A DNA stretch of 64,000 nucleotides from a virus (IMGVR_UViG_3300008952_002784:64001-128000), one strand, 5' to 3'. Shown: positions 1 to 64,000, numbered from the stretch's first letter. Numbers and translations: made by a program. Notes: generated by a model not told the origin, from the sequence alone.

Positions 1-348
1 AATTACTACGTCAAATTTGGCATACTTTGTAATCCCAACGTCAACAAACAAGCAACAGTGCAGACTGCTATTGCTAGAGTGAAAGAAATCTTAGAACTTA
101 GACACTTTCAAATAGATCAACCGATCCTGATAGATGACATTAGAAATGTTATTATCAACACACCAGGTGTTATCTCACTTATTGAACTAGATATTGGCCC
201 ACTGGCCGGAACAATAGAGAACAGAATTTACAGTGATACATCGTTTGACTTCAAGACATCAACAGTGAGGAATATGATTACTGGCCCACAAGGATCGATA
301 TTTGAATTGAGGTTTCCAACAAATGACATTATTGGTACAGCACTGTAG
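1..348 (+). CDS. Baseplate wedge subunit (T4 gp6-like), 3' end only
   Basis: Frame is open from base 1 (NYYVKFGILCNPNVNKQATVQTAI...). The C-terminal FQIDQPILIDDIRNVIINTPGVISL...GSIFELRFPTNDIIG resembles gp6/J-like wedge C-termini, and the gene precedes other baseplate genes. Confidence 0.6.
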   Translation, partial: NYYVKFGILCNPNVNKQATVQTAIARVKEILELRHFQIDQPILIDDIRNVIINTPGVISLIELDIGPLAGTIENRIYSDTSFDFKTSTVRNMITGPQGSIFELRFPTNDIIGTAL

Positions 349-359
349 GGAGATGAAAA

Positions 360-1904
360 ATGTATCTCATACTAACATCTAGCAAAGACACATACATTAC
401 AAATAAAATTATCAACGGCAAGTTTAGAGCAACTGATGCAAATGTCGGCCGCGCTGGAACACTTGATCTTTTCAAATTGTACGATGAGTCAACACTGACA
501 GGCGAAGATTCGCCAACAGAGCTATCCAGGATCCTGATAAAATTTGACATAGATCGCCTTAAGTCACTTACCGGATCGATACTTGACATTAGTAATTCAA
601 CTTTCAAATGTACTCTGAAGTTAAAAAATATACTTGGGGGCCATGCAACACCAAGTAACTATCGAATTGCTGTCTACCCTTTGTCTAAAAGCTTTGATGA
701 GGGTATCGGTCGTGATGTAATATCATTCAATGATATTGATGGGTGCAATTTTATTACAGCATCATACTCAAATGATACCATATCATCGTGGGAATTGACC
801 GGTGCGAACAAGCCAGGACTATTAGGAAGCAGTGATATTGACTACATATCATCAGGAAATCTACACTCAGCCGGAATTGAAGACTTGGGTGCAACACAGC
901 ATTTCGTAGTAGGCGATGAAGATTTGAGCATCGATGTTACAAAAATAATATCAGCAACACTCAAAGATGTAATTCCTGATTTGGGCTTTCGTCTATCGTT
1001 TTCAGGGTCAGAGGAGACAGACTCAAAAACTAGATTTGTAAAGAGATTTGCTTCAAGGCACTCTAGAAATCGCTATAATCAACCACAGTTACATGTATCA
1101 TTTGATGATACACTACACGATCATCATGAATCATTCTTTTTTGACGTAACAGGAACATTGTTTCTAAATAACTTTCATAGAGGACAGCCGTCTAATATAG
1201 TTTCTGGCAGCGGGTTGACACCAGTTGTGGGATCTGATTGTGTGATTGTGCGGCTAATGACAGGATCCTACACAAAATACATCACAGCATCACAGCATAC
1301 AGGAAGCTCTACTAACAAGGGTGCTACGGGTGTTTATTCAGCAACATTTGCACTTCCGTCTAGCACTACAGATATTGTAATTGGAAAAAGTCGTGTAACA
1401 GATTTCGCCAGAATTTCAGGCTCATTGAAATTTGATGAATTTTGGGAAAGCACAGATGGCAAAGTAGGATATTATACTGGTAGTTTGGAAATTAATTCTC
1501 CCAATAGAACAGCTATGAACTTTACATCTAGAAGGCCCATACTGAAAATAATAAATGCTAGAAGTGCTTATACCTCTAGAGACAAAGTAAGATTTAGATT
1601 GTTTGTTAGAGACTACAATGATGAACTAAATACTCCTGTTAAGAGACCGCTCAAGATAAAAAGTGAAGTACTTCAAGAAGTATACTATCGAGTGCGAGAT
1701 GCAGATACAGGCGATATACTGATACCATACGAAAAAAATAAAAATGGTACTAGGCTTTCATCTGATTCTGAGGGAATGTTTTTTGATTTTTACATGTATA
1801 ATCTTTTTCCCGGTAGAGTATATACGTTTGATTTTTTAGTAGTAGATCGTGGTGTTGAGTTTGTAGCAGACAATATTAGCACTAGATTTAGATTGGATGA
1901 ATAA
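360..1904 (+). CDS. Virion structural protein (N-terminal DNRLRE-like beta-sandwich), baseplate region
   Basis: 514-aa ORF with GGGAG RBS. N-terminal SSKDTYIT...SRILIKFDI resembles DNRLRE-type domains; many [S/T]GS motifs. Confidence 0.5.
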   Translation: MYLILTSSKDTYITNKIINGKFRATDANVGRAGTLDLFKLYDESTLTGEDSPTELSRILIKFDIDRLKSLTGSILDISNSTFKCTLKLKNILGGHATPSNYRIAVYPLSKSFDEGIGRDVISFNDIDGCNFITASYSNDTISSWELTGANKPGLLGSSDIDYISSGNLHSAGIEDLGATQHFVVGDEDLSIDVTKIISATLKDVIPDLGFRLSFSGSEETDSKTRFVKRFASRHSRNRYNQPQLHVSFDDTLHDHHESFFFDVTGTLFLNNFHRGQPSNIVSGSGLTPVVGSDCVIVRLMTGSYTKYITASQHTGSSTNKGATGVYSATFALPSSTTDIVIGKSRVTDFARISGSLKFDEFWESTDGKVGYYTGSLEINSPNRTAMNFTSRRPILKIINARSAYTSRDKVRFRLFVRDYNDELNTPVKRPLKIKSEVLQEVYYRVRDADTGDILIPYEKNKNGTRLSSDSEGMFFDFYMYNLFPGRVYTFDFLVVDRGVEFVADNISTRFRLDE

Positions 1905-4900
1905 TGGCGAGTAATAATCCATTCGGCACAGGACCACTTTTCTCTCCGTCAATTGTGAGAAGGCTGGCATCTGAGAATGTTGCATTCAAAGATATGACTA
2001 TCGACAACATGAGCCAGTCACTTCTTTCACCAACAGCATCGTTCATGCATGACCCACCCGGGTCTCCTCTCAAGTCAACCCAGCAAGTGTCTTTAGACTG
2101 GTCTAAATTTGAAAATCACACATTTTTTAATTCAGCAGAAGCAAATGTCAATGTTGCATTTGATACAATTATCAATTACTATCCTTTTGATGGCACTAAG
2201 AGAGAGCTAGATAAATTTCGTAATGACCTTACAGGTTTTGAAAAATATATACTGGATAGATTTCCAAAAAACTTAGGCTATTTGAATTTTTCTGGCACAG
2301 TATCAGGTGAGTCATCTAATGCTGGAACATTTATACGTATCAATGATTATGCTGGGACTACAATGCCGACTCTATCCAGAGATAGAACAGGTAAATCGAT
2401 TCTAGACGCCGGAGTAAATTCACTATCATTTGACTTTCACTTAAGTATACCAAAGAATATTGATCTAGGGCACTCTGTTTTGGTACAGAGGGTCAAGGAT
2501 AAGAAATATGGGTTTACCCTTGTAGTAAGTGAAACAAACGCTGCAGCTGTCTCTGGCGCAATTGAAGTAATAGTATCGTCAGGCAGTCATTTTATGAGTG
2601 CATCAATGGACTTGGCCCGGGGAAGATTCCAGCATATATGCGCAACAATAAACAATACTCCCGGCATTCAAAAGATTGAATTATACAGAAATTTCAAGCT
2701 TAAGTCTACATCATCAATGAGCACAGAAATGGGAGCTTTCGGCTATGCTGATCAACCGATGTTCATAGGATCAGGAACTGCACACGGGCCATATGGAGCT
2801 TCAGAGGGCACAACATGGGTACCAACAACATCGTTCTCCGGATCGATCGATGACTTTCGTATCTTTCATTCTGCTCGAACCCCGAAAATACAAGAAAGAG
2901 AAGCACATCGAAATGTTTACCCTAGCAAGAAGCTTAAGTTATATTTCAAGTTTAATGAACCTACAGGATCTTACTCGAACAACAGTATTCTAATTGACAG
3001 TTCAGGAAATTCACTACACTCAAACATTACAAATTATAGTTCAGCGCTAAGAGAGTTAGACACTTCAGGAATAGAGAATGCCGGACGAACACCCTTAGTA
3101 TTAGAGTCGCTAAGCGAAAATCCTGTTTTATTTCCAGCACATCCAGAACTTATATCACTAAATCAAGATTTGCTAACTTCTGCTTCTAGATATGACTATA
3201 ATAACCCAAATTTAATCACAAAGCTTGTTCCAAAACATTACCTTCACGAGGCATTACAAAATGAAGGTTTCGACTTCCCAGACCCGGAAATAGGCTCAGT
3301 TGGAAATGTCTACGGAGAGTCTAAAAACTTTCCTGGAGGCGGTCAACTAAGCCCACCACATCTAATGGCAACACTTTTGTTTATATGGGCTAAACAATTT
3401 GATGAGTTGAAAATATATCTAGATCATTTTGGCAGAATGTTGCATGTTGATTATGACGACAATGGCACTGTTGCTGATACATTCTTACCTTTTCTAGCTG
3501 AATACTATGGATTTTCATTACCAAACATGACAGCTCATGCATCATTAGGGCAGTACAATAATGGTGAAAATCTAAGACCGGCTTCTGAATTGCATGACAA
3601 CTCACTGAAATATGTCCAGAATCAAATTTGGCGAAGAATCTTGACCGATCTTTCAGAAATCATAAAGTCAAAGGGTACAATTCATAGCATAAAATCGCTA
3701 ATACGTAGGATGGGAATCAATCCGGATCAAAACTTTAGATTTAGAGAATTCGGCGGCTCTAAGTCTAGAAAAATTACAGATGTACGAGAAGCTAGAATAA
3801 CAACAACAAGAATGATATCATTCTCAGGATCGCAAGCAGTTGTTACAGAAGATCTCAACTCTCACGGTATTAGCACTAACAAACCGTTTGCGCAGTCATG
3901 TTTTCTTTCGGGTGCTAGGGTAGAGGTAGGTAAACCAGATCCAGCACCATATTTGCAGTCTATAGGCTATATAACATCCAGTGACTACTCAAAGATAACT
4001 GAGGGTGATAAATTCTTCATCACGTCTTCAGACGGGCAACGCCTTACATTTATATTTGCTGCTAATGCACCTGCAGGTACTAGTGGCTCTATAGAGACTT
4101 GTACTATAAAGATAGCGGGCACAAATAACAATCAAGCACAAGAGATTTATGAAGTTATAACGTCAAGCTTCAGCGGATCTGTTGGCGGAACTTATGATTC
4201 TGATTTAGTAACTGTAATACAATCTAGTAGAGAACGGCTAAACCTGGGTAATAATGCATTTATTTCTGGTACACACAGCCCGGATACAGCTGCTATATCA
4301 TTCCAAGATTTCTCTGGCGGTTCCGGATTCATAAAGCCACACCCGAATAAAGATAAATTTGGAAATCATAGAGATCCTCAAGCTAGTCCAAAAGCACCAA
4401 AGTCTGTACAGCCGTATGGTATACACGGAGTATCTGCAAGAGAGTCAGACGGATTGTTCACTTCAGGATCTTGGACATATGAGGCATACTATGCTTTCCC
4501 AGCAAGAACAGGTTCACTTTCATACAATGTTACACAAAGTTTGTCTAGAGTTTGTACAACAGGATCGGCGGGATCGATAACCGGTTCTGGTGCAATATTG
4601 GCAAACCTTATAGCATTCTCAGGGAGTTCTGATAATTTATCAACAGGCTCACTTACGTTGTACGTAAGGCCTGTGATATCAGGAAGTATGCTAGCACTGC
4701 CTGTTACAGGGGTGAACATATTTGATGGAAACAATTGGCACATTTCATTTGGAAGAATAAGATCAGACCTAACAGGGACTATTAACTCTTCTTCATACTT
4801 TCTTAGAGCTGGCCGCGCATCTAGTGATGGAATAGAAGAGTATCACAGCAAGAGTATTCTCTTTGATGATCATGATGGTACTAACTATTTTGAGTCTTTA

Positions 4901-5908
4901 CACAGCAGTTACAATGCCAGTGGTAGCTTTTTTGTTATCGGATCACAAAGTATTGACGCATATAATCCAAATGCTACAGCCGGTGGCTTTTTAAATGACA
5001 CTAACAAAAATATTCGCCCAAGATGGACGCTATTTGAAGGAAATGTAGGTCAAATAAGATTCTGGTCAAAAGATTTGAACGACACAGAAGACATGGAGCA
5101 TGTACGAAATTTCAAATCATTGGGTGTCTCTAATCCAAAGAAGAATTTTAACTTCGTAACAGTTGAGTCTGGCTCATTTGAAAGACTTCGTGTTGACATA
5201 TCTGCAGATCAAATAAGGACAGGCTCGAATTCCTCAGGATTTATTTCTTTCTTTGATTTCTCTCAAAATAATTTACACCTCTCAGGTACTGGATTTGAAG
5301 CAAATAAACCAGCATGTGTGCCTGTAACATTCCAGCACTCAATGATATCACCATACTTTGATCAAGCAATTAACAATCAAAAAATACGTCCAAGGAGTTT
5401 CAAGAATAGCGAAACGGCACGTAGAAACAAAGTAGAACAAGCACCTTTGCATAAAATACCACCCGGAGAAATTTCTCGAGATGATAAACGTTTTAGTATC
5501 GAAGTATCTTCTGTGCAGGCACTAAATGAAGACATTATCAATATATTCTCAACATTAGATTCACTAGACGAAATAATTGGGTCACCCAACCTTGTATTTT
5601 CTCTTGACTATCCGGACTTAGAAATACTGCGAGACATATATTTTCAGAGGCTGACAACAAAGATCAACAATAGGGCATTTTTTGAGTTTTTCAAGTGGTT
5701 TGATTCAACTATATCTGACATGATTGAAAAACTAGTTCCAAGAAAAACAAGATTTTTGGGAGTCAATTTTGTTATTGAGTCACATATGCTTGAAAGGCCA
5801 AAATTCACTTATAACTATAGCGATATATACTTGGGTGAAAACGATAGACATAGCTTGAAAGGAACACTTTTACTTCGTCAACTAGTAGCAACAATTAGGA
5901 AATATTAA
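1904..5908 (+). CDS. Large baseplate wedge protein (gp7/P2-gpI-like) with LamG/ConA-like domains
   Basis: 1334 aa. FLPFLAEYYGF...IIKSKGTIHSIKSLIRRMG matches the gpI/gp7-type motif. LamG-like segments: FQHICAT...FSGSIDDFRIFH and NWHISFGR...FEGNVGQIRFWS. Confidence 0.6.
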   Translation: MASNNPFGTGPLFSPSIVRRLASENVAFKDMTIDNMSQSLLSPTASFMHDPPGSPLKSTQQVSLDWSKFENHTFFNSAEANVNVAFDTIINYYPFDGTKRELDKFRNDLTGFEKYILDRFPKNLGYLNFSGTVSGESSNAGTFIRINDYAGTTMPTLSRDRTGKSILDAGVNSLSFDFHLSIPKNIDLGHSVLVQRVKDKKYGFTLVVSETNAAAVSGAIEVIVSSGSHFMSASMDLARGRFQHICATINNTPGIQKIELYRNFKLKSTSSMSTEMGAFGYADQPMFIGSGTAHGPYGASEGTTWVPTTSFSGSIDDFRIFHSARTPKIQEREAHRNVYPSKKLKLYFKFNEPTGSYSNNSILIDSSGNSLHSNITNYSSALRELDTSGIENAGRTPLVLESLSENPVLFPAHPELISLNQDLLTSASRYDYNNPNLITKLVPKHYLHEALQNEGFDFPDPEIGSVGNVYGESKNFPGGGQLSPPHLMATLLFIWAKQFDELKIYLDHFGRMLHVDYDDNGTVADTFLPFLAEYYGFSLPNMTAHASLGQYNNGENLRPASELHDNSLKYVQNQIWRRILTDLSEIIKSKGTIHSIKSLIRRMGINPDQNFRFREFGGSKSRKITDVREARITTTRMISFSGSQAVVTEDLNSHGISTNKPFAQSCFLSGARVEVGKPDPAPYLQSIGYITSSDYSKITEGDKFFITSSDGQRLTFIFAANAPAGTSGSIETCTIKIAGTNNNQAQEIYEVITSSFSGSVGGTYDSDLVTVIQSSRERLNLGNNAFISGTHSPDTAAISFQDFSGGSGFIKPHPNKDKFGNHRDPQASPKAPKSVQPYGIHGVSARESDGLFTSGSWTYEAYYAFPARTGSLSYNVTQSLSRVCTTGSAGSITGSGAILANLIAFSGSSDNLSTGSLTLYVRPVISGSMLALPVTGVNIFDGNNWHISFGRIRSDLTGTINSSSYFLRAGRASSDGIEEYHSKSILFDDHDGTNYFESLHSSYNASGSFFVIGSQSIDAYNPNATAGGFLNDTNKNIRPRWTLFEGNVGQIRFWSKDLNDTEDMEHVRNFKSLGVSNPKKNFNFVTVESGSFERLRVDISADQIRTGSNSSGFISFFDFSQNNLHLSGTGFEANKPACVPVTFQHSMISPYFDQAINNQKIRPRSFKNSETARRNKVEQAPLHKIPPGEISRDDKRFSIEVSSVQALNEDIINIFSTLDSLDEIIGSPNLVFSLDYPDLEILRDIYFQRLTTKINNRAFFEFFKWFDSTISDMIEKLVPRKTRFLGVNFVIESHMLERPKFTYNYSDIYLGENDRHSLKGTLLLRQLVATIRKY

Positions 5909-7152
5909 TGCCCACTACATCTAGAGTTAATTCAGGGTCAATTACAAGAGGAAGTGTTTCTTCTGAGAGTGGGTCTATTGATTTCCTTAGAGAGGGTGTT
6001 CATATAAGATCTTGGGATCATCTAATCAGAGCAACGGCTGTAAAAGTAAGGGTCGGCTCAGGTGGAAGAATTAAAGTCATCAACGGCAGAGTTCAAACAG
6101 GATCATTTTATCCGTTCAATGATATGGAGTCACCGTCTACTTTTGGATCAATGGGTTATGTATCTCAATCGTATGTGACTTCTTCTACTGGAATTATAAC
6201 AGAGAAATTTACACGCATTGAAAAAGAAAGGTCATCTGTAAGGATGGATTCACACCAGTCTGCTTCTGGATCTATTGCATCGATACCAAGTCACTTCATG
6301 AAATTTGACGATTATGGGCAGCCGCGAGACTTTCAAGATGGAACGCCGTTTTCTGATCAAACACTTTCTGTAGATCGCCACTCTAAAGGGACGATCAACA
6401 CCTCAGATGAAGTAGACTCTTGGAAGAAGCGTTCAGATAATATTTTTCGCGGAGGTGCTATTGAATTCATATCTAGCAACCCCAATACTATTCTTATCTC
6501 ATCTGAAATGGTTGATGCATCAACTTCTCGTCATAATGAGGGAGCAATTGAAATATTCCCAATCAGAGATGAAGCTTCTAGAACGGGTACCGAATTTCCA
6601 TTCTTTGCAAGAGGTGTTAGGGGATCAGTATTCTGCACTGATGAATCTACATTTGGGAATAGTCAGATAATAACAGATCAGTATGAGCCCTACAATGGTC
6701 ACAGAAAAGAGACTTATTTTTTAGACGGAATAGAGTTGTTTGGCGCAGATCTAATAGCATCTCGGAGTTTTGATGTCTCGGGATCTTGGTCTTTGCACTA
6801 TTCTTATCCATTTAATACCGGTACCCTGCAAACAAACAGCACATCAGATCAATTTGCAACAGCTGGCCCTCTTTCAATGCAGGGATTTGTAACAGATCAG
6901 GTTACAGAAATACGACCGTACATCGACAGCACAGACAAGCTTGAAGCTTTGACAAAGCTAGCCGAAGCATCATATGAAGATTCGAATGGCCGAGAAATGT
7001 CAATTGTAGATGCACTTACATATGTGTCATCAAATCTCAGCCTTAACGATAGTGACCTTGGCGTAAACCATAGATATGCAACTCATGGTTTCGACTATAT
7101 CAACACACCTATAGGGACAGACTCAATCGCATTCGGGGGTCTCAAGAAGTAA
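5908..7152 (+). CDS. Hypothetical virion protein
   Basis: 414-aa ORF, translationally coupled (TAATG) within the baseplate cluster. Confidence 0.5.
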   Translation: MPTTSRVNSGSITRGSVSSESGSIDFLREGVHIRSWDHLIRATAVKVRVGSGGRIKVINGRVQTGSFYPFNDMESPSTFGSMGYVSQSYVTSSTGIITEKFTRIEKERSSVRMDSHQSASGSIASIPSHFMKFDDYGQPRDFQDGTPFSDQTLSVDRHSKGTINTSDEVDSWKKRSDNIFRGGAIEFISSNPNTILISSEMVDASTSRHNEGAIEIFPIRDEASRTGTEFPFFARGVRGSVFCTDESTFGNSQIITDQYEPYNGHRKETYFLDGIELFGADLIASRSFDVSGSWSLHYSYPFNTGTLQTNSTSDQFATAGPLSMQGFVTDQVTEIRPYIDSTDKLEALTKLAEASYEDSNGREMSIVDALTYVSSNLSLNDSDLGVNHRYATHGFDYINTPIGTDSIAFGGLKK

Positions 7153-7154
7153 TA

Positions 7155-10100
7155 ATGCCCACATTCGGCCCAAAAGATGGTAATAAGTTACCATATGACT
7201 TAAAAACAATGTTCGTTTCTGAGAAGGGCGACTTATATCATTCATCAAACGATTTAGTTGCATGGTTTAGAGTTGTATCTGAGCCAGAAACACGAAATGG
7301 TACTTCTGGGTACGAAATGAATGCTCACTTTTCTGAGATTGCTGCATCTTCTGGTTCGTTTTCTGGGTCTATGAATGTCCCACCAGGATTCTCTTCAACA
7401 GAAGTAAAATATCTGACCGGCGCAGTCACATCAGGAAGAGGAAAATCAAGTTTGGATCTCCCTGCTATGGAGATTCTAAGACCCAGACGCGCTAAAACAG
7501 GTAGCTATTTTAAGATAACAGACTCAGAAGCTTTAAAAAATCTTTCTTTTGATGCCGGCGACGGTGGCGACAACAAAGATCCTGCATTTACATTTACATG
7601 CTGGGTAAAGCCACCAGCTAATACGTCCATAGTGAAGAATTCAGCAATTCATAGAGATGCTGTTAGACAATCCGGTACGATGGGATTAGTGTGGAAAGAT
7701 TATCAGTATAGTATGTGGATTAAGACAGGTACACTTGCCTGCTCGATATATCATATAACAGATGATCAAACAAACCCTGCAGGCATAGATAGAATATCTG
7801 CATTTACAGGGCAGGTAATTGGTGATGACCAGCCAGCTACATCTCATACAGGATCACTAAGGTCCGGCCCAGACATGTCAGCACAAAGAGGTCCATGGTG
7901 GCACGTAGCAGCAACATACGATGGGAGCCAAAGCGCGTCGGGAATGAAGCTATATGTAAATGGAATTCCCACACTAGCAGGAACATCTAGTAGATACACA
8001 GGGCCAACATTCTCAGGTGCTTCAGGAATGGTTCATACTGGGAGTGGGTTTTATATCGGTGCTGCAAGAGATGAAGATGACAGAGAAGTTTTCATTACGG
8101 GATCAATTTCTGATGTAGCTATCTGGAAGACAAACTTAACAGACGAGGGAATTAGAGCAGTTTATCATGCATCACTTAACGGAATGCGAAAAGCAAGATC
8201 TGGATATCTAACAAACCCGCCAAGAGTTAGATTGCATGAATATGATAATAAATACGGGACAGATACATACCACTATCCAGCAGCGAAAAGACTGCTAGGC
8301 GATGTTGACTTCAAGGGTAATAAGAAGTCTTGGTATGATGATACTAGATCAATTTATTTTCAATCACCATTTGCAGAATCTAAGATCTATTTTTGGAAAA
8401 GGCCAGAGCACAAGACAAAAATATCGCTAGAGGATAATCGTACAAACCCGCACAAGGTTCACTTTATATTCGATCACAATACTGGATCTGTGGGTGAAAT
8501 AGTCAACATTACTAGCGGCACTACATCTGGCACAGTATTTGACTTGACAGTAGGCATTCAAGGGAAGTATTCTGCTGAGAAAGTAAGTAAGGCATTTATT
8601 CGTGCAGTAAACGAATGTAAGCAACTTCATATTCGTGCAGAAAGATTCTACGACGACGATGACCCAGGAACAGTTTCACCTGTAAGACTAACTCAGCAGA
8701 ATGTGGGTAGCACCGGTAATACTGTCATCGGTTTGACAGGATCAGTCAATATTCACATAAAGAATGTGCCCTCAGGATCACCAGATTTGAGAACACCGAC
8801 TGGGCTGACAGACATAAAGAGATTCACTGGGGGTAGTGAGAGAAAAGTCGTCTATCCTATGATGTTACAATCATCAAGTATTTATCTAACATCATCAATT
8901 GTTAGCCCAAATCTATTTTCACCCCAGTCTCAAGCATCAGGATCATCTAATATAACACCGTCACAATGGGGCGGCGGAATTGTCGCTCCCGGGGTTGTCA
9001 AAAAAGGAGTATCAGATCACAGTGCCAGACACGGGTCTATAGACATAAACCCAGCACGTCTTTTCGAAAGAACAGGCATAAAATCCCAGACAGTCGAATC
9101 AGATTTAGGGCAATACAAATTACAGGGTTCTGGCACATTTGACCAGACAGAGTTCACCCGCGAAGTACTGACGCCGTTTGATGAGTCAGCACATCCGTTC
9201 TCATTTGACTTTAGACACAATAGGTTAGTTGATCCTAAACATAGCACAGATTTGTCTATGTCTGGCGAATTCTTTGGAACGGGATCAAACCCGTCCATTG
9301 TTGGTTATGGATTTGCTTCAAAATTGGGTTCAAAGCATGTAATTGAAATTGATTTGACGCCCACCACCGGATCAACTCAGTTAAAGTATACTACAGGCTC
9401 CGGTCAAATGACAATGGCATACTTTCAATTCAATGAGCATAACAAGGGCGGCTCACCAGCAAAAGGCGACGGACCAGACTATACATATTATGATGCAGAA
9501 GGGCCATCTAGATCATTTAAGGGAATTGGGTTGCAAAAGCAACTGCTTCTTTCTGCATCTGCATCTGACATTATTGACTCTGGTCAAGACGCTCCTGGAG
9601 GTCCAAGTAGCCCATCGACTGCTGAATTAAATTATTTTGTTGATAATCTATACGCCGGCTTTGGCCAGGGTACTTTGCAAAGATCTCATAATGAAAAGTC
9701 ACACCCGGCCGGCCCACGTGGTAAAGGCGCGGGTGTAATAAAGCGCACATGGGATAACGCATCATGGTCATCTCCAATAACTACATTTGGGTTTCCGTTT
9801 CATCCAAAGTATCATGCCACATCATCAATGACCTACCCACTGTCAGGTGTTATCGACGGTCCTTTCTTATTCGAAAAGGCAGTGTATGTATTTAAAGCAA
9901 GGACAACGGGTTCAAATGTTATCTCTTGGGGTGAGGGAAAGAATCAGGACGAAGACTGGGGAGGCCCAGATTACGGCGGCACTACAACAATTTCTGACTG
10001 GTCTAACTTGAGCTATGATACAACGCTCTCTAGCGCTCAACTCGGCCTTCAGTACCCAGCATATGCAAATCTTCCAGCGTACACATTTTTTATTCTGAAT

Positions 10101-13019
10101 CAGAGAAAAGCCAACGTAGACTCAGGTGTCGAACAGGCAGTGAACAGAGTTACGATGGTTGACAATCTATATACTAATACGGGATCAGCAAGCACTGACA
10201 TTGCTGAGTACCCTATTGCCAGACCGTTTATGATACCTACTGGGGCCATGTCTTCCGGGCACACTAGCATACAGACAGGCTCAAGTGTAACTCAAGGGTA
10301 CCAAATTTCGAAAGATGGCCCTGGGCTTTATGTTGACACAATTAGAGATATTGTTTCATTTTCCAGATTTATGCTAGCACCAGATATTGTCAGTGGGTCA
10401 GACCCAATGGCATACGCAAAAACAATACAGACAAAGAAAGGGGGATTTAAAGTTGACCCAAGAACATATGCAGACACAGTTATATCTGGTGTCAACCCGA
10501 ACAGCGAGTTTGTATTGGCCGCCGGAGGGTCGTCACTAGGGTCACACAATTTAAATTTAGATGGTGAAGTAATATCTTTGGCATTTGAAGCTCGATGTCC
10601 AATTCCAAACAAAAGATCAGGGCTTATGTTTTTGGGAGGACAAGACTGGACAGACGAAGGCCAGGCACAATTTGTTGACTCTCTTCAGACAGGCTATAAT
10701 AATCCTGGGTCTAGTGGTTTGGGAATATCATCGGGAAGAAGAATATTAGGTGGAGAATTTCCGGGACTAAACACGCTTTATAGAAATGACTTTAAATTTG
10801 GCACTGTATCCGAAGGCTTTATTGATAATGCCGAAAAAGATTATAAAGTTGCACCGTATCTTTTGCACCCGTCAGATGAGTTGATATTTGGCTGGCAAGC
10901 CCCCCTTCCTCAATCAATATCAGGGAGTAGTTATTCTCAACCTCAACCAGGCGGCCATGGCAATGCAGGTGACTGGGCTTCTGGTTCAAACTATTGCGGT
11001 TGGACTTTCCCCCCGCCATCAGTTTCAGGATATAATCCAGCACCCGGCGGAGGAGATAGATTACCCTCAATTCAAATACTTCCAGGTGAGGGAAAGCTTT
11101 ATATATTCGGGACGTATATCAAAGAGGGTAGCGAAAAAGTAGAACCAACCAGCACTCCAACGTCACTAAATATTCACGAAGCAATTATTGGTGGGTCAGA
11201 AGTATATGATCAATTTGATACAGAGCCTGCAATGATGCATAGCGGGACAATCTACGATAATATTGTAGAGGGTTCAATGAATGCCAGAGGCTTAGAGCTC
11301 AAACATAAAGACTCTGCTATCGTTCGAAGGGTATACAGCAGACAGTCAGAGTCAACAGCTGGGAGCACAGGATCATTCACAAGAGGTGTTCGGTTAGTAG
11401 ATCTAAATGAAAGATTTTATGACACATATTTGCCCGACTTGGGTGAAATGATGAAGATCAATGGAGATAGCCTTTTGGACGGTGCATCTGTGGGTGTTTC
11501 GAAATCGGGCAAGATGCTGACAATTGATGTGTCATACTCTGAACTAGACGGCGCCGGGGATTCTAATGATGTCTCCGGTGTTATAACAATACCTACACCA
11601 CACAGTGGTACTCACAATGTTTTAGTTTTGTCACAACCCTCATACTTTAGTGCGTCTAATAAGACGTCAGGTGACATTGTCCATGTGCAAAATGAAGGCC
11701 CGGCCGATGCATTTGATACGCAGTGGCCCATGATATTTCCATTTGAGCCAAAATATGCAAATATTGATAGATTATCTTCTCCTATCGACAAGAATAAGAG
11801 CATGGCAGTCATAACAGGATCAGACGGATCTAAAATTAGAGACGGAAAAATCACACATGTGCTATTGACTGGAACGCTTTCCTTTATGAAAAGTATAGGC
11901 GCAGGCCCAATAGACACAGAGTATGTATACGGTCATAGAAACATACGATATGCTTATAAGTTTGCCAACTTAAGTTCAAATAAAGTAGATGGACTTTCCT
12001 CAATGGGATTCCACTCAGCATCAGATGGTGGCGCCTCTTGGACGTCTGTTGACTCATGGGCTCACGGAACTTACGGTTATATGACCAGATCAAATGGCTA
12101 TATTATCCGAACCGGTGCATTTAAACTAAATGGAAGACATTATAAGACAACAGAGTCATCATACGGTTATATTGTTGACAATGCAGATTATTATGCAAAT
12201 TTGCATCCCAATGCTTTTGGCCCAGGCGGAGATCTGCACCCGGATAATACAGACTCTGATAGTGATTCTTCTCATTTTTGGTATAACTGGGATGCAGTTT
12301 TTGGTCAAGGCAGCGCCCCATCACACGGAAATACTTCCCCACGCGGCCTTATGACCGGCACTATAGCAGCAGAGAATAACTCCGGCGCCGGCGGAGTATT
12401 GGCTGACACAGAAGACAATCGAACGTTTGCAAATGGATTGCCTCCATCAAATTTGCCATTATCATCTGCTGTAGATCATATACAGTTTAATAGTCAAGTA
12501 GGATTCAATTTGACTGCACTGTATTTTGGCATCGGCGACGGCGTACACAATACTGTACAATTTGGAAGAACATCGGCTCCCGTAGGTAATGCTTTGAGAA
12601 CGATCAATAACAGTTATTATTTGCTCCACAAAACTCAAAAGTTTTATTTGATGTCTCAGCCTGTACTGCGAGGATTTAGATATGGAGTAAAAAACATAAA
12701 ACCAGAAAAGTCATCAGCAGTATTTAGTAGAACTCATTATGGTCACTTTAGAGATATGCATGAGCAACGTCTGTATAGTCGATTTACAAATGCTGACGGC
12801 TTGCAAGATCCTGTCATTACATCACTATTTGTTGATAGAGGAACGGGAAATGTAACATCGCCAGAAAGTACAAATTGTCAGAATCTAAGTCAACATTCCA
12901 CGTCATCGCTACCTTACTTTGATGGAGAAGCAAGGGATAGAAAATCAATACCTCCTGATATGGATATTTCTTCAACTAGCATAACAATTATAGACACTAC
13001 TGACTTAACCGAATTGTAG
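7155..13019 (+). CDS. Very large virion/baseplate protein with N-terminal LamG domain (possible receptor binding)
   Basis: 1954 aa. LamG motifs FTFTCWVKP...WWHVAATYDGS...MKLYVNG...FYIGA...GSISDVAIWKTNLT; Gly/Ser/Thr-rich. Confidence 0.6.
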   Translation: MPTFGPKDGNKLPYDLKTMFVSEKGDLYHSSNDLVAWFRVVSEPETRNGTSGYEMNAHFSEIAASSGSFSGSMNVPPGFSSTEVKYLTGAVTSGRGKSSLDLPAMEILRPRRAKTGSYFKITDSEALKNLSFDAGDGGDNKDPAFTFTCWVKPPANTSIVKNSAIHRDAVRQSGTMGLVWKDYQYSMWIKTGTLACSIYHITDDQTNPAGIDRISAFTGQVIGDDQPATSHTGSLRSGPDMSAQRGPWWHVAATYDGSQSASGMKLYVNGIPTLAGTSSRYTGPTFSGASGMVHTGSGFYIGAARDEDDREVFITGSISDVAIWKTNLTDEGIRAVYHASLNGMRKARSGYLTNPPRVRLHEYDNKYGTDTYHYPAAKRLLGDVDFKGNKKSWYDDTRSIYFQSPFAESKIYFWKRPEHKTKISLEDNRTNPHKVHFIFDHNTGSVGEIVNITSGTTSGTVFDLTVGIQGKYSAEKVSKAFIRAVNECKQLHIRAERFYDDDDPGTVSPVRLTQQNVGSTGNTVIGLTGSVNIHIKNVPSGSPDLRTPTGLTDIKRFTGGSERKVVYPMMLQSSSIYLTSSIVSPNLFSPQSQASGSSNITPSQWGGGIVAPGVVKKGVSDHSARHGSIDINPARLFERTGIKSQTVESDLGQYKLQGSGTFDQTEFTREVLTPFDESAHPFSFDFRHNRLVDPKHSTDLSMSGEFFGTGSNPSIVGYGFASKLGSKHVIEIDLTPTTGSTQLKYTTGSGQMTMAYFQFNEHNKGGSPAKGDGPDYTYYDAEGPSRSFKGIGLQKQLLLSASASDIIDSGQDAPGGPSSPSTAELNYFVDNLYAGFGQGTLQRSHNEKSHPAGPRGKGAGVIKRTWDNASWSSPITTFGFPFHPKYHATSSMTYPLSGVIDGPFLFEKAVYVFKARTTGSNVISWGEGKNQDEDWGGPDYGGTTTISDWSNLSYDTTLSSAQLGLQYPAYANLPAYTFFILNQRKANVDSGVEQAVNRVTMVDNLYTNTGSASTDIAEYPIARPFMIPTGAMSSGHTSIQTGSSVTQGYQISKDGPGLYVDTIRDIVSFSRFMLAPDIVSGSDPMAYAKTIQTKKGGFKVDPRTYADTVISGVNPNSEFVLAAGGSSLGSHNLNLDGEVISLAFEARCPIPNKRSGLMFLGGQDWTDEGQAQFVDSLQTGYNNPGSSGLGISSGRRILGGEFPGLNTLYRNDFKFGTVSEGFIDNAEKDYKVAPYLLHPSDELIFGWQAPLPQSISGSSYSQPQPGGHGNAGDWASGSNYCGWTFPPPSVSGYNPAPGGGDRLPSIQILPGEGKLYIFGTYIKEGSEKVEPTSTPTSLNIHEAIIGGSEVYDQFDTEPAMMHSGTIYDNIVEGSMNARGLELKHKDSAIVRRVYSRQSESTAGSTGSFTRGVRLVDLNERFYDTYLPDLGEMMKINGDSLLDGASVGVSKSGKMLTIDVSYSELDGAGDSNDVSGVITIPTPHSGTHNVLVLSQPSYFSASNKTSGDIVHVQNEGPADAFDTQWPMIFPFEPKYANIDRLSSPIDKNKSMAVITGSDGSKIRDGKITHVLLTGTLSFMKSIGAGPIDTEYVYGHRNIRYAYKFANLSSNKVDGLSSMGFHSASDGGASWTSVDSWAHGTYGYMTRSNGYIIRTGAFKLNGRHYKTTESSYGYIVDNADYYANLHPNAFGPGGDLHPDNTDSDSDSSHFWYNWDAVFGQGSAPSHGNTSPRGLMTGTIAAENNSGAGGVLADTEDNRTFANGLPPSNLPLSSAVDHIQFNSQVGFNLTALYFGIGDGVHNTVQFGRTSAPVGNALRTINNSYYLLHKTQKFYLMSQPVLRGFRYGVKNIKPEKSSAVFSRTHYGHFRDMHEQRLYSRFTNADGLQDPVITSLFVDRGTGNVTSPESTNCQNLSQHSTSSLPYFDGEARDRKSIPPDMDISSTSITIIDTTDLTEL

Positions 13020-13030
13020 AGTAATGTAAT

Positions 13031-13408
13031 ATGGCATCAAGCATTGATAAAAAATCGATTAAAACTTCTGAAAAACTATTAGTTGCCGATAATGAAGGCC
13101 AGATTTCATCTTTAGTTTTCCCGCATAAGATGCAAATAGGAATCCCTAGCAAAGATTATAATAGTAATTTAGAAGTGTACGGCTCAGTAATATTAAAGGG
13201 TGAAGAGAGTGTTGTCGCATCAAAAAATACATCGATGTTTCGAGGTGGTGGATTTATTTACGCTAATAGTTCAGTCATGACAGGTTCTCTAACATTTCCG
13301 GAAAATTATAATGGATTGATAATGGGCCCATACGTGATAGGTGATACATGCACCTTGACAATATCATCAGGCTCGTCATTAGTAGTGAAAGGATTTGAAG
13401 ACTTTTAG
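13031..13408 (+). CDS. Small tail-fibre-associated protein
   Basis: 125 aa. C-terminal TFPENYNGLIMGPYVIGDTCTLTISSGSSLVV resembles a common phage fibre-associated module, and the gene lies directly before a fibre gene. Confidence 0.45.
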   Translation: MASSIDKKSIKTSEKLLVADNEGQISSLVFPHKMQIGIPSKDYNSNLEVYGSVILKGEESVVASKNTSMFRGGGFIYANSSVMTGSLTFPENYNGLIMGPYVIGDTCTLTISSGSSLVVKGFEDF

Positions 13409-13416
13409 GAAAGAAT

Positions 13417-14748
13417 ATGAGTAAACTCAAAGTAAATAAAATAGGCCCGCTAAGTGGAAATTCTTTCACAATTCTTGATGATGACGGTTCATCATCTAGA
13501 ATAACAATTGATACATCAGGTAACGTAGGTATAGGGCAATCGTCACCTTCAGCTAAGCTAGAAATAGAGGTAGGCTCTGCAGACGGAGTAACCGGTTTAT
13601 TGATTGATGCAGATGATGCAGATCAAATTGCATTGCAAATAGAATCAGATCAGACTACTGTAGATGTTATTGATATTACAGCAGACTCACTAACCACAGG
13701 TTATGTAATCGACATATCTGCTGATGCTCTAACATCAGGGAGAATACTAAACCTGGATTCTGATTCTTCTAGCACTTCAACTAGATATCTAGTTCATCTT
13801 GCTAATAATAATACTGCAGCGGTAAACACTATTCCGCTTATCATACAGCAAGACGCAGTTGAAATTGCTGCAAGAATATGGACGTCTCAATCATCATTTA
13901 CAGAGCCGTTATTAGAAGTGAAAAATCTAGGTTCAGATGCTCAAGGTCCTATTTTACGTCTAACCAAGAATGGATCATCAGCTGCAGCAGCTGATGAATG
14001 CGGTGAGATAAGCTTTTATGGCGAAGACTCTGACGGTAATGCTACTGAGTTTGGCAATATTCAATGTATTCAGATAGATGAGACAGCAGGCTCTGAAGAA
14101 GGAGCTCTTGTTTTTTCTGTCGCAGAGTATGATGGCACACTTACTGAAGGGATGAGAATATTGGGTCATTCAGCTGGTGCTAGAACTCAAGTATTGATTG
14201 GCCGGTCAACTTCATCATTTTCCACCCTGTTTGACTGCTATGCTAACTTGTCTGGATATGCAGGATCTTTTTACAATGATGGCGACTCTAGTGACCGAAA
14301 GGGTATTTACATCGTATGCGGCCCCGACACCCCGGCTTCTCAAGGTGATTGCGTATACATAGGCTTCGCCGACGGCAACTCAACAGCCGCGGGAGGAATT
14401 CAATGTGGCTCAACAGTAGCAAACCCTGAATTCTTCAACGGATCAGATGCTAGAATTAAAAACAATATTGCACCTACTAAAGTTATTGGCCTAGATGTAA
14501 TTAATGGGCTTGAAATGAAGGAATTTCGATGGGATCCTGATTTTTGCTCATACTCTGGGTTAAATAGAATTGGTTTTATTGCTCAAAATTGTGAAAACGT
14601 ATATCCTGAAATGGTTTCTGAGCATGATCATAATTTGTATGACTTCGACATCAAGACAGTTGCAAAAGGAGAACTAATTCCAGTTCTAGTTAAAGCAATT
14701 CAGGAATTAAGCAATAAGATTGATTACATAGAGTCACAATTATCATGA
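13417..14748 (+). CDS. Tail fibre/spike with C-terminal intramolecular chaperone (peptidase S74)
   Basis: Fibre repeat ITIDTSGNVGIG. S74 motifs NG|SDARIKNNI and GFIAQNCENVYPEMV, then an LVKAIQELS coiled coil. Confidence 0.85.
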   Translation: MSKLKVNKIGPLSGNSFTILDDDGSSSRITIDTSGNVGIGQSSPSAKLEIEVGSADGVTGLLIDADDADQIALQIESDQTTVDVIDITADSLTTGYVIDISADALTSGRILNLDSDSSSTSTRYLVHLANNNTAAVNTIPLIIQQDAVEIAARIWTSQSSFTEPLLEVKNLGSDAQGPILRLTKNGSSAAAADECGEISFYGEDSDGNATEFGNIQCIQIDETAGSEEGALVFSVAEYDGTLTEGMRILGHSAGARTQVLIGRSTSSFSTLFDCYANLSGYAGSFYNDGDSSDRKGIYIVCGPDTPASQGDCVYIGFADGNSTAAGGIQCGSTVANPEFFNGSDARIKNNIAPTKVIGLDVINGLEMKEFRWDPDFCSYSGLNRIGFIAQNCENVYPEMVSEHDHNLYDFDIKTVAKGELIPVLVKAIQELSNKIDYIESQLS

Positions 14749-14782
14749 TCGATGAAAGTTTGCTTAGGGATAGTTAGATTAC

Positions 14783-15775
14783 ATGGCAGGAATTCTTAAC
14801 AATAAACAACGTGTATTCGACTTTATCTTTACAGATCAAGGAAAAGAACAGCTAGTCAACAATTCACTGGAAATAAAGTATGCATCTTTTACAGATAGGC
14901 ATACCTTCTATGAGACTTCAGGTTCAGATCGAGTAGCTACTGATGCTTCAAATAGAATAATGTTTGAAGCAGTGTCTAGAGCTAGTGACTTAATAGTAGT
15001 AGAGTACGATCCACTAGGGAAAGTCAAGCCATTCAAAGCCGGCGACTTTTCATATGGCGGAATGTCTGTCCTCACATCTTCTGTTGACTTAGAAAGCAGC
15101 GGTACTATAGTCACACAACTCACAGGCGCAGCAATCCTCGAGTCAGCAGACAGTCTTATTCATGCCATATCAAATAATTTCAGAGATCAGCAGCTATTAG
15201 GTACGCTTGACTCAACATCTTCAACAGAGGGTTTTGAAGTTGACAAGACTAGTCACACGTTTACTGTTGACGACACAAAACCCCACCCACACGGATCCCT
15301 AGCAGACACTGATACACTAGGTACTAATGCAAATAGAAATATCAACGTAGCATCAGTAAACGCAATTGAGAGCTTATTTCACGATAGAAGATTGGCACAC
15401 TTGCCCAATTTTAAATATTTACCGCCAGTAAATCCAATCCAACCCGGGAGTACTTCACCACCTCCCCTGGGGTCATATGTAAATCTTAATCAATCGTCTA
15501 TAATGACTATCCAAGATTTAGAAGCAAATTTGGATAGTAAAGAATACGTTGATATTGACTTTATTGAGACATCAAGAGATAACAATATTATCGTTCAGCC
15601 GTTTGAGTTTAGATCAGACACAGGATTTAGCAAGCTAGCAATAATCGACTACGGAGAATTTGAAGATGAAGATCCTTCTTCTTTCGGTAAAAGAGTCTTT
15701 TTTGTAGGCAAGCTATTAGTAGATGATTTCGGGCAACAAACATTTGTCAATGTCTTTACAGTGGTGTTCGACTAA
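14783..15775 (+). CDS. Virion structural protein (N-terminus paralogous to 25660..26364)
   Basis: 330 aa. MAGILNNKQRVFDFIFTDQGKEQL..YASFTD aligns by eye with MGFLDHSSNNIIVDAVLTEKGREIL..YTLADD. Confidence 0.5.
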   Translation: MAGILNNKQRVFDFIFTDQGKEQLVNNSLEIKYASFTDRHTFYETSGSDRVATDASNRIMFEAVSRASDLIVVEYDPLGKVKPFKAGDFSYGGMSVLTSSVDLESSGTIVTQLTGAAILESADSLIHAISNNFRDQQLLGTLDSTSSTEGFEVDKTSHTFTVDDTKPHPHGSLADTDTLGTNANRNINVASVNAIESLFHDRRLAHLPNFKYLPPVNPIQPGSTSPPPLGSYVNLNQSSIMTIQDLEANLDSKEYVDIDFIETSRDNNIIVQPFEFRSDTGFSKLAIIDYGEFEDEDPSSFGKRVFFVGKLLVDDFGQQTFVNVFTVVFD

Positions 15776-18700
15776 TGAAAGTATTACAGCAAGTATCAAC
15801 TTCGACAACACTACAACAAGGTGCAGCTAATATAACTAGCGGCAAAAGTAGCAAAACGTCTACAGCTGCTTCTATTTCATCTTTAGCATCATCACCAGGT
15901 GTAACAGGTATATCAGTTTCGCAAGGTATCTCAGCTGCTTCAGCAGTCTCTAGCGTATCTAGTTTAGCCACACTGGGAACCACAAGAATGATTCCGATAA
16001 CAGATCCATCAATTTCGTTTAGTGATGTATTCGAAATTGATTCTGACCGAGGTTTATCTTTACTGGTTGATTTATTACCGGGACAATATGTCGATGATCA
16101 AAACTTGGGTGTTTTGTCCACAGAGGGTGATTTTACTTATCAGCTTAGATTCTTCATTGATAAAACAGCAGCAATATCAAATTCTGTAACAAAAGTAGTG
16201 TTCAAGTTTTTCGAAGATCCGACAGGTACAGCCACTTCAAGAGAAACTAGTGGGCTAAGAAATACTAATTTGAACGATGCACTGAGCTCTGTGTCTATGA
16301 TAAAAGGAAGGACAGCAGCATATAGTTCTGCAGTTTCAGCGCTTAGTACTTCTCCAGTTGTGTCATCTGTTAGCACAATATCACCCGCCACTAGTATCGC
16401 AACGTCTGTTGCATCTGTATCACTAACATCTCATCAATTAGAATTGATTAGTTCAACCTCAGCAACTGGTTATTTTAAAGAAGTGTCTGTTGATTTGTCC
16501 TCCTATCTTGGCATTGATGAAATACCATCTGTTACAGAATTAGCAGGGGGTGTCTTAGCGTCTATTCCAATTACATATACATTTGGTGTAAGTACAGCAG
16601 CAACACCGACAGCTGTTTCTGAAAAAATAACAAAGGGCTCACATACTACTATAACATCTCAAATTGATCTAAAGCCAAAAGCTTTATCTGTCAATCCATT
16701 CAATAATGCAGGATTAGAAAATGGAAATGGATTGACAACATCAACTACATCTGTTACTAATAGAATGTCATCTAACGCCGGCGTCACTGCAGTGCAAAAT
16801 TCTTTAATTGATCCAGCTGCACTTGGTCAATTATCATTTTCAGGAGCAACAATAAGTAGTGCGATGGGAACTTCCATCCCCGGCCTCGGTAGTATGGGTG
16901 CTTCTTCATTTTCTATGGGTAACGTTACATCGACAGGAATAAACAGTGTAGCAACAATGCAATCATTGCCAAACCCAGTAGCATTTGGCGTGTCATCTCC
17001 GATTAGTAATTTGAACAGTAATCTTGGATCGTTATCTATAGGAAATGATGACAATAAAACAGTATTGAATTCAACTGCTATGAGTAATTTCTCTCAGGAT
17101 TTATTTTCTAATCCTATAACTGATCTAAGCGCGCCAATAGACTCTATCTCGACATTGTCGTTACCTGCCAGCATAGCATCAGTAAGCATAGGCGAAATAC
17201 AGTCTGAATTAATTGAGATAATACAAAACGTTTCATTTGGCATAGATTTCTTAGCACAAAGAGAGAAATTTTATGTTGTTGTTGAATTGATGGGCGACAA
17301 CGGTGCAACACCGATTGCAACAAAAGAATTCTCCGTTCTTCACAGAGACATGTTGATCGAATTTTTATATCCCAGTATACCCCCTGCTGTTTCTTGTACT
17401 CTGAGTTTAGGTGATGTCAACAACATAATGATAACTCAACGAGATCCGATTGGAACACACGTAAGAATAGAAAGGAAGATAGTCGACCCAGACAACATGG
17501 ACAACGGATTTCAAGTTATTGAAGACAAGATTTTAGTGTCACCCTCTATGGGAAGCATAATATATACTGACAGAGACGCGAATTGTTATAATCCCAAGTC
17601 TGCAATTTATCGAGTTACGCCTATAGGCCCTACTGGAGGTGAGGGAACAACGTTTGGCTGGACAGTTGTCAACGGAGTTCCTGTGCCCGAACCTGTAAAA
17701 AAGAGTGATAGTAAATATAGTGTAGTACTCAGTGCTGAGAATTCGGGTGACGGAATAAAGATTGAATTGTCGAATATTTCTGAAGCAATTCAGTCTATTA
17801 CGTTGCTCAAAAAATGCTATTCTCTACGTGGTTTTCCTTCTCATTCTGAATATACACGAATTCCAATTCAGGGAAAGACAGTCTATAATTTGCCAGAGGG
17901 TAAAAAATCAGTAACTGTATTCGACAAGTCAGTTGTATCCAATTACGAGTACTTGTATCAGTGTGAAGTACACCCACGAGGCTTTGCAAGTTCTGAAGTT
18001 GCCAACGGTTACGCGCTCAAGGAGTATATAGCACCCGTGAGAGATAATGCTGCTGCGTCTATAGACGGATTTACATATGATAAAACAATTGGCGGTATAA
18101 AGTACAATTTGTCATCAACGCCTTCTGAACAATCATATCAAAGCATTCAAAATCTACTCAAGTTAGCAAATGTTGCTGAATCGTTCATTGAAGATCTTAA
18201 CGAAAATAGGTCTAGACTTGACGAGATGATAATGTTCCATGTTTCCAGATTCAATCTAAGCTCCGGAAAGAAATATTCGTACGGGATTTACCCACCGGGA
18301 AAATTTGAAGACAGTGCTAAAGTTCAAGGAGCGAAAAATATTCCAGCTTTAGAGCCGGGAGTAACTTATCGATATGTCAATGAATTGATGCTGACGCCCC
18401 CCGAAATACTATTCAAAGACGCTGTGACCAAGATATCTACTCAGGGTCTAGTAGAGACAACAACATCAGTTTTGTCAGAGAAATTTTATAGCTCTTTGCT
18501 TGGCGATAGGCGTATGCCAAGTCAAAGAGAACTGAACGATCGATCATCATCATCAGAAAAGCAGATATATCGAGGCAGAACAGGGATTGAGCTATCTCAA
18601 GAATACACAATCCCAGCAATACCTCCAGAGATATTATCAATAAGCGCTAGAAAGTCTTGTCTTGGGATTAATAATGTAACTTTCACATGCTCAGGAGATA

Positions 18701-19374
18701 TTTCTAGAGTTGATCATTTTCTTGTTTGCTGCAGATATATGGGTACAACGAGTGTGCTAGGATCAGTAACACCCGGTCAGTCTAAGGGGTCAACATACAC
18801 ATTTAGAGATTTACAATTGTCCCGTGAGTTGGGTGACATAGAGTACTTTATTATTCTTGTAAATAATAATTATACCAAAACGTACAATCCAACAAAGTCA
18901 GCAACTCTGTCACAATCGTCTGATGTTCCAAGCATATTGTTGAGCTTAAAACATGCACCCAAGAATTCAATGCCGGATAATATTGTAGGTGTTGGAGGTT
19001 CGAAAGCCGGCTCACACAAAGCTGCTAGACTGTCAAGTAAGAATTCTAAGAGCGTTATACCAGGTGGTAGATCTACCAAGACAGGCAAATTTACAATTAT
19101 GCGAGATGCTTCCGGAGTCTCACAAGCAGCATTAGTATCACAGAAAAGCGTCCAAGGTGCAGCTAGGGTAGGATCTACGTCTACAAAAAGAAGATCATCA
19201 TCTGCTTCAAGTAGCAAACCAAAGAAAGCAACTGCATCACAGATCAAATCTTTGTCAGTAGATGAATCTACAGCTAGGTTACAAGGTACATCAAGTTCAT
19301 CTAGGGCTAAGTCTACACAAAGCTCAACAAAAAGATCATCTCGTAGGTCTAGCGGAAAAGGAAGGAACAGGTAA
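15775..19374 (+). CDS. Large Ser/Thr-rich virion protein with Ig/FN3-like domains and basic C-terminal tail
   Basis: 1199 aa. Low-complexity S/T N-terminus; FN3-like segments (YTD...IYRVTP; FDKSVVSNYEYLYQ; LEPGVTYRY); S/K/R-rich C-terminus. Confidence 0.5.
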   Translation: MKVLQQVSTSTTLQQGAANITSGKSSKTSTAASISSLASSPGVTGISVSQGISAASAVSSVSSLATLGTTRMIPITDPSISFSDVFEIDSDRGLSLLVDLLPGQYVDDQNLGVLSTEGDFTYQLRFFIDKTAAISNSVTKVVFKFFEDPTGTATSRETSGLRNTNLNDALSSVSMIKGRTAAYSSAVSALSTSPVVSSVSTISPATSIATSVASVSLTSHQLELISSTSATGYFKEVSVDLSSYLGIDEIPSVTELAGGVLASIPITYTFGVSTAATPTAVSEKITKGSHTTITSQIDLKPKALSVNPFNNAGLENGNGLTTSTTSVTNRMSSNAGVTAVQNSLIDPAALGQLSFSGATISSAMGTSIPGLGSMGASSFSMGNVTSTGINSVATMQSLPNPVAFGVSSPISNLNSNLGSLSIGNDDNKTVLNSTAMSNFSQDLFSNPITDLSAPIDSISTLSLPASIASVSIGEIQSELIEIIQNVSFGIDFLAQREKFYVVVELMGDNGATPIATKEFSVLHRDMLIEFLYPSIPPAVSCTLSLGDVNNIMITQRDPIGTHVRIERKIVDPDNMDNGFQVIEDKILVSPSMGSIIYTDRDANCYNPKSAIYRVTPIGPTGGEGTTFGWTVVNGVPVPEPVKKSDSKYSVVLSAENSGDGIKIELSNISEAIQSITLLKKCYSLRGFPSHSEYTRIPIQGKTVYNLPEGKKSVTVFDKSVVSNYEYLYQCEVHPRGFASSEVANGYALKEYIAPVRDNAAASIDGFTYDKTIGGIKYNLSSTPSEQSYQSIQNLLKLANVAESFIEDLNENRSRLDEMIMFHVSRFNLSSGKKYSYGIYPPGKFEDSAKVQGAKNIPALEPGVTYRYVNELMLTPPEILFKDAVTKISTQGLVETTTSVLSEKFYSSLLGDRRMPSQRELNDRSSSSEKQIYRGRTGIELSQEYTIPAIPPEILSISARKSCLGINNVTFTCSGDISRVDHFLVCCRYMGTTSVLGSVTPGQSKGSTYTFRDLQLSRELGDIEYFIILVNNNYTKTYNPTKSATLSQSSDVPSILLSLKHAPKNSMPDNIVGVGGSKAGSHKAARLSSKNSKSVIPGGRSTKTGKFTIMRDASGVSQAALVSQKSVQGAARVGSTSTKRRSSSASSSKPKKATASQIKSLSVDESTARLQGTSSSSRAKSTQSSTKRSSRRSSGKGRNR

Positions 19375-22300
19375 TGGCATTGACAACGCTGGGCGGTACT
19401 ACAAGCACTACCAGAGACACTGGAGTAGCTACTAGTTCATCATCACAAACATCTAGCAAGAGTGGAACAGTTTCAGCTGATATAACTAATTTGCTCGAGA
19501 CTGGTACTAGTTATGATGATCTGATGTCGGTAAATCTGACTATAATTGCTGATGCGCTAACAGAAGAAGAAGAACCCGCGGGCGTTATAGATGCACTAGA
19601 ATTGGGTGTAGTTTCTCTAGAAACAGTTGCAGAGCCTACATCACAAAAAACTAGAGTAACTGTCAATAACTCATTCTCTTTGAGTGAAGTGACGGGATTT
19701 CTATCTGATATAAACACAGATGGCACTCGACCTAAAGTAATACTATCAATTGATGCAGCAGATTTTGCAGTATTTGATACACATAATTTATTGCAAGCAC
19801 GCCGTCTAGTCAGGTATATGCGCACTTCTAACTTAGATGCACTAACAGACTCTGCAATGAGTGTTGATCCAGATGGAATTATGACTGCACTGGCAGAGAA
19901 TGTTGCTGTGATAGACGAGGAATTGGTCGATCAATTTGCAGCAATACAGTATGCTAGAAAGACTATGAACACAGCAGCTGATGCAATAGATTTAAAATTC
20001 TCAGAAGTAGCAATAATGGATCTAGCTGCTTCAAATTCATCAGATCTACTAACTGATTCTGAAGCATCTGGATTTATACCGCCAGCATCATTTGAGGGCT
20101 TTCTCAAGTCAATGGTAGGGATTACAGGCTATGATCCTGGAGAAACATCAAATACTAAAATGATTGCAATTGCATGTAATGACATTGTGAGGTCAATATA
20201 TACACTCGGCCCTGGCGCAGACGCTGGCCCTAGTCGAGGAGGTCAATCAACAACTGAGGGATACGTTTCATTCGGAGTAACAGAAGCATCTTCTGGCCTC
20301 CCGGAATCTTCAACATATCATAATAGTCGAAAAGAAGATCTATTTTCACCCGGACTTCATAACTTAAGTGCGCTAAGATTTCGTAAGTCACTGTATTCTC
20401 CAGTTTGGGCTGGTGATATTTCACTTATTGATCAGCTCTCAACTGATTCTTTGAGTGACAGAGCAGTAGCAATTGCAACAACGTTGTCAAACATACTGAT
20501 AACATCGGCAGGAATAGGTCGTTTAAGCGGTACTGAAATGGGCTCGAGATTCTCAGTTACAGATGGTTATGGGGGTTTAGAAAAAGCTTTTGGTGCCCTT
20601 CCAATGACAGTCACAGATAATATACTCAATATGTCATTTGAAGAAGGCTCTATTCTCGACTCAGTTGTCATTGGCGAAGAATTGGGAGACACAGAGTTAA
20701 GAATTCTACCATTTGAGTCAGGACACTACCCGAATCAAACATCACCACCAGTTGTCTCGGGTCGTGACTATTTTACAGAGCTTCCAATACGTTATCCGAC
20801 TGCTGGAAGAACTAACAATTTTTCTGAATTTGCTAGCAGTTTTTCATCGATAGTTTCAGATTCGGGTGATTACTTAGAAGAATTGTATGCAGTATCTGAG
20901 GACACTAACTTATCACCCGACAAGATATTAGCTGCTGTTTTGCAAGAATTTGCAACGTATCTTCAAAAACTATCTATATCGTCTAGTAGTTTTGACTATA
21001 ATGAAATGACTGCTCTTTCATGCAAAGTATATAGTGAGGCGCGCGCTCATGACGGCGTAGCAAGATATGACGCATATTCAGATTCAGAAATGCCGTCTGC
21101 AATCTCATCAGGGTATGCGGGTATAGATTCATTTTATGGTGAAGCTACACTGTCAAGTATGCTTTCTGGACAATACACAACTAGCACATCCGGCGCCAGT
21201 GTGCGTGGTTTGACGATGATTCAAATGCTAGCACGTCAATCATACTTGATGTCTTACGAATATGATCAATTATTATCTGATACTGAAAAGTCGGTAATAC
21301 CCACATCAAGTAATCTAGATGTTTTTGCTGATGATGTATATGCATCAGATTCTTTGTCAACATCTGTCAAAAACTATAGAATTGCCCTAGAAAAACATTA
21401 TAATTCGGGAGGATCTTCATCAGTTACAGCAGACGGAATTCTAGACGAAACAATAAGTATATCACCCTCTATACTGTCGCAAGCTGAGTCTTTAATACTC
21501 TTTAGAGACATGACAAATAATAGGCGAGGTAACTTATCAAAAACAAGCTACATAGAAGAAGACGGTTGGAACATTGATAATAGTACAGATCCTCTATCAC
21601 TATACAATGGTGACGGATTTGGTGTAATTACTGATTCACCTGACGACTCTTTAGTATACTCATCTGTTAGATTCACTAGATCGTTGCAAAAAGCCGCGAT
21701 GGAATTGTCGAAACGTAACGGCGCCGACGAAACATCGTATCTAGATTCAAATGGATTGACTAACTTTGGAAATGTCAGTGATAATCAAATTATGTTTCTG
21801 GTTACAGATTTATATTCAACACTAGCCAAGATGTTATTTTCGATAAAGGCTGCATGGTGCAGTAGTGAATATCAAATAGATACAACAGAAACTACAGAGG
21901 CACAAAATGTAGCACTTGAGGTGAAATTTGGTGGTGTTAGCGGAACATCTGATGTAACTCTCAAATCCGGAGTTGCTATGCTTGATTGGGACCATGACAT
22001 GCACCAAAAGATGTCATCAACACTTGCAGCTTTAGTAAGTTCAATACAGACAGGGTCAAAATTAACTGACTTGTTCACATCAACAGGAGAAGAATCATCG
22101 ATAGCAGGGGTGTCTAAGACATCTGTTATTTCTTTAGAGGGTACAACTCCTGACATGCTGATAAACATGCTGGAGCGATCAAAATTAACACGACGACATG
22201 TAAAGTATTGTGCCAGCCTACTAAAATCTGTTGCAGACAACTTAACTAATTCTTCGTCCAATGCACTAGATCTAGTTGATTTTCTATCAAACCCCAGTAC

Positions 22301-23648
22301 AAACAGTCTAGAATCCTCAGGCATGTCAGATTCTTCTGTGGACTTTTTAGCAAAAATATATACTGCAGCAGCCAAACAACCCGGTGGTAATGAATATCAA
22401 ACATTTAGACACTTGACATCTCAGCAACTATCGCTTAAGTTAGTTGACAAAGAAAGGATGACGTCTGAAGACGGCAGATCATCTTACACAATGAAGTCAG
22501 CCACTATGTGCAAAGCAGAAAGAGTTGCTGTAGACTCACTAGTTGATAAGATTGCCGAAGAAGATGAAGAGTACGGTAACGGTTACATAATATCATCGAT
22601 AGGCATGCCATCAGGAGCAATTGAATTACTTCGAAGACCTACTGGCTTTTCCGGTGAAGCATTATCATCTAACACGTCTACACAAATAAAAGTAACTAAG
22701 TCAACAGTTTCTGAGGTTTTCAAGACTCTTACGTACCCAAGTCAATCTGTGACATTTGACTTTGAATTATTTTTGCTACCAGACTCTTTTGATAGCATAA
22801 CTACCATAGTAGACACTGGAGAAGACACGACAACGTCTGCGTTGTGGGCTGATGTTGTCGATTCTGCAATACTCTATAGAGTAAGAGCTGGAGAAATAGT
22901 AGAATCTGGAAACTGGACATCTCTGGGTATATCTGTAGATGTTGCGGAAGCACATGTTCGAAGCCATGTCGTATCTCTACTATTTTTTGAAATATTTGGA
23001 ATATCACTTTCAGAAGGCGATTTCTTTATCAATAGTATGTCATCAATATCAAAACCGGCTATAGATAAGGAAGCGTACGATACTTTAGAATCAGTGTTAT
23101 CTGACACTAGTGTGGCATCATCAAGCGGACTAAACGCAAATTCTTTGCACAAACTTCTACTGCCGGGAAAACATAACAATGATTTCTATTTTGCTATTTC
23201 TGATGGTACTCTAGACAACACAATTCATGGAAAGGACGTCACAGTTGATGTGGAGGGGACACAAGTAGTCGTTACAACCCCACCGTCAGCAACACGAGAA
23301 GAACTTCGAAGAATTGTCTCACTGGGTCAAACAAATCTTTACGCCGGGAAAATTAAGAATTCTAGAATAATGGCACCGTCTAGATTTGACAGAGTATTTA
23401 ATTTTATGTTACCAAAAGTGTATAGTGACGGTGATCAGGTAAACAACATAGCTTCGTCAGGAACTAGCAACTTGCCTGGCGCGACAGTAGATCTACAGTC
23501 AGATATTCAGTCACTGCAAGATGCAGTAGTCAATTATGATGTAGATGACACCGGAACAAGCACAATTAATGTTGGTAACAATTCAATTGAAGTTAAAGAA
23601 TTGGCTTATCACTTAGATACAATTTACTATTCAGTAGAAATGGTATAA
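19374..23648 (+). CDS. Large acidic Ser-rich hypothetical virion protein
   Basis: 1424-aa ORF coupled by TAATG within the structural cluster; no recognisable motif. Confidence 0.45.
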   Translation: MALTTLGGTTSTTRDTGVATSSSSQTSSKSGTVSADITNLLETGTSYDDLMSVNLTIIADALTEEEEPAGVIDALELGVVSLETVAEPTSQKTRVTVNNSFSLSEVTGFLSDINTDGTRPKVILSIDAADFAVFDTHNLLQARRLVRYMRTSNLDALTDSAMSVDPDGIMTALAENVAVIDEELVDQFAAIQYARKTMNTAADAIDLKFSEVAIMDLAASNSSDLLTDSEASGFIPPASFEGFLKSMVGITGYDPGETSNTKMIAIACNDIVRSIYTLGPGADAGPSRGGQSTTEGYVSFGVTEASSGLPESSTYHNSRKEDLFSPGLHNLSALRFRKSLYSPVWAGDISLIDQLSTDSLSDRAVAIATTLSNILITSAGIGRLSGTEMGSRFSVTDGYGGLEKAFGALPMTVTDNILNMSFEEGSILDSVVIGEELGDTELRILPFESGHYPNQTSPPVVSGRDYFTELPIRYPTAGRTNNFSEFASSFSSIVSDSGDYLEELYAVSEDTNLSPDKILAAVLQEFATYLQKLSISSSSFDYNEMTALSCKVYSEARAHDGVARYDAYSDSEMPSAISSGYAGIDSFYGEATLSSMLSGQYTTSTSGASVRGLTMIQMLARQSYLMSYEYDQLLSDTEKSVIPTSSNLDVFADDVYASDSLSTSVKNYRIALEKHYNSGGSSSVTADGILDETISISPSILSQAESLILFRDMTNNRRGNLSKTSYIEEDGWNIDNSTDPLSLYNGDGFGVITDSPDDSLVYSSVRFTRSLQKAAMELSKRNGADETSYLDSNGLTNFGNVSDNQIMFLVTDLYSTLAKMLFSIKAAWCSSEYQIDTTETTEAQNVALEVKFGGVSGTSDVTLKSGVAMLDWDHDMHQKMSSTLAALVSSIQTGSKLTDLFTSTGEESSIAGVSKTSVISLEGTTPDMLINMLERSKLTRRHVKYCASLLKSVADNLTNSSSNALDLVDFLSNPSTNSLESSGMSDSSVDFLAKIYTAAAKQPGGNEYQTFRHLTSQQLSLKLVDKERMTSEDGRSSYTMKSATMCKAERVAVDSLVDKIAEEDEEYGNGYIISSIGMPSGAIELLRRPTGFSGEALSSNTSTQIKVTKSTVSEVFKTLTYPSQSVTFDFELFLLPDSFDSITTIVDTGEDTTTSALWADVVDSAILYRVRAGEIVESGNWTSLGISVDVAEAHVRSHVVSLLFFEIFGISLSEGDFFINSMSSISKPAIDKEAYDTLESVLSDTSVASSSGLNANSLHKLLLPGKHNNDFYFAISDGTLDNTIHGKDVTVDVEGTQVVVTTPPSATREELRRIVSLGQTNLYAGKIKNSRIMAPSRFDRVFNFMLPKVYSDGDQVNNIASSGTSNLPGATVDLQSDIQSLQDAVVNYDVDDTGTSTINVGNNSIEVKELAYHLDTIYYSVEMV

Positions 23649-23660
23649 GGAGGAGGTACA

Positions 23661-25550
23661 ATGTCACAAACTGCACCTGTGGACTTTATCACAAAGTCTA
23701 TTACAGATTTAAACGTTCCAGACTGTCCTGTTGACTCTCTAGAGACGCGATTTATATATAATTATTTTGTCAACAATGAAATGATTGACGACACAGGCAT
23801 GCCATTACCTGACGGCGGCACTGCAACACAAATACAAGCTTTACTATCAGGTGGAACATCACTTAAGTCACTAGCTAGATATGTCACTTTGCAGTGGTCT
23901 ACGCCAGAACGATTCACATCAAATAATGTGGATCTTTTTCTAGACAATAGTCGACTTATTGATTTGAGTGCAGCATCATCTGCGGGCTTAGTAAATAGAG
24001 AGACAGATGTCACAATTGACGGCCGTGATATCGTAGTTTATCAGGACAAAGATCTAGTCAAACAGATAACTTCTTTGATTGACACATCAGCTCTATATAG
24101 ATTGGGTGCTCTTCCTGGGTCTGAACTTTCTCAAAATGAAGTAGCTACTCTATTGAATGACATGACGCCTGATGATGTAGACGGCGAGCTATTATTAGAG
24201 ATGGCTTCTGATCCAAGTAGATTTGGTGTCACGTACATTAATGAAGCTGAGGGGAAAAAGATCGAGCTAAATCCTTTGAGATCAGCAGCTTCACAAAGAT
24301 TTTCACTTCAAGTAGACAGATCAGTACTAAGAGACATAACAGATCAGCAGTCTAGAAATCCATTTTCGTCTGATTGCGTATTTTCTTTACTTGATAGAAA
24401 GCTAATTGAGGCGTATCAGATGAGCCAAGTTCAAAATGATCATACCGGAATCGATCTAGAGTCAGACTTTGAACCAGCCATTCAGGCTTTTGCTGTGTCT
24501 TCAGGTGTAACAACATACAGCCCACCTGAGCTTAAAATTGCTGGATATGTTGTAGAGAAGTTTGAAGTGTTCAAAGACGGCCGCCGCGAGCTCAAAGAAT
24601 CTATTTTTGTAAGTAATCCGGGTGTTAATCAAACCATTGATACGAAGATAAAATACGGAAAGGCATATGCATATACAGTAAGCACAGTATGTTTGCTCAG
24701 CTTTACAGAAGCAGTAGTGTCTGGTGGGGGAAGCTCAAATGCTAGTCTAGGGGGAAATGCAGCAGGTGGCACAACAACGATGTGTCATGTCTCTTGTCTA
24801 GTTAGATCACGTAGAAGTAGCGAAAGACTAGTTAATTGCACAGAAGAAATTCCGCCTACTCCACCAAATGCAATAACATTTACATACGACTATAAGAAAG
24901 AGTCATTATACATAGAATGGCAAAATCCAGTTGTCAGGCAAAATGATGTTAAAAAAATACAAATATTCCGGAGGTCCTCTATATTTGAGCCGTTTACAAT
25001 AATCGCACAATACGATTTTGACGATTCTATAGAGAAAATAGCAACAGCTGAAGTAGTCAATAGCAATATCAACTTTATTGTACCCGGGCCTATAAGCCAT
25101 CATAGTGATAAAGACTTCTCGAGAAGTACAGGGACAGCAGATGCAATTTACGCATTATGTTCTATAGACGCTCATGGAATGACTTCTAATTATTCAACTC
25201 AATATCATGTAAAATACAATGCTATGAAAAATAACGTAGCAGTCAAGCGGATATCTTCAAAGGGTGCACCAAAACAATATCCCAACTCTTTTTTAGACCC
25301 ACGCTTGGATAAAAATATTTCAAGCCAGCGACTATTAGAAGATAAAATGTCAGACTCTAGAAGATATTCTATGAGAGTATACTTTGATCCTGAATACTTA
25401 CAAGTAAACGACGGCAACGGAGAAGATATGAAATTAATGACATATGACTCCACCGGGGTGTATAAGTTCCTAATATTAAATTTAGACAGGCAAAGAACAA
25501 GAATGTTAACATTTACATTACAAGATAAGCGTACTCCTACACATCAATGA
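23661..25550 (+). CDS. Virion protein with FN3-like domains
   Basis: 629 aa with AGGAGG RBS. GYVVEK...DTKIKYGKAYAYTV and PPTPP...LYIEWQNP...IQIFRR...IYALCSIDAHGMTSNYS are FN3-like. Confidence 0.55.
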   Translation: MSQTAPVDFITKSITDLNVPDCPVDSLETRFIYNYFVNNEMIDDTGMPLPDGGTATQIQALLSGGTSLKSLARYVTLQWSTPERFTSNNVDLFLDNSRLIDLSAASSAGLVNRETDVTIDGRDIVVYQDKDLVKQITSLIDTSALYRLGALPGSELSQNEVATLLNDMTPDDVDGELLLEMASDPSRFGVTYINEAEGKKIELNPLRSAASQRFSLQVDRSVLRDITDQQSRNPFSSDCVFSLLDRKLIEAYQMSQVQNDHTGIDLESDFEPAIQAFAVSSGVTTYSPPELKIAGYVVEKFEVFKDGRRELKESIFVSNPGVNQTIDTKIKYGKAYAYTVSTVCLLSFTEAVVSGGGSSNASLGGNAAGGTTTMCHVSCLVRSRRSSERLVNCTEEIPPTPPNAITFTYDYKKESLYIEWQNPVVRQNDVKKIQIFRRSSIFEPFTIIAQYDFDDSIEKIATAEVVNSNINFIVPGPISHHSDKDFSRSTGTADAIYALCSIDAHGMTSNYSTQYHVKYNAMKNNVAVKRISSKGAPKQYPNSFLDPRLDKNISSQRLLEDKMSDSRRYSMRVYFDPEYLQVNDGNGEDMKLMTYDSTGVYKFLILNLDRQRTRMLTFTLQDKRTPTHQ

Positions 25551-25592
25551 TAGAAAGTATTTTCAACCTTTTACCAGACACGATAAAGTCAT

Positions 25593-25600
25593 ATACTTAA
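25593..25600 (+). promoter_or_regulatory. Putative phage late promoter motif (ATACTTAA)
   Basis: Instance of the recurrent intergenic ATA[TC][TC]TA motif, upstream of 25660. Confidence 0.5.
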
Positions 25601-25659
25601 TGAAGAATCGTAGAATAGTGTCACAGTGGCATATAACATAAAGCGGAGGGCAAGCAATT

Positions 25660-26364
25660 ATGGGTTTCCTTGATCACAGTTCTAATAATATAATCGTCGA
25701 TGCAGTACTTACAGAGAAGGGTAGAGAGATTTTAGCAACAAATGCTGGCGCATTTCAAGTTGTACAATATACTCTAGCAGATGACGAAGTCGACTACAGA
25801 ATTATTGAGAGATTCGGTCGAACAGTTGGAAAAGAAAAAATAATAAAGAATACACCTGTATTTGAAGCACAAACGATGGGTGAAATTGCGCTCAAACATC
25901 CTTTAGTGTCACAGTCAGGGCCCCTGGATACCTTGCCCGTAATGAGTATTGTTTCTCCGACTAGTCTATCTTTTAAGAAAAATAATACAGCAATTACATT
26001 ATCACTTGAAACTAAGATGGAAGGTGTATCAACATCAGTTCCGACAGGGTTTCAAGATACATCATTTATAGTAAGCCTTCCTACAAGATTTCTTAGCTTT
26101 AGATCTTCGACGTCGTCGCAGAAATTATATGATACACAAAATATGCACCAAACTGCAGTTTATAAAGTAGCAGGAAATGCAACAAATATGGGTACAACAT
26201 TATCATTGTCACTATCTGTAAATCAGGGTCTAACGACAACAGACTTCAATGTATACGGTGATCCAAGCACAAACAAATCATCGATTTCGACAATTGTTAC
26301 TGTAATTGGTCATCAATCTGGGCTTCGTGCTGATATGCAAATAGAGATAAGAGATGAAACATAA
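25660..26364 (+). CDS. Virion structural protein (baseplate/tail associated)
   Basis: 234 aa with GGAGG RBS and an upstream ATACTTA motif; conserved-looking N-terminus DAVLTEKGREIL...LADDEVDY. Confidence 0.55.
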   Translation: MGFLDHSSNNIIVDAVLTEKGREILATNAGAFQVVQYTLADDEVDYRIIERFGRTVGKEKIIKNTPVFEAQTMGEIALKHPLVSQSGPLDTLPVMSIVSPTSLSFKKNNTAITLSLETKMEGVSTSVPTGFQDTSFIVSLPTRFLSFRSSTSSQKLYDTQNMHQTAVYKVAGNATNMGTTLSLSLSVNQGLTTTDFNVYGDPSTNKSSISTIVTVIGHQSGLRADMQIEIRDET

Positions 26365-26387
26365 TCATCAATTTATAGAGGGTTGAG

Positions 26388-27656
26388 ATGGGTAGATTAA
26401 AAGACGTTGAGTCAACAAAACAGACTAAATCATATTTGAATCAGTTAGTTGATATCATACAAGAAGATATCTCGGGTTCAAACACGCGCAGAAAATATCA
26501 AGTATTTGTAACTGGTGGCGTCGGTCCCGGTGTTACTAGTTCTTTGTTCCAGACAATTTATGATCAGAATTTTACACTTCAAACTGCTAATCCGATCATG
26601 GATGTTACAGTAGGACTTTATCTTTCTGGCGCAACTGTTCAAACAGCATCAAGCGGGGAAGATAGTTCAGGGAAATTATTATTTCCTTCTACATCGCTAA
26701 TGATGAGGGAGAAAGTTGACATATACAGTCAGTATTCAAAGCTTCTTCTTGGCAATGCTAAGACTGCTTTTTATGCTCCGTATAATGATTCTAATGATGA
26801 CAACAGGATTGAAAATGCCTACTTCATCTCTTTCAAACGTCTTTTCTCACGAGATAAGATCAAGAAAGAAACATTTGCACTAAGATTTTATACTACCGGG
26901 GTTGTTGTTTACCCAGAAGAGAAAGATGGAGATTTGAGTGGAGAAACGTCAGGGATCAATGCAAAACAGCCATACTTCACAAATCTAAATAGAACCAGTA
27001 CAACGGGTAGTACGATATTCACAGATATCGGTGCAGCAACAAATACTGTACAGACATTTGGAGGAGAAGTAGCTAATATTGTACAGGCAGATAACACTGC
27101 AAACAAAGTCGGCCTGATCTTTTATGATCACGGCACTATAGTGTTTGATCTCAACAAGGTAATGTCTGGAACGCAATTCGTTTCCGGTGTTATTGACGGA
27201 ATGAACAATAACACTGCACTAGGGTTGTCTTCAGGGAAGACAGTTATTGGAGGTCTATACGGTGCTGGATCAAAATCAGCGAAATTTATTCCAGACTTAA
27301 TGACGTCAGCATCAATTGATGATATTGTGGATCACATATGTACTACACGATTCTCGTCAGGCACACTCACAGCAATGACATTTCAAAATATTACAACTAT
27401 CAATTCTATGTTGATATTTTGTCGAGCAACTGCAGATGACTTTAACTACTCTTCTAATCCCACATTTACAAATGATGTGGGAAAAATACGTGTCATCGAT
27501 CAGGGCCAGGAACAATTCCAGAGATCGTTTACATTTCCGACGACTGTAGGACTTTATGATGACGTCGGAAACTTATTAGCAGTTGCTAAGATGTCTAGAC
27601 CAATTGAGAAGAACGATGAAAAAGATGTCACGTTCCGCATACGTTTAGATTTTTAG
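26388..27656 (+). CDS. Virion structural protein (baseplate/tail associated)
   Basis: 422 aa. C-terminal FNYSSNPTF...TTVGLYDDVGNLLAVAKMSRPIEK...RLDF domain is shared with the next gene. Confidence 0.55.
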   Translation: MGRLKDVESTKQTKSYLNQLVDIIQEDISGSNTRRKYQVFVTGGVGPGVTSSLFQTIYDQNFTLQTANPIMDVTVGLYLSGATVQTASSGEDSSGKLLFPSTSLMMREKVDIYSQYSKLLLGNAKTAFYAPYNDSNDDNRIENAYFISFKRLFSRDKIKKETFALRFYTTGVVVYPEEKDGDLSGETSGINAKQPYFTNLNRTSTTGSTIFTDIGAATNTVQTFGGEVANIVQADNTANKVGLIFYDHGTIVFDLNKVMSGTQFVSGVIDGMNNNTALGLSSGKTVIGGLYGAGSKSAKFIPDLMTSASIDDIVDHICTTRFSSGTLTAMTFQNITTINSMLIFCRATADDFNYSSNPTFTNDVGKIRVIDQGQEQFQRSFTFPTTVGLYDDVGNLLAVAKMSRPIEKNDEKDVTFRIRLDF

Positions 27657-27679
27657 TTTTAGTAGTAATATGAGTTTTT

Positions 27680-30145
27680 ATGTCAATAATTCCGCTTACA
27701 TCAGATAATTTTGAATTATTCAAATTAACTGCAAATCCTAAGCGAACATTTACTTCAGGAACAGCAGGAGCAACAGGATCTATACCTGTCTTTCCTCGTG
27801 CATCAAAGATAGAAAAAGATCCCCAGCCCTCTGATGATTTTGGAACAGGCTCTTTTGATGCATCGCAAATTGAAGAGTCTAGAAATCAAGCACTAAGCAA
27901 TTCTTTCCTAACTGGAACACAAGTTGCTGATATTAGTAAGTCTGTTGAATATTATATGGAGATGGTTAACTCCGGAACGTTCTCTCCTGTTCGCCAAAAA
28001 AAGTTAGATATTCTAAGATTTGAGCCGTCTTATAAGTTTACCAGTGACACACTGAGAAAAAATGTAGTTCAGAACATTATGTTTCCGTACTATAAGCATC
28101 GTTACCCTGATTTAGACTGGTCATATTACAATTATCACACATTGAACTTTTTCACAGCGTCAACAGTGCCAAGTGACTCTGTTCTGATATATCCTGCATC
28201 GGGAAATTCGTCGACAAATGATTACCCGTACACCCCATCAGATGGATTTACATTTGAGTTTTGGTTGAATGCAAGGTATTCTAATGATGTCTCCGGTACA
28301 TCTTATACTCCGGGTACTATATTTCACAAATCATCATCATATGCAGTTTCATTAGTTTCTGGAACGTCACGTGATAAGGACGGATTAGTTGACGGCTTTA
28401 GAATTCTTTTGCAGCTAAGCCACAGTGCAGATATTCCGCCGTCTAACATATTGACTACTGGAACGCTCAAGACGAACATTGATGGAACTTCTTTCAAGAA
28501 GGCTGATACCTACTCAGGAAGTGTATCTGGAATAGGTGATCTAATATTCTTGTCTAGTGATAATATGATACAAAAGAACAAGTGGCATCACGTAGCAGTT
28601 CGCTGGGGAGGTCCCAATATCAACAAAGGGACTGGTTCATTTGTCATAGACGGAATTGAAGATACACGTTTCATAATACAATCCTCGTCAATAATGCCAA
28701 CCACATTTTCAAGATCAGGACAAGGTGAGTCTGATTGTCTATTTGTAGGCAATTATTTTGAAGGTGTCAATAATGGTGATGATGATTGGGGTGGAAGTGT
28801 TACTGCACAATTCTTCAATGTCAATGCATCAAAGAAAGATGGCTTGGTAGACTTTTTTCACGGAAAGTCATCATTAGACTCAGCAGATTCTAGAGATCCG
28901 TCGTCTGTATTTTTTCAACACCCACTCAATGCAGAAGTTCACAATCTCAAAATATACTCAGAGCATAGAGATACAGAGCAGATATTCACTTCCAGTATGT
29001 ACGGTGATGAGTCTATAGAAGATAAGCTTCTATTTTTACTACCGCCATTTTTCGTAAAAGAGACAAATACAAGAGACGTGATGCTCACGCCATTCGAAAC
29101 AGAAGAGACAACTACAGATGATCCATTTAATGTATCATTGTCATTCGGTGTAGGCGGCCATCTCATTAATTTAGAAAACTTCTCAAGAGAGTTTGTCAGA
29201 AAGTCTTACCCAAGGCTTTATAATCTAACAGCATCAGTAGTTGAATCTTCTACTGGTGAATTCACAGCAAATCAATTTTTATACAAGACAGGATCAGCCT
29301 CAAAGAGAAATCTTACAGTACTGCCGTGTGATAATGGAAAATTTACCCCTAACTTTACGCTTTTGAAGTCTGGATCTGATCCCGACAATCCCACTTCATC
29401 TGACGAAACATCAAAATTTGTAGATGACATGGGCTTTGCGAAGTATGGTCTTATATCACTTCGCAATATGGTGTCGACATCCTCACTTCCGAGTGGGGCA
29501 CAGTCAACAGGCTCTATCGCAGATGTTTTACAGGGCGCAGGTCCAGAAGACCCAGGAGTCAGTGCAGGATCTATTCTTACAATTCTAAACAGAACACGAG
29601 ATCCCTCATCTAATGAAGTTGTATTTTTTGATGTGTCAAACATGTTTTATGGTAGAAAAATAGTTCCAGGGACATTCAAACTTTATGACTCGAGTGTAAC
29701 AGGTTCTGACGGCAAAGTCAAGATGACAATAAGAGATGACGGCAACGGTCGTCTATATCGCGCAGATAGTAGAACCACTAACGCAACGTGGAATACAATT
29801 GGAAACATCTTGTACGAAGAGGGTATTGTTGTAATAAAGACACCAAACATTCCTTTGCTTGGCATAGATGGTTATGAGGTATCATTGACAGGAGAACATA
29901 ATGTATATGTCATGGAAATGAATATTCCGTGCCCTAAGGGACTAGCCAACTCTTCGTCTAATCCAAACTGGATGCCCCTTAAGCCCACAGACTCTTCAAA
30001 TGAGTTAAGGGATCAGTTTACATACATAACCGGAATTAATCTTCACGATGAAAATCTCAATGTTATAGCTCGAGCAAACCTTTCCCAACCGGTTGTAAAA
30101 AGAGAAGACGATAGATACCTCTTTAGATTCAAGATGGATTTTTAG
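27680..30145 (+). CDS. Virion structural protein with LamG-like domain, paralogue of the preceding gene
   Basis: 821 aa. LamG motifs FTFEFWL...KWHHVAVRW; C-terminal NSSSNPNW...ITGINLHDENLNVIARANLSQPVVK...KMDF. Confidence 0.55.
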   Translation: MSIIPLTSDNFELFKLTANPKRTFTSGTAGATGSIPVFPRASKIEKDPQPSDDFGTGSFDASQIEESRNQALSNSFLTGTQVADISKSVEYYMEMVNSGTFSPVRQKKLDILRFEPSYKFTSDTLRKNVVQNIMFPYYKHRYPDLDWSYYNYHTLNFFTASTVPSDSVLIYPASGNSSTNDYPYTPSDGFTFEFWLNARYSNDVSGTSYTPGTIFHKSSSYAVSLVSGTSRDKDGLVDGFRILLQLSHSADIPPSNILTTGTLKTNIDGTSFKKADTYSGSVSGIGDLIFLSSDNMIQKNKWHHVAVRWGGPNINKGTGSFVIDGIEDTRFIIQSSSIMPTTFSRSGQGESDCLFVGNYFEGVNNGDDDWGGSVTAQFFNVNASKKDGLVDFFHGKSSLDSADSRDPSSVFFQHPLNAEVHNLKIYSEHRDTEQIFTSSMYGDESIEDKLLFLLPPFFVKETNTRDVMLTPFETEETTTDDPFNVSLSFGVGGHLINLENFSREFVRKSYPRLYNLTASVVESSTGEFTANQFLYKTGSASKRNLTVLPCDNGKFTPNFTLLKSGSDPDNPTSSDETSKFVDDMGFAKYGLISLRNMVSTSSLPSGAQSTGSIADVLQGAGPEDPGVSAGSILTILNRTRDPSSNEVVFFDVSNMFYGRKIVPGTFKLYDSSVTGSDGKVKMTIRDDGNGRLYRADSRTTNATWNTIGNILYEEGIVVIKTPNIPLLGIDGYEVSLTGEHNVYVMEMNIPCPKGLANSSSNPNWMPLKPTDSSNELRDQFTYITGINLHDENLNVIARANLSQPVVKREDDRYLFRFKMDF

Positions 30146-30705
30146 TGATTATTTTAGGTTTAGACATATCTACATCTAGTACTGGCTGGTGTATAATATC
30201 ACAATCAGGTGATGTTATTGAAAAAATCGAAATGGGATTTATTGATTTATCTAAAGAAAAAAGCATGTTTCGCAAAGCCAGGATTGTCAAAGATCAATTA
30301 ACACGATTGCACATCATGTATTCTGTAGATCGTGTATGCATAGAAGAAAATTTACAATCATTCCGTTCTGGGTTTTCTTCAGCTCAAACACTTTCTACAC
30401 TAGCAAGATTCAACGGAATGGTATCATATCTGTGTTATGAAGAATTCTCGTACGATCCCGAATTCATGAATGTCAATACAGCAAGAAAGAGTATAGGTAT
30501 TAAGCTTATTCGAAAGAAAGACGGCGGAAAACCAACCAAAGATCAAGTTCTAGAGTGGGTATCAGCTCTAAGTGAGCTAGAAGGTTATTCGTGGCCAACA
30601 AAGACACTCAAAAGTGGCCCTCGAAAAGGCAAGACTATACTAGATCCAAAATGCTTTGACATGGCCGACGCATATGTTATGGCGAGAGCAGCTGCAACAG
30701 CTTAA
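30145..30705 (+). CDS. ruvC: RuvC-like Holliday junction resolvase
   Basis: ILGLDISTSSTGW (catalytic Asp), VCIEE (Glu) and FDMADA (DxxD). GTG start overlaps the upstream TAG. Confidence 0.85.
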   Translation: MIILGLDISTSSTGWCIISQSGDVIEKIEMGFIDLSKEKSMFRKARIVKDQLTRLHIMYSVDRVCIEENLQSFRSGFSSAQTLSTLARFNGMVSYLCYEEFSYDPEFMNVNTARKSIGIKLIRKKDGGKPTKDQVLEWVSALSELEGYSWPTKTLKSGPRKGKTILDPKCFDMADAYVMARAAATA

Positions 30706-30737
30706 ACAAATCAACTATTTGTGATAATATTATAACA

Positions 30738-31706
30738 ATGAGTAGTTATAATGATAAATTGATGCTAGTCAGACGTGCCTTTGGGGCATGCGAGCTTAGC
30801 AGAGATAAAGTAAATGTTGCTGTTCGCTGCCCAAACTGTAATGACAAAAATGACTTTAAGAAAAAACTAGTTATCAAAATCGAAGACGGAATGTTTCATT
30901 GCTGGGTTTGTGGAATTAAGGGGAGGCGAATTGACAGACTTTTTCGTAAATTCGCCATATCACACACAGACAATGCTAGAAAATTATTTAGATGCACGAG
31001 CAATTACGAAGAAAGTATTATCAAAGATGAAGAAGAAGTTAAAGTTTCGATACCTAGCGGCTTTCAATTACTTGGTCGTGTCATGAATGCTAAGGATCCT
31101 GACATTCAAGAAACAATTCGATATGTAAAATCACGAGGTCTGACCCTTAGGGATATATGGTATTATAGATTAGGAACATGCTCAGCAGGAAGATTTCGAC
31201 GTCGTGTAATCATTCCATCTTTTAGTGAAGATGGAAAATTGAATTATTATTCAGGAAGAACTATCGATGCTGACAATTCTAGAAAGTATATGAATGTCGC
31301 AGTATCAAAGAATAAGATTATCTTTAATGACATTAACATTGACTGGCAGAAAGACTTGACATTAGTTGAGGGGCCTTTTGACCTTATGAAATGTAGAATG
31401 AATTCAACATGCCTTCTAGGGTCTCAACTATCAGAATCATCAGACTTATTTCGAAAAATTATAAAGAATCAAACTTCAGTCACATTAGCTTTAGATCAAG
31501 ATGCAATTGTTAAATCTCACAATATTGCAAAATGCTTGAGTGAATTTGGAATTAGGGTTAGAATGCTGAACATACCAAGTACAAAAGATGTCGGCGATCT
31601 AGATGCTGATATTGTTTCAAAGCTATATTCTAAATCTACGTTGTGGAATAGTAATGATAGACTTCGAAGTATGATCAAATCAATGAGTACAGGCTCTTTG
31701 CTATAG
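30738..31706 (+). CDS. DNA primase-like protein (Zn-binding + TOPRIM; T4 gp61/DnaG type)
   Basis: CPNC...FHCWVC zinc motif, RRVIIP...YYSGR...KYMN, and TOPRIM motifs LVEGPFD and LALDQDA. Confidence 0.8.
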   Translation: MSSYNDKLMLVRRAFGACELSRDKVNVAVRCPNCNDKNDFKKKLVIKIEDGMFHCWVCGIKGRRIDRLFRKFAISHTDNARKLFRCTSNYEESIIKDEEEVKVSIPSGFQLLGRVMNAKDPDIQETIRYVKSRGLTLRDIWYYRLGTCSAGRFRRRVIIPSFSEDGKLNYYSGRTIDADNSRKYMNVAVSKNKIIFNDINIDWQKDLTLVEGPFDLMKCRMNSTCLLGSQLSESSDLFRKIIKNQTSVTLALDQDAIVKSHNIAKCLSEFGIRVRMLNIPSTKDVGDLDADIVSKLYSKSTLWNSNDRLRSMIKSMSTGSLL

Positions 31707-31717
31707 ACAGGAAACGA

Positions 31718-34700
31718 ATGAGTTTAAAATGTGTACATATTAGTGACATTCACTGGCGAGGATTGACTCGACATGATGAGTATGTCGAGTCATTTACAGC
31801 AATGTTTGACAATATAAAAGCTCTAAACCCAGATGTAATATTCATTGGTGGCGATATTGTTCATTCTAAGACACAAGGCATATCCCCAGAGATTATCGAC
31901 AAGCTTACCTGGTGGTTTACTATGATGGCAGATTTGTGTCCAACACACATCATTCTGGGTAATCATGATGGGCTTATATTGAATAAGAGCCGACAAGATG
32001 CAATAACTCCAATTATTAATGCAATTGATAATGACAATCTATTTTTATATAAAAAGTCCGGAACATACCCAATTGGTGTCCCGGGATTCAACTGGTGTAT
32101 ATTTTCTTGTTTTGATGAAGAAGGGTGGAAAGATGTCAAGCCAACCCCGGGTGACATCAATATTGCAACGTTTCACGGGGGAGTTAACGGATCGACAACA
32201 GACATAGAGTGGGAAATCGAAGGGGACGTTGACTTAGACTTTTTCGATGACTATGACTTTGCATTCTTGGGTGACATACACAAGGTCCAGTACCTTGACA
32301 AAGAAAAGCGAGTGGCCTACCCCGGATCTACAATTCAACAAAATTACGGTGAAGATCCAGGTAAAGGATTTCTATTCTGGGAAATTGAAGATAAAGACAC
32401 ATACAAAAGCACGTTCTACGAAATACCGCACAGTAAGCCATTCGTAACTATTGACTGGACTGGTGATGTCAGAACAACAGTAGAAGAAGCATTAAAATAC
32501 CCAGTAGGCGCTAGATTTAGAGTTAGAGTTGCTTCTCACATAAATCAAACTGAAATAAAACACTTGCACAGTGCCCTTAAGGATTATAGAAATGCAACTG
32601 AAATTGTTTTCAAATATGATAAAAAATCAGATCTTTCAGTTGTCTCAATCGATTCAGGAAAAATACACACCCAAGATCTTCAAAGTGTTTCAACACAAAC
32701 ACGATTAATGCGTGAGTATTACAAAAGTATGAACCTTTCAGACGAAGAGTGGAAAAGATTAGACAAATTAGTATTACAATATACATCGAAAGCTATAAAA
32801 AAAGATGCAGCAAGAAATATAAAGTGGACAATCAACAAGCTAGAATTTGATAATTTATTTTCATATGGCAAAGATAATGTAATTAATTTTGATTCAATGA
32901 CCGGAATCACTGGAATATTTGGAAAGAATCGATCAGGAAAATCGTCGATCCCAGGATCTTTGATGTACGGCTTATATAACACTACAGATCGAGGATCGAT
33001 TTCTAATTTGCATGTAATCAATATGAGGAAAGGCTATTGCCGAGCTCGAATTTATATGAGTGCTAATGGAAAAAATTACTTGGTAGATCGTCAATCTACC
33101 AAGAAGTCTAATAGAAAGGGAAAAATTAGCGCTACTACACACTTAAACTTAAGCGAAGTTGATGAATCTGGAAATGTAATAGTTGACATGAATGGCGAAC
33201 AGAGAAGAGCAACTGAAAAGACGTTGAGGACTCTGGTGGGCACACCTGAAGATTTCCTGATGACATCATTAGCTAGTCAGGGAGAAATGAATAACTTTAT
33301 CAAGAATGGCGCAACCCAAAGAAAGTCAATATTGACTAAATTCTTGGATTTGAATATTTTCGATGATATGATGGCTTTGGCTAAAGATGAATCTTCGCAA
33401 ATTAAAGCGCTGCTTAGTAGTTCATCAGATAGAGACTGGGATACATTAATTACAGAAAAGGGAATTGACAAGCGATCGAACGTACGATTGCGCCTAGATT
33501 TAGAGAATAATCTGACTAAGCTTCGTTCGAACATGGAAGAACTTAAGATATCTATGGCAACGAGCAAAGACAGTGAGCTAGTAACACAAATTGATATCGA
33601 CAAGCAACAAGAAGCTATTGAGTTATCACAATCTGAACTTAAGTCAATAGAGGAAAACTGTAATAAAATAAACAAAAGCATAGCGTCAGTACAATCAAAA
33701 ATATCATCAATTCAGACACTCAAGAGTCAATTTCCAATTGATGATCTCACAGAACGATATGAAGCACAGCAAGATTTAGAACGGGCATTGACAGATTTGA
33801 GTCATATTCATGAAAAGTCAAAGATTCTTCTCAAGGGACAAAAAAAATCTGTCAAGATTTTAGAAGATGTTCCATGCGGGGATCAATTTCCCAAGTGTAA
33901 ATTTATAAAAAATTCACACACTGCTAAGAAAAAAATAGACGAACAACAAAATCTCGTCAAAGAAAATTATGACAAAGTTAAATCTGCAAAAAAATCATTG
34001 AATACTCTCAAGAATGAATGCTTGCATGATAAAATTGAAAAATATGATGCAATATTGAGAAAAGAGAGTTCGCTACAAATAAATCTAAGAGATGAAAAAT
34101 TGTCACTCTCTGCAGTAGTATCTAGAAGAAAAATTGTAATAGATTCAATATCTGATGCTAGCAGAGATTTGCAAAGCATGAAATTAAGGGCTTCTGATAC
34201 TGAAGACGCAAAGAAAATGAGTTATGCTAGAAAAGAAATCCAGGCACTCACTGATCAGATCAATGACTTAGACACACAAAGAAGTGAATTAACAAAGACA
34301 GTAGGTCGACTTGATGCAGAGATTAAGAGCTTGAAAGCGGAGAAAGAAAAATATAATGACTTGATCCTCAGGTGGAAAACTTATACTCTATTCATGAATG
34401 CTGTGTCAAAAAAGGGAATTCCCTTGCAAATAATGTCAGCTCAGCTTCCAGTAATAAATGATGAAATATCAAAGATATTGCAGGGTGTTGTAGGATTTAC
34501 TGTAGAGCTCGAAGCAGACCCCAATTCCAATCAAATGGAAATATATATTAACTACGGCGATTCTAGAAGAATTATTGAATGTGGTAGTGGCATGGAGAAA
34601 ATGATGGCATCTTTGGCAATTAGAGTAGCACTTATCAATATGAGTGCCCTTCCAAAGCCGGGACTGCTTATCATTGATGAAGGGTTTGGGGCTCTAGATG

Positions 34701-34858
34701 ACATGAATGTTGAATCATGCGGGCGATTATTGAACTCACTCAAGCAGTGGTTTAGAAATATTTTAGTAATATCTCATGTTGATGCTGTAAAAGACATGGT
34801 AGACAATGTACTGCCCATAACCCAAAAAGAAAAGAATTCTATGGTGAAGTATGAATAA
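31718..34858 (+). CDS. Fused SbcD/Mre11-like nuclease + SbcC/Rad50-like ATPase (T4 gp47-gp46 fusion)
   Basis: Phosphoesterase motifs SDIH, GGDIVH, GNHD, LGDIH; Walker A GKNRSGKS; Q-loop SQGE; long coiled coil with central CGDQFPKC; signature GSGME; Walker B IIDEGFGALD; H-loop VISH. One uninterrupted 1046-aa ORF. Confidence 0.92.
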   Translation: MSLKCVHISDIHWRGLTRHDEYVESFTAMFDNIKALNPDVIFIGGDIVHSKTQGISPEIIDKLTWWFTMMADLCPTHIILGNHDGLILNKSRQDAITPIINAIDNDNLFLYKKSGTYPIGVPGFNWCIFSCFDEEGWKDVKPTPGDINIATFHGGVNGSTTDIEWEIEGDVDLDFFDDYDFAFLGDIHKVQYLDKEKRVAYPGSTIQQNYGEDPGKGFLFWEIEDKDTYKSTFYEIPHSKPFVTIDWTGDVRTTVEEALKYPVGARFRVRVASHINQTEIKHLHSALKDYRNATEIVFKYDKKSDLSVVSIDSGKIHTQDLQSVSTQTRLMREYYKSMNLSDEEWKRLDKLVLQYTSKAIKKDAARNIKWTINKLEFDNLFSYGKDNVINFDSMTGITGIFGKNRSGKSSIPGSLMYGLYNTTDRGSISNLHVINMRKGYCRARIYMSANGKNYLVDRQSTKKSNRKGKISATTHLNLSEVDESGNVIVDMNGEQRRATEKTLRTLVGTPEDFLMTSLASQGEMNNFIKNGATQRKSILTKFLDLNIFDDMMALAKDESSQIKALLSSSSDRDWDTLITEKGIDKRSNVRLRLDLENNLTKLRSNMEELKISMATSKDSELVTQIDIDKQQEAIELSQSELKSIEENCNKINKSIASVQSKISSIQTLKSQFPIDDLTERYEAQQDLERALTDLSHIHEKSKILLKGQKKSVKILEDVPCGDQFPKCKFIKNSHTAKKKIDEQQNLVKENYDKVKSAKKSLNTLKNECLHDKIEKYDAILRKESSLQINLRDEKLSLSAVVSRRKIVIDSISDASRDLQSMKLRASDTEDAKKMSYARKEIQALTDQINDLDTQRSELTKTVGRLDAEIKSLKAEKEKYNDLILRWKTYTLFMNAVSKKGIPLQIMSAQLPVINDEISKILQGVVGFTVELEADPNSNQMEIYINYGDSRRIIECGSGMEKMMASLAIRVALINMSALPKPGLLIIDEGFGALDDMNVESCGRLLNSLKQWFRNILVISHVDAVKDMVDNVLPITQKEKNSMVKYE

Positions 34859-35129
34859 CGAAAAAAAATACTATGAGAACGGATTTTGGATAATCGGAAA
34901 AGAACCAGAAGATTTAGTACCTACTGACTGCCCATTATGTAATTTGTCAATGAGAGACATGAAAGACATAACGTCATATGAGTCTTATAAGGTGTGTAAT
35001 ACATGCAAAGTTGAGTTAATTGAACCCAACAAGATAAAATATAATAAGGGCTGGCGCCCCGGAAAAGAAGAAATGACAAATATAAGAAAGTATGAGTTAG
35101 CTCGACCATCATATTTATTGAAGCAATAG
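34851..35129 (+). CDS. Small zinc-finger protein
   Basis: 92 aa with CPLC...CNTC; overlaps the upstream stop codon. Confidence 0.6.
   Translation: MNNEKKYYENGFWIIGKEPEDLVPTDCPLCNLSMRDMKDITSYESYKVCNTCKVELIEPNKIKYNKGWRPGKEEMTNIRKYELARPSYLLKQ
35111..35118 (+). promoter_or_regulatory. Putative late promoter motif (ATATTTAT) upstream of terminase operon
   Basis: Exact consensus, 23 nt before the ATG at 35142. Confidence 0.45.
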
Positions 35130-35141
35130 GAGCACAGCGTA

Positions 35142-35519
35142 ATGAAAGAAATACATGTCCGAGCAATTGGTGAAGCGCTTAATACAACTTTTGGTCGAGA
35201 AAGTAGTCCAACAGGTAAGCAGTCAATAACATACTCACAGCACGGAGAGAAGTTAGTACTTAAGTTTACTTCAATCGTACACTTTGCTGAAGAGAGAGGA
35301 CTGCACATGCAGGTTGATAATATTGCCCATGAGGCAGTTCAATTACTGACAACTAAGCTAGCTGAACTTAAGTCATATTTTAAAGAAAGAACCGGCGAGA
35401 CTCTCAAGCTCAAAGAGCAGGGTAATAATGACAACATTGAATTAATTAGTGGTTCATCAAATTCACCTCGCAAGATAGCATATTATAAACGAAATCATAT
35501 ATTTCAAATACAGATGTAA
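35142..35519 (+). CDS. Hypothetical protein coupled to large terminase
   Basis: 125 aa with AGGAG RBS; TAATG overlap with the terminase gene. Confidence 0.6.
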   Translation: MKEIHVRAIGEALNTTFGRESSPTGKQSITYSQHGEKLVLKFTSIVHFAEERGLHMQVDNIAHEAVQLLTTKLAELKSYFKERTGETLKLKEQGNNDNIELISGSSNSPRKIAYYKRNHIFQIQM

Positions 35520-37114
35520 TGGCCCCAACGACTAAGCAAAGGCAAATTAAAGAAATAGTCAAGTGCGGCAAAGACCCTGTTTATTTTATAAACCGATACC
35601 TGAAAATACAGCACCCAACCCGGGGCTTAATTCAATTTGACACTTATCCATTTCAAGATGAATGTATTAACGACTTTAATGAGCATAGATTCAACATAAT
35701 CTTAAAGTCTAGACAGTTGGGTATATCAACAATATCTGCAGCATATGCTGTTTGGCTTGGGTGCTTTTATAGAGATAAGTCTATTCTGATTATAGCAACT
35801 AAGCTTGCAGTTGCACAGAATTTTATTAAGAAAGTAAAGGTCGCAATTAGAAGCATGCCCAAGTGGCTTTTAGTCCCGGAAATTGTATCAAACAACAAGC
35901 AGACAATTGAATTTAGCAACGGTTCACAGATTAAAGCAGTTCCAACATCTGATGATGCAGGTCGTTCTGAAGCATTGTCGCTTCTAATTGTAGATGAAGC
36001 TGCTTTTATTAGGAATTTTGATGAGTTATTTACAGGATTATATCCCACACTAACTACCGGTGGCCGCGCTGTTATTCTCTCAACACCGAACGGAGTGGGT
36101 GGACAGTATCATGATCTTTGGATAAAAGCAGAGTCAGGAGAGAATGAGTTCAACCCAATTAAGCTTCCATGGGATATCCACCCAGACCATGATGTTGAGT
36201 GGTTCAAGAATGAATCTAAAAACTTGACTAAAAAGCAAGTAGCACAAGAGTTGTTGTGCGACTTTGCAGCTTCAGGTGACACAGTACTCAACAATGATGA
36301 TATTGAGTGGCTTGGATCATCGATACGACCACCAATTGAGAGGTGGGGACCAAACATGTCAGTCTGGGTATGGAAATACAGCCTCAGTGATCATCAATAC
36401 ATAATTTCAGCTGATGTTTCTCGGGGCGACTCTGGTGACTATAGCACATTTCATGTAATAGACACAGGGGAATCAGAAATTGTTGCTGAGTTCAAGTGCA
36501 AAATCCCGCCAGATCAATTTGCAATACTTTTGGCAGAGGCAGGTAAAAGATATAACACCGCGGTCTTATGCCCGGAAAATAATACGTATGGTTACGCTGT
36601 GATCATGAAATTATGTGAGCTAGATTATCCCAATCTCTATTATAAGAATGAAAAGGATAAATTTGCAGCTCTTTATGGAACTGGTGAAGTTGAGATTCAC
36701 AAGATAGGCTTTACAACATCGGGCAAATCTAGAAATCAAATACTGACTAAGCTTGAGCAGGTCATAAGAAACAAAGAAATCAAGTCATACTCTTCGAGAC
36801 TTTATGAAGAAGCTAAAACATTCATATGGAAGGGTCATAAGGCTCAAGCACAAAAAGGGAAGAACGATGACCTAATAATGTCATTAGCAATTGGGTTGTG
36901 GCTTTTTGATACTTCCCCAGTACATAGTCGTCATTCTTATGACCTAAATAAAGCAATGCTTGAAGGCTTTGGGGTAAATTCGAATAGTAAAGACACAATA
37001 GTTAACCCATGGGCCGGAAAAAATTATAACCCATTCAAGACATTTTCCGTTCAGACTATGCCAGAGTCAGGAAGCATTACCCCATATGGAGACATGTCGT
37101 GGTTACTTAAGTAG
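35519..37114 (+). CDS. terL: Terminase large subunit (T4 gp17-like)
   Basis: YPFQ adenine motif, Walker A KSRQLGIST, Walker B LLIVDEAAF, coupling motif STPNG, nuclease ISADVSRG...DYS, and KNDDLIMS. Confidence 0.96.
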   Translation: MAPTTKQRQIKEIVKCGKDPVYFINRYLKIQHPTRGLIQFDTYPFQDECINDFNEHRFNIILKSRQLGISTISAAYAVWLGCFYRDKSILIIATKLAVAQNFIKKVKVAIRSMPKWLLVPEIVSNNKQTIEFSNGSQIKAVPTSDDAGRSEALSLLIVDEAAFIRNFDELFTGLYPTLTTGGRAVILSTPNGVGGQYHDLWIKAESGENEFNPIKLPWDIHPDHDVEWFKNESKNLTKKQVAQELLCDFAASGDTVLNNDDIEWLGSSIRPPIERWGPNMSVWVWKYSLSDHQYIISADVSRGDSGDYSTFHVIDTGESEIVAEFKCKIPPDQFAILLAEAGKRYNTAVLCPENNTYGYAVIMKLCELDYPNLYYKNEKDKFAALYGTGEVEIHKIGFTTSGKSRNQILTKLEQVIRNKEIKSYSSRLYEEAKTFIWKGHKAQAQKGKNDDLIMSLAIGLWLFDTSPVHSRHSYDLNKAMLEGFGVNSNSKDTIVNPWAGKNYNPFKTFSVQTMPESGSITPYGDMSWLLK

Positions 37115-37178
37115 TTTATGGTGCATAATATACGATTAGAATCCTACTTATAGAAAAAGTGACTGTTATAGGTGGCAG

Positions 37179-40100
37179 ATGTCAAAGAAACCCGCGAATT
37201 TATTCGTTAGATTAACTAAATTATTTAGATCCGGCCCGGTAATCAAGAAGAAGGTGAAAAACTATGAACCTTCGTCTACATCAACTGCGCTTGAAATATT
37301 TAAGCAATCACACAGCGATGTCTACAATAGTACACTGTCAAGCTACGGTCAATTTGACAGAATGTGTCTAGATCTGAATACTATGATTGCTGTTCCAGGC
37401 ATAGAGAAGTATGTAAGTCTTGGAAGCTTAATCGATCAGTATGCGGATGGAGAAAAGTTTATTGTTTATGCATATGATCACGAAATACAGCAAATTGTTC
37501 CAGCATGGGCACATCACCCAAGATCCTCGGGCATTAGAAAAACTGTAAAAATAACATTTGACGATGGATCAAATTTGATTTGCACACATGATCATCCTTG
37601 TATGATGAGAGATGGATCTTTTGTAGAAGCTGCCAAACTTAATAAAAATGATTCAATGATGCCATTTTATCGCAAAGATTTTTCAGGCGGTGAAAGTGGA
37701 TATTATAATATCTACACAATGGAGAAGCATGGGTGGAACGGATGGACATCTGAGCATAGATTAATTGCAGAGTGGAAAGAGGAGAGAAGTGTCGAAAGAA
37801 AATCAGAGCACGTTCACCATAAAGACTTTAATCCTTCTAACAATACACCTGAAAATTTAGTGATAATGAATGCTCATGATCATTTGTCTATGCATGCTAA
37901 ATTAGCAACGCATATGAAATCGCCAAAGATGAGAGAACATCTTTCAAGACTTCAAAAAGAAAAGTGGGCGAATGATGATGGAACAAGAAGAAAGAACTTA
38001 GTCTCATTCAATAAGCGTTCTGACATTATTGAAAAGAGGCGACAGCATGCTACTGAAAATAACCAATCTAAAAACCCAAGTGTAGCAAAGAAAATATCTG
38101 AAAAAGCTATCAAAAGATATTCTAACCCTCACTGGAAAGAGTTTGCTTCTAAGCAAACATCTAGATTACACAAAGAAGGGAAGCTTAAAGTTACAAAGAA
38201 CTTTAGCAATTACTGGTCTGGGAAAACCCGACCACAAGCTTGGAAAGATGCTAGATCTGGAAAAGCAAATCATGCATTTGTCAATATTGAAAAAGATGAT
38301 TTGATAGACGCTATCCTTAGACATACAAAAAGAAAAGATGTTGCCATAGAAATGGGAGTATCACCCAGCACAGTAAAAAGAAGAGCAAGTGATCTATTTG
38401 ATCTAAACAGCTGGAAAGAAATAGTTGAACATGTACATCTTAGCTATCAAAATCACAAAGTAATCTCTGTAGAGCCTTGGGTATCACTAGAGACCGGAGA
38501 CATAACAGTCGATGGGTATGAAAATTTTGCTACAGACACAATAATTGTACATAATTCTCGCTACGGAGATTTTTCAGAAATGGAATCAACGCCTGAGATT
38601 GCTTCTGCACTAGACATATATGCAGAAGAGTGCGTATCACCATCTGCTAGCGGAGAAGTATTACACATCCACTCAGACAATCGAAAGATTCAAGAGATTC
38701 TCGAGGGATTATTTCATGATACACTAAACGTCGACTTCAATCTTGTAATGTGGGTAAGAAATCTTGTAAAGTACGGAGACTTCTTTTTATTCAACGATAT
38801 TTCACCAGAGTATGGTGTCATAAATGCATTCCCAATAGCAATATCAGAAATTGAAAGAGAAGAAGGCTTTGATAAGGATGATCCTGCAGCTGTCCGTTTT
38901 CGCTGGATTACTCAGGGCAATCAAGTATTAGAAAACTGGCAAGTATCTCACTTTAGACTTCTTGGTAATGACGCTTTTCTTCCTTACGGATCATCTGTTT
39001 TAGAATCGTCTCGCAGAATTTGGCGGCAATTAATTCTGATCGAAGATGCGATGTTAGTGTATCGAGTCATTCGTGCTCCTGAGCGACGAGTATTTTATAT
39101 TGATGTGGGTAATGTTCCGCCTGAAGATGTTGGAAATTATCTTGAGCAAGCAAAAACTAGCCTCAAGCGGAATCAGATTGTTGATAAAGATACTGGAAAA
39201 GTTGACCTGAGATACAATCCGCTTTGTATATATGGCGATAATAAAGTTCCTCTCTTAGATGGACGCACAATAAAAATAAAAGATTTGGTTGCTGAGTGGA
39301 ATGACGATAAAAGAGATCAAGAAGTATATTCTGTCAATCTCAAAGACGGAGGCACAATTGTTCCTGGAAAAATAATCTGGGCAGGAAAAACTGGAGAAGT
39401 AGAAAAGTTAATAGAAGTAGAGCTTGACGATGGTGGTTTGTACAGGGTAACGCCTGATCACAAGTTGATGCTACGAGATGGTAATCCAATAAAGGCAAAA
39501 GATCTGAAGCTTGGTGATTCGTTGATGCCGCTCTACAGACGTTATCAAGATATTTCACCAAATAAAAAGAATGCAAAGTATGAGCAAGTATATGTTCCAA
39601 AGCAAGATAAATTTGTGTACACACATCGTGTCGTTGCTGCTAGTAAGTACGATATAGCACTCAATGATGCATTTTTGCGTGTCAAGGATCATGTTGTTCA
39701 TCATGCAAATTTCAATAAGCATGATAACTCATCAGATAATTTGGTGTTAATGGAGCGAGATGAACATTCAAGATTACATGCAGAAATAGGTAGAAAGCAT
39801 CTGGTTAGATACAACAAATCAGATGAAAAAAGAAAGAAGCAGACTAAGTGGAATATTGAAAGAAATTCTATTGAAGCAATGTCATGGTATAACGGATCTG
39901 AACTTCATAAATCTCACAATAAGGCTCGAAAAGAAGCACAGCTTAAGTCTTGGGCGAGCAATAAAGAAAAGCGTTCAAAAGCAATGCGCTATAATTTTGA
40001 TGATGTATGTGTACAACTTTTAGGTGACATAGCTAGACAGCTAGACAAAAAAGTGAGCTTTGAAAATTTTGCTAATCTTGTTCGACATGATGAAACTTTT

Positions 40101-42833
40101 ATGTCACATTATAGGCACATTAATGAACATATCAAGCGTACACCAGAAAAATCTATACATAGAGGAAATTTACGAACCAAGCTTAAAGAAAAAGGATTTG
40201 CGAATTACTATGCATTTTTGACTGCATTCAATCCTAAGATAATGGGTCACAAGTTTGTTAATAATATAGTGCATGAAAAAGAAAAACAGTACACAAACCA
40301 CAAAGTTACTGCGATTAGAGAGATTATTACAAAAGAATCAGTTTATAATGTGACTGTAGAAGGCAATTTCAACCTTGGAATTGCTTCTTATAACGATATT
40401 GACAATCAAAAAAGTTCAATAATTACATATCAGTCGGTTGACGAAGATTATTTCCTTCCGGTTCGAGGTGGCGAGTCTGGTACTAAGATTGATACTCTCG
40501 CCGGCGGTCAAAACACAGCCGCGATTGAAGATGTAGAATACATTCAAAAGAAGCTTTTTGCAGCGCTCAAGATACCGAGAGCATATCTCGGTTATGACGA
40601 AGATGTCGGTTGTCTCACTGGAGACATCATGGTTGATCTTCTAGATGGCAGACAAGTTTCAATGAGCGAGCTTGTGAATGAATACGAGCAAGGAAAAAAC
40701 AACTGGGTGTATTCATTTGACTTAGACGGCACCCCAAAACCAGGCAAGATTTCGAATGCTTGGAAAACAAAAGACGTTACAGAACTATATGAGATTGAGC
40801 TAGATAATGGTAAGAAAATTAAGTGTACCGCTAATCATCCTTTCCTGCTCAAGCGAGGAGTGTATGTTCGAGCAGATGAACTTAAAGAAGACATGCCGTT
40901 GATGGCACTATATTCTCGTGATTCTAAAAAAAGCCTTAAGGATTATGAACAGATCTTCGATCACAATACTAGGAACTGGATTTATACACACCGAATGGTA
41001 AATGAGAACACTGAAATACCTATCCACGATTCAGCTGGCAAAGAAGACTATGACGTAGTTCATCATGCAACATTTGATAAGAAGAATAATAGTCCGGACT
41101 CGTTGTTGTTGATGGGTAGAAAATCACATATTAAGCTACATGCTGAGCATGGTGAAAATTTATTATCTGAAGTCTCCAGAGACAGATTACGCGAGGTGAT
41201 GAAATCCGAAAGCTATAAAATAAATCATATCAAAGGGGTTCAGGAAGCTTGGGATAATGATAAAGGTAATCGCCGCGCCAAACTATCAACAGATAATAAA
41301 AAATATGACAAAATTGACTTGATGACTTCACGTCTGCGCGAATTGATAAATTTAGGGAAGCTAAATCCATCTGAGTGCCTAAAGCAACCCCGCCCAGATT
41401 TTTCTGTCATTGTTGGTTCTGTCAAGGCTGGTAATCATACTCTAGAGATGATCTGCAATGATATTGGGTTTGGTCCTGTTGTTACTGCTGAGATTATCAA
41501 GACTGAGTGTGGGTCATGGAATGAATTTGTCGATATACATGATACAAAAGCTAGCCGCAAAGGCAGAGCATTAAGACACTATAATATTGTAAAAGCAAAA
41601 GAATTAGCAGCAACTTGCAAAACAAGAAAAGAATTCCATAACCGAAATATCGTATCCAGAACTGCTCATGAAAACCAGCTTACTAAGCACGGGCTATCTC
41701 CAACAGCCTGGTATAGCGAAAATATTGGAGCCTTCAATCACAAAGTAGCATCTGTGAAAAAGCTGATATTGACTGCCCCTATCCCTGTATTCGATATTCA
41801 GGTTGAGGGATGGTCAAACTTTGTCGTTGAGAATTCAATTGTCGTTCACAATTCTAAAGCTACGCTAGCTCAAGAAGATATCAGATTTTCTAGAACAATT
41901 CAGCGAATACAAAAAACAATTGTTTCAGAGTTGAATAAGCTGGCAATGATTCATCTTTACGCACATGGATATGAAGGTGAAGATCTAGTCGACTTTGTAA
42001 TTAAACTTTCTAATCCGTCGTCAATTGCACAGCAGCAAAAACTTGAGCTAATCAGGTCTAAATTTGAAATTGCAGGCACAGCTCCGGAGGGTTTAGTTGA
42101 TCGAAATTGGATTCGCAAGAATGTTCTAGAGTTGACAAAACAAGAAATTGAGTTCATAGAAGAGGGTAAGGTACATGACAAGCTTCGTGATGTAGAGCTT
42201 GAAGCTACAGGAGCTGAAGAATCTGCAGACACCCCTGCTGGTGATACTCCCGGTGGCGAAGAAGGTGGCGAAGATCTATTTGCAGGCGATACAGCACAGG
42301 GGTCGTTATTAGTCGCCACCCCCGGACCTAACAGATCAACAAAAATAGATGACAAAGATGACGATGACGAAGATGTAGATGAGATTGATCTGTCTTCTTT
42401 TTCTATAGAAGATTTAAATGCACCCACTAAAATTCAGAATAGAATAAGAAATGTCTTTAATGAGCCCATTCGAAACTCTAGAAAAAACACGTCAGGCCCT
42501 GGGTCCACACATATGCCTGACTTTCATAAGATGACGTCCATTGGTAGGTCTGGCCGAAGACAAGACACTCTTAATAAACCGTTTGATGATGATTTCATGA
42601 AAGATCCCTTTGGGGAGTCTATATTTCCGAAAAGTCCGACGATTGATAATTTCATCGACAACAAAATAAAACAGAGCAATAAAATGACACGTGAAATGGA
42701 GTCAGTGATACAGAATCTAGAAGGTATGTTCAGTGTTGGCAAGACGTCCATACTTAATGAAGACATAGATTCATCTATAGCTGATGAAGATCTAGGATTT
42801 GAAGTTACTGATGACAATGAGAGTGAAGAATGA
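37179..42833 (+). CDS. Portal protein (T4 gp20-like), precursor with three inteins (670 aa after splicing)
   Basis: Portal motifs [78 protein letters not shown] and [10 protein letters not shown], separated by three Hint-flanked inserts. Confidence 0.95.
   Translation: [1884 protein letters not shown]
37365..38555 (+). mobile_element. Intein 1 in portal (397 aa) with HNH homing endonuclease
   Basis: Starts CLDLNT, block B CTHDHP, ends IIVHN|S. Internal HNH: EHRLIAE...[17 protein letters not shown]. HTH-like segment near the C-terminus. Confidence 0.93.
39225..40433 (+). mobile_element. Intein 2 in portal (403 aa) with HNH endonuclease; non-canonical Tyr-Gln C-terminus
   Basis: Starts CIYGDNKV after RYNPL, block B VTPDHK, HNH THRVVA...[17 protein letters not shown], ends [15 protein letters not shown]. 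Removal restores the portal motif RYNPLSVDEDYF. Confidence 0.9.
40611..41852 (+). mobile_element. Intein 3 in portal (414 aa) with HNH-like endonuclease
   Basis: Starts CLTGDIMV, block B CTANHPF, HNH THRMVN...[17 protein letters not shown], ends [14 protein letters not shown]. Confidence 0.93.
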
Positions 42834-43675
42834 GCAATACTCACAATAAAAAGAGAAATGTTGGAATCGTCTATGAGCAGCTAATTAATGTAATCTCTTC
42901 TTACTTAGTTGAGGGAGATCTTGACAAGGCAGACAATGTAATTGGTTTGATCAAAACACATTTTCAGCCTGGCAGTGAACTCTATAAAGAGTTCCGTCTA
43001 TTCAATGCGCTAGTAAAGACGACAGTAAGTTCAGACTCTTTGGCGTCTAGAATACTCGAAGAGGCAAAGATAGCTGCTAAAGACCATGATGCAACAAAAC
43101 TACGAAAAGAAAAATCGTTACTAATAAAGGATATCAATCTCAAAATTAGTAAAGATGAATTTTACGGAACACGTGTTGAAAATTATAGGACATATGCAAC
43201 AATACAGACAGTTCTCAATGGGTGGCGATCAAAATCACCCAACATTCGAATAGTGGCTGAGTATGAAGATAAAGTTCATGCATGGCTCCGTGAAGACAAG
43301 ACACCCGATACAGTTGAAGAACACATAACACCCGACATCGATCGATTGACAGTCAAGCTAATGAGAGAGAAGTTTGATGACAAGTACAAAAACTTATCAT
43401 GTCGGCAAAAATATATGCTCTCAGATTACATGTTTGACAGTACGGCTAAAAACGAAAAGCTTAAAGAAAATCTAGCGACTATTCAAAAAGACTTAATTGT
43501 AGAATTAACACAGCTTCACAGCAGTTGTGAGAATTCAATACTGCGTGATAAAATGCCGTCTGTGATAGAAAATGTAACACTGCTAAATCCAGAAACTTTG
43601 AATGATGAAAATATAAGCAAATTTCTGCTAGCTATTAAGCTGTGTGAAGAAATAACGGAGAAGATAGATGAGTAA
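42830..43675 (+). CDS. Hypothetical head-module protein (possible prohead core)
   Basis: 281-aa helical protein between portal and protease; ATGA overlap with the portal gene. Confidence 0.55.
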   Translation: MSNTHNKKRNVGIVYEQLINVISSYLVEGDLDKADNVIGLIKTHFQPGSELYKEFRLFNALVKTTVSSDSLASRILEEAKIAAKDHDATKLRKEKSLLIKDINLKISKDEFYGTRVENYRTYATIQTVLNGWRSKSPNIRIVAEYEDKVHAWLREDKTPDTVEEHITPDIDRLTVKLMREKFDDKYKNLSCRQKYMLSDYMFDSTAKNEKLKENLATIQKDLIVELTQLHSSCENSILRDKMPSVIENVTLLNPETLNDENISKFLLAIKLCEEITEKIDE

Positions 43676-44282
43676 CAACCTAAAGCTTTTAACTGAGTGG
43701 GCCCCATTCGAATACTCATCAGACATGATTGTAGAGTCCAAAGAAAAGAATGGTGGTAAGATTATAATGAAGGGAGTTCTTCAAAAATCTGAGACACTTA
43801 ATCAGAACGGAAGAATATACCCAAGGTCAATTTTAGAGAGAGAAATACGAAATTATCAAAAATTCATTTCTGAGAACAGAGCATTAGGGGAACTAGACCA
43901 TCCTGACAGTAGCGTTGTTGAATTGAAAAATGCTTCACACATTATTCGCGAAGCACATATGGATGGCGACGTTTGTTTTGGCACTGTAGAAATACTTGAT
44001 ACGCCTAGCGGAAAAATACTCAAGAGTTTAGTAGAATCCGGAGTTACACTTGGAATATCTTCAAGGGGGGTTGGATCTACTTCTCCGGATGGCGATTACC
44101 AGGTTGTTCAAGATGATTTTCAGCTTATATGCTGGGATTTTGTCTCAGAACCGTCTACTCCTGGTGCATTTATGATGCGTGAAGGCAGAGAAATTTCTAA
44201 GCGTGATTTAAATCGACATTTCACTAAGAGTGATAGACTAGATAGACTATTCAATGATATAATATTATGGGAGAGCGAATAG
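43668..44282 (+). CDS. Prohead core protease (T4 gp21-like)
   Basis: NQNGRIYP, ALGELDHP, ASHII, ILDTPSGKI, LGISSRGVGS and DFVSEPSTPGA are hallmark gp21 motifs. Confidence 0.95.
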   Translation: MSNNLKLLTEWAPFEYSSDMIVESKEKNGGKIIMKGVLQKSETLNQNGRIYPRSILEREIRNYQKFISENRALGELDHPDSSVVELKNASHIIREAHMDGDVCFGTVEILDTPSGKILKSLVESGVTLGISSRGVGSTSPDGDYQVVQDDFQLICWDFVSEPSTPGAFMMREGREISKRDLNRHFTKSDRLDRLFNDIILWESE

Positions 44283-44747
44283 ATGCCTTTAGAAAATCCA
44301 AGGCCCGGGCCAAATTACGTACCTGAGTATCAAGTTTCAGGTATACCATACGTGACGAGATCAGTAAGCGATGAAGTTCAAGACTCACCAATAAAATTAG
44401 AATTTCCTCATGTGTCACAGTGGGTAGTAATTAGAAATTTAGCAGCGTCAGGATCTGATATGAGAGTAGGATTCACGTCAAATGGTGTGCAGGGAGGCGG
44501 AGGAATTTCAGGATCCTATGCTGCTGGAAATAAAGAAGGTCCACAGACTAATGCACAAAGCAGAAATTATTTTGTCGTGCCAGGCAACACACAAACTCCT
44601 CGGATGCAGATAAGAACAAAAGACATGTATTTTATACGAGATGGATCAGCTAATTCCACGTTTACTGTTATTGCTGGATTGACAACTGTTCATAGAGAGC
44701 TATTCCCAGTGCTTACAGGTTCTGATGGGTTTGAAGGAGTGGGCTAA
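44283..44747 (+). CDS. Hypothetical virion protein (beta-rich)
   Basis: 154-aa ORF immediately after the protease gene. Confidence 0.6.
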   Translation: MPLENPRPGPNYVPEYQVSGIPYVTRSVSDEVQDSPIKLEFPHVSQWVVIRNLAASGSDMRVGFTSNGVQGGGGISGSYAAGNKEGPQTNAQSRNYFVVPGNTQTPRMQIRTKDMYFIRDGSANSTFTVIAGLTTVHRELFPVLTGSDGFEGVG

Positions 44748-44749
44748 AA

Positions 44750-45196
44750 ATGGCTAAATTAACGAGATCGAAATTAAAGTCACTAGTCAAAGAGTGCTTA
44801 GTTGAAATTCTTGAAGAGGGTATTTCATCTAGCTCATCTTCACATGTGATGGAGTCAAAGACCCCGCACACCCACAAAACGAATAGCTTCAAAAGCAAGA
44901 AAAAACATGTTTTAAAAAATTCGTCTCTAGATGAAGTCAGGTATAATAACAATTATCAGGAATCAATTGATAAAAGAGTCGCTGCAGTAACGTCAGACCC
45001 CATAATGTCATCTATTTTTGCCGATACAGCTGCAACAACGCTGCAAGAACAGATTAATTCAGAGCCTCGTGGTCGTGGACAAAGCATGACTAGTATGGCA
45101 GAAGCTTTTGACGCGCCTGGCGGAGATATATCAAATGTAGATCTTTTTTCTGAGTCTTCTAAAAATTGGGCAGCGTTAGCATTCCCGGGAAAATAG
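44750..45196 (+). CDS. Probable internal head protein
   Basis: 148 aa; N-terminal KLTRSKLKSLVKECLVEILEE amphipathic motif; located in the head module. Confidence 0.5.
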   Translation: MAKLTRSKLKSLVKECLVEILEEGISSSSSSHVMESKTPHTHKTNSFKSKKKHVLKNSSLDEVRYNNNYQESIDKRVAAVTSDPIMSSIFADTAATTLQEQINSEPRGRGQSMTSMAEAFDAPGGDISNVDLFSESSKNWAALAFPGK

Positions 45197-45273
45197 AAAA
45201 ATTATTCTATATCTAGAAGATTTCTTTTCAAACTGATATGTATAGGCGTAGGCTTTTGTCACAGGAGAACATA

Positions 45274-45564
45274 ATGTCAAAACGCATTCGTAAACTCACA
45301 CCTTCTCTTCTTCGCAAGATGGTCATGCAAGAAAGAAAAAGAATCATGAGAGAAACATCAGATCCAGTATCATCTGGAATCGTACACCCAGAAAAAGTTT
45401 CGCCAGATGAGGTAGACGCTGATAAATTGGCAGACACTCTAGAAAAAGACATAGATCATATGAAGGCATTGAAAATTCACGAAAAACGCCTCAAGAAAAA
45501 GTTAGTTAGAATTGCTGAAGCGAAGAAAAAAATCCGAACCCGGGTTCTTCGTCGTATTAGATAA
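45274..45564 (+). CDS. Probable internal head protein, basic
   Basis: Start reassigned to ATG 45274 (AGGAG at 45263-45267), giving MSKRIRKLTPSLLRKMVMQE; basic C-terminal coiled coil. Confidence 0.55.
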   Translation: MSKRIRKLTPSLLRKMVMQERKRIMRETSDPVSSGIVHPEKVSPDEVDADKLADTLEKDIDHMKALKIHEKRLKKKLVRIAEAKKKIRTRVLRRIR

Positions 45565-45585
45565 CAAAAATATTTTTAGGAGAAA

Positions 45586-46062
45586 GTGATGCCCACGCAT
45601 AAACAAGGCACAGTAACACCCCCAACGTCTGATAGAAGTCTTGGTAAATCCGGATCGAATCAGTTAGCATCAGCCTACGGAGCATCGCCAATACATTCAG
45701 GTGAAATAGATGACGATACTATTCGTGAACAATTTCAATCTGACGTTTTAGATGCTATTATAAATGACGCTGGGCATACATTTGGTGAATTTGATACTTC
45801 ATATTCTGATGCTCCTGATATGAATTCAGTTGCCACTGGAGGCGGTGGACTTCCAGCTAGCCCATATGTTCCAAATGTGTCATCACCAGGCCCCGGCAGT
45901 CTCAACCCATCTGATCAGCCTGATCCACCCGAAGGGTTTGGACAAACACCATCTGACACATGGGGCACAGGTGTAGGCTCTCAGCTAACACCAAAGAATT
46001 CTTCAGAGAAGATTTCTGGCCAGACTTTGGGTGCATATATTATGGGCAAAAGTACTAAATAG
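45586..46062 (+). CDS. Pro/Gly/Ser-rich hypothetical virion protein
   Basis: 158 aa with AGGAG RBS (start GTG 45586 or ATG 45589); paralogous to the next gene. Confidence 0.6.
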   Translation: MMPTHKQGTVTPPTSDRSLGKSGSNQLASAYGASPIHSGEIDDDTIREQFQSDVLDAIINDAGHTFGEFDTSYSDAPDMNSVATGGGGLPASPYVPNVSSPGPGSLNPSDQPDPPEGFGQTPSDTWGTGVGSQLTPKNSSEKISGQTLGAYIMGKSTK

Positions 46063-46088
46063 TATTTAGGTGAGAGGGAACTAGACAG

Positions 46089-46649
46089 ATGCCAAGGATG
46101 ACACACAATACAGTTTATCCTGTTGAATCAGACGAAGCATCTGTTCTAGAGGGAGCTGTAAGCGGCAAGTCCGATCGAGCTAGACTCGAGTTACAATTTC
46201 CTGACTCACCGCTATACACACAGTATGATCCCCTTGAAGTGTTTAGTAATACTGTAATGAGCTCACAGGTGGTCAACACAGACGGAACACCAGCTAGTGT
46301 AGGGTATTGGGGACTAAATGGGTACAGTCGCAATTATTCTCAAGCAGAGACGGGAATAGGCTCGGCACCCAATATATCTGAGCTCTGGCCGAATGGTGAC
46401 GAGCCCAATCTAATTGGTAATAGCTTCACCCCGGCGGTAATATCACCATCAGCACCTGCAGGATCATTGTCAACATCACAACCAACATCAGAAACTCGCG
46501 CGCCGTTTACAGGCCCATCTGCTGATGATATTGACAGTCAACCTAGTAAAACATCAGTTGATATAAGAGCAAAAACAAAAGAAATTCTAGAGACTAGACA
46601 GTCCCTAGCGTCTTCAGGAATTCCATCACTAGCTACACTAATAGGATAG
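46089..46649 (+). CDS. Pro/Ser-rich hypothetical virion protein (paralogue of 45586..46062)
   Basis: 186 aa; shares the MP..H.TV.P, SP.[HY], [SN]YS.A..AP and P.V.SP pattern with the upstream gene. Confidence 0.55.
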   Translation: MPRMTHNTVYPVESDEASVLEGAVSGKSDRARLELQFPDSPLYTQYDPLEVFSNTVMSSQVVNTDGTPASVGYWGLNGYSRNYSQAETGIGSAPNISELWPNGDEPNLIGNSFTPAVISPSAPAGSLSTSQPTSETRAPFTGPSADDIDSQPSKTSVDIRAKTKEILETRQSLASSGIPSLATLIG

Positions 46650-46658
46650 GAATACTTT

Positions 46659-47300
46659 TTGACTTGCAAAATCAAGATTGACGAAAAACAAGGCCACTTT
46701 CGAAAGTCTATGGTTAGAAGTCATGACGACAAAAAAGGGTTGGGCTACGGTGTTCTTGAGCCCTCCGGACGATTTGAACCAAGGACATATTCAACATTTT
46801 ACCCGTATCTAGATCCGGATCCATATGATGATTTAGAACCGGCAACTGAAGAGGAACAAAAGGGGGTGAGAAAAAAAGTTCCTCCATTAGTTAGAAATGA
46901 CTCAATGGCAGGCAATTCTGCTGATTCTTTTTATTTTGTAGCAGGTAATACTAAGCTTTCTGATTGCTTTGCCCGCCCGGATAATATATTAAGCGAGGTC
47001 GATGTAGCAGCTAAATCAATGTCGCCTGTTCCGAGTGCTTATAAAAATACTAAGGGTGCCAGTGCTTCTATTGGAAGGTCAGGTTCTTCTTTTCCCTTTT
47101 CTGTTGGGAATTATAAAAGAACTGGTACACAGTATGGATATTCTCGAGCACCCAAAATAGCATCGATATATGATGCTGATATAGACGACTTGTCAGATGA
47201 CGAAATAGATAGTGTTAGAAATTTTAATCTTAAAGATTTCATAGACGACGAAAAAACATACAATCTGATTAAGCATAACAAACGTCCGAGAGGGGAATAA
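46659..47300 (+). CDS. Hypothetical protein
   Basis: 213-aa ORF (TTG start uncertain; an alternative ATG lies at 46710); TAATG-coupled to bS21. Confidence 0.55.
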   Translation: MTCKIKIDEKQGHFRKSMVRSHDDKKGLGYGVLEPSGRFEPRTYSTFYPYLDPDPYDDLEPATEEEQKGVRKKVPPLVRNDSMAGNSADSFYFVAGNTKLSDCFARPDNILSEVDVAAKSMSPVPSAYKNTKGASASIGRSGSSFPFSVGNYKRTGTQYGYSRAPKIASIYDADIDDLSDDEIDSVRNFNLKDFIDDEKTYNLIKHNKRPRGE

Positions 47301-47521
47301 TGTCTAAACCAGCACATGTAACAGCAAAATTAGGAGGAAGAGTAAAAACCTCAGAGCAGCTAATACGTGTCTTTATTCGCAAGTGCAAGAAAGAAAATGT
47401 ACTTCAAGATTACAAGAAAAAACAATATTATGAATCAAAAAGCGAAAAACGAAGAAGAAAAAAGTCAGCATCAAAACAAAGGTGTCTTTCAAAGATTAAT
47501 AAACAAAACAAAATACATTAA
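47300..47521 (+). CDS. rpsU: Phage-encoded ribosomal protein bS21
   Basis: 73 aa, very basic. SEQLIRVFIRKCKKENVLQDYKKKQYYESKSEKRRRKK matches the bS21 pattern (E.ALRRFKR......L.E.R.R..YEKPS..R.RK). Confidence 0.8.
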   Translation: MSKPAHVTAKLGGRVKTSEQLIRVFIRKCKKENVLQDYKKKQYYESKSEKRRRKKSASKQRCLSKINKQNKIH

Positions 47522-47541
47522 AAAAAATCAATAGCTGACAT

Positions 47542-47549
47542 ATATTTAA
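47542..47549 (+). promoter_or_regulatory. Putative late promoter motif (ATATTTAA) upstream of scaffold/capsid
   Basis: Recurrent motif in the intergenic gap. Confidence 0.55.
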
Positions 47550-47574
47550 GTCAGGAATATTCAAGAGAGGTACG

Positions 47575-49263
47575 ATGAGTCAAACTATTTACCATGAAGC
47601 GATCGCTGACGCTCGAAAGCTCAGAGAGATGGCAGAGCAAAGTGCTAAAAATAAAATAATTGATGCGGTATCACCTCGCATACGTGAGCTAATTGAAATG
47701 CAACTGTTGGGCGAGGATTCTCACAATGATGTGTCAATGGATAATGAAGACGTTGTTGTCGACTTAGATACACTGTCTGGTGAGAATTATGAAGATGAAG
47801 AAATGTCAACTTATGAAATGACTGGAGACGACTCTGAAACTGCAGTAAAAGTAAGTCCGGACGGAGGCATTTCAGTTGATGTAGGCGATATATCTATTGA
47901 AGTTCAGGCCGGCGAAGAAGACGAAGATGATCTTATTCTTGGTCAAGAAATTGCTGAAGCCCTCGCAAATATTGTAAAAACGCGAGGTAAAAGTACACAA
48001 TTAACTGAGAATGTTGATTCTCTAGAACGTAGGTGGTCACTTTTACGTAGAGGATATCCTGTTGCACGACAGAGTGGAACAATATCTCAGAAGAAAAAAG
48101 TAGCAAAGATTTTTGAATCTCTCGCACGTGAAGCAGTAACTTTACGCCGCGAAGTGATACTTACTGAGCATAGACAAGGCTTACAAGCCTTGGATAAAAC
48201 ACGCATTGATCTTATCATTAAGGAGATGAAAAAAATGGCAGGGCGAAACAATAAAGATATCTTCGATTACTTATTCGAAGATGATTCAGCAGATAAGACA
48301 TCTGCCAAAGACATGGACGAAATGTCAGTATTCCTCGAGGAAGACGAGGAAGTCTTTGATGATGAGATAGCAGATGAAGAAGAAGTATCTGACGAAGAAG
48401 AAGACGTCGACGTTGATGCTGCTACGTCTGCTATTGAAGATCTAGGGTTAGCACTTGGTCTAGACGTTGTCGTCGGAGGCGAGGGTGAGGAATCCGATAT
48501 GCCTGACGAAGAAGTCCTAGATTTGGGAGGGGAGGAAGAAGACCCCATGGAAGAAACATATGAAATTGATGAGTCTGCTCTTCGAAGTGCACTGCGCAAA
48601 ATGAGAAATCGAAGACTAAATGAAAACGACCCGGTCGATGGTTCAGGTGACACTTCTTTTGGCGGCGGATCTGCTGAAGATGAAATGTTTATTGATGTCG
48701 ACGAAGACGATTTGCTTAACGCCCTAGCAGATGAGCTTGGTGACGTATCAATGCCAACTGCTGGTGCAAGTCAACCTCCCGGTGGAGACGCAATGCCAGA
48801 GTCTTTCCGCAGAAGACGTCGCATGCAATCCAGACGAAGGCGAACACAAGGATCTCGTAGTCGTGTATCCGAAAGTCGTCAGACGCGTGACATGAAAAGA
48901 AACTTAGCTGAGCACAAACTCGCCGTATCTGCTCTTAAGGGGCAGCTCACTGAGATGAATCTTTTCAACGCAAAACTACTTTACGCGAATAAGCTTATGC
49001 AAAATCGCAATCTTACAGCCAAACAACAAAGAGCAATTGTCGAAGCCCTAGATAATGCCAAGACGCTCAGAGAAGCTAAGCTGTTGTACAAGAGCCTGAC
49101 AACGTCACTAGATAAAGGTGCTAATAAAAAGAGCCTAAGTGAAGGTGCGTCTAGACGGCTTGTCGGATCATCCTCCAGATCAACCCGGTCGGGCTCTCCC
49201 GCCAATAGTGGGGCTGAGGTGGATAGATGGGCAGTTCTTGCTGGTCTCAACAAGGACAATTAA
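47575..49263 (+). CDS. Prohead scaffold/core protein (T4 gp22-like role)
   Basis: Directly upstream of the major capsid gene; highly acidic low-complexity centre; C-terminal EMNLFNAKLLYANKL...LDNAKTLREAKLLY...RWAVLAGL. Confidence 0.75.
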   Translation: MSQTIYHEAIADARKLREMAEQSAKNKIIDAVSPRIRELIEMQLLGEDSHNDVSMDNEDVVVDLDTLSGENYEDEEMSTYEMTGDDSETAVKVSPDGGISVDVGDISIEVQAGEEDEDDLILGQEIAEALANIVKTRGKSTQLTENVDSLERRWSLLRRGYPVARQSGTISQKKKVAKIFESLAREAVTLRREVILTEHRQGLQALDKTRIDLIIKEMKKMAGRNNKDIFDYLFEDDSADKTSAKDMDEMSVFLEEDEEVFDDEIADEEEVSDEEEDVDVDAATSAIEDLGLALGLDVVVGGEGEESDMPDEEVLDLGGEEEDPMEETYEIDESALRSALRKMRNRRLNENDPVDGSGDTSFGGGSAEDEMFIDVDEDDLLNALADELGDVSMPTAGASQPPGGDAMPESFRRRRRMQSRRRRTQGSRSRVSESRQTRDMKRNLAEHKLAVSALKGQLTEMNLFNAKLLYANKLMQNRNLTAKQQRAIVEALDNAKTLREAKLLYKSLTTSLDKGANKKSLSEGASRRLVGSSSRSTRSGSPANSGAEVDRWAVLAGLNKDN

Positions 49264-49309
49264 TCTAAACCTCAACTAAACAATTTAAGCTTATTAGGAG
49301 AAATACAAA

Positions 49310-51175
49310 ATGAGCAAAAGCTTTTCACTAGATCAACTTACTGAAGGGATTCGCCAGCGCCACCTGGGATCTCAAAATCGTAGGTTGATAGAAAAATGGG
49401 CCCGTACGGGTCTTCTTCGTGGCCTCGAGGGTGTACATCGTGAAAACATGTCACGCATGCTCGAGAATCAGGCAGCGCAAGTCCTTAAGGAAGCTTCCTC
49501 ACTCTCTACGGGTGGAGGTGCACTTGCTACCTCTGGCGACCTACGCGGTTTCACAAACATCGCATTCCCACTTGTACGTCGTGTTTTCGGCGGACTAGTT
49601 GCAAATGAGTTGGTATCAATTCAGCCGATGAGTCTTCCTTCGGGGCTTCTTTTCTATCTGGACTATACGTACGGATCTGAAGAAACGAACATAAGCGACG
49701 TTTCAGACGGTGTATCTATTTACCCATCTGGATCATCTATCTATAACAGCCCAACTGGTAAGGGTGTCCGTTCTGGTTCACTTGCAGTTGGTGGTCAGTA
49801 TGATCTAGCTGGTGTAGGATTCTCTAGAGTTCATGAAAATGTCGCCGGCGTTACACTTAGTGCTTCTGGTGCTATGGGTGGAACATCTAAGCAGATTTAT
49901 TCTGTTGCTAAGGTGATGACAACATCAGGTTCAGATGGAAGACTTCTTCAATTCGATCCTCAAATCACTAGCGATATTGAAGATGGAACAGGACGTTATT
50001 CACTAGCAATTGTTGACTTAACTACTGGATTTGGTAATGCAGATCTTAGTCTGGTCAAAGAGTTTGCTTTGCATCTTAACGGTGGCTCAAGCGCGGGTGT
50101 CAAGAATGTGCGTGCTGGTGTCCAAGATGGTAACAACATTGTAAATGTTAGACGTTTGAATCAGCTGGGTACATTTGCTAGTAGCAAGTTTACTTCTGAT
50201 CCTTTAGTTACGACTGCTACAGCCAATGCAGCAATGCTAATGGTTGTTTCTGGTGTTGTTACAACTACAGACAATGGTAACTTAGATGTGATTATACCAC
50301 AGTCTCCATCTCTTAGCACTGCTGATGATGGATCAACTTTGACTATACCATCATTTGAGTCTAACTTTGGTGCAACTCCGAGTCCGTCTATTCCAGAGAT
50401 TGATATCAAGATTGAGTCTATCGCTGTTACGGCTGCAACTCGTAAGTTACGTGCCAAGTGGTCCCCAGAGCTTGCTCAGGATCTGAATGCTTATCACAGC
50501 CTTGACGCTGAGGTTGAGCTAACCCAGATTCTTTCTGAGCAGATTGCTCTAGAGCTTGATCGGGAAATTCTCAATGACCTTCTTACACAAGCCAACGGTG
50601 CTAACCTTTATTGGTCACGTGCTCCCGGACGCTTTGTACATAAGGAGACAGGTGCTATTCAGTCTAGAGGCTCAACACTTGAACCAGGCCCAGCTTTCAC
50701 TGGTACAGTTCGTGAGTGGTATGAGACGCTAATTGAAACAGTCATTGACGTTGCAAACACGATTCATCGTAAGACCCTTCGTGGTTCTGCAAACTTTATC
50801 GTTGTAAGTCCTGACGTCGCAACTATCTTAGAAGCTTCGGTTTTCTATCGTCCATCTTATAGCCTTGATGGTGATGGTCAGGTAAGTGGTCCGATGACTC
50901 TGGGTGCTGAGAAGGTTGGTACTTTGAGCAACCGTTTCACAGTCTATAAAGATCCTTACTTCCCACGCAACAAGATTCTTGTTGGTTATAAGGGCGGTAG
51001 TTATCTTGAGACTGGTTATGTATATGCTCCTTACGTTCCACTTATTGTTACTCCTACGATATTCGCGCCTGAGGATTTCACTCCTCGCAAAGGTGTAATG
51101 ACTCGTTACGGTAAGAAAATGGTTCGTAGTGACTTCTACGGTACAGTTACAGTTCTGGACTTGAATATCATCTAA
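49310..51175 (+). CDS. Major capsid protein (T4 gp23-like)
   Basis: LENQ, AFPLVRRVFGGLVANELVSIQPMSLPSGLLFYLDY, TRKLRAKWSPELAQDLNAYHSLDAEVELT, GYVYAPYVPL and PRKGVMTRYG; strong AGGAG RBS. Confidence 0.97.
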   Translation: MSKSFSLDQLTEGIRQRHLGSQNRRLIEKWARTGLLRGLEGVHRENMSRMLENQAAQVLKEASSLSTGGGALATSGDLRGFTNIAFPLVRRVFGGLVANELVSIQPMSLPSGLLFYLDYTYGSEETNISDVSDGVSIYPSGSSIYNSPTGKGVRSGSLAVGGQYDLAGVGFSRVHENVAGVTLSASGAMGGTSKQIYSVAKVMTTSGSDGRLLQFDPQITSDIEDGTGRYSLAIVDLTTGFGNADLSLVKEFALHLNGGSSAGVKNVRAGVQDGNNIVNVRRLNQLGTFASSKFTSDPLVTTATANAAMLMVVSGVVTTTDNGNLDVIIPQSPSLSTADDGSTLTIPSFESNFGATPSPSIPEIDIKIESIAVTAATRKLRAKWSPELAQDLNAYHSLDAEVELTQILSEQIALELDREILNDLLTQANGANLYWSRAPGRFVHKETGAIQSRGSTLEPGPAFTGTVREWYETLIETVIDVANTIHRKTLRGSANFIVVSPDVATILEASVFYRPSYSLDGDGQVSGPMTLGAEKVGTLSNRFTVYKDPYFPRNKILVGYKGGSYLETGYVYAPYVPLIVTPTIFAPEDFTPRKGVMTRYGKKMVRSDFYGTVTVLDLNII

Positions 51176-51196
51176 AGGATACTCATTTTCACTTGT

Positions 51197-51227
51197 AAGG
51201 GCTGCCCTTCGGGGCAGCCCTTTTTTT
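51197..51227 (+). terminator. Rho-independent terminator after major capsid gene
   Basis: AAGGGCTGCCC-TTCG-GGGCAGCCCTT followed by a T-run; cUUCGg tetraloop. Confidence 0.93.
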
Positions 51228-51245
51228 CACTTAAATTATGATTAT

Positions 51246-51274
51246 TTTACATATACACCGCAAAAGGGTATAAT
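51246..51274 (+). promoter_or_regulatory. Sigma70-type promoter for the homing endonuclease (probably leaderless mRNA)
   Basis: TTTACA(51246-51251)-17 nt-TATAAT(51269-51274). The ATG is at 51280, with no SD sequence. Confidence 0.65.
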
Positions 51275-51279
51275 AACAT

Positions 51280-52695
51280 ATGATATGCAAAATATGTAGC
51301 TATGAGTCATGTGGAAAAGATTTTTCAAACCATCTTCAAAGAGAGCATAAACTTAGATCGAAAGAGTACACAGCTAAGCACATTTATAAATTTCAACCGA
51401 TATGTGAGCACTGCGGAAAAGAAACACGTTACGTAGCATTTCGTTTTAAGCGATTCTGCAAAGATTGTTCAAAAATAGCTTCATCTATAGGGGGCAAGTC
51501 CGGCGGAAAAGCGCCTGCTTGGAATAAAGGCTTGACAAAAGAAACTGATGAAAGAATCAAAAGACAAGCAGAGAAAAATATAGGTAAAGGTAATCCATTC
51601 CATGGAAGAGTTCACACGATTGAAACACGTACACAGATAAGTAAAACAAAAGTCCTCAATAGAATAACTGTTCAGCAACGGATCAATGAGCGATCAGGTG
51701 ATTTTGAGCTAGTAACTGATCTTGATGAATACTATTCGAGGCAAAAACAATATTTAGAGTTTAGATGTAAAAAATGCAATACAGTTTCTGATAAAACATT
51801 GCAAGCATTTGAAAGAGGATCATTATGTCCGATTTGTTATCCACCCAGTAGATCACAATTTGAAATAGAGATAAATGATTTTATTAGATCGCTAGGAATA
51901 AAGACAAAGACTAACGATAGGTCAGTTATCGGACCAAAAGAACTAGACATAGTAATACAAGGTAAGGATCTTGCAATAGAGGCAAATGGTTTGTATTGGC
52001 ACTCAGAAAATGCTAGAAGTGTTAATCATGACAAGTATCGCCATATAAGCAAAACATTAGAATGTCTATCACAAAGCTATAGATTAGTCCACATATTCAG
52101 TGACGAATGGAGTAATAAGGAAGATATTTGCAAATCAATGATTGCTAATAGGTTGGGTATGCCGAATATCAGGATTCACGGAAGAAAATGCCAGATAAAA
52201 GAAATTACAAAGTATCAAGAAAAAACGTTCTTCGACAAAACGCATATTTCAGGTTTTGTACCCTCTAGAAAGTGTTTTGCACTATTTTATGATGGAAAAA
52301 TCGTTGCAGCAATTTCGCTAAGAGTGCCAAGACAAAAAAAATATAAAGGTATGCTAGAGATAGCAAGATACTCTTCTGAGCTAAATCATCAAGTGATGGG
52401 AGGCTTGGGGAAGCTATTGTCTAAATCTATAGATTATGCTAGAAAAAATAATCATACCGGTATTTTGACATATTCTGATCGTCGATTTGGAGAAGGGGAC
52501 GGGTATTTGAAATGTGGGTTTGAGCACTCAGGAACTACAGGACTAGACTATTGGTATACTGACGGACAAATAAGAGTAGATAGATTTACACTAAAAACAT
52601 CAGATGGAAAAACAGAAAAACAAAGAATGTATGAGAACAAGCTGATGAAAATTTATGGATGCGGAAGCAACATATTTATAAAACTATTGACATAA
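51280..52695 (+). CDS. Free-standing homing endonuclease, Hef-like (Zn fingers + NUMOD3-like + Vsr/EDxHD-type nuclease + GNAT/Mom-like C-terminal domain)
   Basis: CKIC..H...H, CEHC..CKDC and CKKC..CPIC zinc motifs; GNPFHGRVHTIETRTQIS; SQFEIE...ELDIV...AIEANGLYWHS; C-terminal EIARY...GGLGKLL...TYSDRRF...Y..CGF. Confidence 0.75.
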   Translation: MICKICSYESCGKDFSNHLQREHKLRSKEYTAKHIYKFQPICEHCGKETRYVAFRFKRFCKDCSKIASSIGGKSGGKAPAWNKGLTKETDERIKRQAEKNIGKGNPFHGRVHTIETRTQISKTKVLNRITVQQRINERSGDFELVTDLDEYYSRQKQYLEFRCKKCNTVSDKTLQAFERGSLCPICYPPSRSQFEIEINDFIRSLGIKTKTNDRSVIGPKELDIVIQGKDLAIEANGLYWHSENARSVNHDKYRHISKTLECLSQSYRLVHIFSDEWSNKEDICKSMIANRLGMPNIRIHGRKCQIKEITKYQEKTFFDKTHISGFVPSRKCFALFYDGKIVAAISLRVPRQKKYKGMLEIARYSSELNHQVMGGLGKLLSKSIDYARKNNHTGILTYSDRRFGEGDGYLKCGFEHSGTTGLDYWYTDGQIRVDRFTLKTSDGKTEKQRMYENKLMKIYGCGSNIFIKLLT

Positions 52696-52742
52696 ACAAA
52701 TAGCAAAACAGGCGTAGTGTTATTCAAACATAGGAGATTATT

Positions 52743-52973
52743 ATGGACGAACAACAGGCACAACAAGCAGATGAAACCGGACAACAAGTAACTCGCGAGC
52801 AATTGCAGCGCTGGGGAGTTTCTGTTTTAGTAAGTGCAGCAAAAATGTCACAGCAACGAGGTGTATTCTCATTAGAAGAAGCTGCTCTAGTAAGTAAGGC
52901 TGTCAACATATTTGCACCATCTGCCCCAGAAGTTCAAGACGAAGAAGCTTCGAGTGAAGAAGACAAAGAATAA
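52743..52973 (+). CDS. Small hypothetical protein
   Basis: 76 aa with AGGAG RBS; motif QQRGVFSLEEA. Confidence 0.65.
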   Translation: MDEQQAQQADETGQQVTREQLQRWGVSVLVSAAKMSQQRGVFSLEEAALVSKAVNIFAPSAPEVQDEEASSEEDKE

Positions 52974-53007
52974 TAGACAAACTTGGTTATAAGTTTAGCT
53001 GAGCGAG

Positions 53008-53015
53008 ATATTTAT
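53008..53015 (+). promoter_or_regulatory. Putative late promoter motif (ATATTTAT)
   Basis: Recurrent motif upstream of 53091. Confidence 0.55.
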
Positions 53016-53023
53016 CATCAAGC

Positions 53024-53083
53024 CCGATTCATTTAATCAGCTGACACTACCAGTGAATCGGAAGCATGTAGACAAATAAGGAG
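53024..53083 (+). ncRNA. Candidate structured 5' leader (hairpin/H-type pseudoknot)
   Basis: CCGATTCA(53024-31) pairs perfectly with TGAATCGG(53054-61). Loop CTAC(53047-50) can pair with GTAG(53068-71), just upstream of the SD. Confidence 0.4.
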
Positions 53084-53090
53084 AAAGATT

Positions 53091-53570
53091 ATGCCTAAGG
53101 TGACAATTACAGACAGAAAAGGAATAGTTCAGACAACGGGAGGTTCAGTTGTTGTTGAAAATAATGTACATTTTCGACCAGACTCAGCTCCCGCAATGAC
53201 AGTAAAATATGCTGCTCCAGCAGCAGCCATTGGAACAGGTGCAGTAACACTTACAATTGCACAGATTCTGACGGGAATTCTTGAAGAGGATCCTGAGGGC
53301 GCTGTTACGTGGACTCTTCCTACAAATGCTCTTCTTCGAGCAGGACTAAATGATCCACAAACAGGAGACACACTTGATTTCTGTGTGATCAATAATGCTA
53401 CATCTACTGTAGATGAGCCAATCACAATTGCTGTCGGCGCAGGTGGTACTGCTGTTGGTAATATGATTGTTGAAGCTGCTATGGTCGCCGGCGAAGTTAA
53501 TTCCGGAAGTGGACTATTCAGAGTAAGACTTACATCTGCTACAGCATATTCGTGCTATAGACTTGCATAA
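53091..53570 (+). CDS. Probable capsid decoration/head-associated protein
   Basis: 159 aa, Ala/Thr/Val beta-rich (VTWTLPT...GDTLDFCVIN). Has its own upstream motif, a strong TAAGGAG RBS and its own terminator, as expected for an abundant virion protein. Confidence 0.5.
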   Translation: MPKVTITDRKGIVQTTGGSVVVENNVHFRPDSAPAMTVKYAAPAAAIGTGAVTLTIAQILTGILEEDPEGAVTWTLPTNALLRAGLNDPQTGDTLDFCVINNATSTVDEPITIAVGAGGTAVGNMIVEAAMVAGEVNSGSGLFRVRLTSATAYSCYRLA

Positions 53571-53623
53571 AGAAGTAGTGTAATATTTTAAAATTTAGCT
53601 AAGCAGCTTTATTTTATCTAAGG

Positions 53624-53651
53624 AAGGCAGGGGAAACCCTGCCTTTTTTTT
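53624..53651 (+). terminator. Rho-independent terminator
   Basis: AAGGCAGGG-GAAA-CCCTGCCTT followed by a T-run. Confidence 0.92.
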
Positions 53652-53699
53652 ATTTCTACCGGTGGATTAATTGAGGTTGTAAATAGATATTTATGAATA

Positions 53700-53927
53700 A
53701 TGTCAAGGAAAACATCATTTGAGAATTTGAAAAACTTACGAGATCAATTGATTTCGAGAGAAAGCAAATTAGCAATTGACAATAAAACGATGTTGTCGCT
53801 TTTGTCATGTGTTAAGTTAGTTCATAAAGACTTATCGAAAGATAAGCCCGATATTCAATCAGCAATTGATCGTCTAGACGAGTTGCTTGCTACTGCGAGT
53901 ATTAAGAAATATAGCGGAGCACAATAA
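53700..53927 (+). CDS. Small hypothetical protein
   Basis: 75-aa ORF just after an ATATTTAT motif. Confidence 0.5.
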   Translation: MSRKTSFENLKNLRDQLISRESKLAIDNKTMLSLLSCVKLVHKDLSKDKPDIQSAIDRLDELLATASIKKYSGAQ

Positions 53928-53929
53928 AA

Positions 53930-54262
53930 ATGACAGAAGTAGATAGTAACAACAATTGGAGTGAATATTCTCGGCTAGTTTTAAAAGAATTAGAAACACT
54001 AGCATCAAGTATTCAAGCCCTAAATACAGAGATCCAAGATCTTAAGCAAGAAATTGCTAGAATGCGTGAAAGGGAAGATCGAGTTGAAGAGCTCAGAGCT
54101 TGGAAAGATAAAATCGATGAAGTAGTGTCACCCACACAAATGCAGGGATATGTCAATGATATAGAAGAGCTTAAGGCGTTTCGAACGAGGGCAATTACCA
54201 TATTCGCAGTTGTTCAGTTTGGAATGGCATCATCGATGTGGATGATGAAGATGTTCATGTAG
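53930..54262 (+). CDS. Coiled-coil protein with C-terminal hydrophobic segment (possibly membrane/lysis-related)
   Basis: 110 aa; heptad LETLASSIQALNTEIQDLKQEI; C-terminal AITIFAVVQFGMASSMWMM. Confidence 0.55.
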   Translation: MTEVDSNNNWSEYSRLVLKELETLASSIQALNTEIQDLKQEIARMREREDRVEELRAWKDKIDEVVSPTQMQGYVNDIEELKAFRTRAITIFAVVQFGMASSMWMMKMFM

Positions 54263-54283
54263 TACTCAGTTGGTTTGAGACGT

Positions 54284-54291
54284 ATATTTAT
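54284..54291 (+). promoter_or_regulatory. Putative late promoter motif (ATATTTAT) upstream of neck genes
   Basis: Recurrent motif in the intergenic gap. Confidence 0.55.
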
Positions 54292-54324
54292 TAGATGACT
54301 AAACCGCATCGGGAGATTTAAGCT

Positions 54325-55497
54325 ATGAGTACATTTGCCAACACACTAAGCCCGACACCTTTTGGGTTTTTTGATCAAGAGGGGTCATTCCAGACAGAAG
54401 CTGACTCTATGATTACGTTTGTCAAGCGAAAGTTGGGTGATGACATACTCAGTGTCGAGCTTACCAAAAAACAGATTTGGTCGTGCTTCGAAGAGGCATT
54501 CTTAGAGTATGGATCGATAATAAACCAGTATCAGGCAAAGTCACAGTTGGCAAATCTTTTAGGCGCTGCTACAGGTTCTTTATTGTCAGGTAGTGAACAA
54601 AAATATCCCAGAGAAAATCTAGAATTCATGCTACGTCGCGGTGAGCCTTATTCTATGGAAGCTGGTTTGGGTGGGTCATATAACTCGGTATCCGGATCTA
54701 TATCATTGACAAAAGATGTGCAAGATTACGATATATACAGCACGCTTAAAGACTCATCAGGAAATTTGATATTCTCTAGCAGTAAAAACTCGCCAAGGAC
54801 AAAAATGAGAGTAATGGAAGTGATGCATTATTCACCTCAAGCTGCTTATAGATTTTTTGATACGACTAGTGCAGTCAACTATCTCAATAATGAGTTTTCA
54901 TTTGAGTCATTTACCCCAGAAACAGCGTTCTATGTTTTGCCCGTATTTGAAGACGTTCTTAGGGCTGGCATGCTATCAATGTCATCCCGCGTAAGAAGAT
55001 CACACTATAGTTATAAAATTGTAGGAACAAATATTCGAATATTTCCGAAGCCCACGCAGGAAAATCCCAAGAGTCTGTGGATTCGTGTATCATACTCTCC
55101 TGACCCCATGAACCCGGCCTTTCAAGACGATAGTATATACGGTGTAAGTAATCTTTCAAATGTCCCCTACGGTAACCTCATGTTCTCTAGGATAAACTCT
55201 ATAGGGCGCCAGTGGGTTAGGCAATACACACTATCGTTAAGCAAAGAATTGTTGGGTATGGTTCGATCAAAATTCAGCACTGTTCCAATTCCTGGCGGAG
55301 AATTGTCACTAAATGGAAATGATTTGATAACTAGTGCACGATCTGAATTGGAGACATTACAGACACAGCTTCGTGATATGCTTGAGGATCTTACATATTC
55401 TAAAATGCTAGAAGACGAAGCAGCTGCAACAGAAAACTTGCAACGAATTCTTAGAAACATTCCAATTCCTAATGGGAAATCAATAATCATGGGCTAG
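54325..55497 (+). CDS. Neck protein / head-tail adaptor (T4 gp13-like)
   Basis: FVKRKLGDDILSVELTKKQI, QWVRQYTLSLSKELLGMVRSKF and PGGELSLNG are gp13-like. Confidence 0.85.
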   Translation: MSTFANTLSPTPFGFFDQEGSFQTEADSMITFVKRKLGDDILSVELTKKQIWSCFEEAFLEYGSIINQYQAKSQLANLLGAATGSLLSGSEQKYPRENLEFMLRRGEPYSMEAGLGGSYNSVSGSISLTKDVQDYDIYSTLKDSSGNLIFSSSKNSPRTKMRVMEVMHYSPQAAYRFFDTTSAVNYLNNEFSFESFTPETAFYVLPVFEDVLRAGMLSMSSRVRRSHYSYKIVGTNIRIFPKPTQENPKSLWIRVSYSPDPMNPAFQDDSIYGVSNLSNVPYGNLMFSRINSIGRQWVRQYTLSLSKELLGMVRSKFSTVPIPGGELSLNGNDLITSARSELETLQTQLRDMLEDLTYSKMLEDEAAATENLQRILRNIPIPNGKSIIMG

Positions 55498-55506
55498 GAG
55501 TGAATT

Positions 55507-56175
55507 ATGGCAAGACTATTTATAACGCCTCGTGAAGTTGATTTTATATCTGACCTTACTAAGGAAATTACTAAAGATGTAATAGGACAAAAGATATACT
55601 ATTATAAAGTTAGAGAAGATCTTACTAGTGTGCATGACATATACGAAGAAGCTATAGATAAAATATTTGATAGACCCATCGAAATCGAAGCGCTAATTGA
55701 ATGGGAACCTGCAGAGTTTAGAACAAATAGATTTGGTGCTGAAGAATACTCTACAATATCAGTATATATTCATGCTCGAGATATGCTAGACAGAGAAATA
55801 ACACTCAGAGACGGTGATTATTTTAGCTATGGTACAGTATTTTTTGAGATAACATCTATTATTGTTGACAAGCAGATACATGGCCAAATTGAACACAAAA
55901 CCGGTTATAAGGTAATCGGCAAACAAGCACGACAGGGACAAATTGATGTAATGCCTAACGGGCCGACTGATGAGGAGTATACAGATGAGGGTTCTGTACA
56001 GGAAGAATTCGTGCAACAGCGAGGATTTGAGAAAAATCGATTAGGTGAAACAGGAGATAAGCGCCAGCTTCAAGAAGATGGAAAGCTTACATCACCAATT
56101 TCTGAGCCGGCAGAAATTTCTGAAAAAGGAGATGACTCTGGAATTAATTCATCATTCTACGGAGACAATTCTTAG
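55507..56175 (+). CDS. Neck/head closure protein (T4 gp14-like)
   Basis: Follows the gp13-like gene; VIGQKIYYY...DIYEEA..K.F..PIEI and GDYF...FFEI. Confidence 0.7.
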   Translation: MARLFITPREVDFISDLTKEITKDVIGQKIYYYKVREDLTSVHDIYEEAIDKIFDRPIEIEALIEWEPAEFRTNRFGAEEYSTISVYIHARDMLDREITLRDGDYFSYGTVFFEITSIIVDKQIHGQIEHKTGYKVIGKQARQGQIDVMPNGPTDEEYTDEGSVQEEFVQQRGFEKNRLGETGDKRQLQEDGKLTSPISEPAEISEKGDDSGINSSFYGDNS

Positions 56176-56188
56176 TAGGTAATATATT

Positions 56189-57559
56189 ATGAGTACAAGA
56201 CTAGACCAACAGCCAAAAAACCCTGCAGATCGAAGAAGATCTGGTTATGAGGGTACAGATATACCGGGTGACATAACAATCCCTCCCTGTACAATTGAAG
56301 ATGTAGACAGATCTGTCTTCAATCTTTTTAACGAATCAATACCACTTCAGTATGAAAAGTCAGGTGTAGTAAAGAGAACACCGGTAATTTATGCTTCTGG
56401 CGAGAGGTTTGCTGTGCTTAGAAGAAAAGAACCGCTAAGAGATAAGAATAATGCACTTATTCTCCCGCTAGTGTCTATTATGAGAACAAGCGTAACACAA
56501 GAAGTCCAAAGAGGCATGGGACCTGGTGAAGGAAGCCCAATAACTATTAAGCGTCGTCTTAATGAATCTGATCCCGTATACAAAAGATTGAAAAATCTGC
56601 ATGGATTTGCTAATCAAGATAATTTAGCATCATCAGAGCATAGAACAGGTCACTCACCAGAAAGACCCGCTGGTCCATACTCCACGGGCTCAAACCCGGG
56701 TACTGTAGCGTCTAGAAGGTCACCATCAGGGCCTACTACCAATACACGATCTGGAAAAATTCTAACTCCAAATTTGGGATCCTCAATAGTAGAAATTATC
56801 GAGATTCCACCTACGAAATTCTTCAATGTAACGTATGATGTTACATTTTGGGCACAGTATACACAGCAAATGAATGATATGATCATGGCAATGATGTCTG
56901 TTTATCAAGACAATAGAAGACGAACATTCAAATTGGAGACTGATAAGGGCTACTGGTTTGTTGGTTACGTCGGATCTGATATTTCACCGGGTAACAATTA
57001 TGATGATTTCACAGACAACGAAAGATTAGTAAGATATAGCTTTGAGATTCAAGTCGCCGGATATATGATAGCACCTGACTATTCCGGAGCACCCCCAGTT
57101 TTGAGAAGATACGTCTCAGCACCTGATATTACATTTGATGTTACGTCATTTGGCGGCAATTTGATAGGTACACCCGTACATGGACCTTTTAGTGGCGATC
57201 CGACTAGTTATATGCTTGATGACTTAGCTGCAGAGGACGATCCACTCCCGGGAAGTGGCATTGGCAGGTCATCGTTAGGCTCTGCAAGAAGTGCTATTGG
57301 TGATCCTGTTTTAGGAGCAACATATGCAGGATCCGACCTTAGGGGCATCGGGTCTAGAGCACCGACAGCTGAATCAACATCAGTAGGCGGACACACATCA
57401 GGCCCCAGTAGAGTTGATATTATTAGAATTACTAAGGATCCTTTTACCGGAAAGACAATTAGATCCATAGTCAAAGTTAAAACAAGGAACCAAAGGCAAG
57501 GAGAGACGGTATATTCTTCAGCTATTCCAATTAATCTTGGAATTTTGCTGCCAGACTGA
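56189..57559 (+). CDS. Tail terminator/sheath stabiliser (T4 gp15-like)
   Basis: Lies between gp14 and the sheath genes; PVIYASGERF, LPLVSIMR, YDVTFWAQYTQQMNDM, F.IQVAGY. Confidence 0.7.
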   Translation: MSTRLDQQPKNPADRRRSGYEGTDIPGDITIPPCTIEDVDRSVFNLFNESIPLQYEKSGVVKRTPVIYASGERFAVLRRKEPLRDKNNALILPLVSIMRTSVTQEVQRGMGPGEGSPITIKRRLNESDPVYKRLKNLHGFANQDNLASSEHRTGHSPERPAGPYSTGSNPGTVASRRSPSGPTTNTRSGKILTPNLGSSIVEIIEIPPTKFFNVTYDVTFWAQYTQQMNDMIMAMMSVYQDNRRRTFKLETDKGYWFVGYVGSDISPGNNYDDFTDNERLVRYSFEIQVAGYMIAPDYSGAPPVLRRYVSAPDITFDVTSFGGNLIGTPVHGPFSGDPTSYMLDDLAAEDDPLPGSGIGRSSLGSARSAIGDPVLGATYAGSDLRGIGSRAPTAESTSVGGHTSGPSRVDIIRITKDPFTGKTIRSIVKVKTRNQRQGETVYSSAIPINLGILLPD

Positions 57560-57591
57560 TTTACTAGTATGGAACTTTGGACCACATCGCG

Positions 57592-57599
57592 ATACTTAT
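57592..57599 (+). promoter_or_regulatory. Putative late promoter motif (ATACTTAT) upstream of sheath 1
   Basis: Recurrent motif in the intergenic gap. Confidence 0.55.
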
Positions 57600-57633
57600 C
57601 ATAGAATGATTCGCGTCTAAGGAGAGATATTCA

Positions 57634-60600
57634 ATGGCTGAACAGACATTTAAGTCACCTGGATTTTTTGAACAGGAAATTGATTTGTCCGCAACCCGGG
57701 CAACCCCGCTAGGAACACCTGCTGGTGTTATCGGTACTTCAGAAAAAGGTCCTGCATTCGTACCTGTTACTGTTGGATCCTATGCGGATTTTGAGTCTAA
57801 GTTTGGAACGCTAGATTCTAATAGATTTGGGCCCTATGCGGTACGAGAATTTCTAAAATACAAAAAATCTGCAACGTACCTTCGAGTTTTAGGTGCAGGT
57901 GCAAATTCAACAACAGCAGATATTACAACTACACGTAATAAGGGTACAGTGAAAAATGCTGGCTTTTATGTAGGTGGTACAGCAACAACATCAATGGGCT
58001 CAGCCGGCGGGCATCGTGGAGTAGTCCAATTTCTTTGTGCAGAGCACTCAGTTAATTTCGCTCACGAACAAGCTGGATATCCTGTTTTTAGTGATAATGA
58101 CTCATTTACAGGAAAATTTGGATCCAGATCAGCAGATGGTACTGTCAATCTAGTACGTGCTGTATTATTCACAACTACAGGCTCTAGATTTGAAGTTATC
58201 GACGGAAATCAACGTTATACTGATGCAGGAGGTCTAACAGGTCTTTCTGATGCAAACGGCGGGATGGACGATCTTGCAGGAATATATGATTTGGGATTGG
58301 GAGATCCTCGAACTGCCACAGGTGCAGGACACTTCAAACTAGTACTATCATGCTCTGCAGGTACTTCTTTTGCTAATGATGAATCAGCAAGCGGAAGAAG
58401 AATATATACAGCATCACTAGACCCTAGTGACAAGAACTATGTTGGAAAAATTCTCAACACAGATCCATGGAAATTTCAAGAGCAGCAGCATTTACTCTAC
58501 TTGGACTTTGCTGTTGAAAATGAATTAGCTTCAGGCTCACTAAATCCAGGATCAGTAGCACTACTTTCTGGATCAACATCTACCACATCCACCGGTGGAG
58601 ATACATCTACACAGTTCTTGCAACTGTTTGGTAGATATGATACTAGATATACGACACCACAGACGCCAGAAATTATTTCACAGCCATACGGCAAGACTGA
58701 GTACGATCTCTTTCGTTTTGAGACTATATCAGATGGTGCTTGGGGAAATGACAAAGTAAAGATTAGTATTGCCAATCTACGTGCGTCATCTGATCCTAAA
58801 AACAAGTACGGAACATTTGATGTTCAAGTAAGGAAGTTTGACGATACTGATTTGAATACTCAAATAGTTGAACACTATCCTAAGTGCACCTTAGATCCCA
58901 ATGATGAAAGATATATTGCTCGTCAAATTGGCGACAAGAAGGTTTATTATAACTTCGACGCAGACGAACCAGACGAGCGTCGCTTAGTAATACATGGAAA
59001 ATATCCAAACAGATCTAATAGAATAAGAGTTGTTATGAATAGCAAGCTGGAGGCTGGTGAAGTACCTCAAGAGGCATTGCCATTCGGCTTCAGGGGCGTC
59101 CCAGTACTCAAGACGTCAGATACTCTTACAGATTTAGGTCACTTAGCACTCAAGAATGAGCACAATATTTCGATTGGTGAGACACATTCAGCATCAAATA
59201 CTAGACTTTCATGCTCAGGTTCAACAAATCTGACAGGATCAATCGTTCCGCCATTACCATTTAGATTCAAAGTAACACGAGGTGATGTTAGTCAAACTCA
59301 TTCAGGTTACGTGGGACAAACAGGTACTAATGAAAGGGTTGATTCTAAGTTATACTGGGGTGTGAAGTTTGAAAGAATGCCAGTATCATCGTCATCACCA
59401 AGCGGTGACTTTAGTAATTCATGTTTGAACTCTAATGTAGCAGCACTGCCAAACCCGCTAATTAAGGCATATTCAAAGTTTGGAGGCATTGCCAAGCTTG
59501 ATACAGTAGTTACGGGCGGCGCAGCAGATAACTTCAACAACAATAAATTTACACTAGCGAGAGTAGCGCTTTACAACCAGTTACAAAGTGGACATATTAC
59601 ACATGTTTCCGGGACAGCAAAAGAGCACATGTTGGAAGCTGCATATATAAGAAACGGTCGTCCGGATCCAAACACATATACAGTCGATGATCCCAATAAC
59701 TTCTCTAGAGTAACACTGGCAACGCTAGTTCATTCGTCTTCGACGGTATTCAATAGATTCACAGACTATCTCAAGTTCAGTACAATGTTTTACGGCGGCT
59801 TTGATGGACTTAACATCTTAGATAAAGATAGCCACTTGATGAGAGACCGCGCAGCGTCCATGGATACAGGGGGTAAAGCAACAACTGCAACTCCCAATAT
59901 TGGATTATTTACACATGTCGCAGGATCAGGAAGAAACAACAATGTAGTTAGCTCTTACAAGCGAGCTGCACAAATTCTAACAGATCCTTTAGCGTCTAGA
60001 ATTAACGTTCTGGCCATCCCGGGTATTCGAGATTCTTTTGTAACAGATCATGTACTTTCTTATGTAAAAGATTATGGCATGGCCATTTATCTTATGGAGA
60101 TGCTCAACTATGACGTTGATGCTACACGTCTATACGATGATTCAAAAACAAAAGTAAACGTACAGGAAACAGTCGAACAATTTGATAGTCGTTCAATAGA
60201 TAATAACTACGCAGCTGCATACTTTCCAGATGTCAGAATAAATGATCCCGTCAATAACAGACATGTAAAAGTACCTGCATCTGTTGTGGCATTGGGAGCA
60301 CTGGCCTATAATGACAAAGTATCATTCCCATGGTTTGCACCTGCAGGATTCAATAGAGGTGCACTAGATAACGTCAAGAATGTTTCTGTTAGGCTTAATG
60401 CTGCTGATCGCGATGATTTGTACGATGGGAGAATCAACCCGATTGCTGTATTCCCTAATGGGGGTCACGTAATCTTTGGTCAAAAGACACTCCAACAAGC
60501 AAAGTCTGCACTAGACAGAGTAAACGTAAGAAGGCTTTTACTTGAAGTTAAAAGACTTATCGTTAATGTTGCTAGAGGTCTATTGTTTGAACAGAATACA

Positions 60601-60828
60601 CCTGAGACACGTGCGAGGTTTGTCAATCAGGCAGCACCTCTTCTTGCACTAGTCCAAGCTCAAGCGGGAATTGAATCCTTTAGGGTTGTCATGGATGACA
60701 CTAATAACACAGAGGCAGATAGAGAATCAAATAGATTGAACGGAAGAATAATAATTGTTCCTACTAGATCGATTGAGTTTATATCAATCGACTTTGTGGT
60801 CACAAATAGTGGGGTTTCATTCGAGTAA
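57634..60828 (+). CDS. Contractile tail sheath protein 1 (T4 gp18-like)
   Basis: SPGFFEQEIDLS, KGPAFVP, AAAYFPDV, PWFAPAGFNRG, GQKTLQ..SALDRVNVRRLL and PTRSIEFI. Confidence 0.95.
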   Translation: MAEQTFKSPGFFEQEIDLSATRATPLGTPAGVIGTSEKGPAFVPVTVGSYADFESKFGTLDSNRFGPYAVREFLKYKKSATYLRVLGAGANSTTADITTTRNKGTVKNAGFYVGGTATTSMGSAGGHRGVVQFLCAEHSVNFAHEQAGYPVFSDNDSFTGKFGSRSADGTVNLVRAVLFTTTGSRFEVIDGNQRYTDAGGLTGLSDANGGMDDLAGIYDLGLGDPRTATGAGHFKLVLSCSAGTSFANDESASGRRIYTASLDPSDKNYVGKILNTDPWKFQEQQHLLYLDFAVENELASGSLNPGSVALLSGSTSTTSTGGDTSTQFLQLFGRYDTRYTTPQTPEIISQPYGKTEYDLFRFETISDGAWGNDKVKISIANLRASSDPKNKYGTFDVQVRKFDDTDLNTQIVEHYPKCTLDPNDERYIARQIGDKKVYYNFDADEPDERRLVIHGKYPNRSNRIRVVMNSKLEAGEVPQEALPFGFRGVPVLKTSDTLTDLGHLALKNEHNISIGETHSASNTRLSCSGSTNLTGSIVPPLPFRFKVTRGDVSQTHSGYVGQTGTNERVDSKLYWGVKFERMPVSSSSPSGDFSNSCLNSNVAALPNPLIKAYSKFGGIAKLDTVVTGGAADNFNNNKFTLARVALYNQLQSGHITHVSGTAKEHMLEAAYIRNGRPDPNTYTVDDPNNFSRVTLATLVHSSSTVFNRFTDYLKFSTMFYGGFDGLNILDKDSHLMRDRAASMDTGGKATTATPNIGLFTHVAGSGRNNNVVSSYKRAAQILTDPLASRINVLAIPGIRDSFVTDHVLSYVKDYGMAIYLMEMLNYDVDATRLYDDSKTKVNVQETVEQFDSRSIDNNYAAAYFPDVRINDPVNNRHVKVPASVVALGALAYNDKVSFPWFAPAGFNRGALDNVKNVSVRLNAADRDDLYDGRINPIAVFPNGGHVIFGQKTLQQAKSALDRVNVRRLLLEVKRLIVNVARGLLFEQNTPETRARFVNQAAPLLALVQAQAGIESFRVVMDDTNNTEADRESNRLNGRIIIVPTRSIEFISIDFVVTNSGVSFE

Positions 60829-60831
60829 TGA

Positions 60832-60839
60832 ATACCTAT
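60832..60839 (+). promoter_or_regulatory. Putative late promoter motif (ATACCTAT) upstream of sheath 2
   Basis: Variant of the recurrent motif in the intergenic gap. Confidence 0.45.
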
Positions 60840-60876
60840 AATATGAAATTAAGATCTACAGTTAGGAGCGAACAGA

Positions 60877-63800
60877 ATGGCTGAGCTTACCTTTAAAAGC
60901 CCTGGTATAAGTACCCGAGAGATAGACCTAAGCGGTCCCACCACAATATCTCCACAAGGAACACCCGCCGGGATCATAGGAACATCACTTAAGGGTCATG
61001 CCTTTGTTCCAATCACAGTTGCAACCTATCAGGATTTTGTAGCTGAATTTGGAGGAACGGACGGTGAAAAGTTTGGTCCTTTAGCAATGAGAGAGTGGAT
61101 GAGAAGTGCACGGGCGGGAACATATGTTAGAGTTCTTGGTGTTGGGGACGGAAAGAAAAGATCAACTTCTGGTGATAACACAGGAAGAGTAAATAATGCA
61201 GGATTTACAGTCGGGCAAAGATTAGTTCAAGCTAACGGAAATGTCAGCGACAATACATATGCAGGCTCAACTAATGCTAACGGTGGTGCACTCGGTAGGT
61301 CATACTTCTTGGGGTGCTATTTATCTGATTCTAACGGCTCTACAGTGCTCAAGGGAGCAGGAATTACTGGCAAATCAATATTAGGTGCGTCAGGTTCGCA
61401 TCCGATGGTCCGAGGTGTACTTTTTGCGCCCTCCGGTGTTTTACTAGCACTTTCATCAACAGCAGTTGGTGTAGGCACAAATGATCCCGTAACAAATCTT
61501 GCAGCGTATAGTACGTTTGGCGCTTCAGCTAATGCAGGATCTGCCATAGGCTCAGTCAACTTATCAAACTCAAATCAGAACTTTGTAATGTTGCTCAACG
61601 GACATTCAGCTACTGATGAATATCCGTCAATTTACTCAGCCTCATTCGACCCGGATGCTGCACAATATTTCCACAAAGTATTCAATACTGATCCAGCAAA
61701 AATTGAAAAAGCTGGACATTATCTATACGCACATTGGAATTCATATCAGTCACATACAACTCTGACCGGATCCGGAATCACTGCGGGAATTGCGCCGACA
61801 GGATCTCTCCATGAAGCAGCATTCCTTCTTTCAGGAACACAAGGTAGAAACGCAGGAACAACTTCAGTACCTAACTTCGAAGGCTTTGAAGAAAGGTATC
61901 AAGCAGCCTTCTCCCCATGGATCGTTTCTCAAAAGTTCGGTGGACAAAGAAAGAATCTTTTCAAGTTTCATGCACTAGACGATGGAGCACGAGGAAATGA
62001 TCTTTATAAGATTACTGTAGAAAACGTCGCTGGATCAAGCAATGAAAACAACAAGTACGGAACATTTGATATTCTAGTTAGAGACTTTAGAGATTCTGAC
62101 GCTGAACCACGTGTATTTGAATCATTCAGAGCACTATCACTAGATCCGACAAGCGATAGATACATTGCTAGAATCATAGGCGACATGAATATGTACTATG
62201 ACTTTGATCAAAAAGCAGGCGCACAGAAATTAAGAATTGAGGGCACACACCCTAATAAATCATCATACGTAAGAGTTCAAGTATCAGATGATGTTGATGA
62301 TGTAAATATTGATGCAGCTTCACTTCCTGTAGGATTTCGCGGACATCATCACTTAGTAACAAGCGGTTCCGGAATTCTAGAAGGTTACCACGTAGCTGCA
62401 CATCATACAACGCAGGATAAGCTAAATAGAGCAGTACAGATGCCAGTTCCTTTCCGTGATCACTTACGATTAGGAGTGCAACCACGTGCACGCATCAACG
62501 CTGGTTTTACTTGGGGCGTTCAGTTTGAAGTAAAAGATAGCTTAGATGAACCCAACAAGAATCAAAAATTAGACGAGGGCATTAGGTCATATACCAAGTA
62601 CTTCCCTATGATGCACACTGAGTGGCAAAATGCTATGGTTGGTGACAACGCAGGCGCAGCTGATAGTAGCGGTGTGATCTTAGACTCTGATAGATTCAAT
62701 AACGGCTTATTTACTCTTGAAAATATTCAAGTTGTCACGAACTCTAGTGATCTGCCTGATCCTCTTCGCTGGGGAGCTTCTTCTTATAGACGTGATGCAA
62801 TTGCATCAGGATCACTCCAAGATACAGACGGATCTGTATATACAAATACCCGATTCTTTGACCCAGACAAGGACTTTACTCATCTACCCACTAGAAAATA
62901 TCTGAAGTTCAGCCTTTTCATGCAGGGCGGATTTGATGGCTTCAATATGTTTGACAAAGAAAAGACTAAGATGTCTGATACAGCAGTTCGACGAGAAATG
63001 ACTGATACATCTGGTCAAGGTGGAAAAGAAGGTCCGTCTATTGCATCATATCGAAAAGCAATCGATGTTATGGAAGAAAAATCAGACGTTGATATTCAAC
63101 TTCTTGCAATCCCTGGACAGAGACATGAAGCAGTTACAGATTATGCAATCGACTCAGTAGAATCTAGATTTGATGCATTACTCATTATGGACGTTGAAGA
63201 AAAAGATAACGTCAATGCATTCATTACAGGATCTTCGCAAATACCGAATGTTTCAAATACAGTAACTAGATTTGAAGCAAGAAATCTAGATAGTTCTTTT
63301 GCTGCAGCATATTATCCAGATGTCGTAATGGTTGATCCTGCTACAAATACAAACGTTGTATGCCCACCTTCAGTTGCTGTACTCGGTGCATTTTCTAGAA
63401 ACGATGCTGTTGCACATCCCTGGTTTGCTCCAGCAGGATTTTCTAGAGGAGCACTCAATGTAATAGAGTCTCAAGTCAAGCTCAATAGATCAAACTTGGA
63501 CGCACTATACGAAGCAGACATCAACCCACTAACTTCTTTCCCACACTCCCAGGGGGTTATCGTTTTCGGTCAGAAAACACTTCTAGCTGCACAATCCTCG
63601 TTGGATAGAGTAAATGTTAGAAGGCTTCTGATTGATGTTAGAAGAAAAGTTCGTAAGGTTGCTAATACAATACTCTTTGAACCAAATCGTGCTTCTACTT
63701 TGGCAAGATTCTCTGCTGCTGTAACACCGATTCTTACAAGAATTCAACAGCAACAAGGTCTAGATAGATTCAAAGTTCAAATTGACACTTCAACAACGAC

Positions 63801-63915
63801 ACAGTCAGATGTTGAAAATAACACAGTTCGAGGGAAGATCTTCCTTCAGCCCACAAGATCAGTTGAGTTTATCGCCCTCGACTTTGTCGTTACAAATCAA
63901 GGTGCAGACGTATAA
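60877..63915 (+). CDS. Contractile tail sheath protein 2 (T4 gp18-like)
   Basis: SPGISTREIDLS, PWFAPAGFSRG, GQKTL..SSLDRVNVRRLL and PTRSVEFIALDF. Confidence 0.95.
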   Translation: MAELTFKSPGISTREIDLSGPTTISPQGTPAGIIGTSLKGHAFVPITVATYQDFVAEFGGTDGEKFGPLAMREWMRSARAGTYVRVLGVGDGKKRSTSGDNTGRVNNAGFTVGQRLVQANGNVSDNTYAGSTNANGGALGRSYFLGCYLSDSNGSTVLKGAGITGKSILGASGSHPMVRGVLFAPSGVLLALSSTAVGVGTNDPVTNLAAYSTFGASANAGSAIGSVNLSNSNQNFVMLLNGHSATDEYPSIYSASFDPDAAQYFHKVFNTDPAKIEKAGHYLYAHWNSYQSHTTLTGSGITAGIAPTGSLHEAAFLLSGTQGRNAGTTSVPNFEGFEERYQAAFSPWIVSQKFGGQRKNLFKFHALDDGARGNDLYKITVENVAGSSNENNKYGTFDILVRDFRDSDAEPRVFESFRALSLDPTSDRYIARIIGDMNMYYDFDQKAGAQKLRIEGTHPNKSSYVRVQVSDDVDDVNIDAASLPVGFRGHHHLVTSGSGILEGYHVAAHHTTQDKLNRAVQMPVPFRDHLRLGVQPRARINAGFTWGVQFEVKDSLDEPNKNQKLDEGIRSYTKYFPMMHTEWQNAMVGDNAGAADSSGVILDSDRFNNGLFTLENIQVVTNSSDLPDPLRWGASSYRRDAIASGSLQDTDGSVYTNTRFFDPDKDFTHLPTRKYLKFSLFMQGGFDGFNMFDKEKTKMSDTAVRREMTDTSGQGGKEGPSIASYRKAIDVMEEKSDVDIQLLAIPGQRHEAVTDYAIDSVESRFDALLIMDVEEKDNVNAFITGSSQIPNVSNTVTRFEARNLDSSFAAAYYPDVVMVDPATNTNVVCPPSVAVLGAFSRNDAVAHPWFAPAGFSRGALNVIESQVKLNRSNLDALYEADINPLTSFPHSQGVIVFGQKTLLAAQSSLDRVNVRRLLIDVRRKVRKVANTILFEPNRASTLARFSAAVTPILTRIQQQQGLDRFKVQIDTSTTTQSDVENNTVRGKIFLQPTRSVEFIALDFVVTNQGADV

Positions 63916-63930
63916 AAAGTTTGCTAGGTG

Positions 63931-63938
63931 ATATTTAC
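63931..63938 (+). promoter_or_regulatory. Putative late promoter motif (ATATTTAC) upstream of tail tube
   Basis: Recurrent motif in the intergenic gap. Confidence 0.5.
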
Positions 63939-63969
63939 TTACATCAGATGAGATTTTAGGAGATTCCAG

Positions 63970-64000
63970 ATGGCCGAGACACTTTCAGTTTCAGATATGC
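63970..64000 (+). CDS. Probable tail tube protein (gp19-like), 5' end only
   Basis: ATG 63970 after TAGGAG and an ATATTTAC motif; reads MAETLSVSDM. Assigned from position immediately after the sheath genes. Confidence 0.5.
   Translation, partial: MAETLSVSDM

Follow-up and report, generated by a model that had tools for sequence, protein, structure and literature searches.

The window (the whole 64,000-nucleotide stretch of DNA analysed here, from the 137-kb contig of an uncultured aquatic phage of T4-like type) carries genes for a baseplate module, a major capsid protein, a neck protein and two tail sheath paralogues that are 34% identical (Table 1). Eleven of its proteins, comprising outer baseplate proteins, the neck protein, both sheaths and the capsid protein (in its insertion), carry the tripeptide [S/T]-G-S, abbreviated [ST]GS. 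In blastp comparisons among these motif-bearing proteins only the sheath pair matched, and no other similarity was detectable. The fold neighbours of the 514-aa protein were carbohydrate-binding-module and Ig-like sandwiches. The 1199-aa and 1424-aa proteins, both large and Ser-rich, matched no family; judging from where they lie, amid the tail-fibre genes, they are presumably virion proteins. Directly upstream of the window, among virion genes, lies a glycan-synthesis cluster of ~28 kb with 10 glycosyltransferase-family ORFs (contig 29.9–58.5 kb), which ends in a phage-specific GT4 glycosyltransferase (GT-B; contig 57,283–58,452, ~5.5 kb upstream of the window). The cluster bears out the idea, raised in an earlier note on this DNA, that glycosyltransferases would be encoded elsewhere in the genome; beyond GT-B it holds 9 glycosyltransferases and sugar-nucleotide genes, with a GDP-mannose dehydratase, epimerases, aminotransferases, a sulfotransferase, methyl- and formyl-transferases and a radical-SAM enzyme. 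PrkA AAA and C-terminal domains, DUF444 (YeaH) and SpoVR are encoded at contig 10.8–15.3 kb.

Table 1. Window proteins and their [ST]GS counts (observed vs expected), with counts for relatives where available.
Protein	Coordinates	Strand	[ST]GS, window protein	[ST]GS, relatives	Remarks
514-aa multi-domain beta-sandwich protein, baseplate module	360..1904	+	7 vs 0.8	373 vs 62.3 (69 relatives); 700 vs 125.9 (150 database representatives)	
1334-aa protein, Laminin_G_3 (ConA-like) domain	1904..5908	+	16 vs 2.3	731 vs 135.6 (70 relatives)	
414-aa protein	5908..7152	+	5 vs 1.2	95 vs 24.7	p=0.007
1954-aa protein, Laminin_G_3 domain	7155..13019	+	21 vs 4.6	338 vs 94.6	
1199-aa and 1424-aa Ser-rich proteins	15775..23648	+	0 vs 3.5 and 1 vs 3.1	1 vs 20.8 (1199-aa family, 20 relatives)	
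821-aa protein, weak Laminin_G_3 match	27680..30145	+	8 vs 1.5		
154-aa protein	44283..44747	+	3 vs 0.28	12 vs 2.9	gene adjoins prohead protease gene
Major capsid protein (gp23 family)	49310..51175	+	3 vs 1.1	104 vs 37.4	p=0.10, alone not significant; residues 140, 155, 206
390-aa neck protein (gp13 / Ad2-like)	54325..55497	+	3 vs 0.6	192 vs 27.9	residues 83, 88, 123
Tail sheath paralogue 1, 1064 aa	57634..60828	+	5 vs 1.2	182 vs 52.5	all in inserted domains
Tail sheath paralogue 2, 1012 aa	60877..63915	+	6 vs 1.3	135 vs 40.6	

Across the window, [ST]GS was observed 91 times relative to ~30 expected. When all tripeptides were ranked against per-protein shuffles, TGS came first (43 vs 12.2, z 9.3) and SGS second (48 vs 17.9, z 7.0), and the pair likewise ranked first and second on the whole 137-kb contig. 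The 11 motif-carrying proteins held 88 occurrences vs 18.5 expected (4.8x), compared to at most 1.9x for permuted orders of the same residues; the excess depends on residue order. Shuffling within 20- and 40-residue blocks gave an expectation of ~22 for these 88, and under a first-order Markov null the counts were 46 vs 25.1 for SGS and 42 vs 18.2 for TGS. Motif codons followed normal usage, so the excess resides in the protein and not in a DNA word. Before G-S, only S or T was enriched, and G alone was enriched in the middle of [ST]xS. In third place after G, S stood far above T, N or D, with weak enrichment of Thr (SGT 38 vs 20.8, contig), and neither [ST]G[ND] nor [ND]GS was enriched in the window phage. 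The residue after the motif was usually hydrophobic, as were the motif flanks.

Manual counts in the earlier note for the 514-aa and 1334-aa proteins (7 and 16) were exact, and its guessed expectation of ~3 for the latter compares with 2.3 computed. Its reports of many occurrences in the 1954-aa and 821-aa proteins, of specific contexts in the neck protein and capsid insertion, and of the motif in both sheaths also held, as did its low counts for the SbcCD-like protein (0), primase (1) and terminase (1). The enrichment it described was confirmed over composition-matched shuffles, and replication enzymes do not share the excess. Among the related forms said to recur, SGT stood, whereas TAS (16 vs 16.9), SAS (33 vs 24.7) and SSS (54 vs 42.3) were not upheld.

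The claim that the motif is virion-wide and exclusive to virion proteins was not confirmed. Twelve other virion proteins (the 1199-aa, 1424-aa, gp6-like and gp25-like proteins, portal, tube and others) together had 2 vs 12.1, and 48 non-virion proteins had 13 vs 10.5. The tail tube, protease, gp25-like and gp6-like proteins lacked the motif, with 0 vs 1.2 in the tail-tube family, and the 1199-aa protein (16% Ser) is as Ser-rich as the carriers, yet has none. In the major capsid protein all sites lie in an insertion outside the Pfam core; in relatives, 85 of 89 capsid sites mapped to residues 100–350 of 621 and none to 450–621. Similarly, 0 of 156 sites of sheath paralogue 1 in relatives fell within residues 750–1064 or 1–100 (the sheath core). 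The motif is confined to parts predicted to face outward, namely the capsid insertion and the sheath insertions.

The [ST]GS excess was common to ~70 related marine contigs and was also seen in the cultured phages immuto (60 vs 12.5), Mel-JY01 (e.g. 11 vs 1.56) and RM378 (51 vs 19.0, with SGS at rank 5 and TGS at rank 10), the motif-rich ORFs of the last being unannotated. The hosts of the cultured members of this group are Flavobacterium, Microcystis and Rhodothermus. There was no excess in the virion proteins of T4 (1 vs 7.0) and P-HM1 (8 vs 7.5), nor in LR756508.1, in which both sheaths had 0 [ST]GS. Since T4 and P-HM1 were at or below expectation, the motif is not generic to myovirus virion proteins. 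A GT-B profile search identified a homologue in immuto, Mel-JY01 and RM378, and none in LR756508.1, T4 or P-HM1. Across the 7 lineages or groups covered, GT-B was present in all 4 with motif excess and in 0 of the 3 without; for RM378, the excess was foretold from its GT-B-like gene and then counted. Orthologues of both GT-A and GT-B occur in relatives, and GT-A does not track the motif, since LR756508.1 has it and in Mel-JY01 it is split. Among the 40 relatives whose sequence reaches far enough upstream, GT-B adjoined baseplate genes in 38; its EX7E glutamates (E276 and E284) were invariant in 32 sequences, and clusters of GT-B look-alikes in the ESM Atlas were, among the matches listed, 99–100% viral. 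One evolutionary event may lie behind the entire co-occurrence. LR756508.1 was nested among motif-bearing phages in a capsid tree (support 93/89) and not in a gp6-like tree (82/79), and an AU test did not reject a single origin (p 0.32).

Motif statistics, restriction to particular proteins and domains, conservation, enzyme presence and solubility, and co-occurrence with GT-B are what the analysis shows. None of 31 cluster proteins had a clear membrane segment (one was marginal), and flippase, polymerase and lipid-carrier transferase families were not found in the cluster, which points to a soluble acceptor and not a host surface polysaccharide. As for a sequon, a short ordered motif was over-represented in the putative substrate set and not elsewhere. 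Because only phages with GT-B show the excess, the tripeptide is probably the phage's sugar-attachment site. We predict, with about an even chance of being right, that [S/T]-G-S is a short O-glycosylation acceptor tag on outward-facing virion domains, with a strong preference for Ser at its third position and, in most cases, a hydrophobic residue next. Soluble phage-encoded glycosyltransferases would modify virion proteins in the host cytoplasm, during or after folding, with GT-B recognising or priming the tag, and the ~28-kb cluster would provide activated sugars and extend or decorate the glycan. Sugar attachment, the residue that would carry the sugar and the enzyme that would read the tag are what we infer here. 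The common O-glycosylation site suggested in the earlier note is thereby partly sustained: enrichment, glycosyltransferase genes and tracking by GT-B favour it, whereas the motif is not virion-wide and its sites lie mostly at ordered secondary-structure ends. We also counted against glycosylation the Ser-rich fibre-region proteins (1199 and 1424 aa) without the motif, and the fact that GT-B was a generic GT4 in family searches, with fold neighbours of its AF2 model (pLDDT 93.2) that included GT4 small-molecule transferases besides SdgB and GtfA.

A possible though somewhat doubtful alternative is that [S/T]-G-S is purely structural, forming tight turns, strand ends and helix caps (ST-turn/capping box, G-S hairpin loop) in clade-specific beta-sandwich surface domains inherited from the clade ancestor, with the glycosyltransferase cluster serving another target, such as DNA, small molecules or host glycans. 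As the contig is probably incomplete, a DNA-glycosylation pathway may be the cluster's role. In an AF2 model of the 514-aa protein (pLDDT 94.7), all 7 sites (starting at residues 71, 215, 282, 301, 314, 353 and 373; 6 conserved) were well ordered, with block pLDDT mostly >90. Residues 301–303 were modelled as a G-S hairpin, the sole two-residue hairpin among the 7, residue 215 as an S-G-S-E-E helix N-cap, and one site inside a strand; G-S is plausible as a two-residue hairpin turn and S-x-x-E as a helix cap. The motif is found mostly at a few conserved, ordered positions that end secondary-structure elements, which a structural role would explain too. In the 514-aa family, seven columns accounted for 237 of 343 occurrences; in the 1334-aa family, 14 conserved columns accounted for 453 of 669. 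Rare, non-conserved positions were at or below chance (O/E 0.5–0.9). Inheritance of structural positions and inheritance of modification sites would account for this concentration equally well. Retention of window-protein sites in aligned relatives (34.8%) was not clearly higher than that of the control classes [ST]AS (39.2%), [ST]G[not STG] (31.2%) and [not STG]GS (26.5%). The hydrophobic flanks and the unrejected single origin also agree with a structural role, as does enrichment of [ND]GS in immuto (15 vs 6.5), expected if the capping side chain matters.

Several observations argue against this structural explanation. T4, P-HM1 and LR756508.1 have homologous or analogous virion proteins in which the motif is not in excess. 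The LR756508.1 homologue of the 1334-aa family, in a distant and uncertain alignment, had [ST]GS at 0 of the 14 conserved columns; it had SST, SPS, SSA and similar residues there, indicating that the fold tolerates them. The turn-forming [ST]G[ND] and [ND]GS are not enriched in the window phage, and third-place Thr is so only weakly. The modelled sites occupy five settings (after a helix, helix N-cap, strand end, two-residue hairpin and mid-strand), with no single recurrent one, and the carriers share no detectable homology beyond the sheath pair. The link to GT-B would be left without a reason.

It is improbable that the motif marks some other covalent modification or interaction of surface serines, such as phosphorylation, transfer of another group or a role in docking an assembly factor. 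The PrkA-type protein with its YeaH/DUF444 and SpoVR partners would suit this reading, although to our knowledge the PrkA family is not established as a kinase on such sites. Third-place Ser would suit it too, being selected at the amino-acid level, since both TCN and AGY codon families were used among relatives at 25 of 37 conserved sites. Against it, the glycan cluster is much bigger, sits among virion genes and includes an enzyme that tracks the motif. Finally, an artefact of composition, low-complexity Ser/Gly-rich linkers or a DNA word is scarcely conceivable and was rejected: although the carriers have high S, T and G content and SG, TG and GS are somewhat in excess even as dipeptides, the excess of the motif persists in per-protein, block and Markov nulls, the permuted orders and the Ser-rich 1199-aa protein run contrary to it, and motif codons are ordinary and draw on both Ser families.

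If [S/T]-G-S is indeed a glycosylation tag, phage virion glycosylation would have its first short sequon, and cytoplasmic O-glycosylation a minimal tag. The broader picture, to which we give somewhat less than an even chance, is that widespread aquatic T4-like phages may wear a self-made glycan coat, possibly sulfated and methylated, put by GT-B on [S/T]-G-S of folded surface domains.

Among known enzymes, the Gram-positive soluble GT4 protein O-GlcNAc transferases SdgB (Ser-Asp repeats) and GtfA (serine-rich repeat adhesins) are cytoplasmic, have a GT-B fold and act on serines in short sequence context; our GT-B shares their fold and EX7E motif. They appeared among its fold neighbours from rank 6 (SdgB) and at rank 50 (GtfA), and small-molecule GT4 enzymes (BshA, GlgM and sucrose-phosphate synthase) equalled or outscored them. 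SdgB and GtfA have ~500 residues, of which 330–350 columns align with GT-B (TM by target 0.39–0.43); at 389 residues, GT-B is without their extra domain. The NCBIfam GtfA model gave GT-B a negligible score (18.8 bits, cut-off 574.6). Their substrates are long disordered repeats, unlike the isolated tripeptides in folded domains considered here. The best fold match of GT-B was a chlorovirus NY-2A B736L-type protein (PDB 3oy2, E 1.3e-16, TM 0.65, identity 15%), which GT-A also matched at the sequence level (E 5e-5). Like GT-B, this enzyme is virus-encoded and soluble; its PDB entry is titled 'putative glycosyltransferase', with no acceptor given. Chloroviruses are known to glycosylate their capsid protein themselves, using virus-encoded enzymes and non-canonical sites; the known glycans are N-linked, whereas O-glycosylation is proposed here.

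Mycobacteriophage virions are glycosylated by phage-encoded glycosyltransferases (Freeman et al. 2023, Cell Host Microbe, as summarised in PMC12619734), with glycans at the C-termini of capsid and tail-tube subunits and, in that summary, no mention of a short tag. As summarised there, the likeness lies in tailed phages having glycosyltransferase genes of their own, whose products are presumed to modify virion proteins within the host cytoplasm. The present phages differ in being T4-like aquatic myoviruses with a ~28-kb glycan cluster, known here from sequence alone, and in their candidate sites, a tripeptide within surface domains inserted into capsid, sheath, neck and baseplate proteins. C-terminal capsid and tube sites are not matched here, given the capsid range and tube count above. 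Within the available text of PMC12619734, the word 'sequon' is absent and no motif analysis is reported. The same text describes 'Moraphages', large aquatic phages with predicted Bacteroidota hosts, T4-type structural genes (gp6, gp13, gp19, gp25, sheath and portal) and putative glycosyltransferases that make up four core orthologous groups. As far as that description goes, they resemble the present phages in habitat, size, T4-type structural genes and putative glycosyltransferases, and their authors list virion glycosylation among the possible roles of these enzymes (PMC12619734).

The tripeptide Ser/Thr-Gly-Ser ([ST]GS) occurred in excess in several virion proteins of the window, which are named here by length or by T4 counterpart. 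The earlier note's counts, 7 for the 514-aa and 16 for the 1334-aa protein, were both exact, relative to 0.8 and 2.3 expected. A further 21, 8 and 5 were present in the 1954-aa, 821-aa and 414-aa proteins, 5 and 6 in the two tail sheaths, and 3 each in the neck (a 390-aa gp13-like protein), a 154-aa protein and the gp23-family capsid protein. When all tripeptides were ranked by z-score without preselecting the motif, TGS (43 vs. 12.2) and SGS (48 vs. 17.9) were the top two in the window, and they also came first and second in the whole contig. The pattern was narrow: Ser and Thr alone were enriched before Gly-Ser, Gly alone was enriched between Ser/Thr and Ser, and after Ser/Thr-Gly, Ser was strongly and Thr weakly enriched. 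The related forms TAS, SAS and SSS, which the note had thought recurrent, showed no enrichment. The excess itself, as proposed, stood up to shuffling within blocks of 20 or 40 residues (88 vs. about 22); it also held against a first-order Markov null, and permuted orders of the same residues reached at most 1.9-fold vs. 4.8-fold for [ST]GS. A compositional artefact was excluded as its source.

Other simple sources were also rejected. The DNA words GGATC and CAGGATC seemed frequent, but their counts were frame-specific and the codon usage of the motif was ordinary. Replacement of deamidation-prone Asn-Gly turns by Gly-Ser turns was considered as well; the mild depletion of Asn-Gly extended to every class of protein in this phage and to T4, and is thus unlinked to the motif. 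Over the whole contig, this dipeptide was found 105 times vs. 158.9 expected (z -4.4). Late-promoter co-regulation of the motif-bearing genes was unsupported, with the T4 late promoter TATAAATA found just twice on the coding strand and the intergenic regions yielding no k-mer in common. A shared domain was dismissed in turn, as blastp among the 12 motif-bearing proteins matched the sheath pair alone.

The claim that the motif is virion-wide failed. Twelve other virion proteins, including the Ser-rich 1199- and 1424-aa proteins and the gp6-like, gp25-like, portal and tail-tube proteins, together held 2 sites vs. 12.1 expected, and the 48 non-virion proteins held 13 vs. 10.5 expected. T4 virion proteins are as low (1 vs. 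7.0), so the depletion in the twelve may be mere baseline for such proteins.

The phage contig is single and 136,953 bp long, and all large genes in the window lie on the + strand. Pfam identified a T4-type structural set (gp23-family capsid, gp20-type portal, gp21-type protease, T4-type large terminase and two tail-sheath paralogues), as well as primase, RuvC and an SbcCD-like fusion, with weak matches for the neck and gp15. Most virion proteins, including most of the baseplate region, had no PHROG match, and the 1334-aa protein had no tblastn match among 50,697 phage records. Since related contigs of 318–322 kb were rated 93% complete and those of 125–133 kb only 28–42%, the present contig probably represents part of a larger genome. 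The 471-aa ORF among the features tabulated below is, judging by its domain matches, probably a homing endonuclease.

Coordinates of features in the window, elsewhere on the contig and in one contrast phage
Feature	Coordinates	Description
Window	contig 64,001-128,000	
514-, 1334-, 414- and 1954-aa proteins	window 360-13019	Consecutive, motif-bearing
Portal gene	window 37179-42833	1884 aa; gp20-type, split by three Intein_splicing and two HNH_3 stretches (Pfam)
154-aa protein	window 44283-44747	Motif-bearing
471-aa ORF	window 51280-52695	Between capsid and neck genes; weak endonuclease-type matches (MTES_1575, NUMOD3, Vsr); homologues scattered in LR756508.1
Tail-sheath paralogues	window 57634-63915	Tandem, each >1000 aa, 34% identical full-length; two also in distant LR756508.1
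PrkA, DUF444 (YeaH) and SpoVR genes	contig 10,796-15,301	Upstream of window; adjacent, a bacterial triad; Pfam E 1e-114 to 1e-132
403-aa protein	contig 19,243-20,454	Weak Tubulin/FtsZ GTPase match (E 3.6e-7, below Pfam cut-off); homologues in 15 relatives with some [ST]GS excess (18 vs. 6.5 expected)
Glycan cluster	contig 29,888-58,452	Directly upstream of window; 31 proteins
Methyltransferase-sulfotransferase fusion	contig 35,638-37,605	655 aa; in glycan cluster
GT-A orthologue of Mel-JY01	PP395634.1 83,441-84,908	Three separate matched pieces; ORFs of 198 and 313 aa

Relatives came from two scans of viral contigs, one centred on the 1334-aa gene (75 loci) and one on the neck gene (80 loci). 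[ST]GS was in excess in the families of the 514-aa (373 observed vs. 62.3 expected), 1334-aa (731 vs. 135.6), 414-aa (95 vs. 24.7) and 1954-aa proteins (338 vs. 94.6), the neck (192 vs. 27.9), the sheaths (182 vs. 52.5 and 135 vs. 40.6) and the capsid (104 vs. 37.4), and fell below expectation in the gp6-like (10 vs. 36.6), 1199-aa (1 vs. 20.8), gp25-like (0 vs. 6.7), tail-tube (0 vs. 1.2) and 158-aa head-region (0 vs. 8.8) families. These counts are non-independent because the excess was concentrated at a few conserved alignment columns: for the 514-aa family, 7 columns accounted for 237 of the 343 occurrences, and for the 1334-aa family, 14 accounted for 453 of 669. What can be counted as independent is thus some 37 conserved sites across six families, vs. 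roughly 7 expected. Ongoing gain of sites was rejected, with low-occupancy columns at or below chance (observed/expected 0.5–0.9). The window's own sites were kept in 34.8% of cases in relatives, which was not clearly above control tripeptide classes. Both TCN and AGY codons were used among relatives for the Ser in third place at 25 of these 37 sites, indicating that selection acts on Ser itself.

Sites were unevenly placed within the proteins. In the capsid family, 85 of 89 lay within residues 100–350, an insertion relative to the gp23 core (aligned by Pfam to 355–611), and none in 450–621, while none of the 156 sites in sheath 1 fell in the conserved C-terminal core (750–1064) or the first 100 residues. 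The model of the 514-aa protein (pLDDT 94.7) consisted of beta-sandwich domains akin to carbohydrate-binding and Ig-like modules, in which sites 71 and 353 lay just past a helix, 215 at a helix N-cap (S-G-S-E-E), 282 and 314 at a strand end, 301 in a two-residue hairpin and 373 within a strand. Hydrophobic residues were enriched at flanking positions -2, -1 and +1.

The most likely explanation, to which we give about an even chance, is that [ST]GS serves as an acceptor tag at which soluble enzymes of the phage O-glycosylate exposed domains of virion proteins. Its main rival, in which the motif is a structural turn or cap passed down with surface domains specific to the clade, is possible but on balance doubtful: an excess at conserved, ordered, hydrophobically flanked positions fits such a motif, as does the enrichment of [ND]GS too in the Flavobacterium phage immuto, but the sites occupy varied structural settings and other turn-formers do not stand in for them. 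It is also conceivable that the motif marks another kind of Ser modification, and PrkA, DUF444 and SpoVR proteins are also encoded on the contig.

O-glycosylation would draw on the glycan cluster, which lies between virion genes that share its strand. It encodes 10 glycosyltransferases (families GT2, GT4/GT1 and GT11), sugar enzymes (GDP-mannose 4,6-dehydratase, several epimerases/reductases, a nucleotidyl transferase, UDP-glucose/GDP-mannose dehydrogenase and two DegT-type aminotransferases) and candidate decorating enzymes (a formyl transferase, a radical-SAM enzyme, methyltransferases and the methyltransferase-sulfotransferase fusion, whose predicted domains suggest a sulfated, methylated product). 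None of the 31 proteins had a clear membrane segment (one was marginal), and no flippase, polymerase, lipid-carrier transferase or oligosaccharyltransferase families were detected among them, which argues for a soluble acceptor. The cluster ends with the genes for two GT4 enzymes, GT-A (415 aa) and GT-B (389 aa), which adjoin baseplate genes in 34 and 38, respectively, of the 40 relatives whose upstream DNA extends to 9 kb or more. The EX7E glutamates were invariant in both, so an active/inactive pair like GtfA/GtfB is not indicated. GT-A formed >5,600 public clusters at 90% identity, and the GT-B look-alike clusters listed in the ESM Atlas were 99–100% viral; family searches gave only generic GT4 matches far under curated cut-offs. 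The GT-B model (pLDDT 93.2) was nearest to the chlorovirus putative glycosyltransferase 3oy2, and because its fold neighbours mix the protein O-GlcNAc transferases SdgB and GtfA with BshA, GlgM and sucrose-phosphate synthase, the fold does not identify the acceptor.

Motif excess and presence of GT-A and GT-B across phages (observed vs. expected)
Phage	[ST]GS	GT-B	GT-A
Window phage and marine relatives	Excess	Yes	Yes
Flavobacterium phage immuto	Excess, 60 vs. 12.5 (eight tail/baseplate proteins); SGS rank 1, TGS rank 4	Yes	Yes
Microcystis phage Mel-JY01	Excess, 11 vs. 1.56, 9 vs. 0.67, 5 vs. 0.63	Yes	In pieces
Rhodothermus phage RM378	Excess, 51 vs. 19.0 genome-wide; SGS rank 5, TGS rank 10	GT-B-like, adjoining GT-A-like	GT-A-like
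LR756508.1 (484 kb)	No excess; sheaths 0 and 0, neck 0, 1400-aa homologue 2 vs. 0.81	No	Yes
T4	No excess, 1 vs. 7.0	No	No
P-HM1	No excess, 8 vs. 7.5	No	No

GT-B tracked the motif across all seven groups and GT-A did not, and GT-B would be the best candidate enzyme to read or prime the tag. This link is without a structural explanation, and it speaks against an inherited turn or cap motif, as does the lack of excess in T4, P-HM1 and LR756508.1. In RM378, the GT-B-like gene was located before the motif was counted; 8 of the 9 motif-rich ORFs tested in this phage had no PHROG match, and such ORFs are mostly unannotated, with a putative virion role. The fragmented GT-A match in Mel-JY01 reflects a split or frameshifted gene or else a sequencing error in the record. 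LR756508.1 makes an informative contrast, since homologous double sheaths, neck, gp6-like and 1400-aa proteins are all encoded there, and the comparison rests on the baseplate and sheath regions, its head region being without informative proteins. At the 14 conserved columns of the 1334-aa family, the motif was present at 0 in LR756508.1, 4 in Mel-JY01 and 3 in immuto, in an alignment that is uncertain at such distance. In the capsid tree, LR756508.1 was nested with RM378, immuto and Mel-JY01 (93/89), and on that topology the co-occurrence of motif and GT-B takes two events. The gp6-like tree disagreed, placing LR756508.1 outside these three phages (82/79), and an AU test did not reject a single origin (p 0.32) and is not decisive on the number of events.

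If [ST]GS is a glycosylation tag, a very abundant aquatic phage group bears a sugar coat at defined sites, which would affect how stable the phage particles are, how they stick to mucus and marine particles, how they are grazed and decay, and possibly how they recognise hosts. Glycoengineering would also gain a soluble enzyme that O-glycosylates in the cytoplasm at a tag of three residues. The question is directly testable because immuto, Mel-JY01 and RM378, all cultured, bear the same signature; the host of immuto is Flavobacterium sp. LMO8. Literature searches at the level of listings brought up no description of such a sequon in phage virions. The accessible portions of a 2025 review of bacterial O-glycosylation give sequons for O-oligosaccharyltransferases, state that none is known for the flagellin Maf enzymes, and make no mention of phages. 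One comparison is with the large aquatic 'moraphages' described in 2025: in the available text of that paper the word 'sequon' occurs 0 times and motif analysis is absent, but four core glycosyltransferase groups are reported and virion glycosylation is raised as a possibility (PMC12619734).
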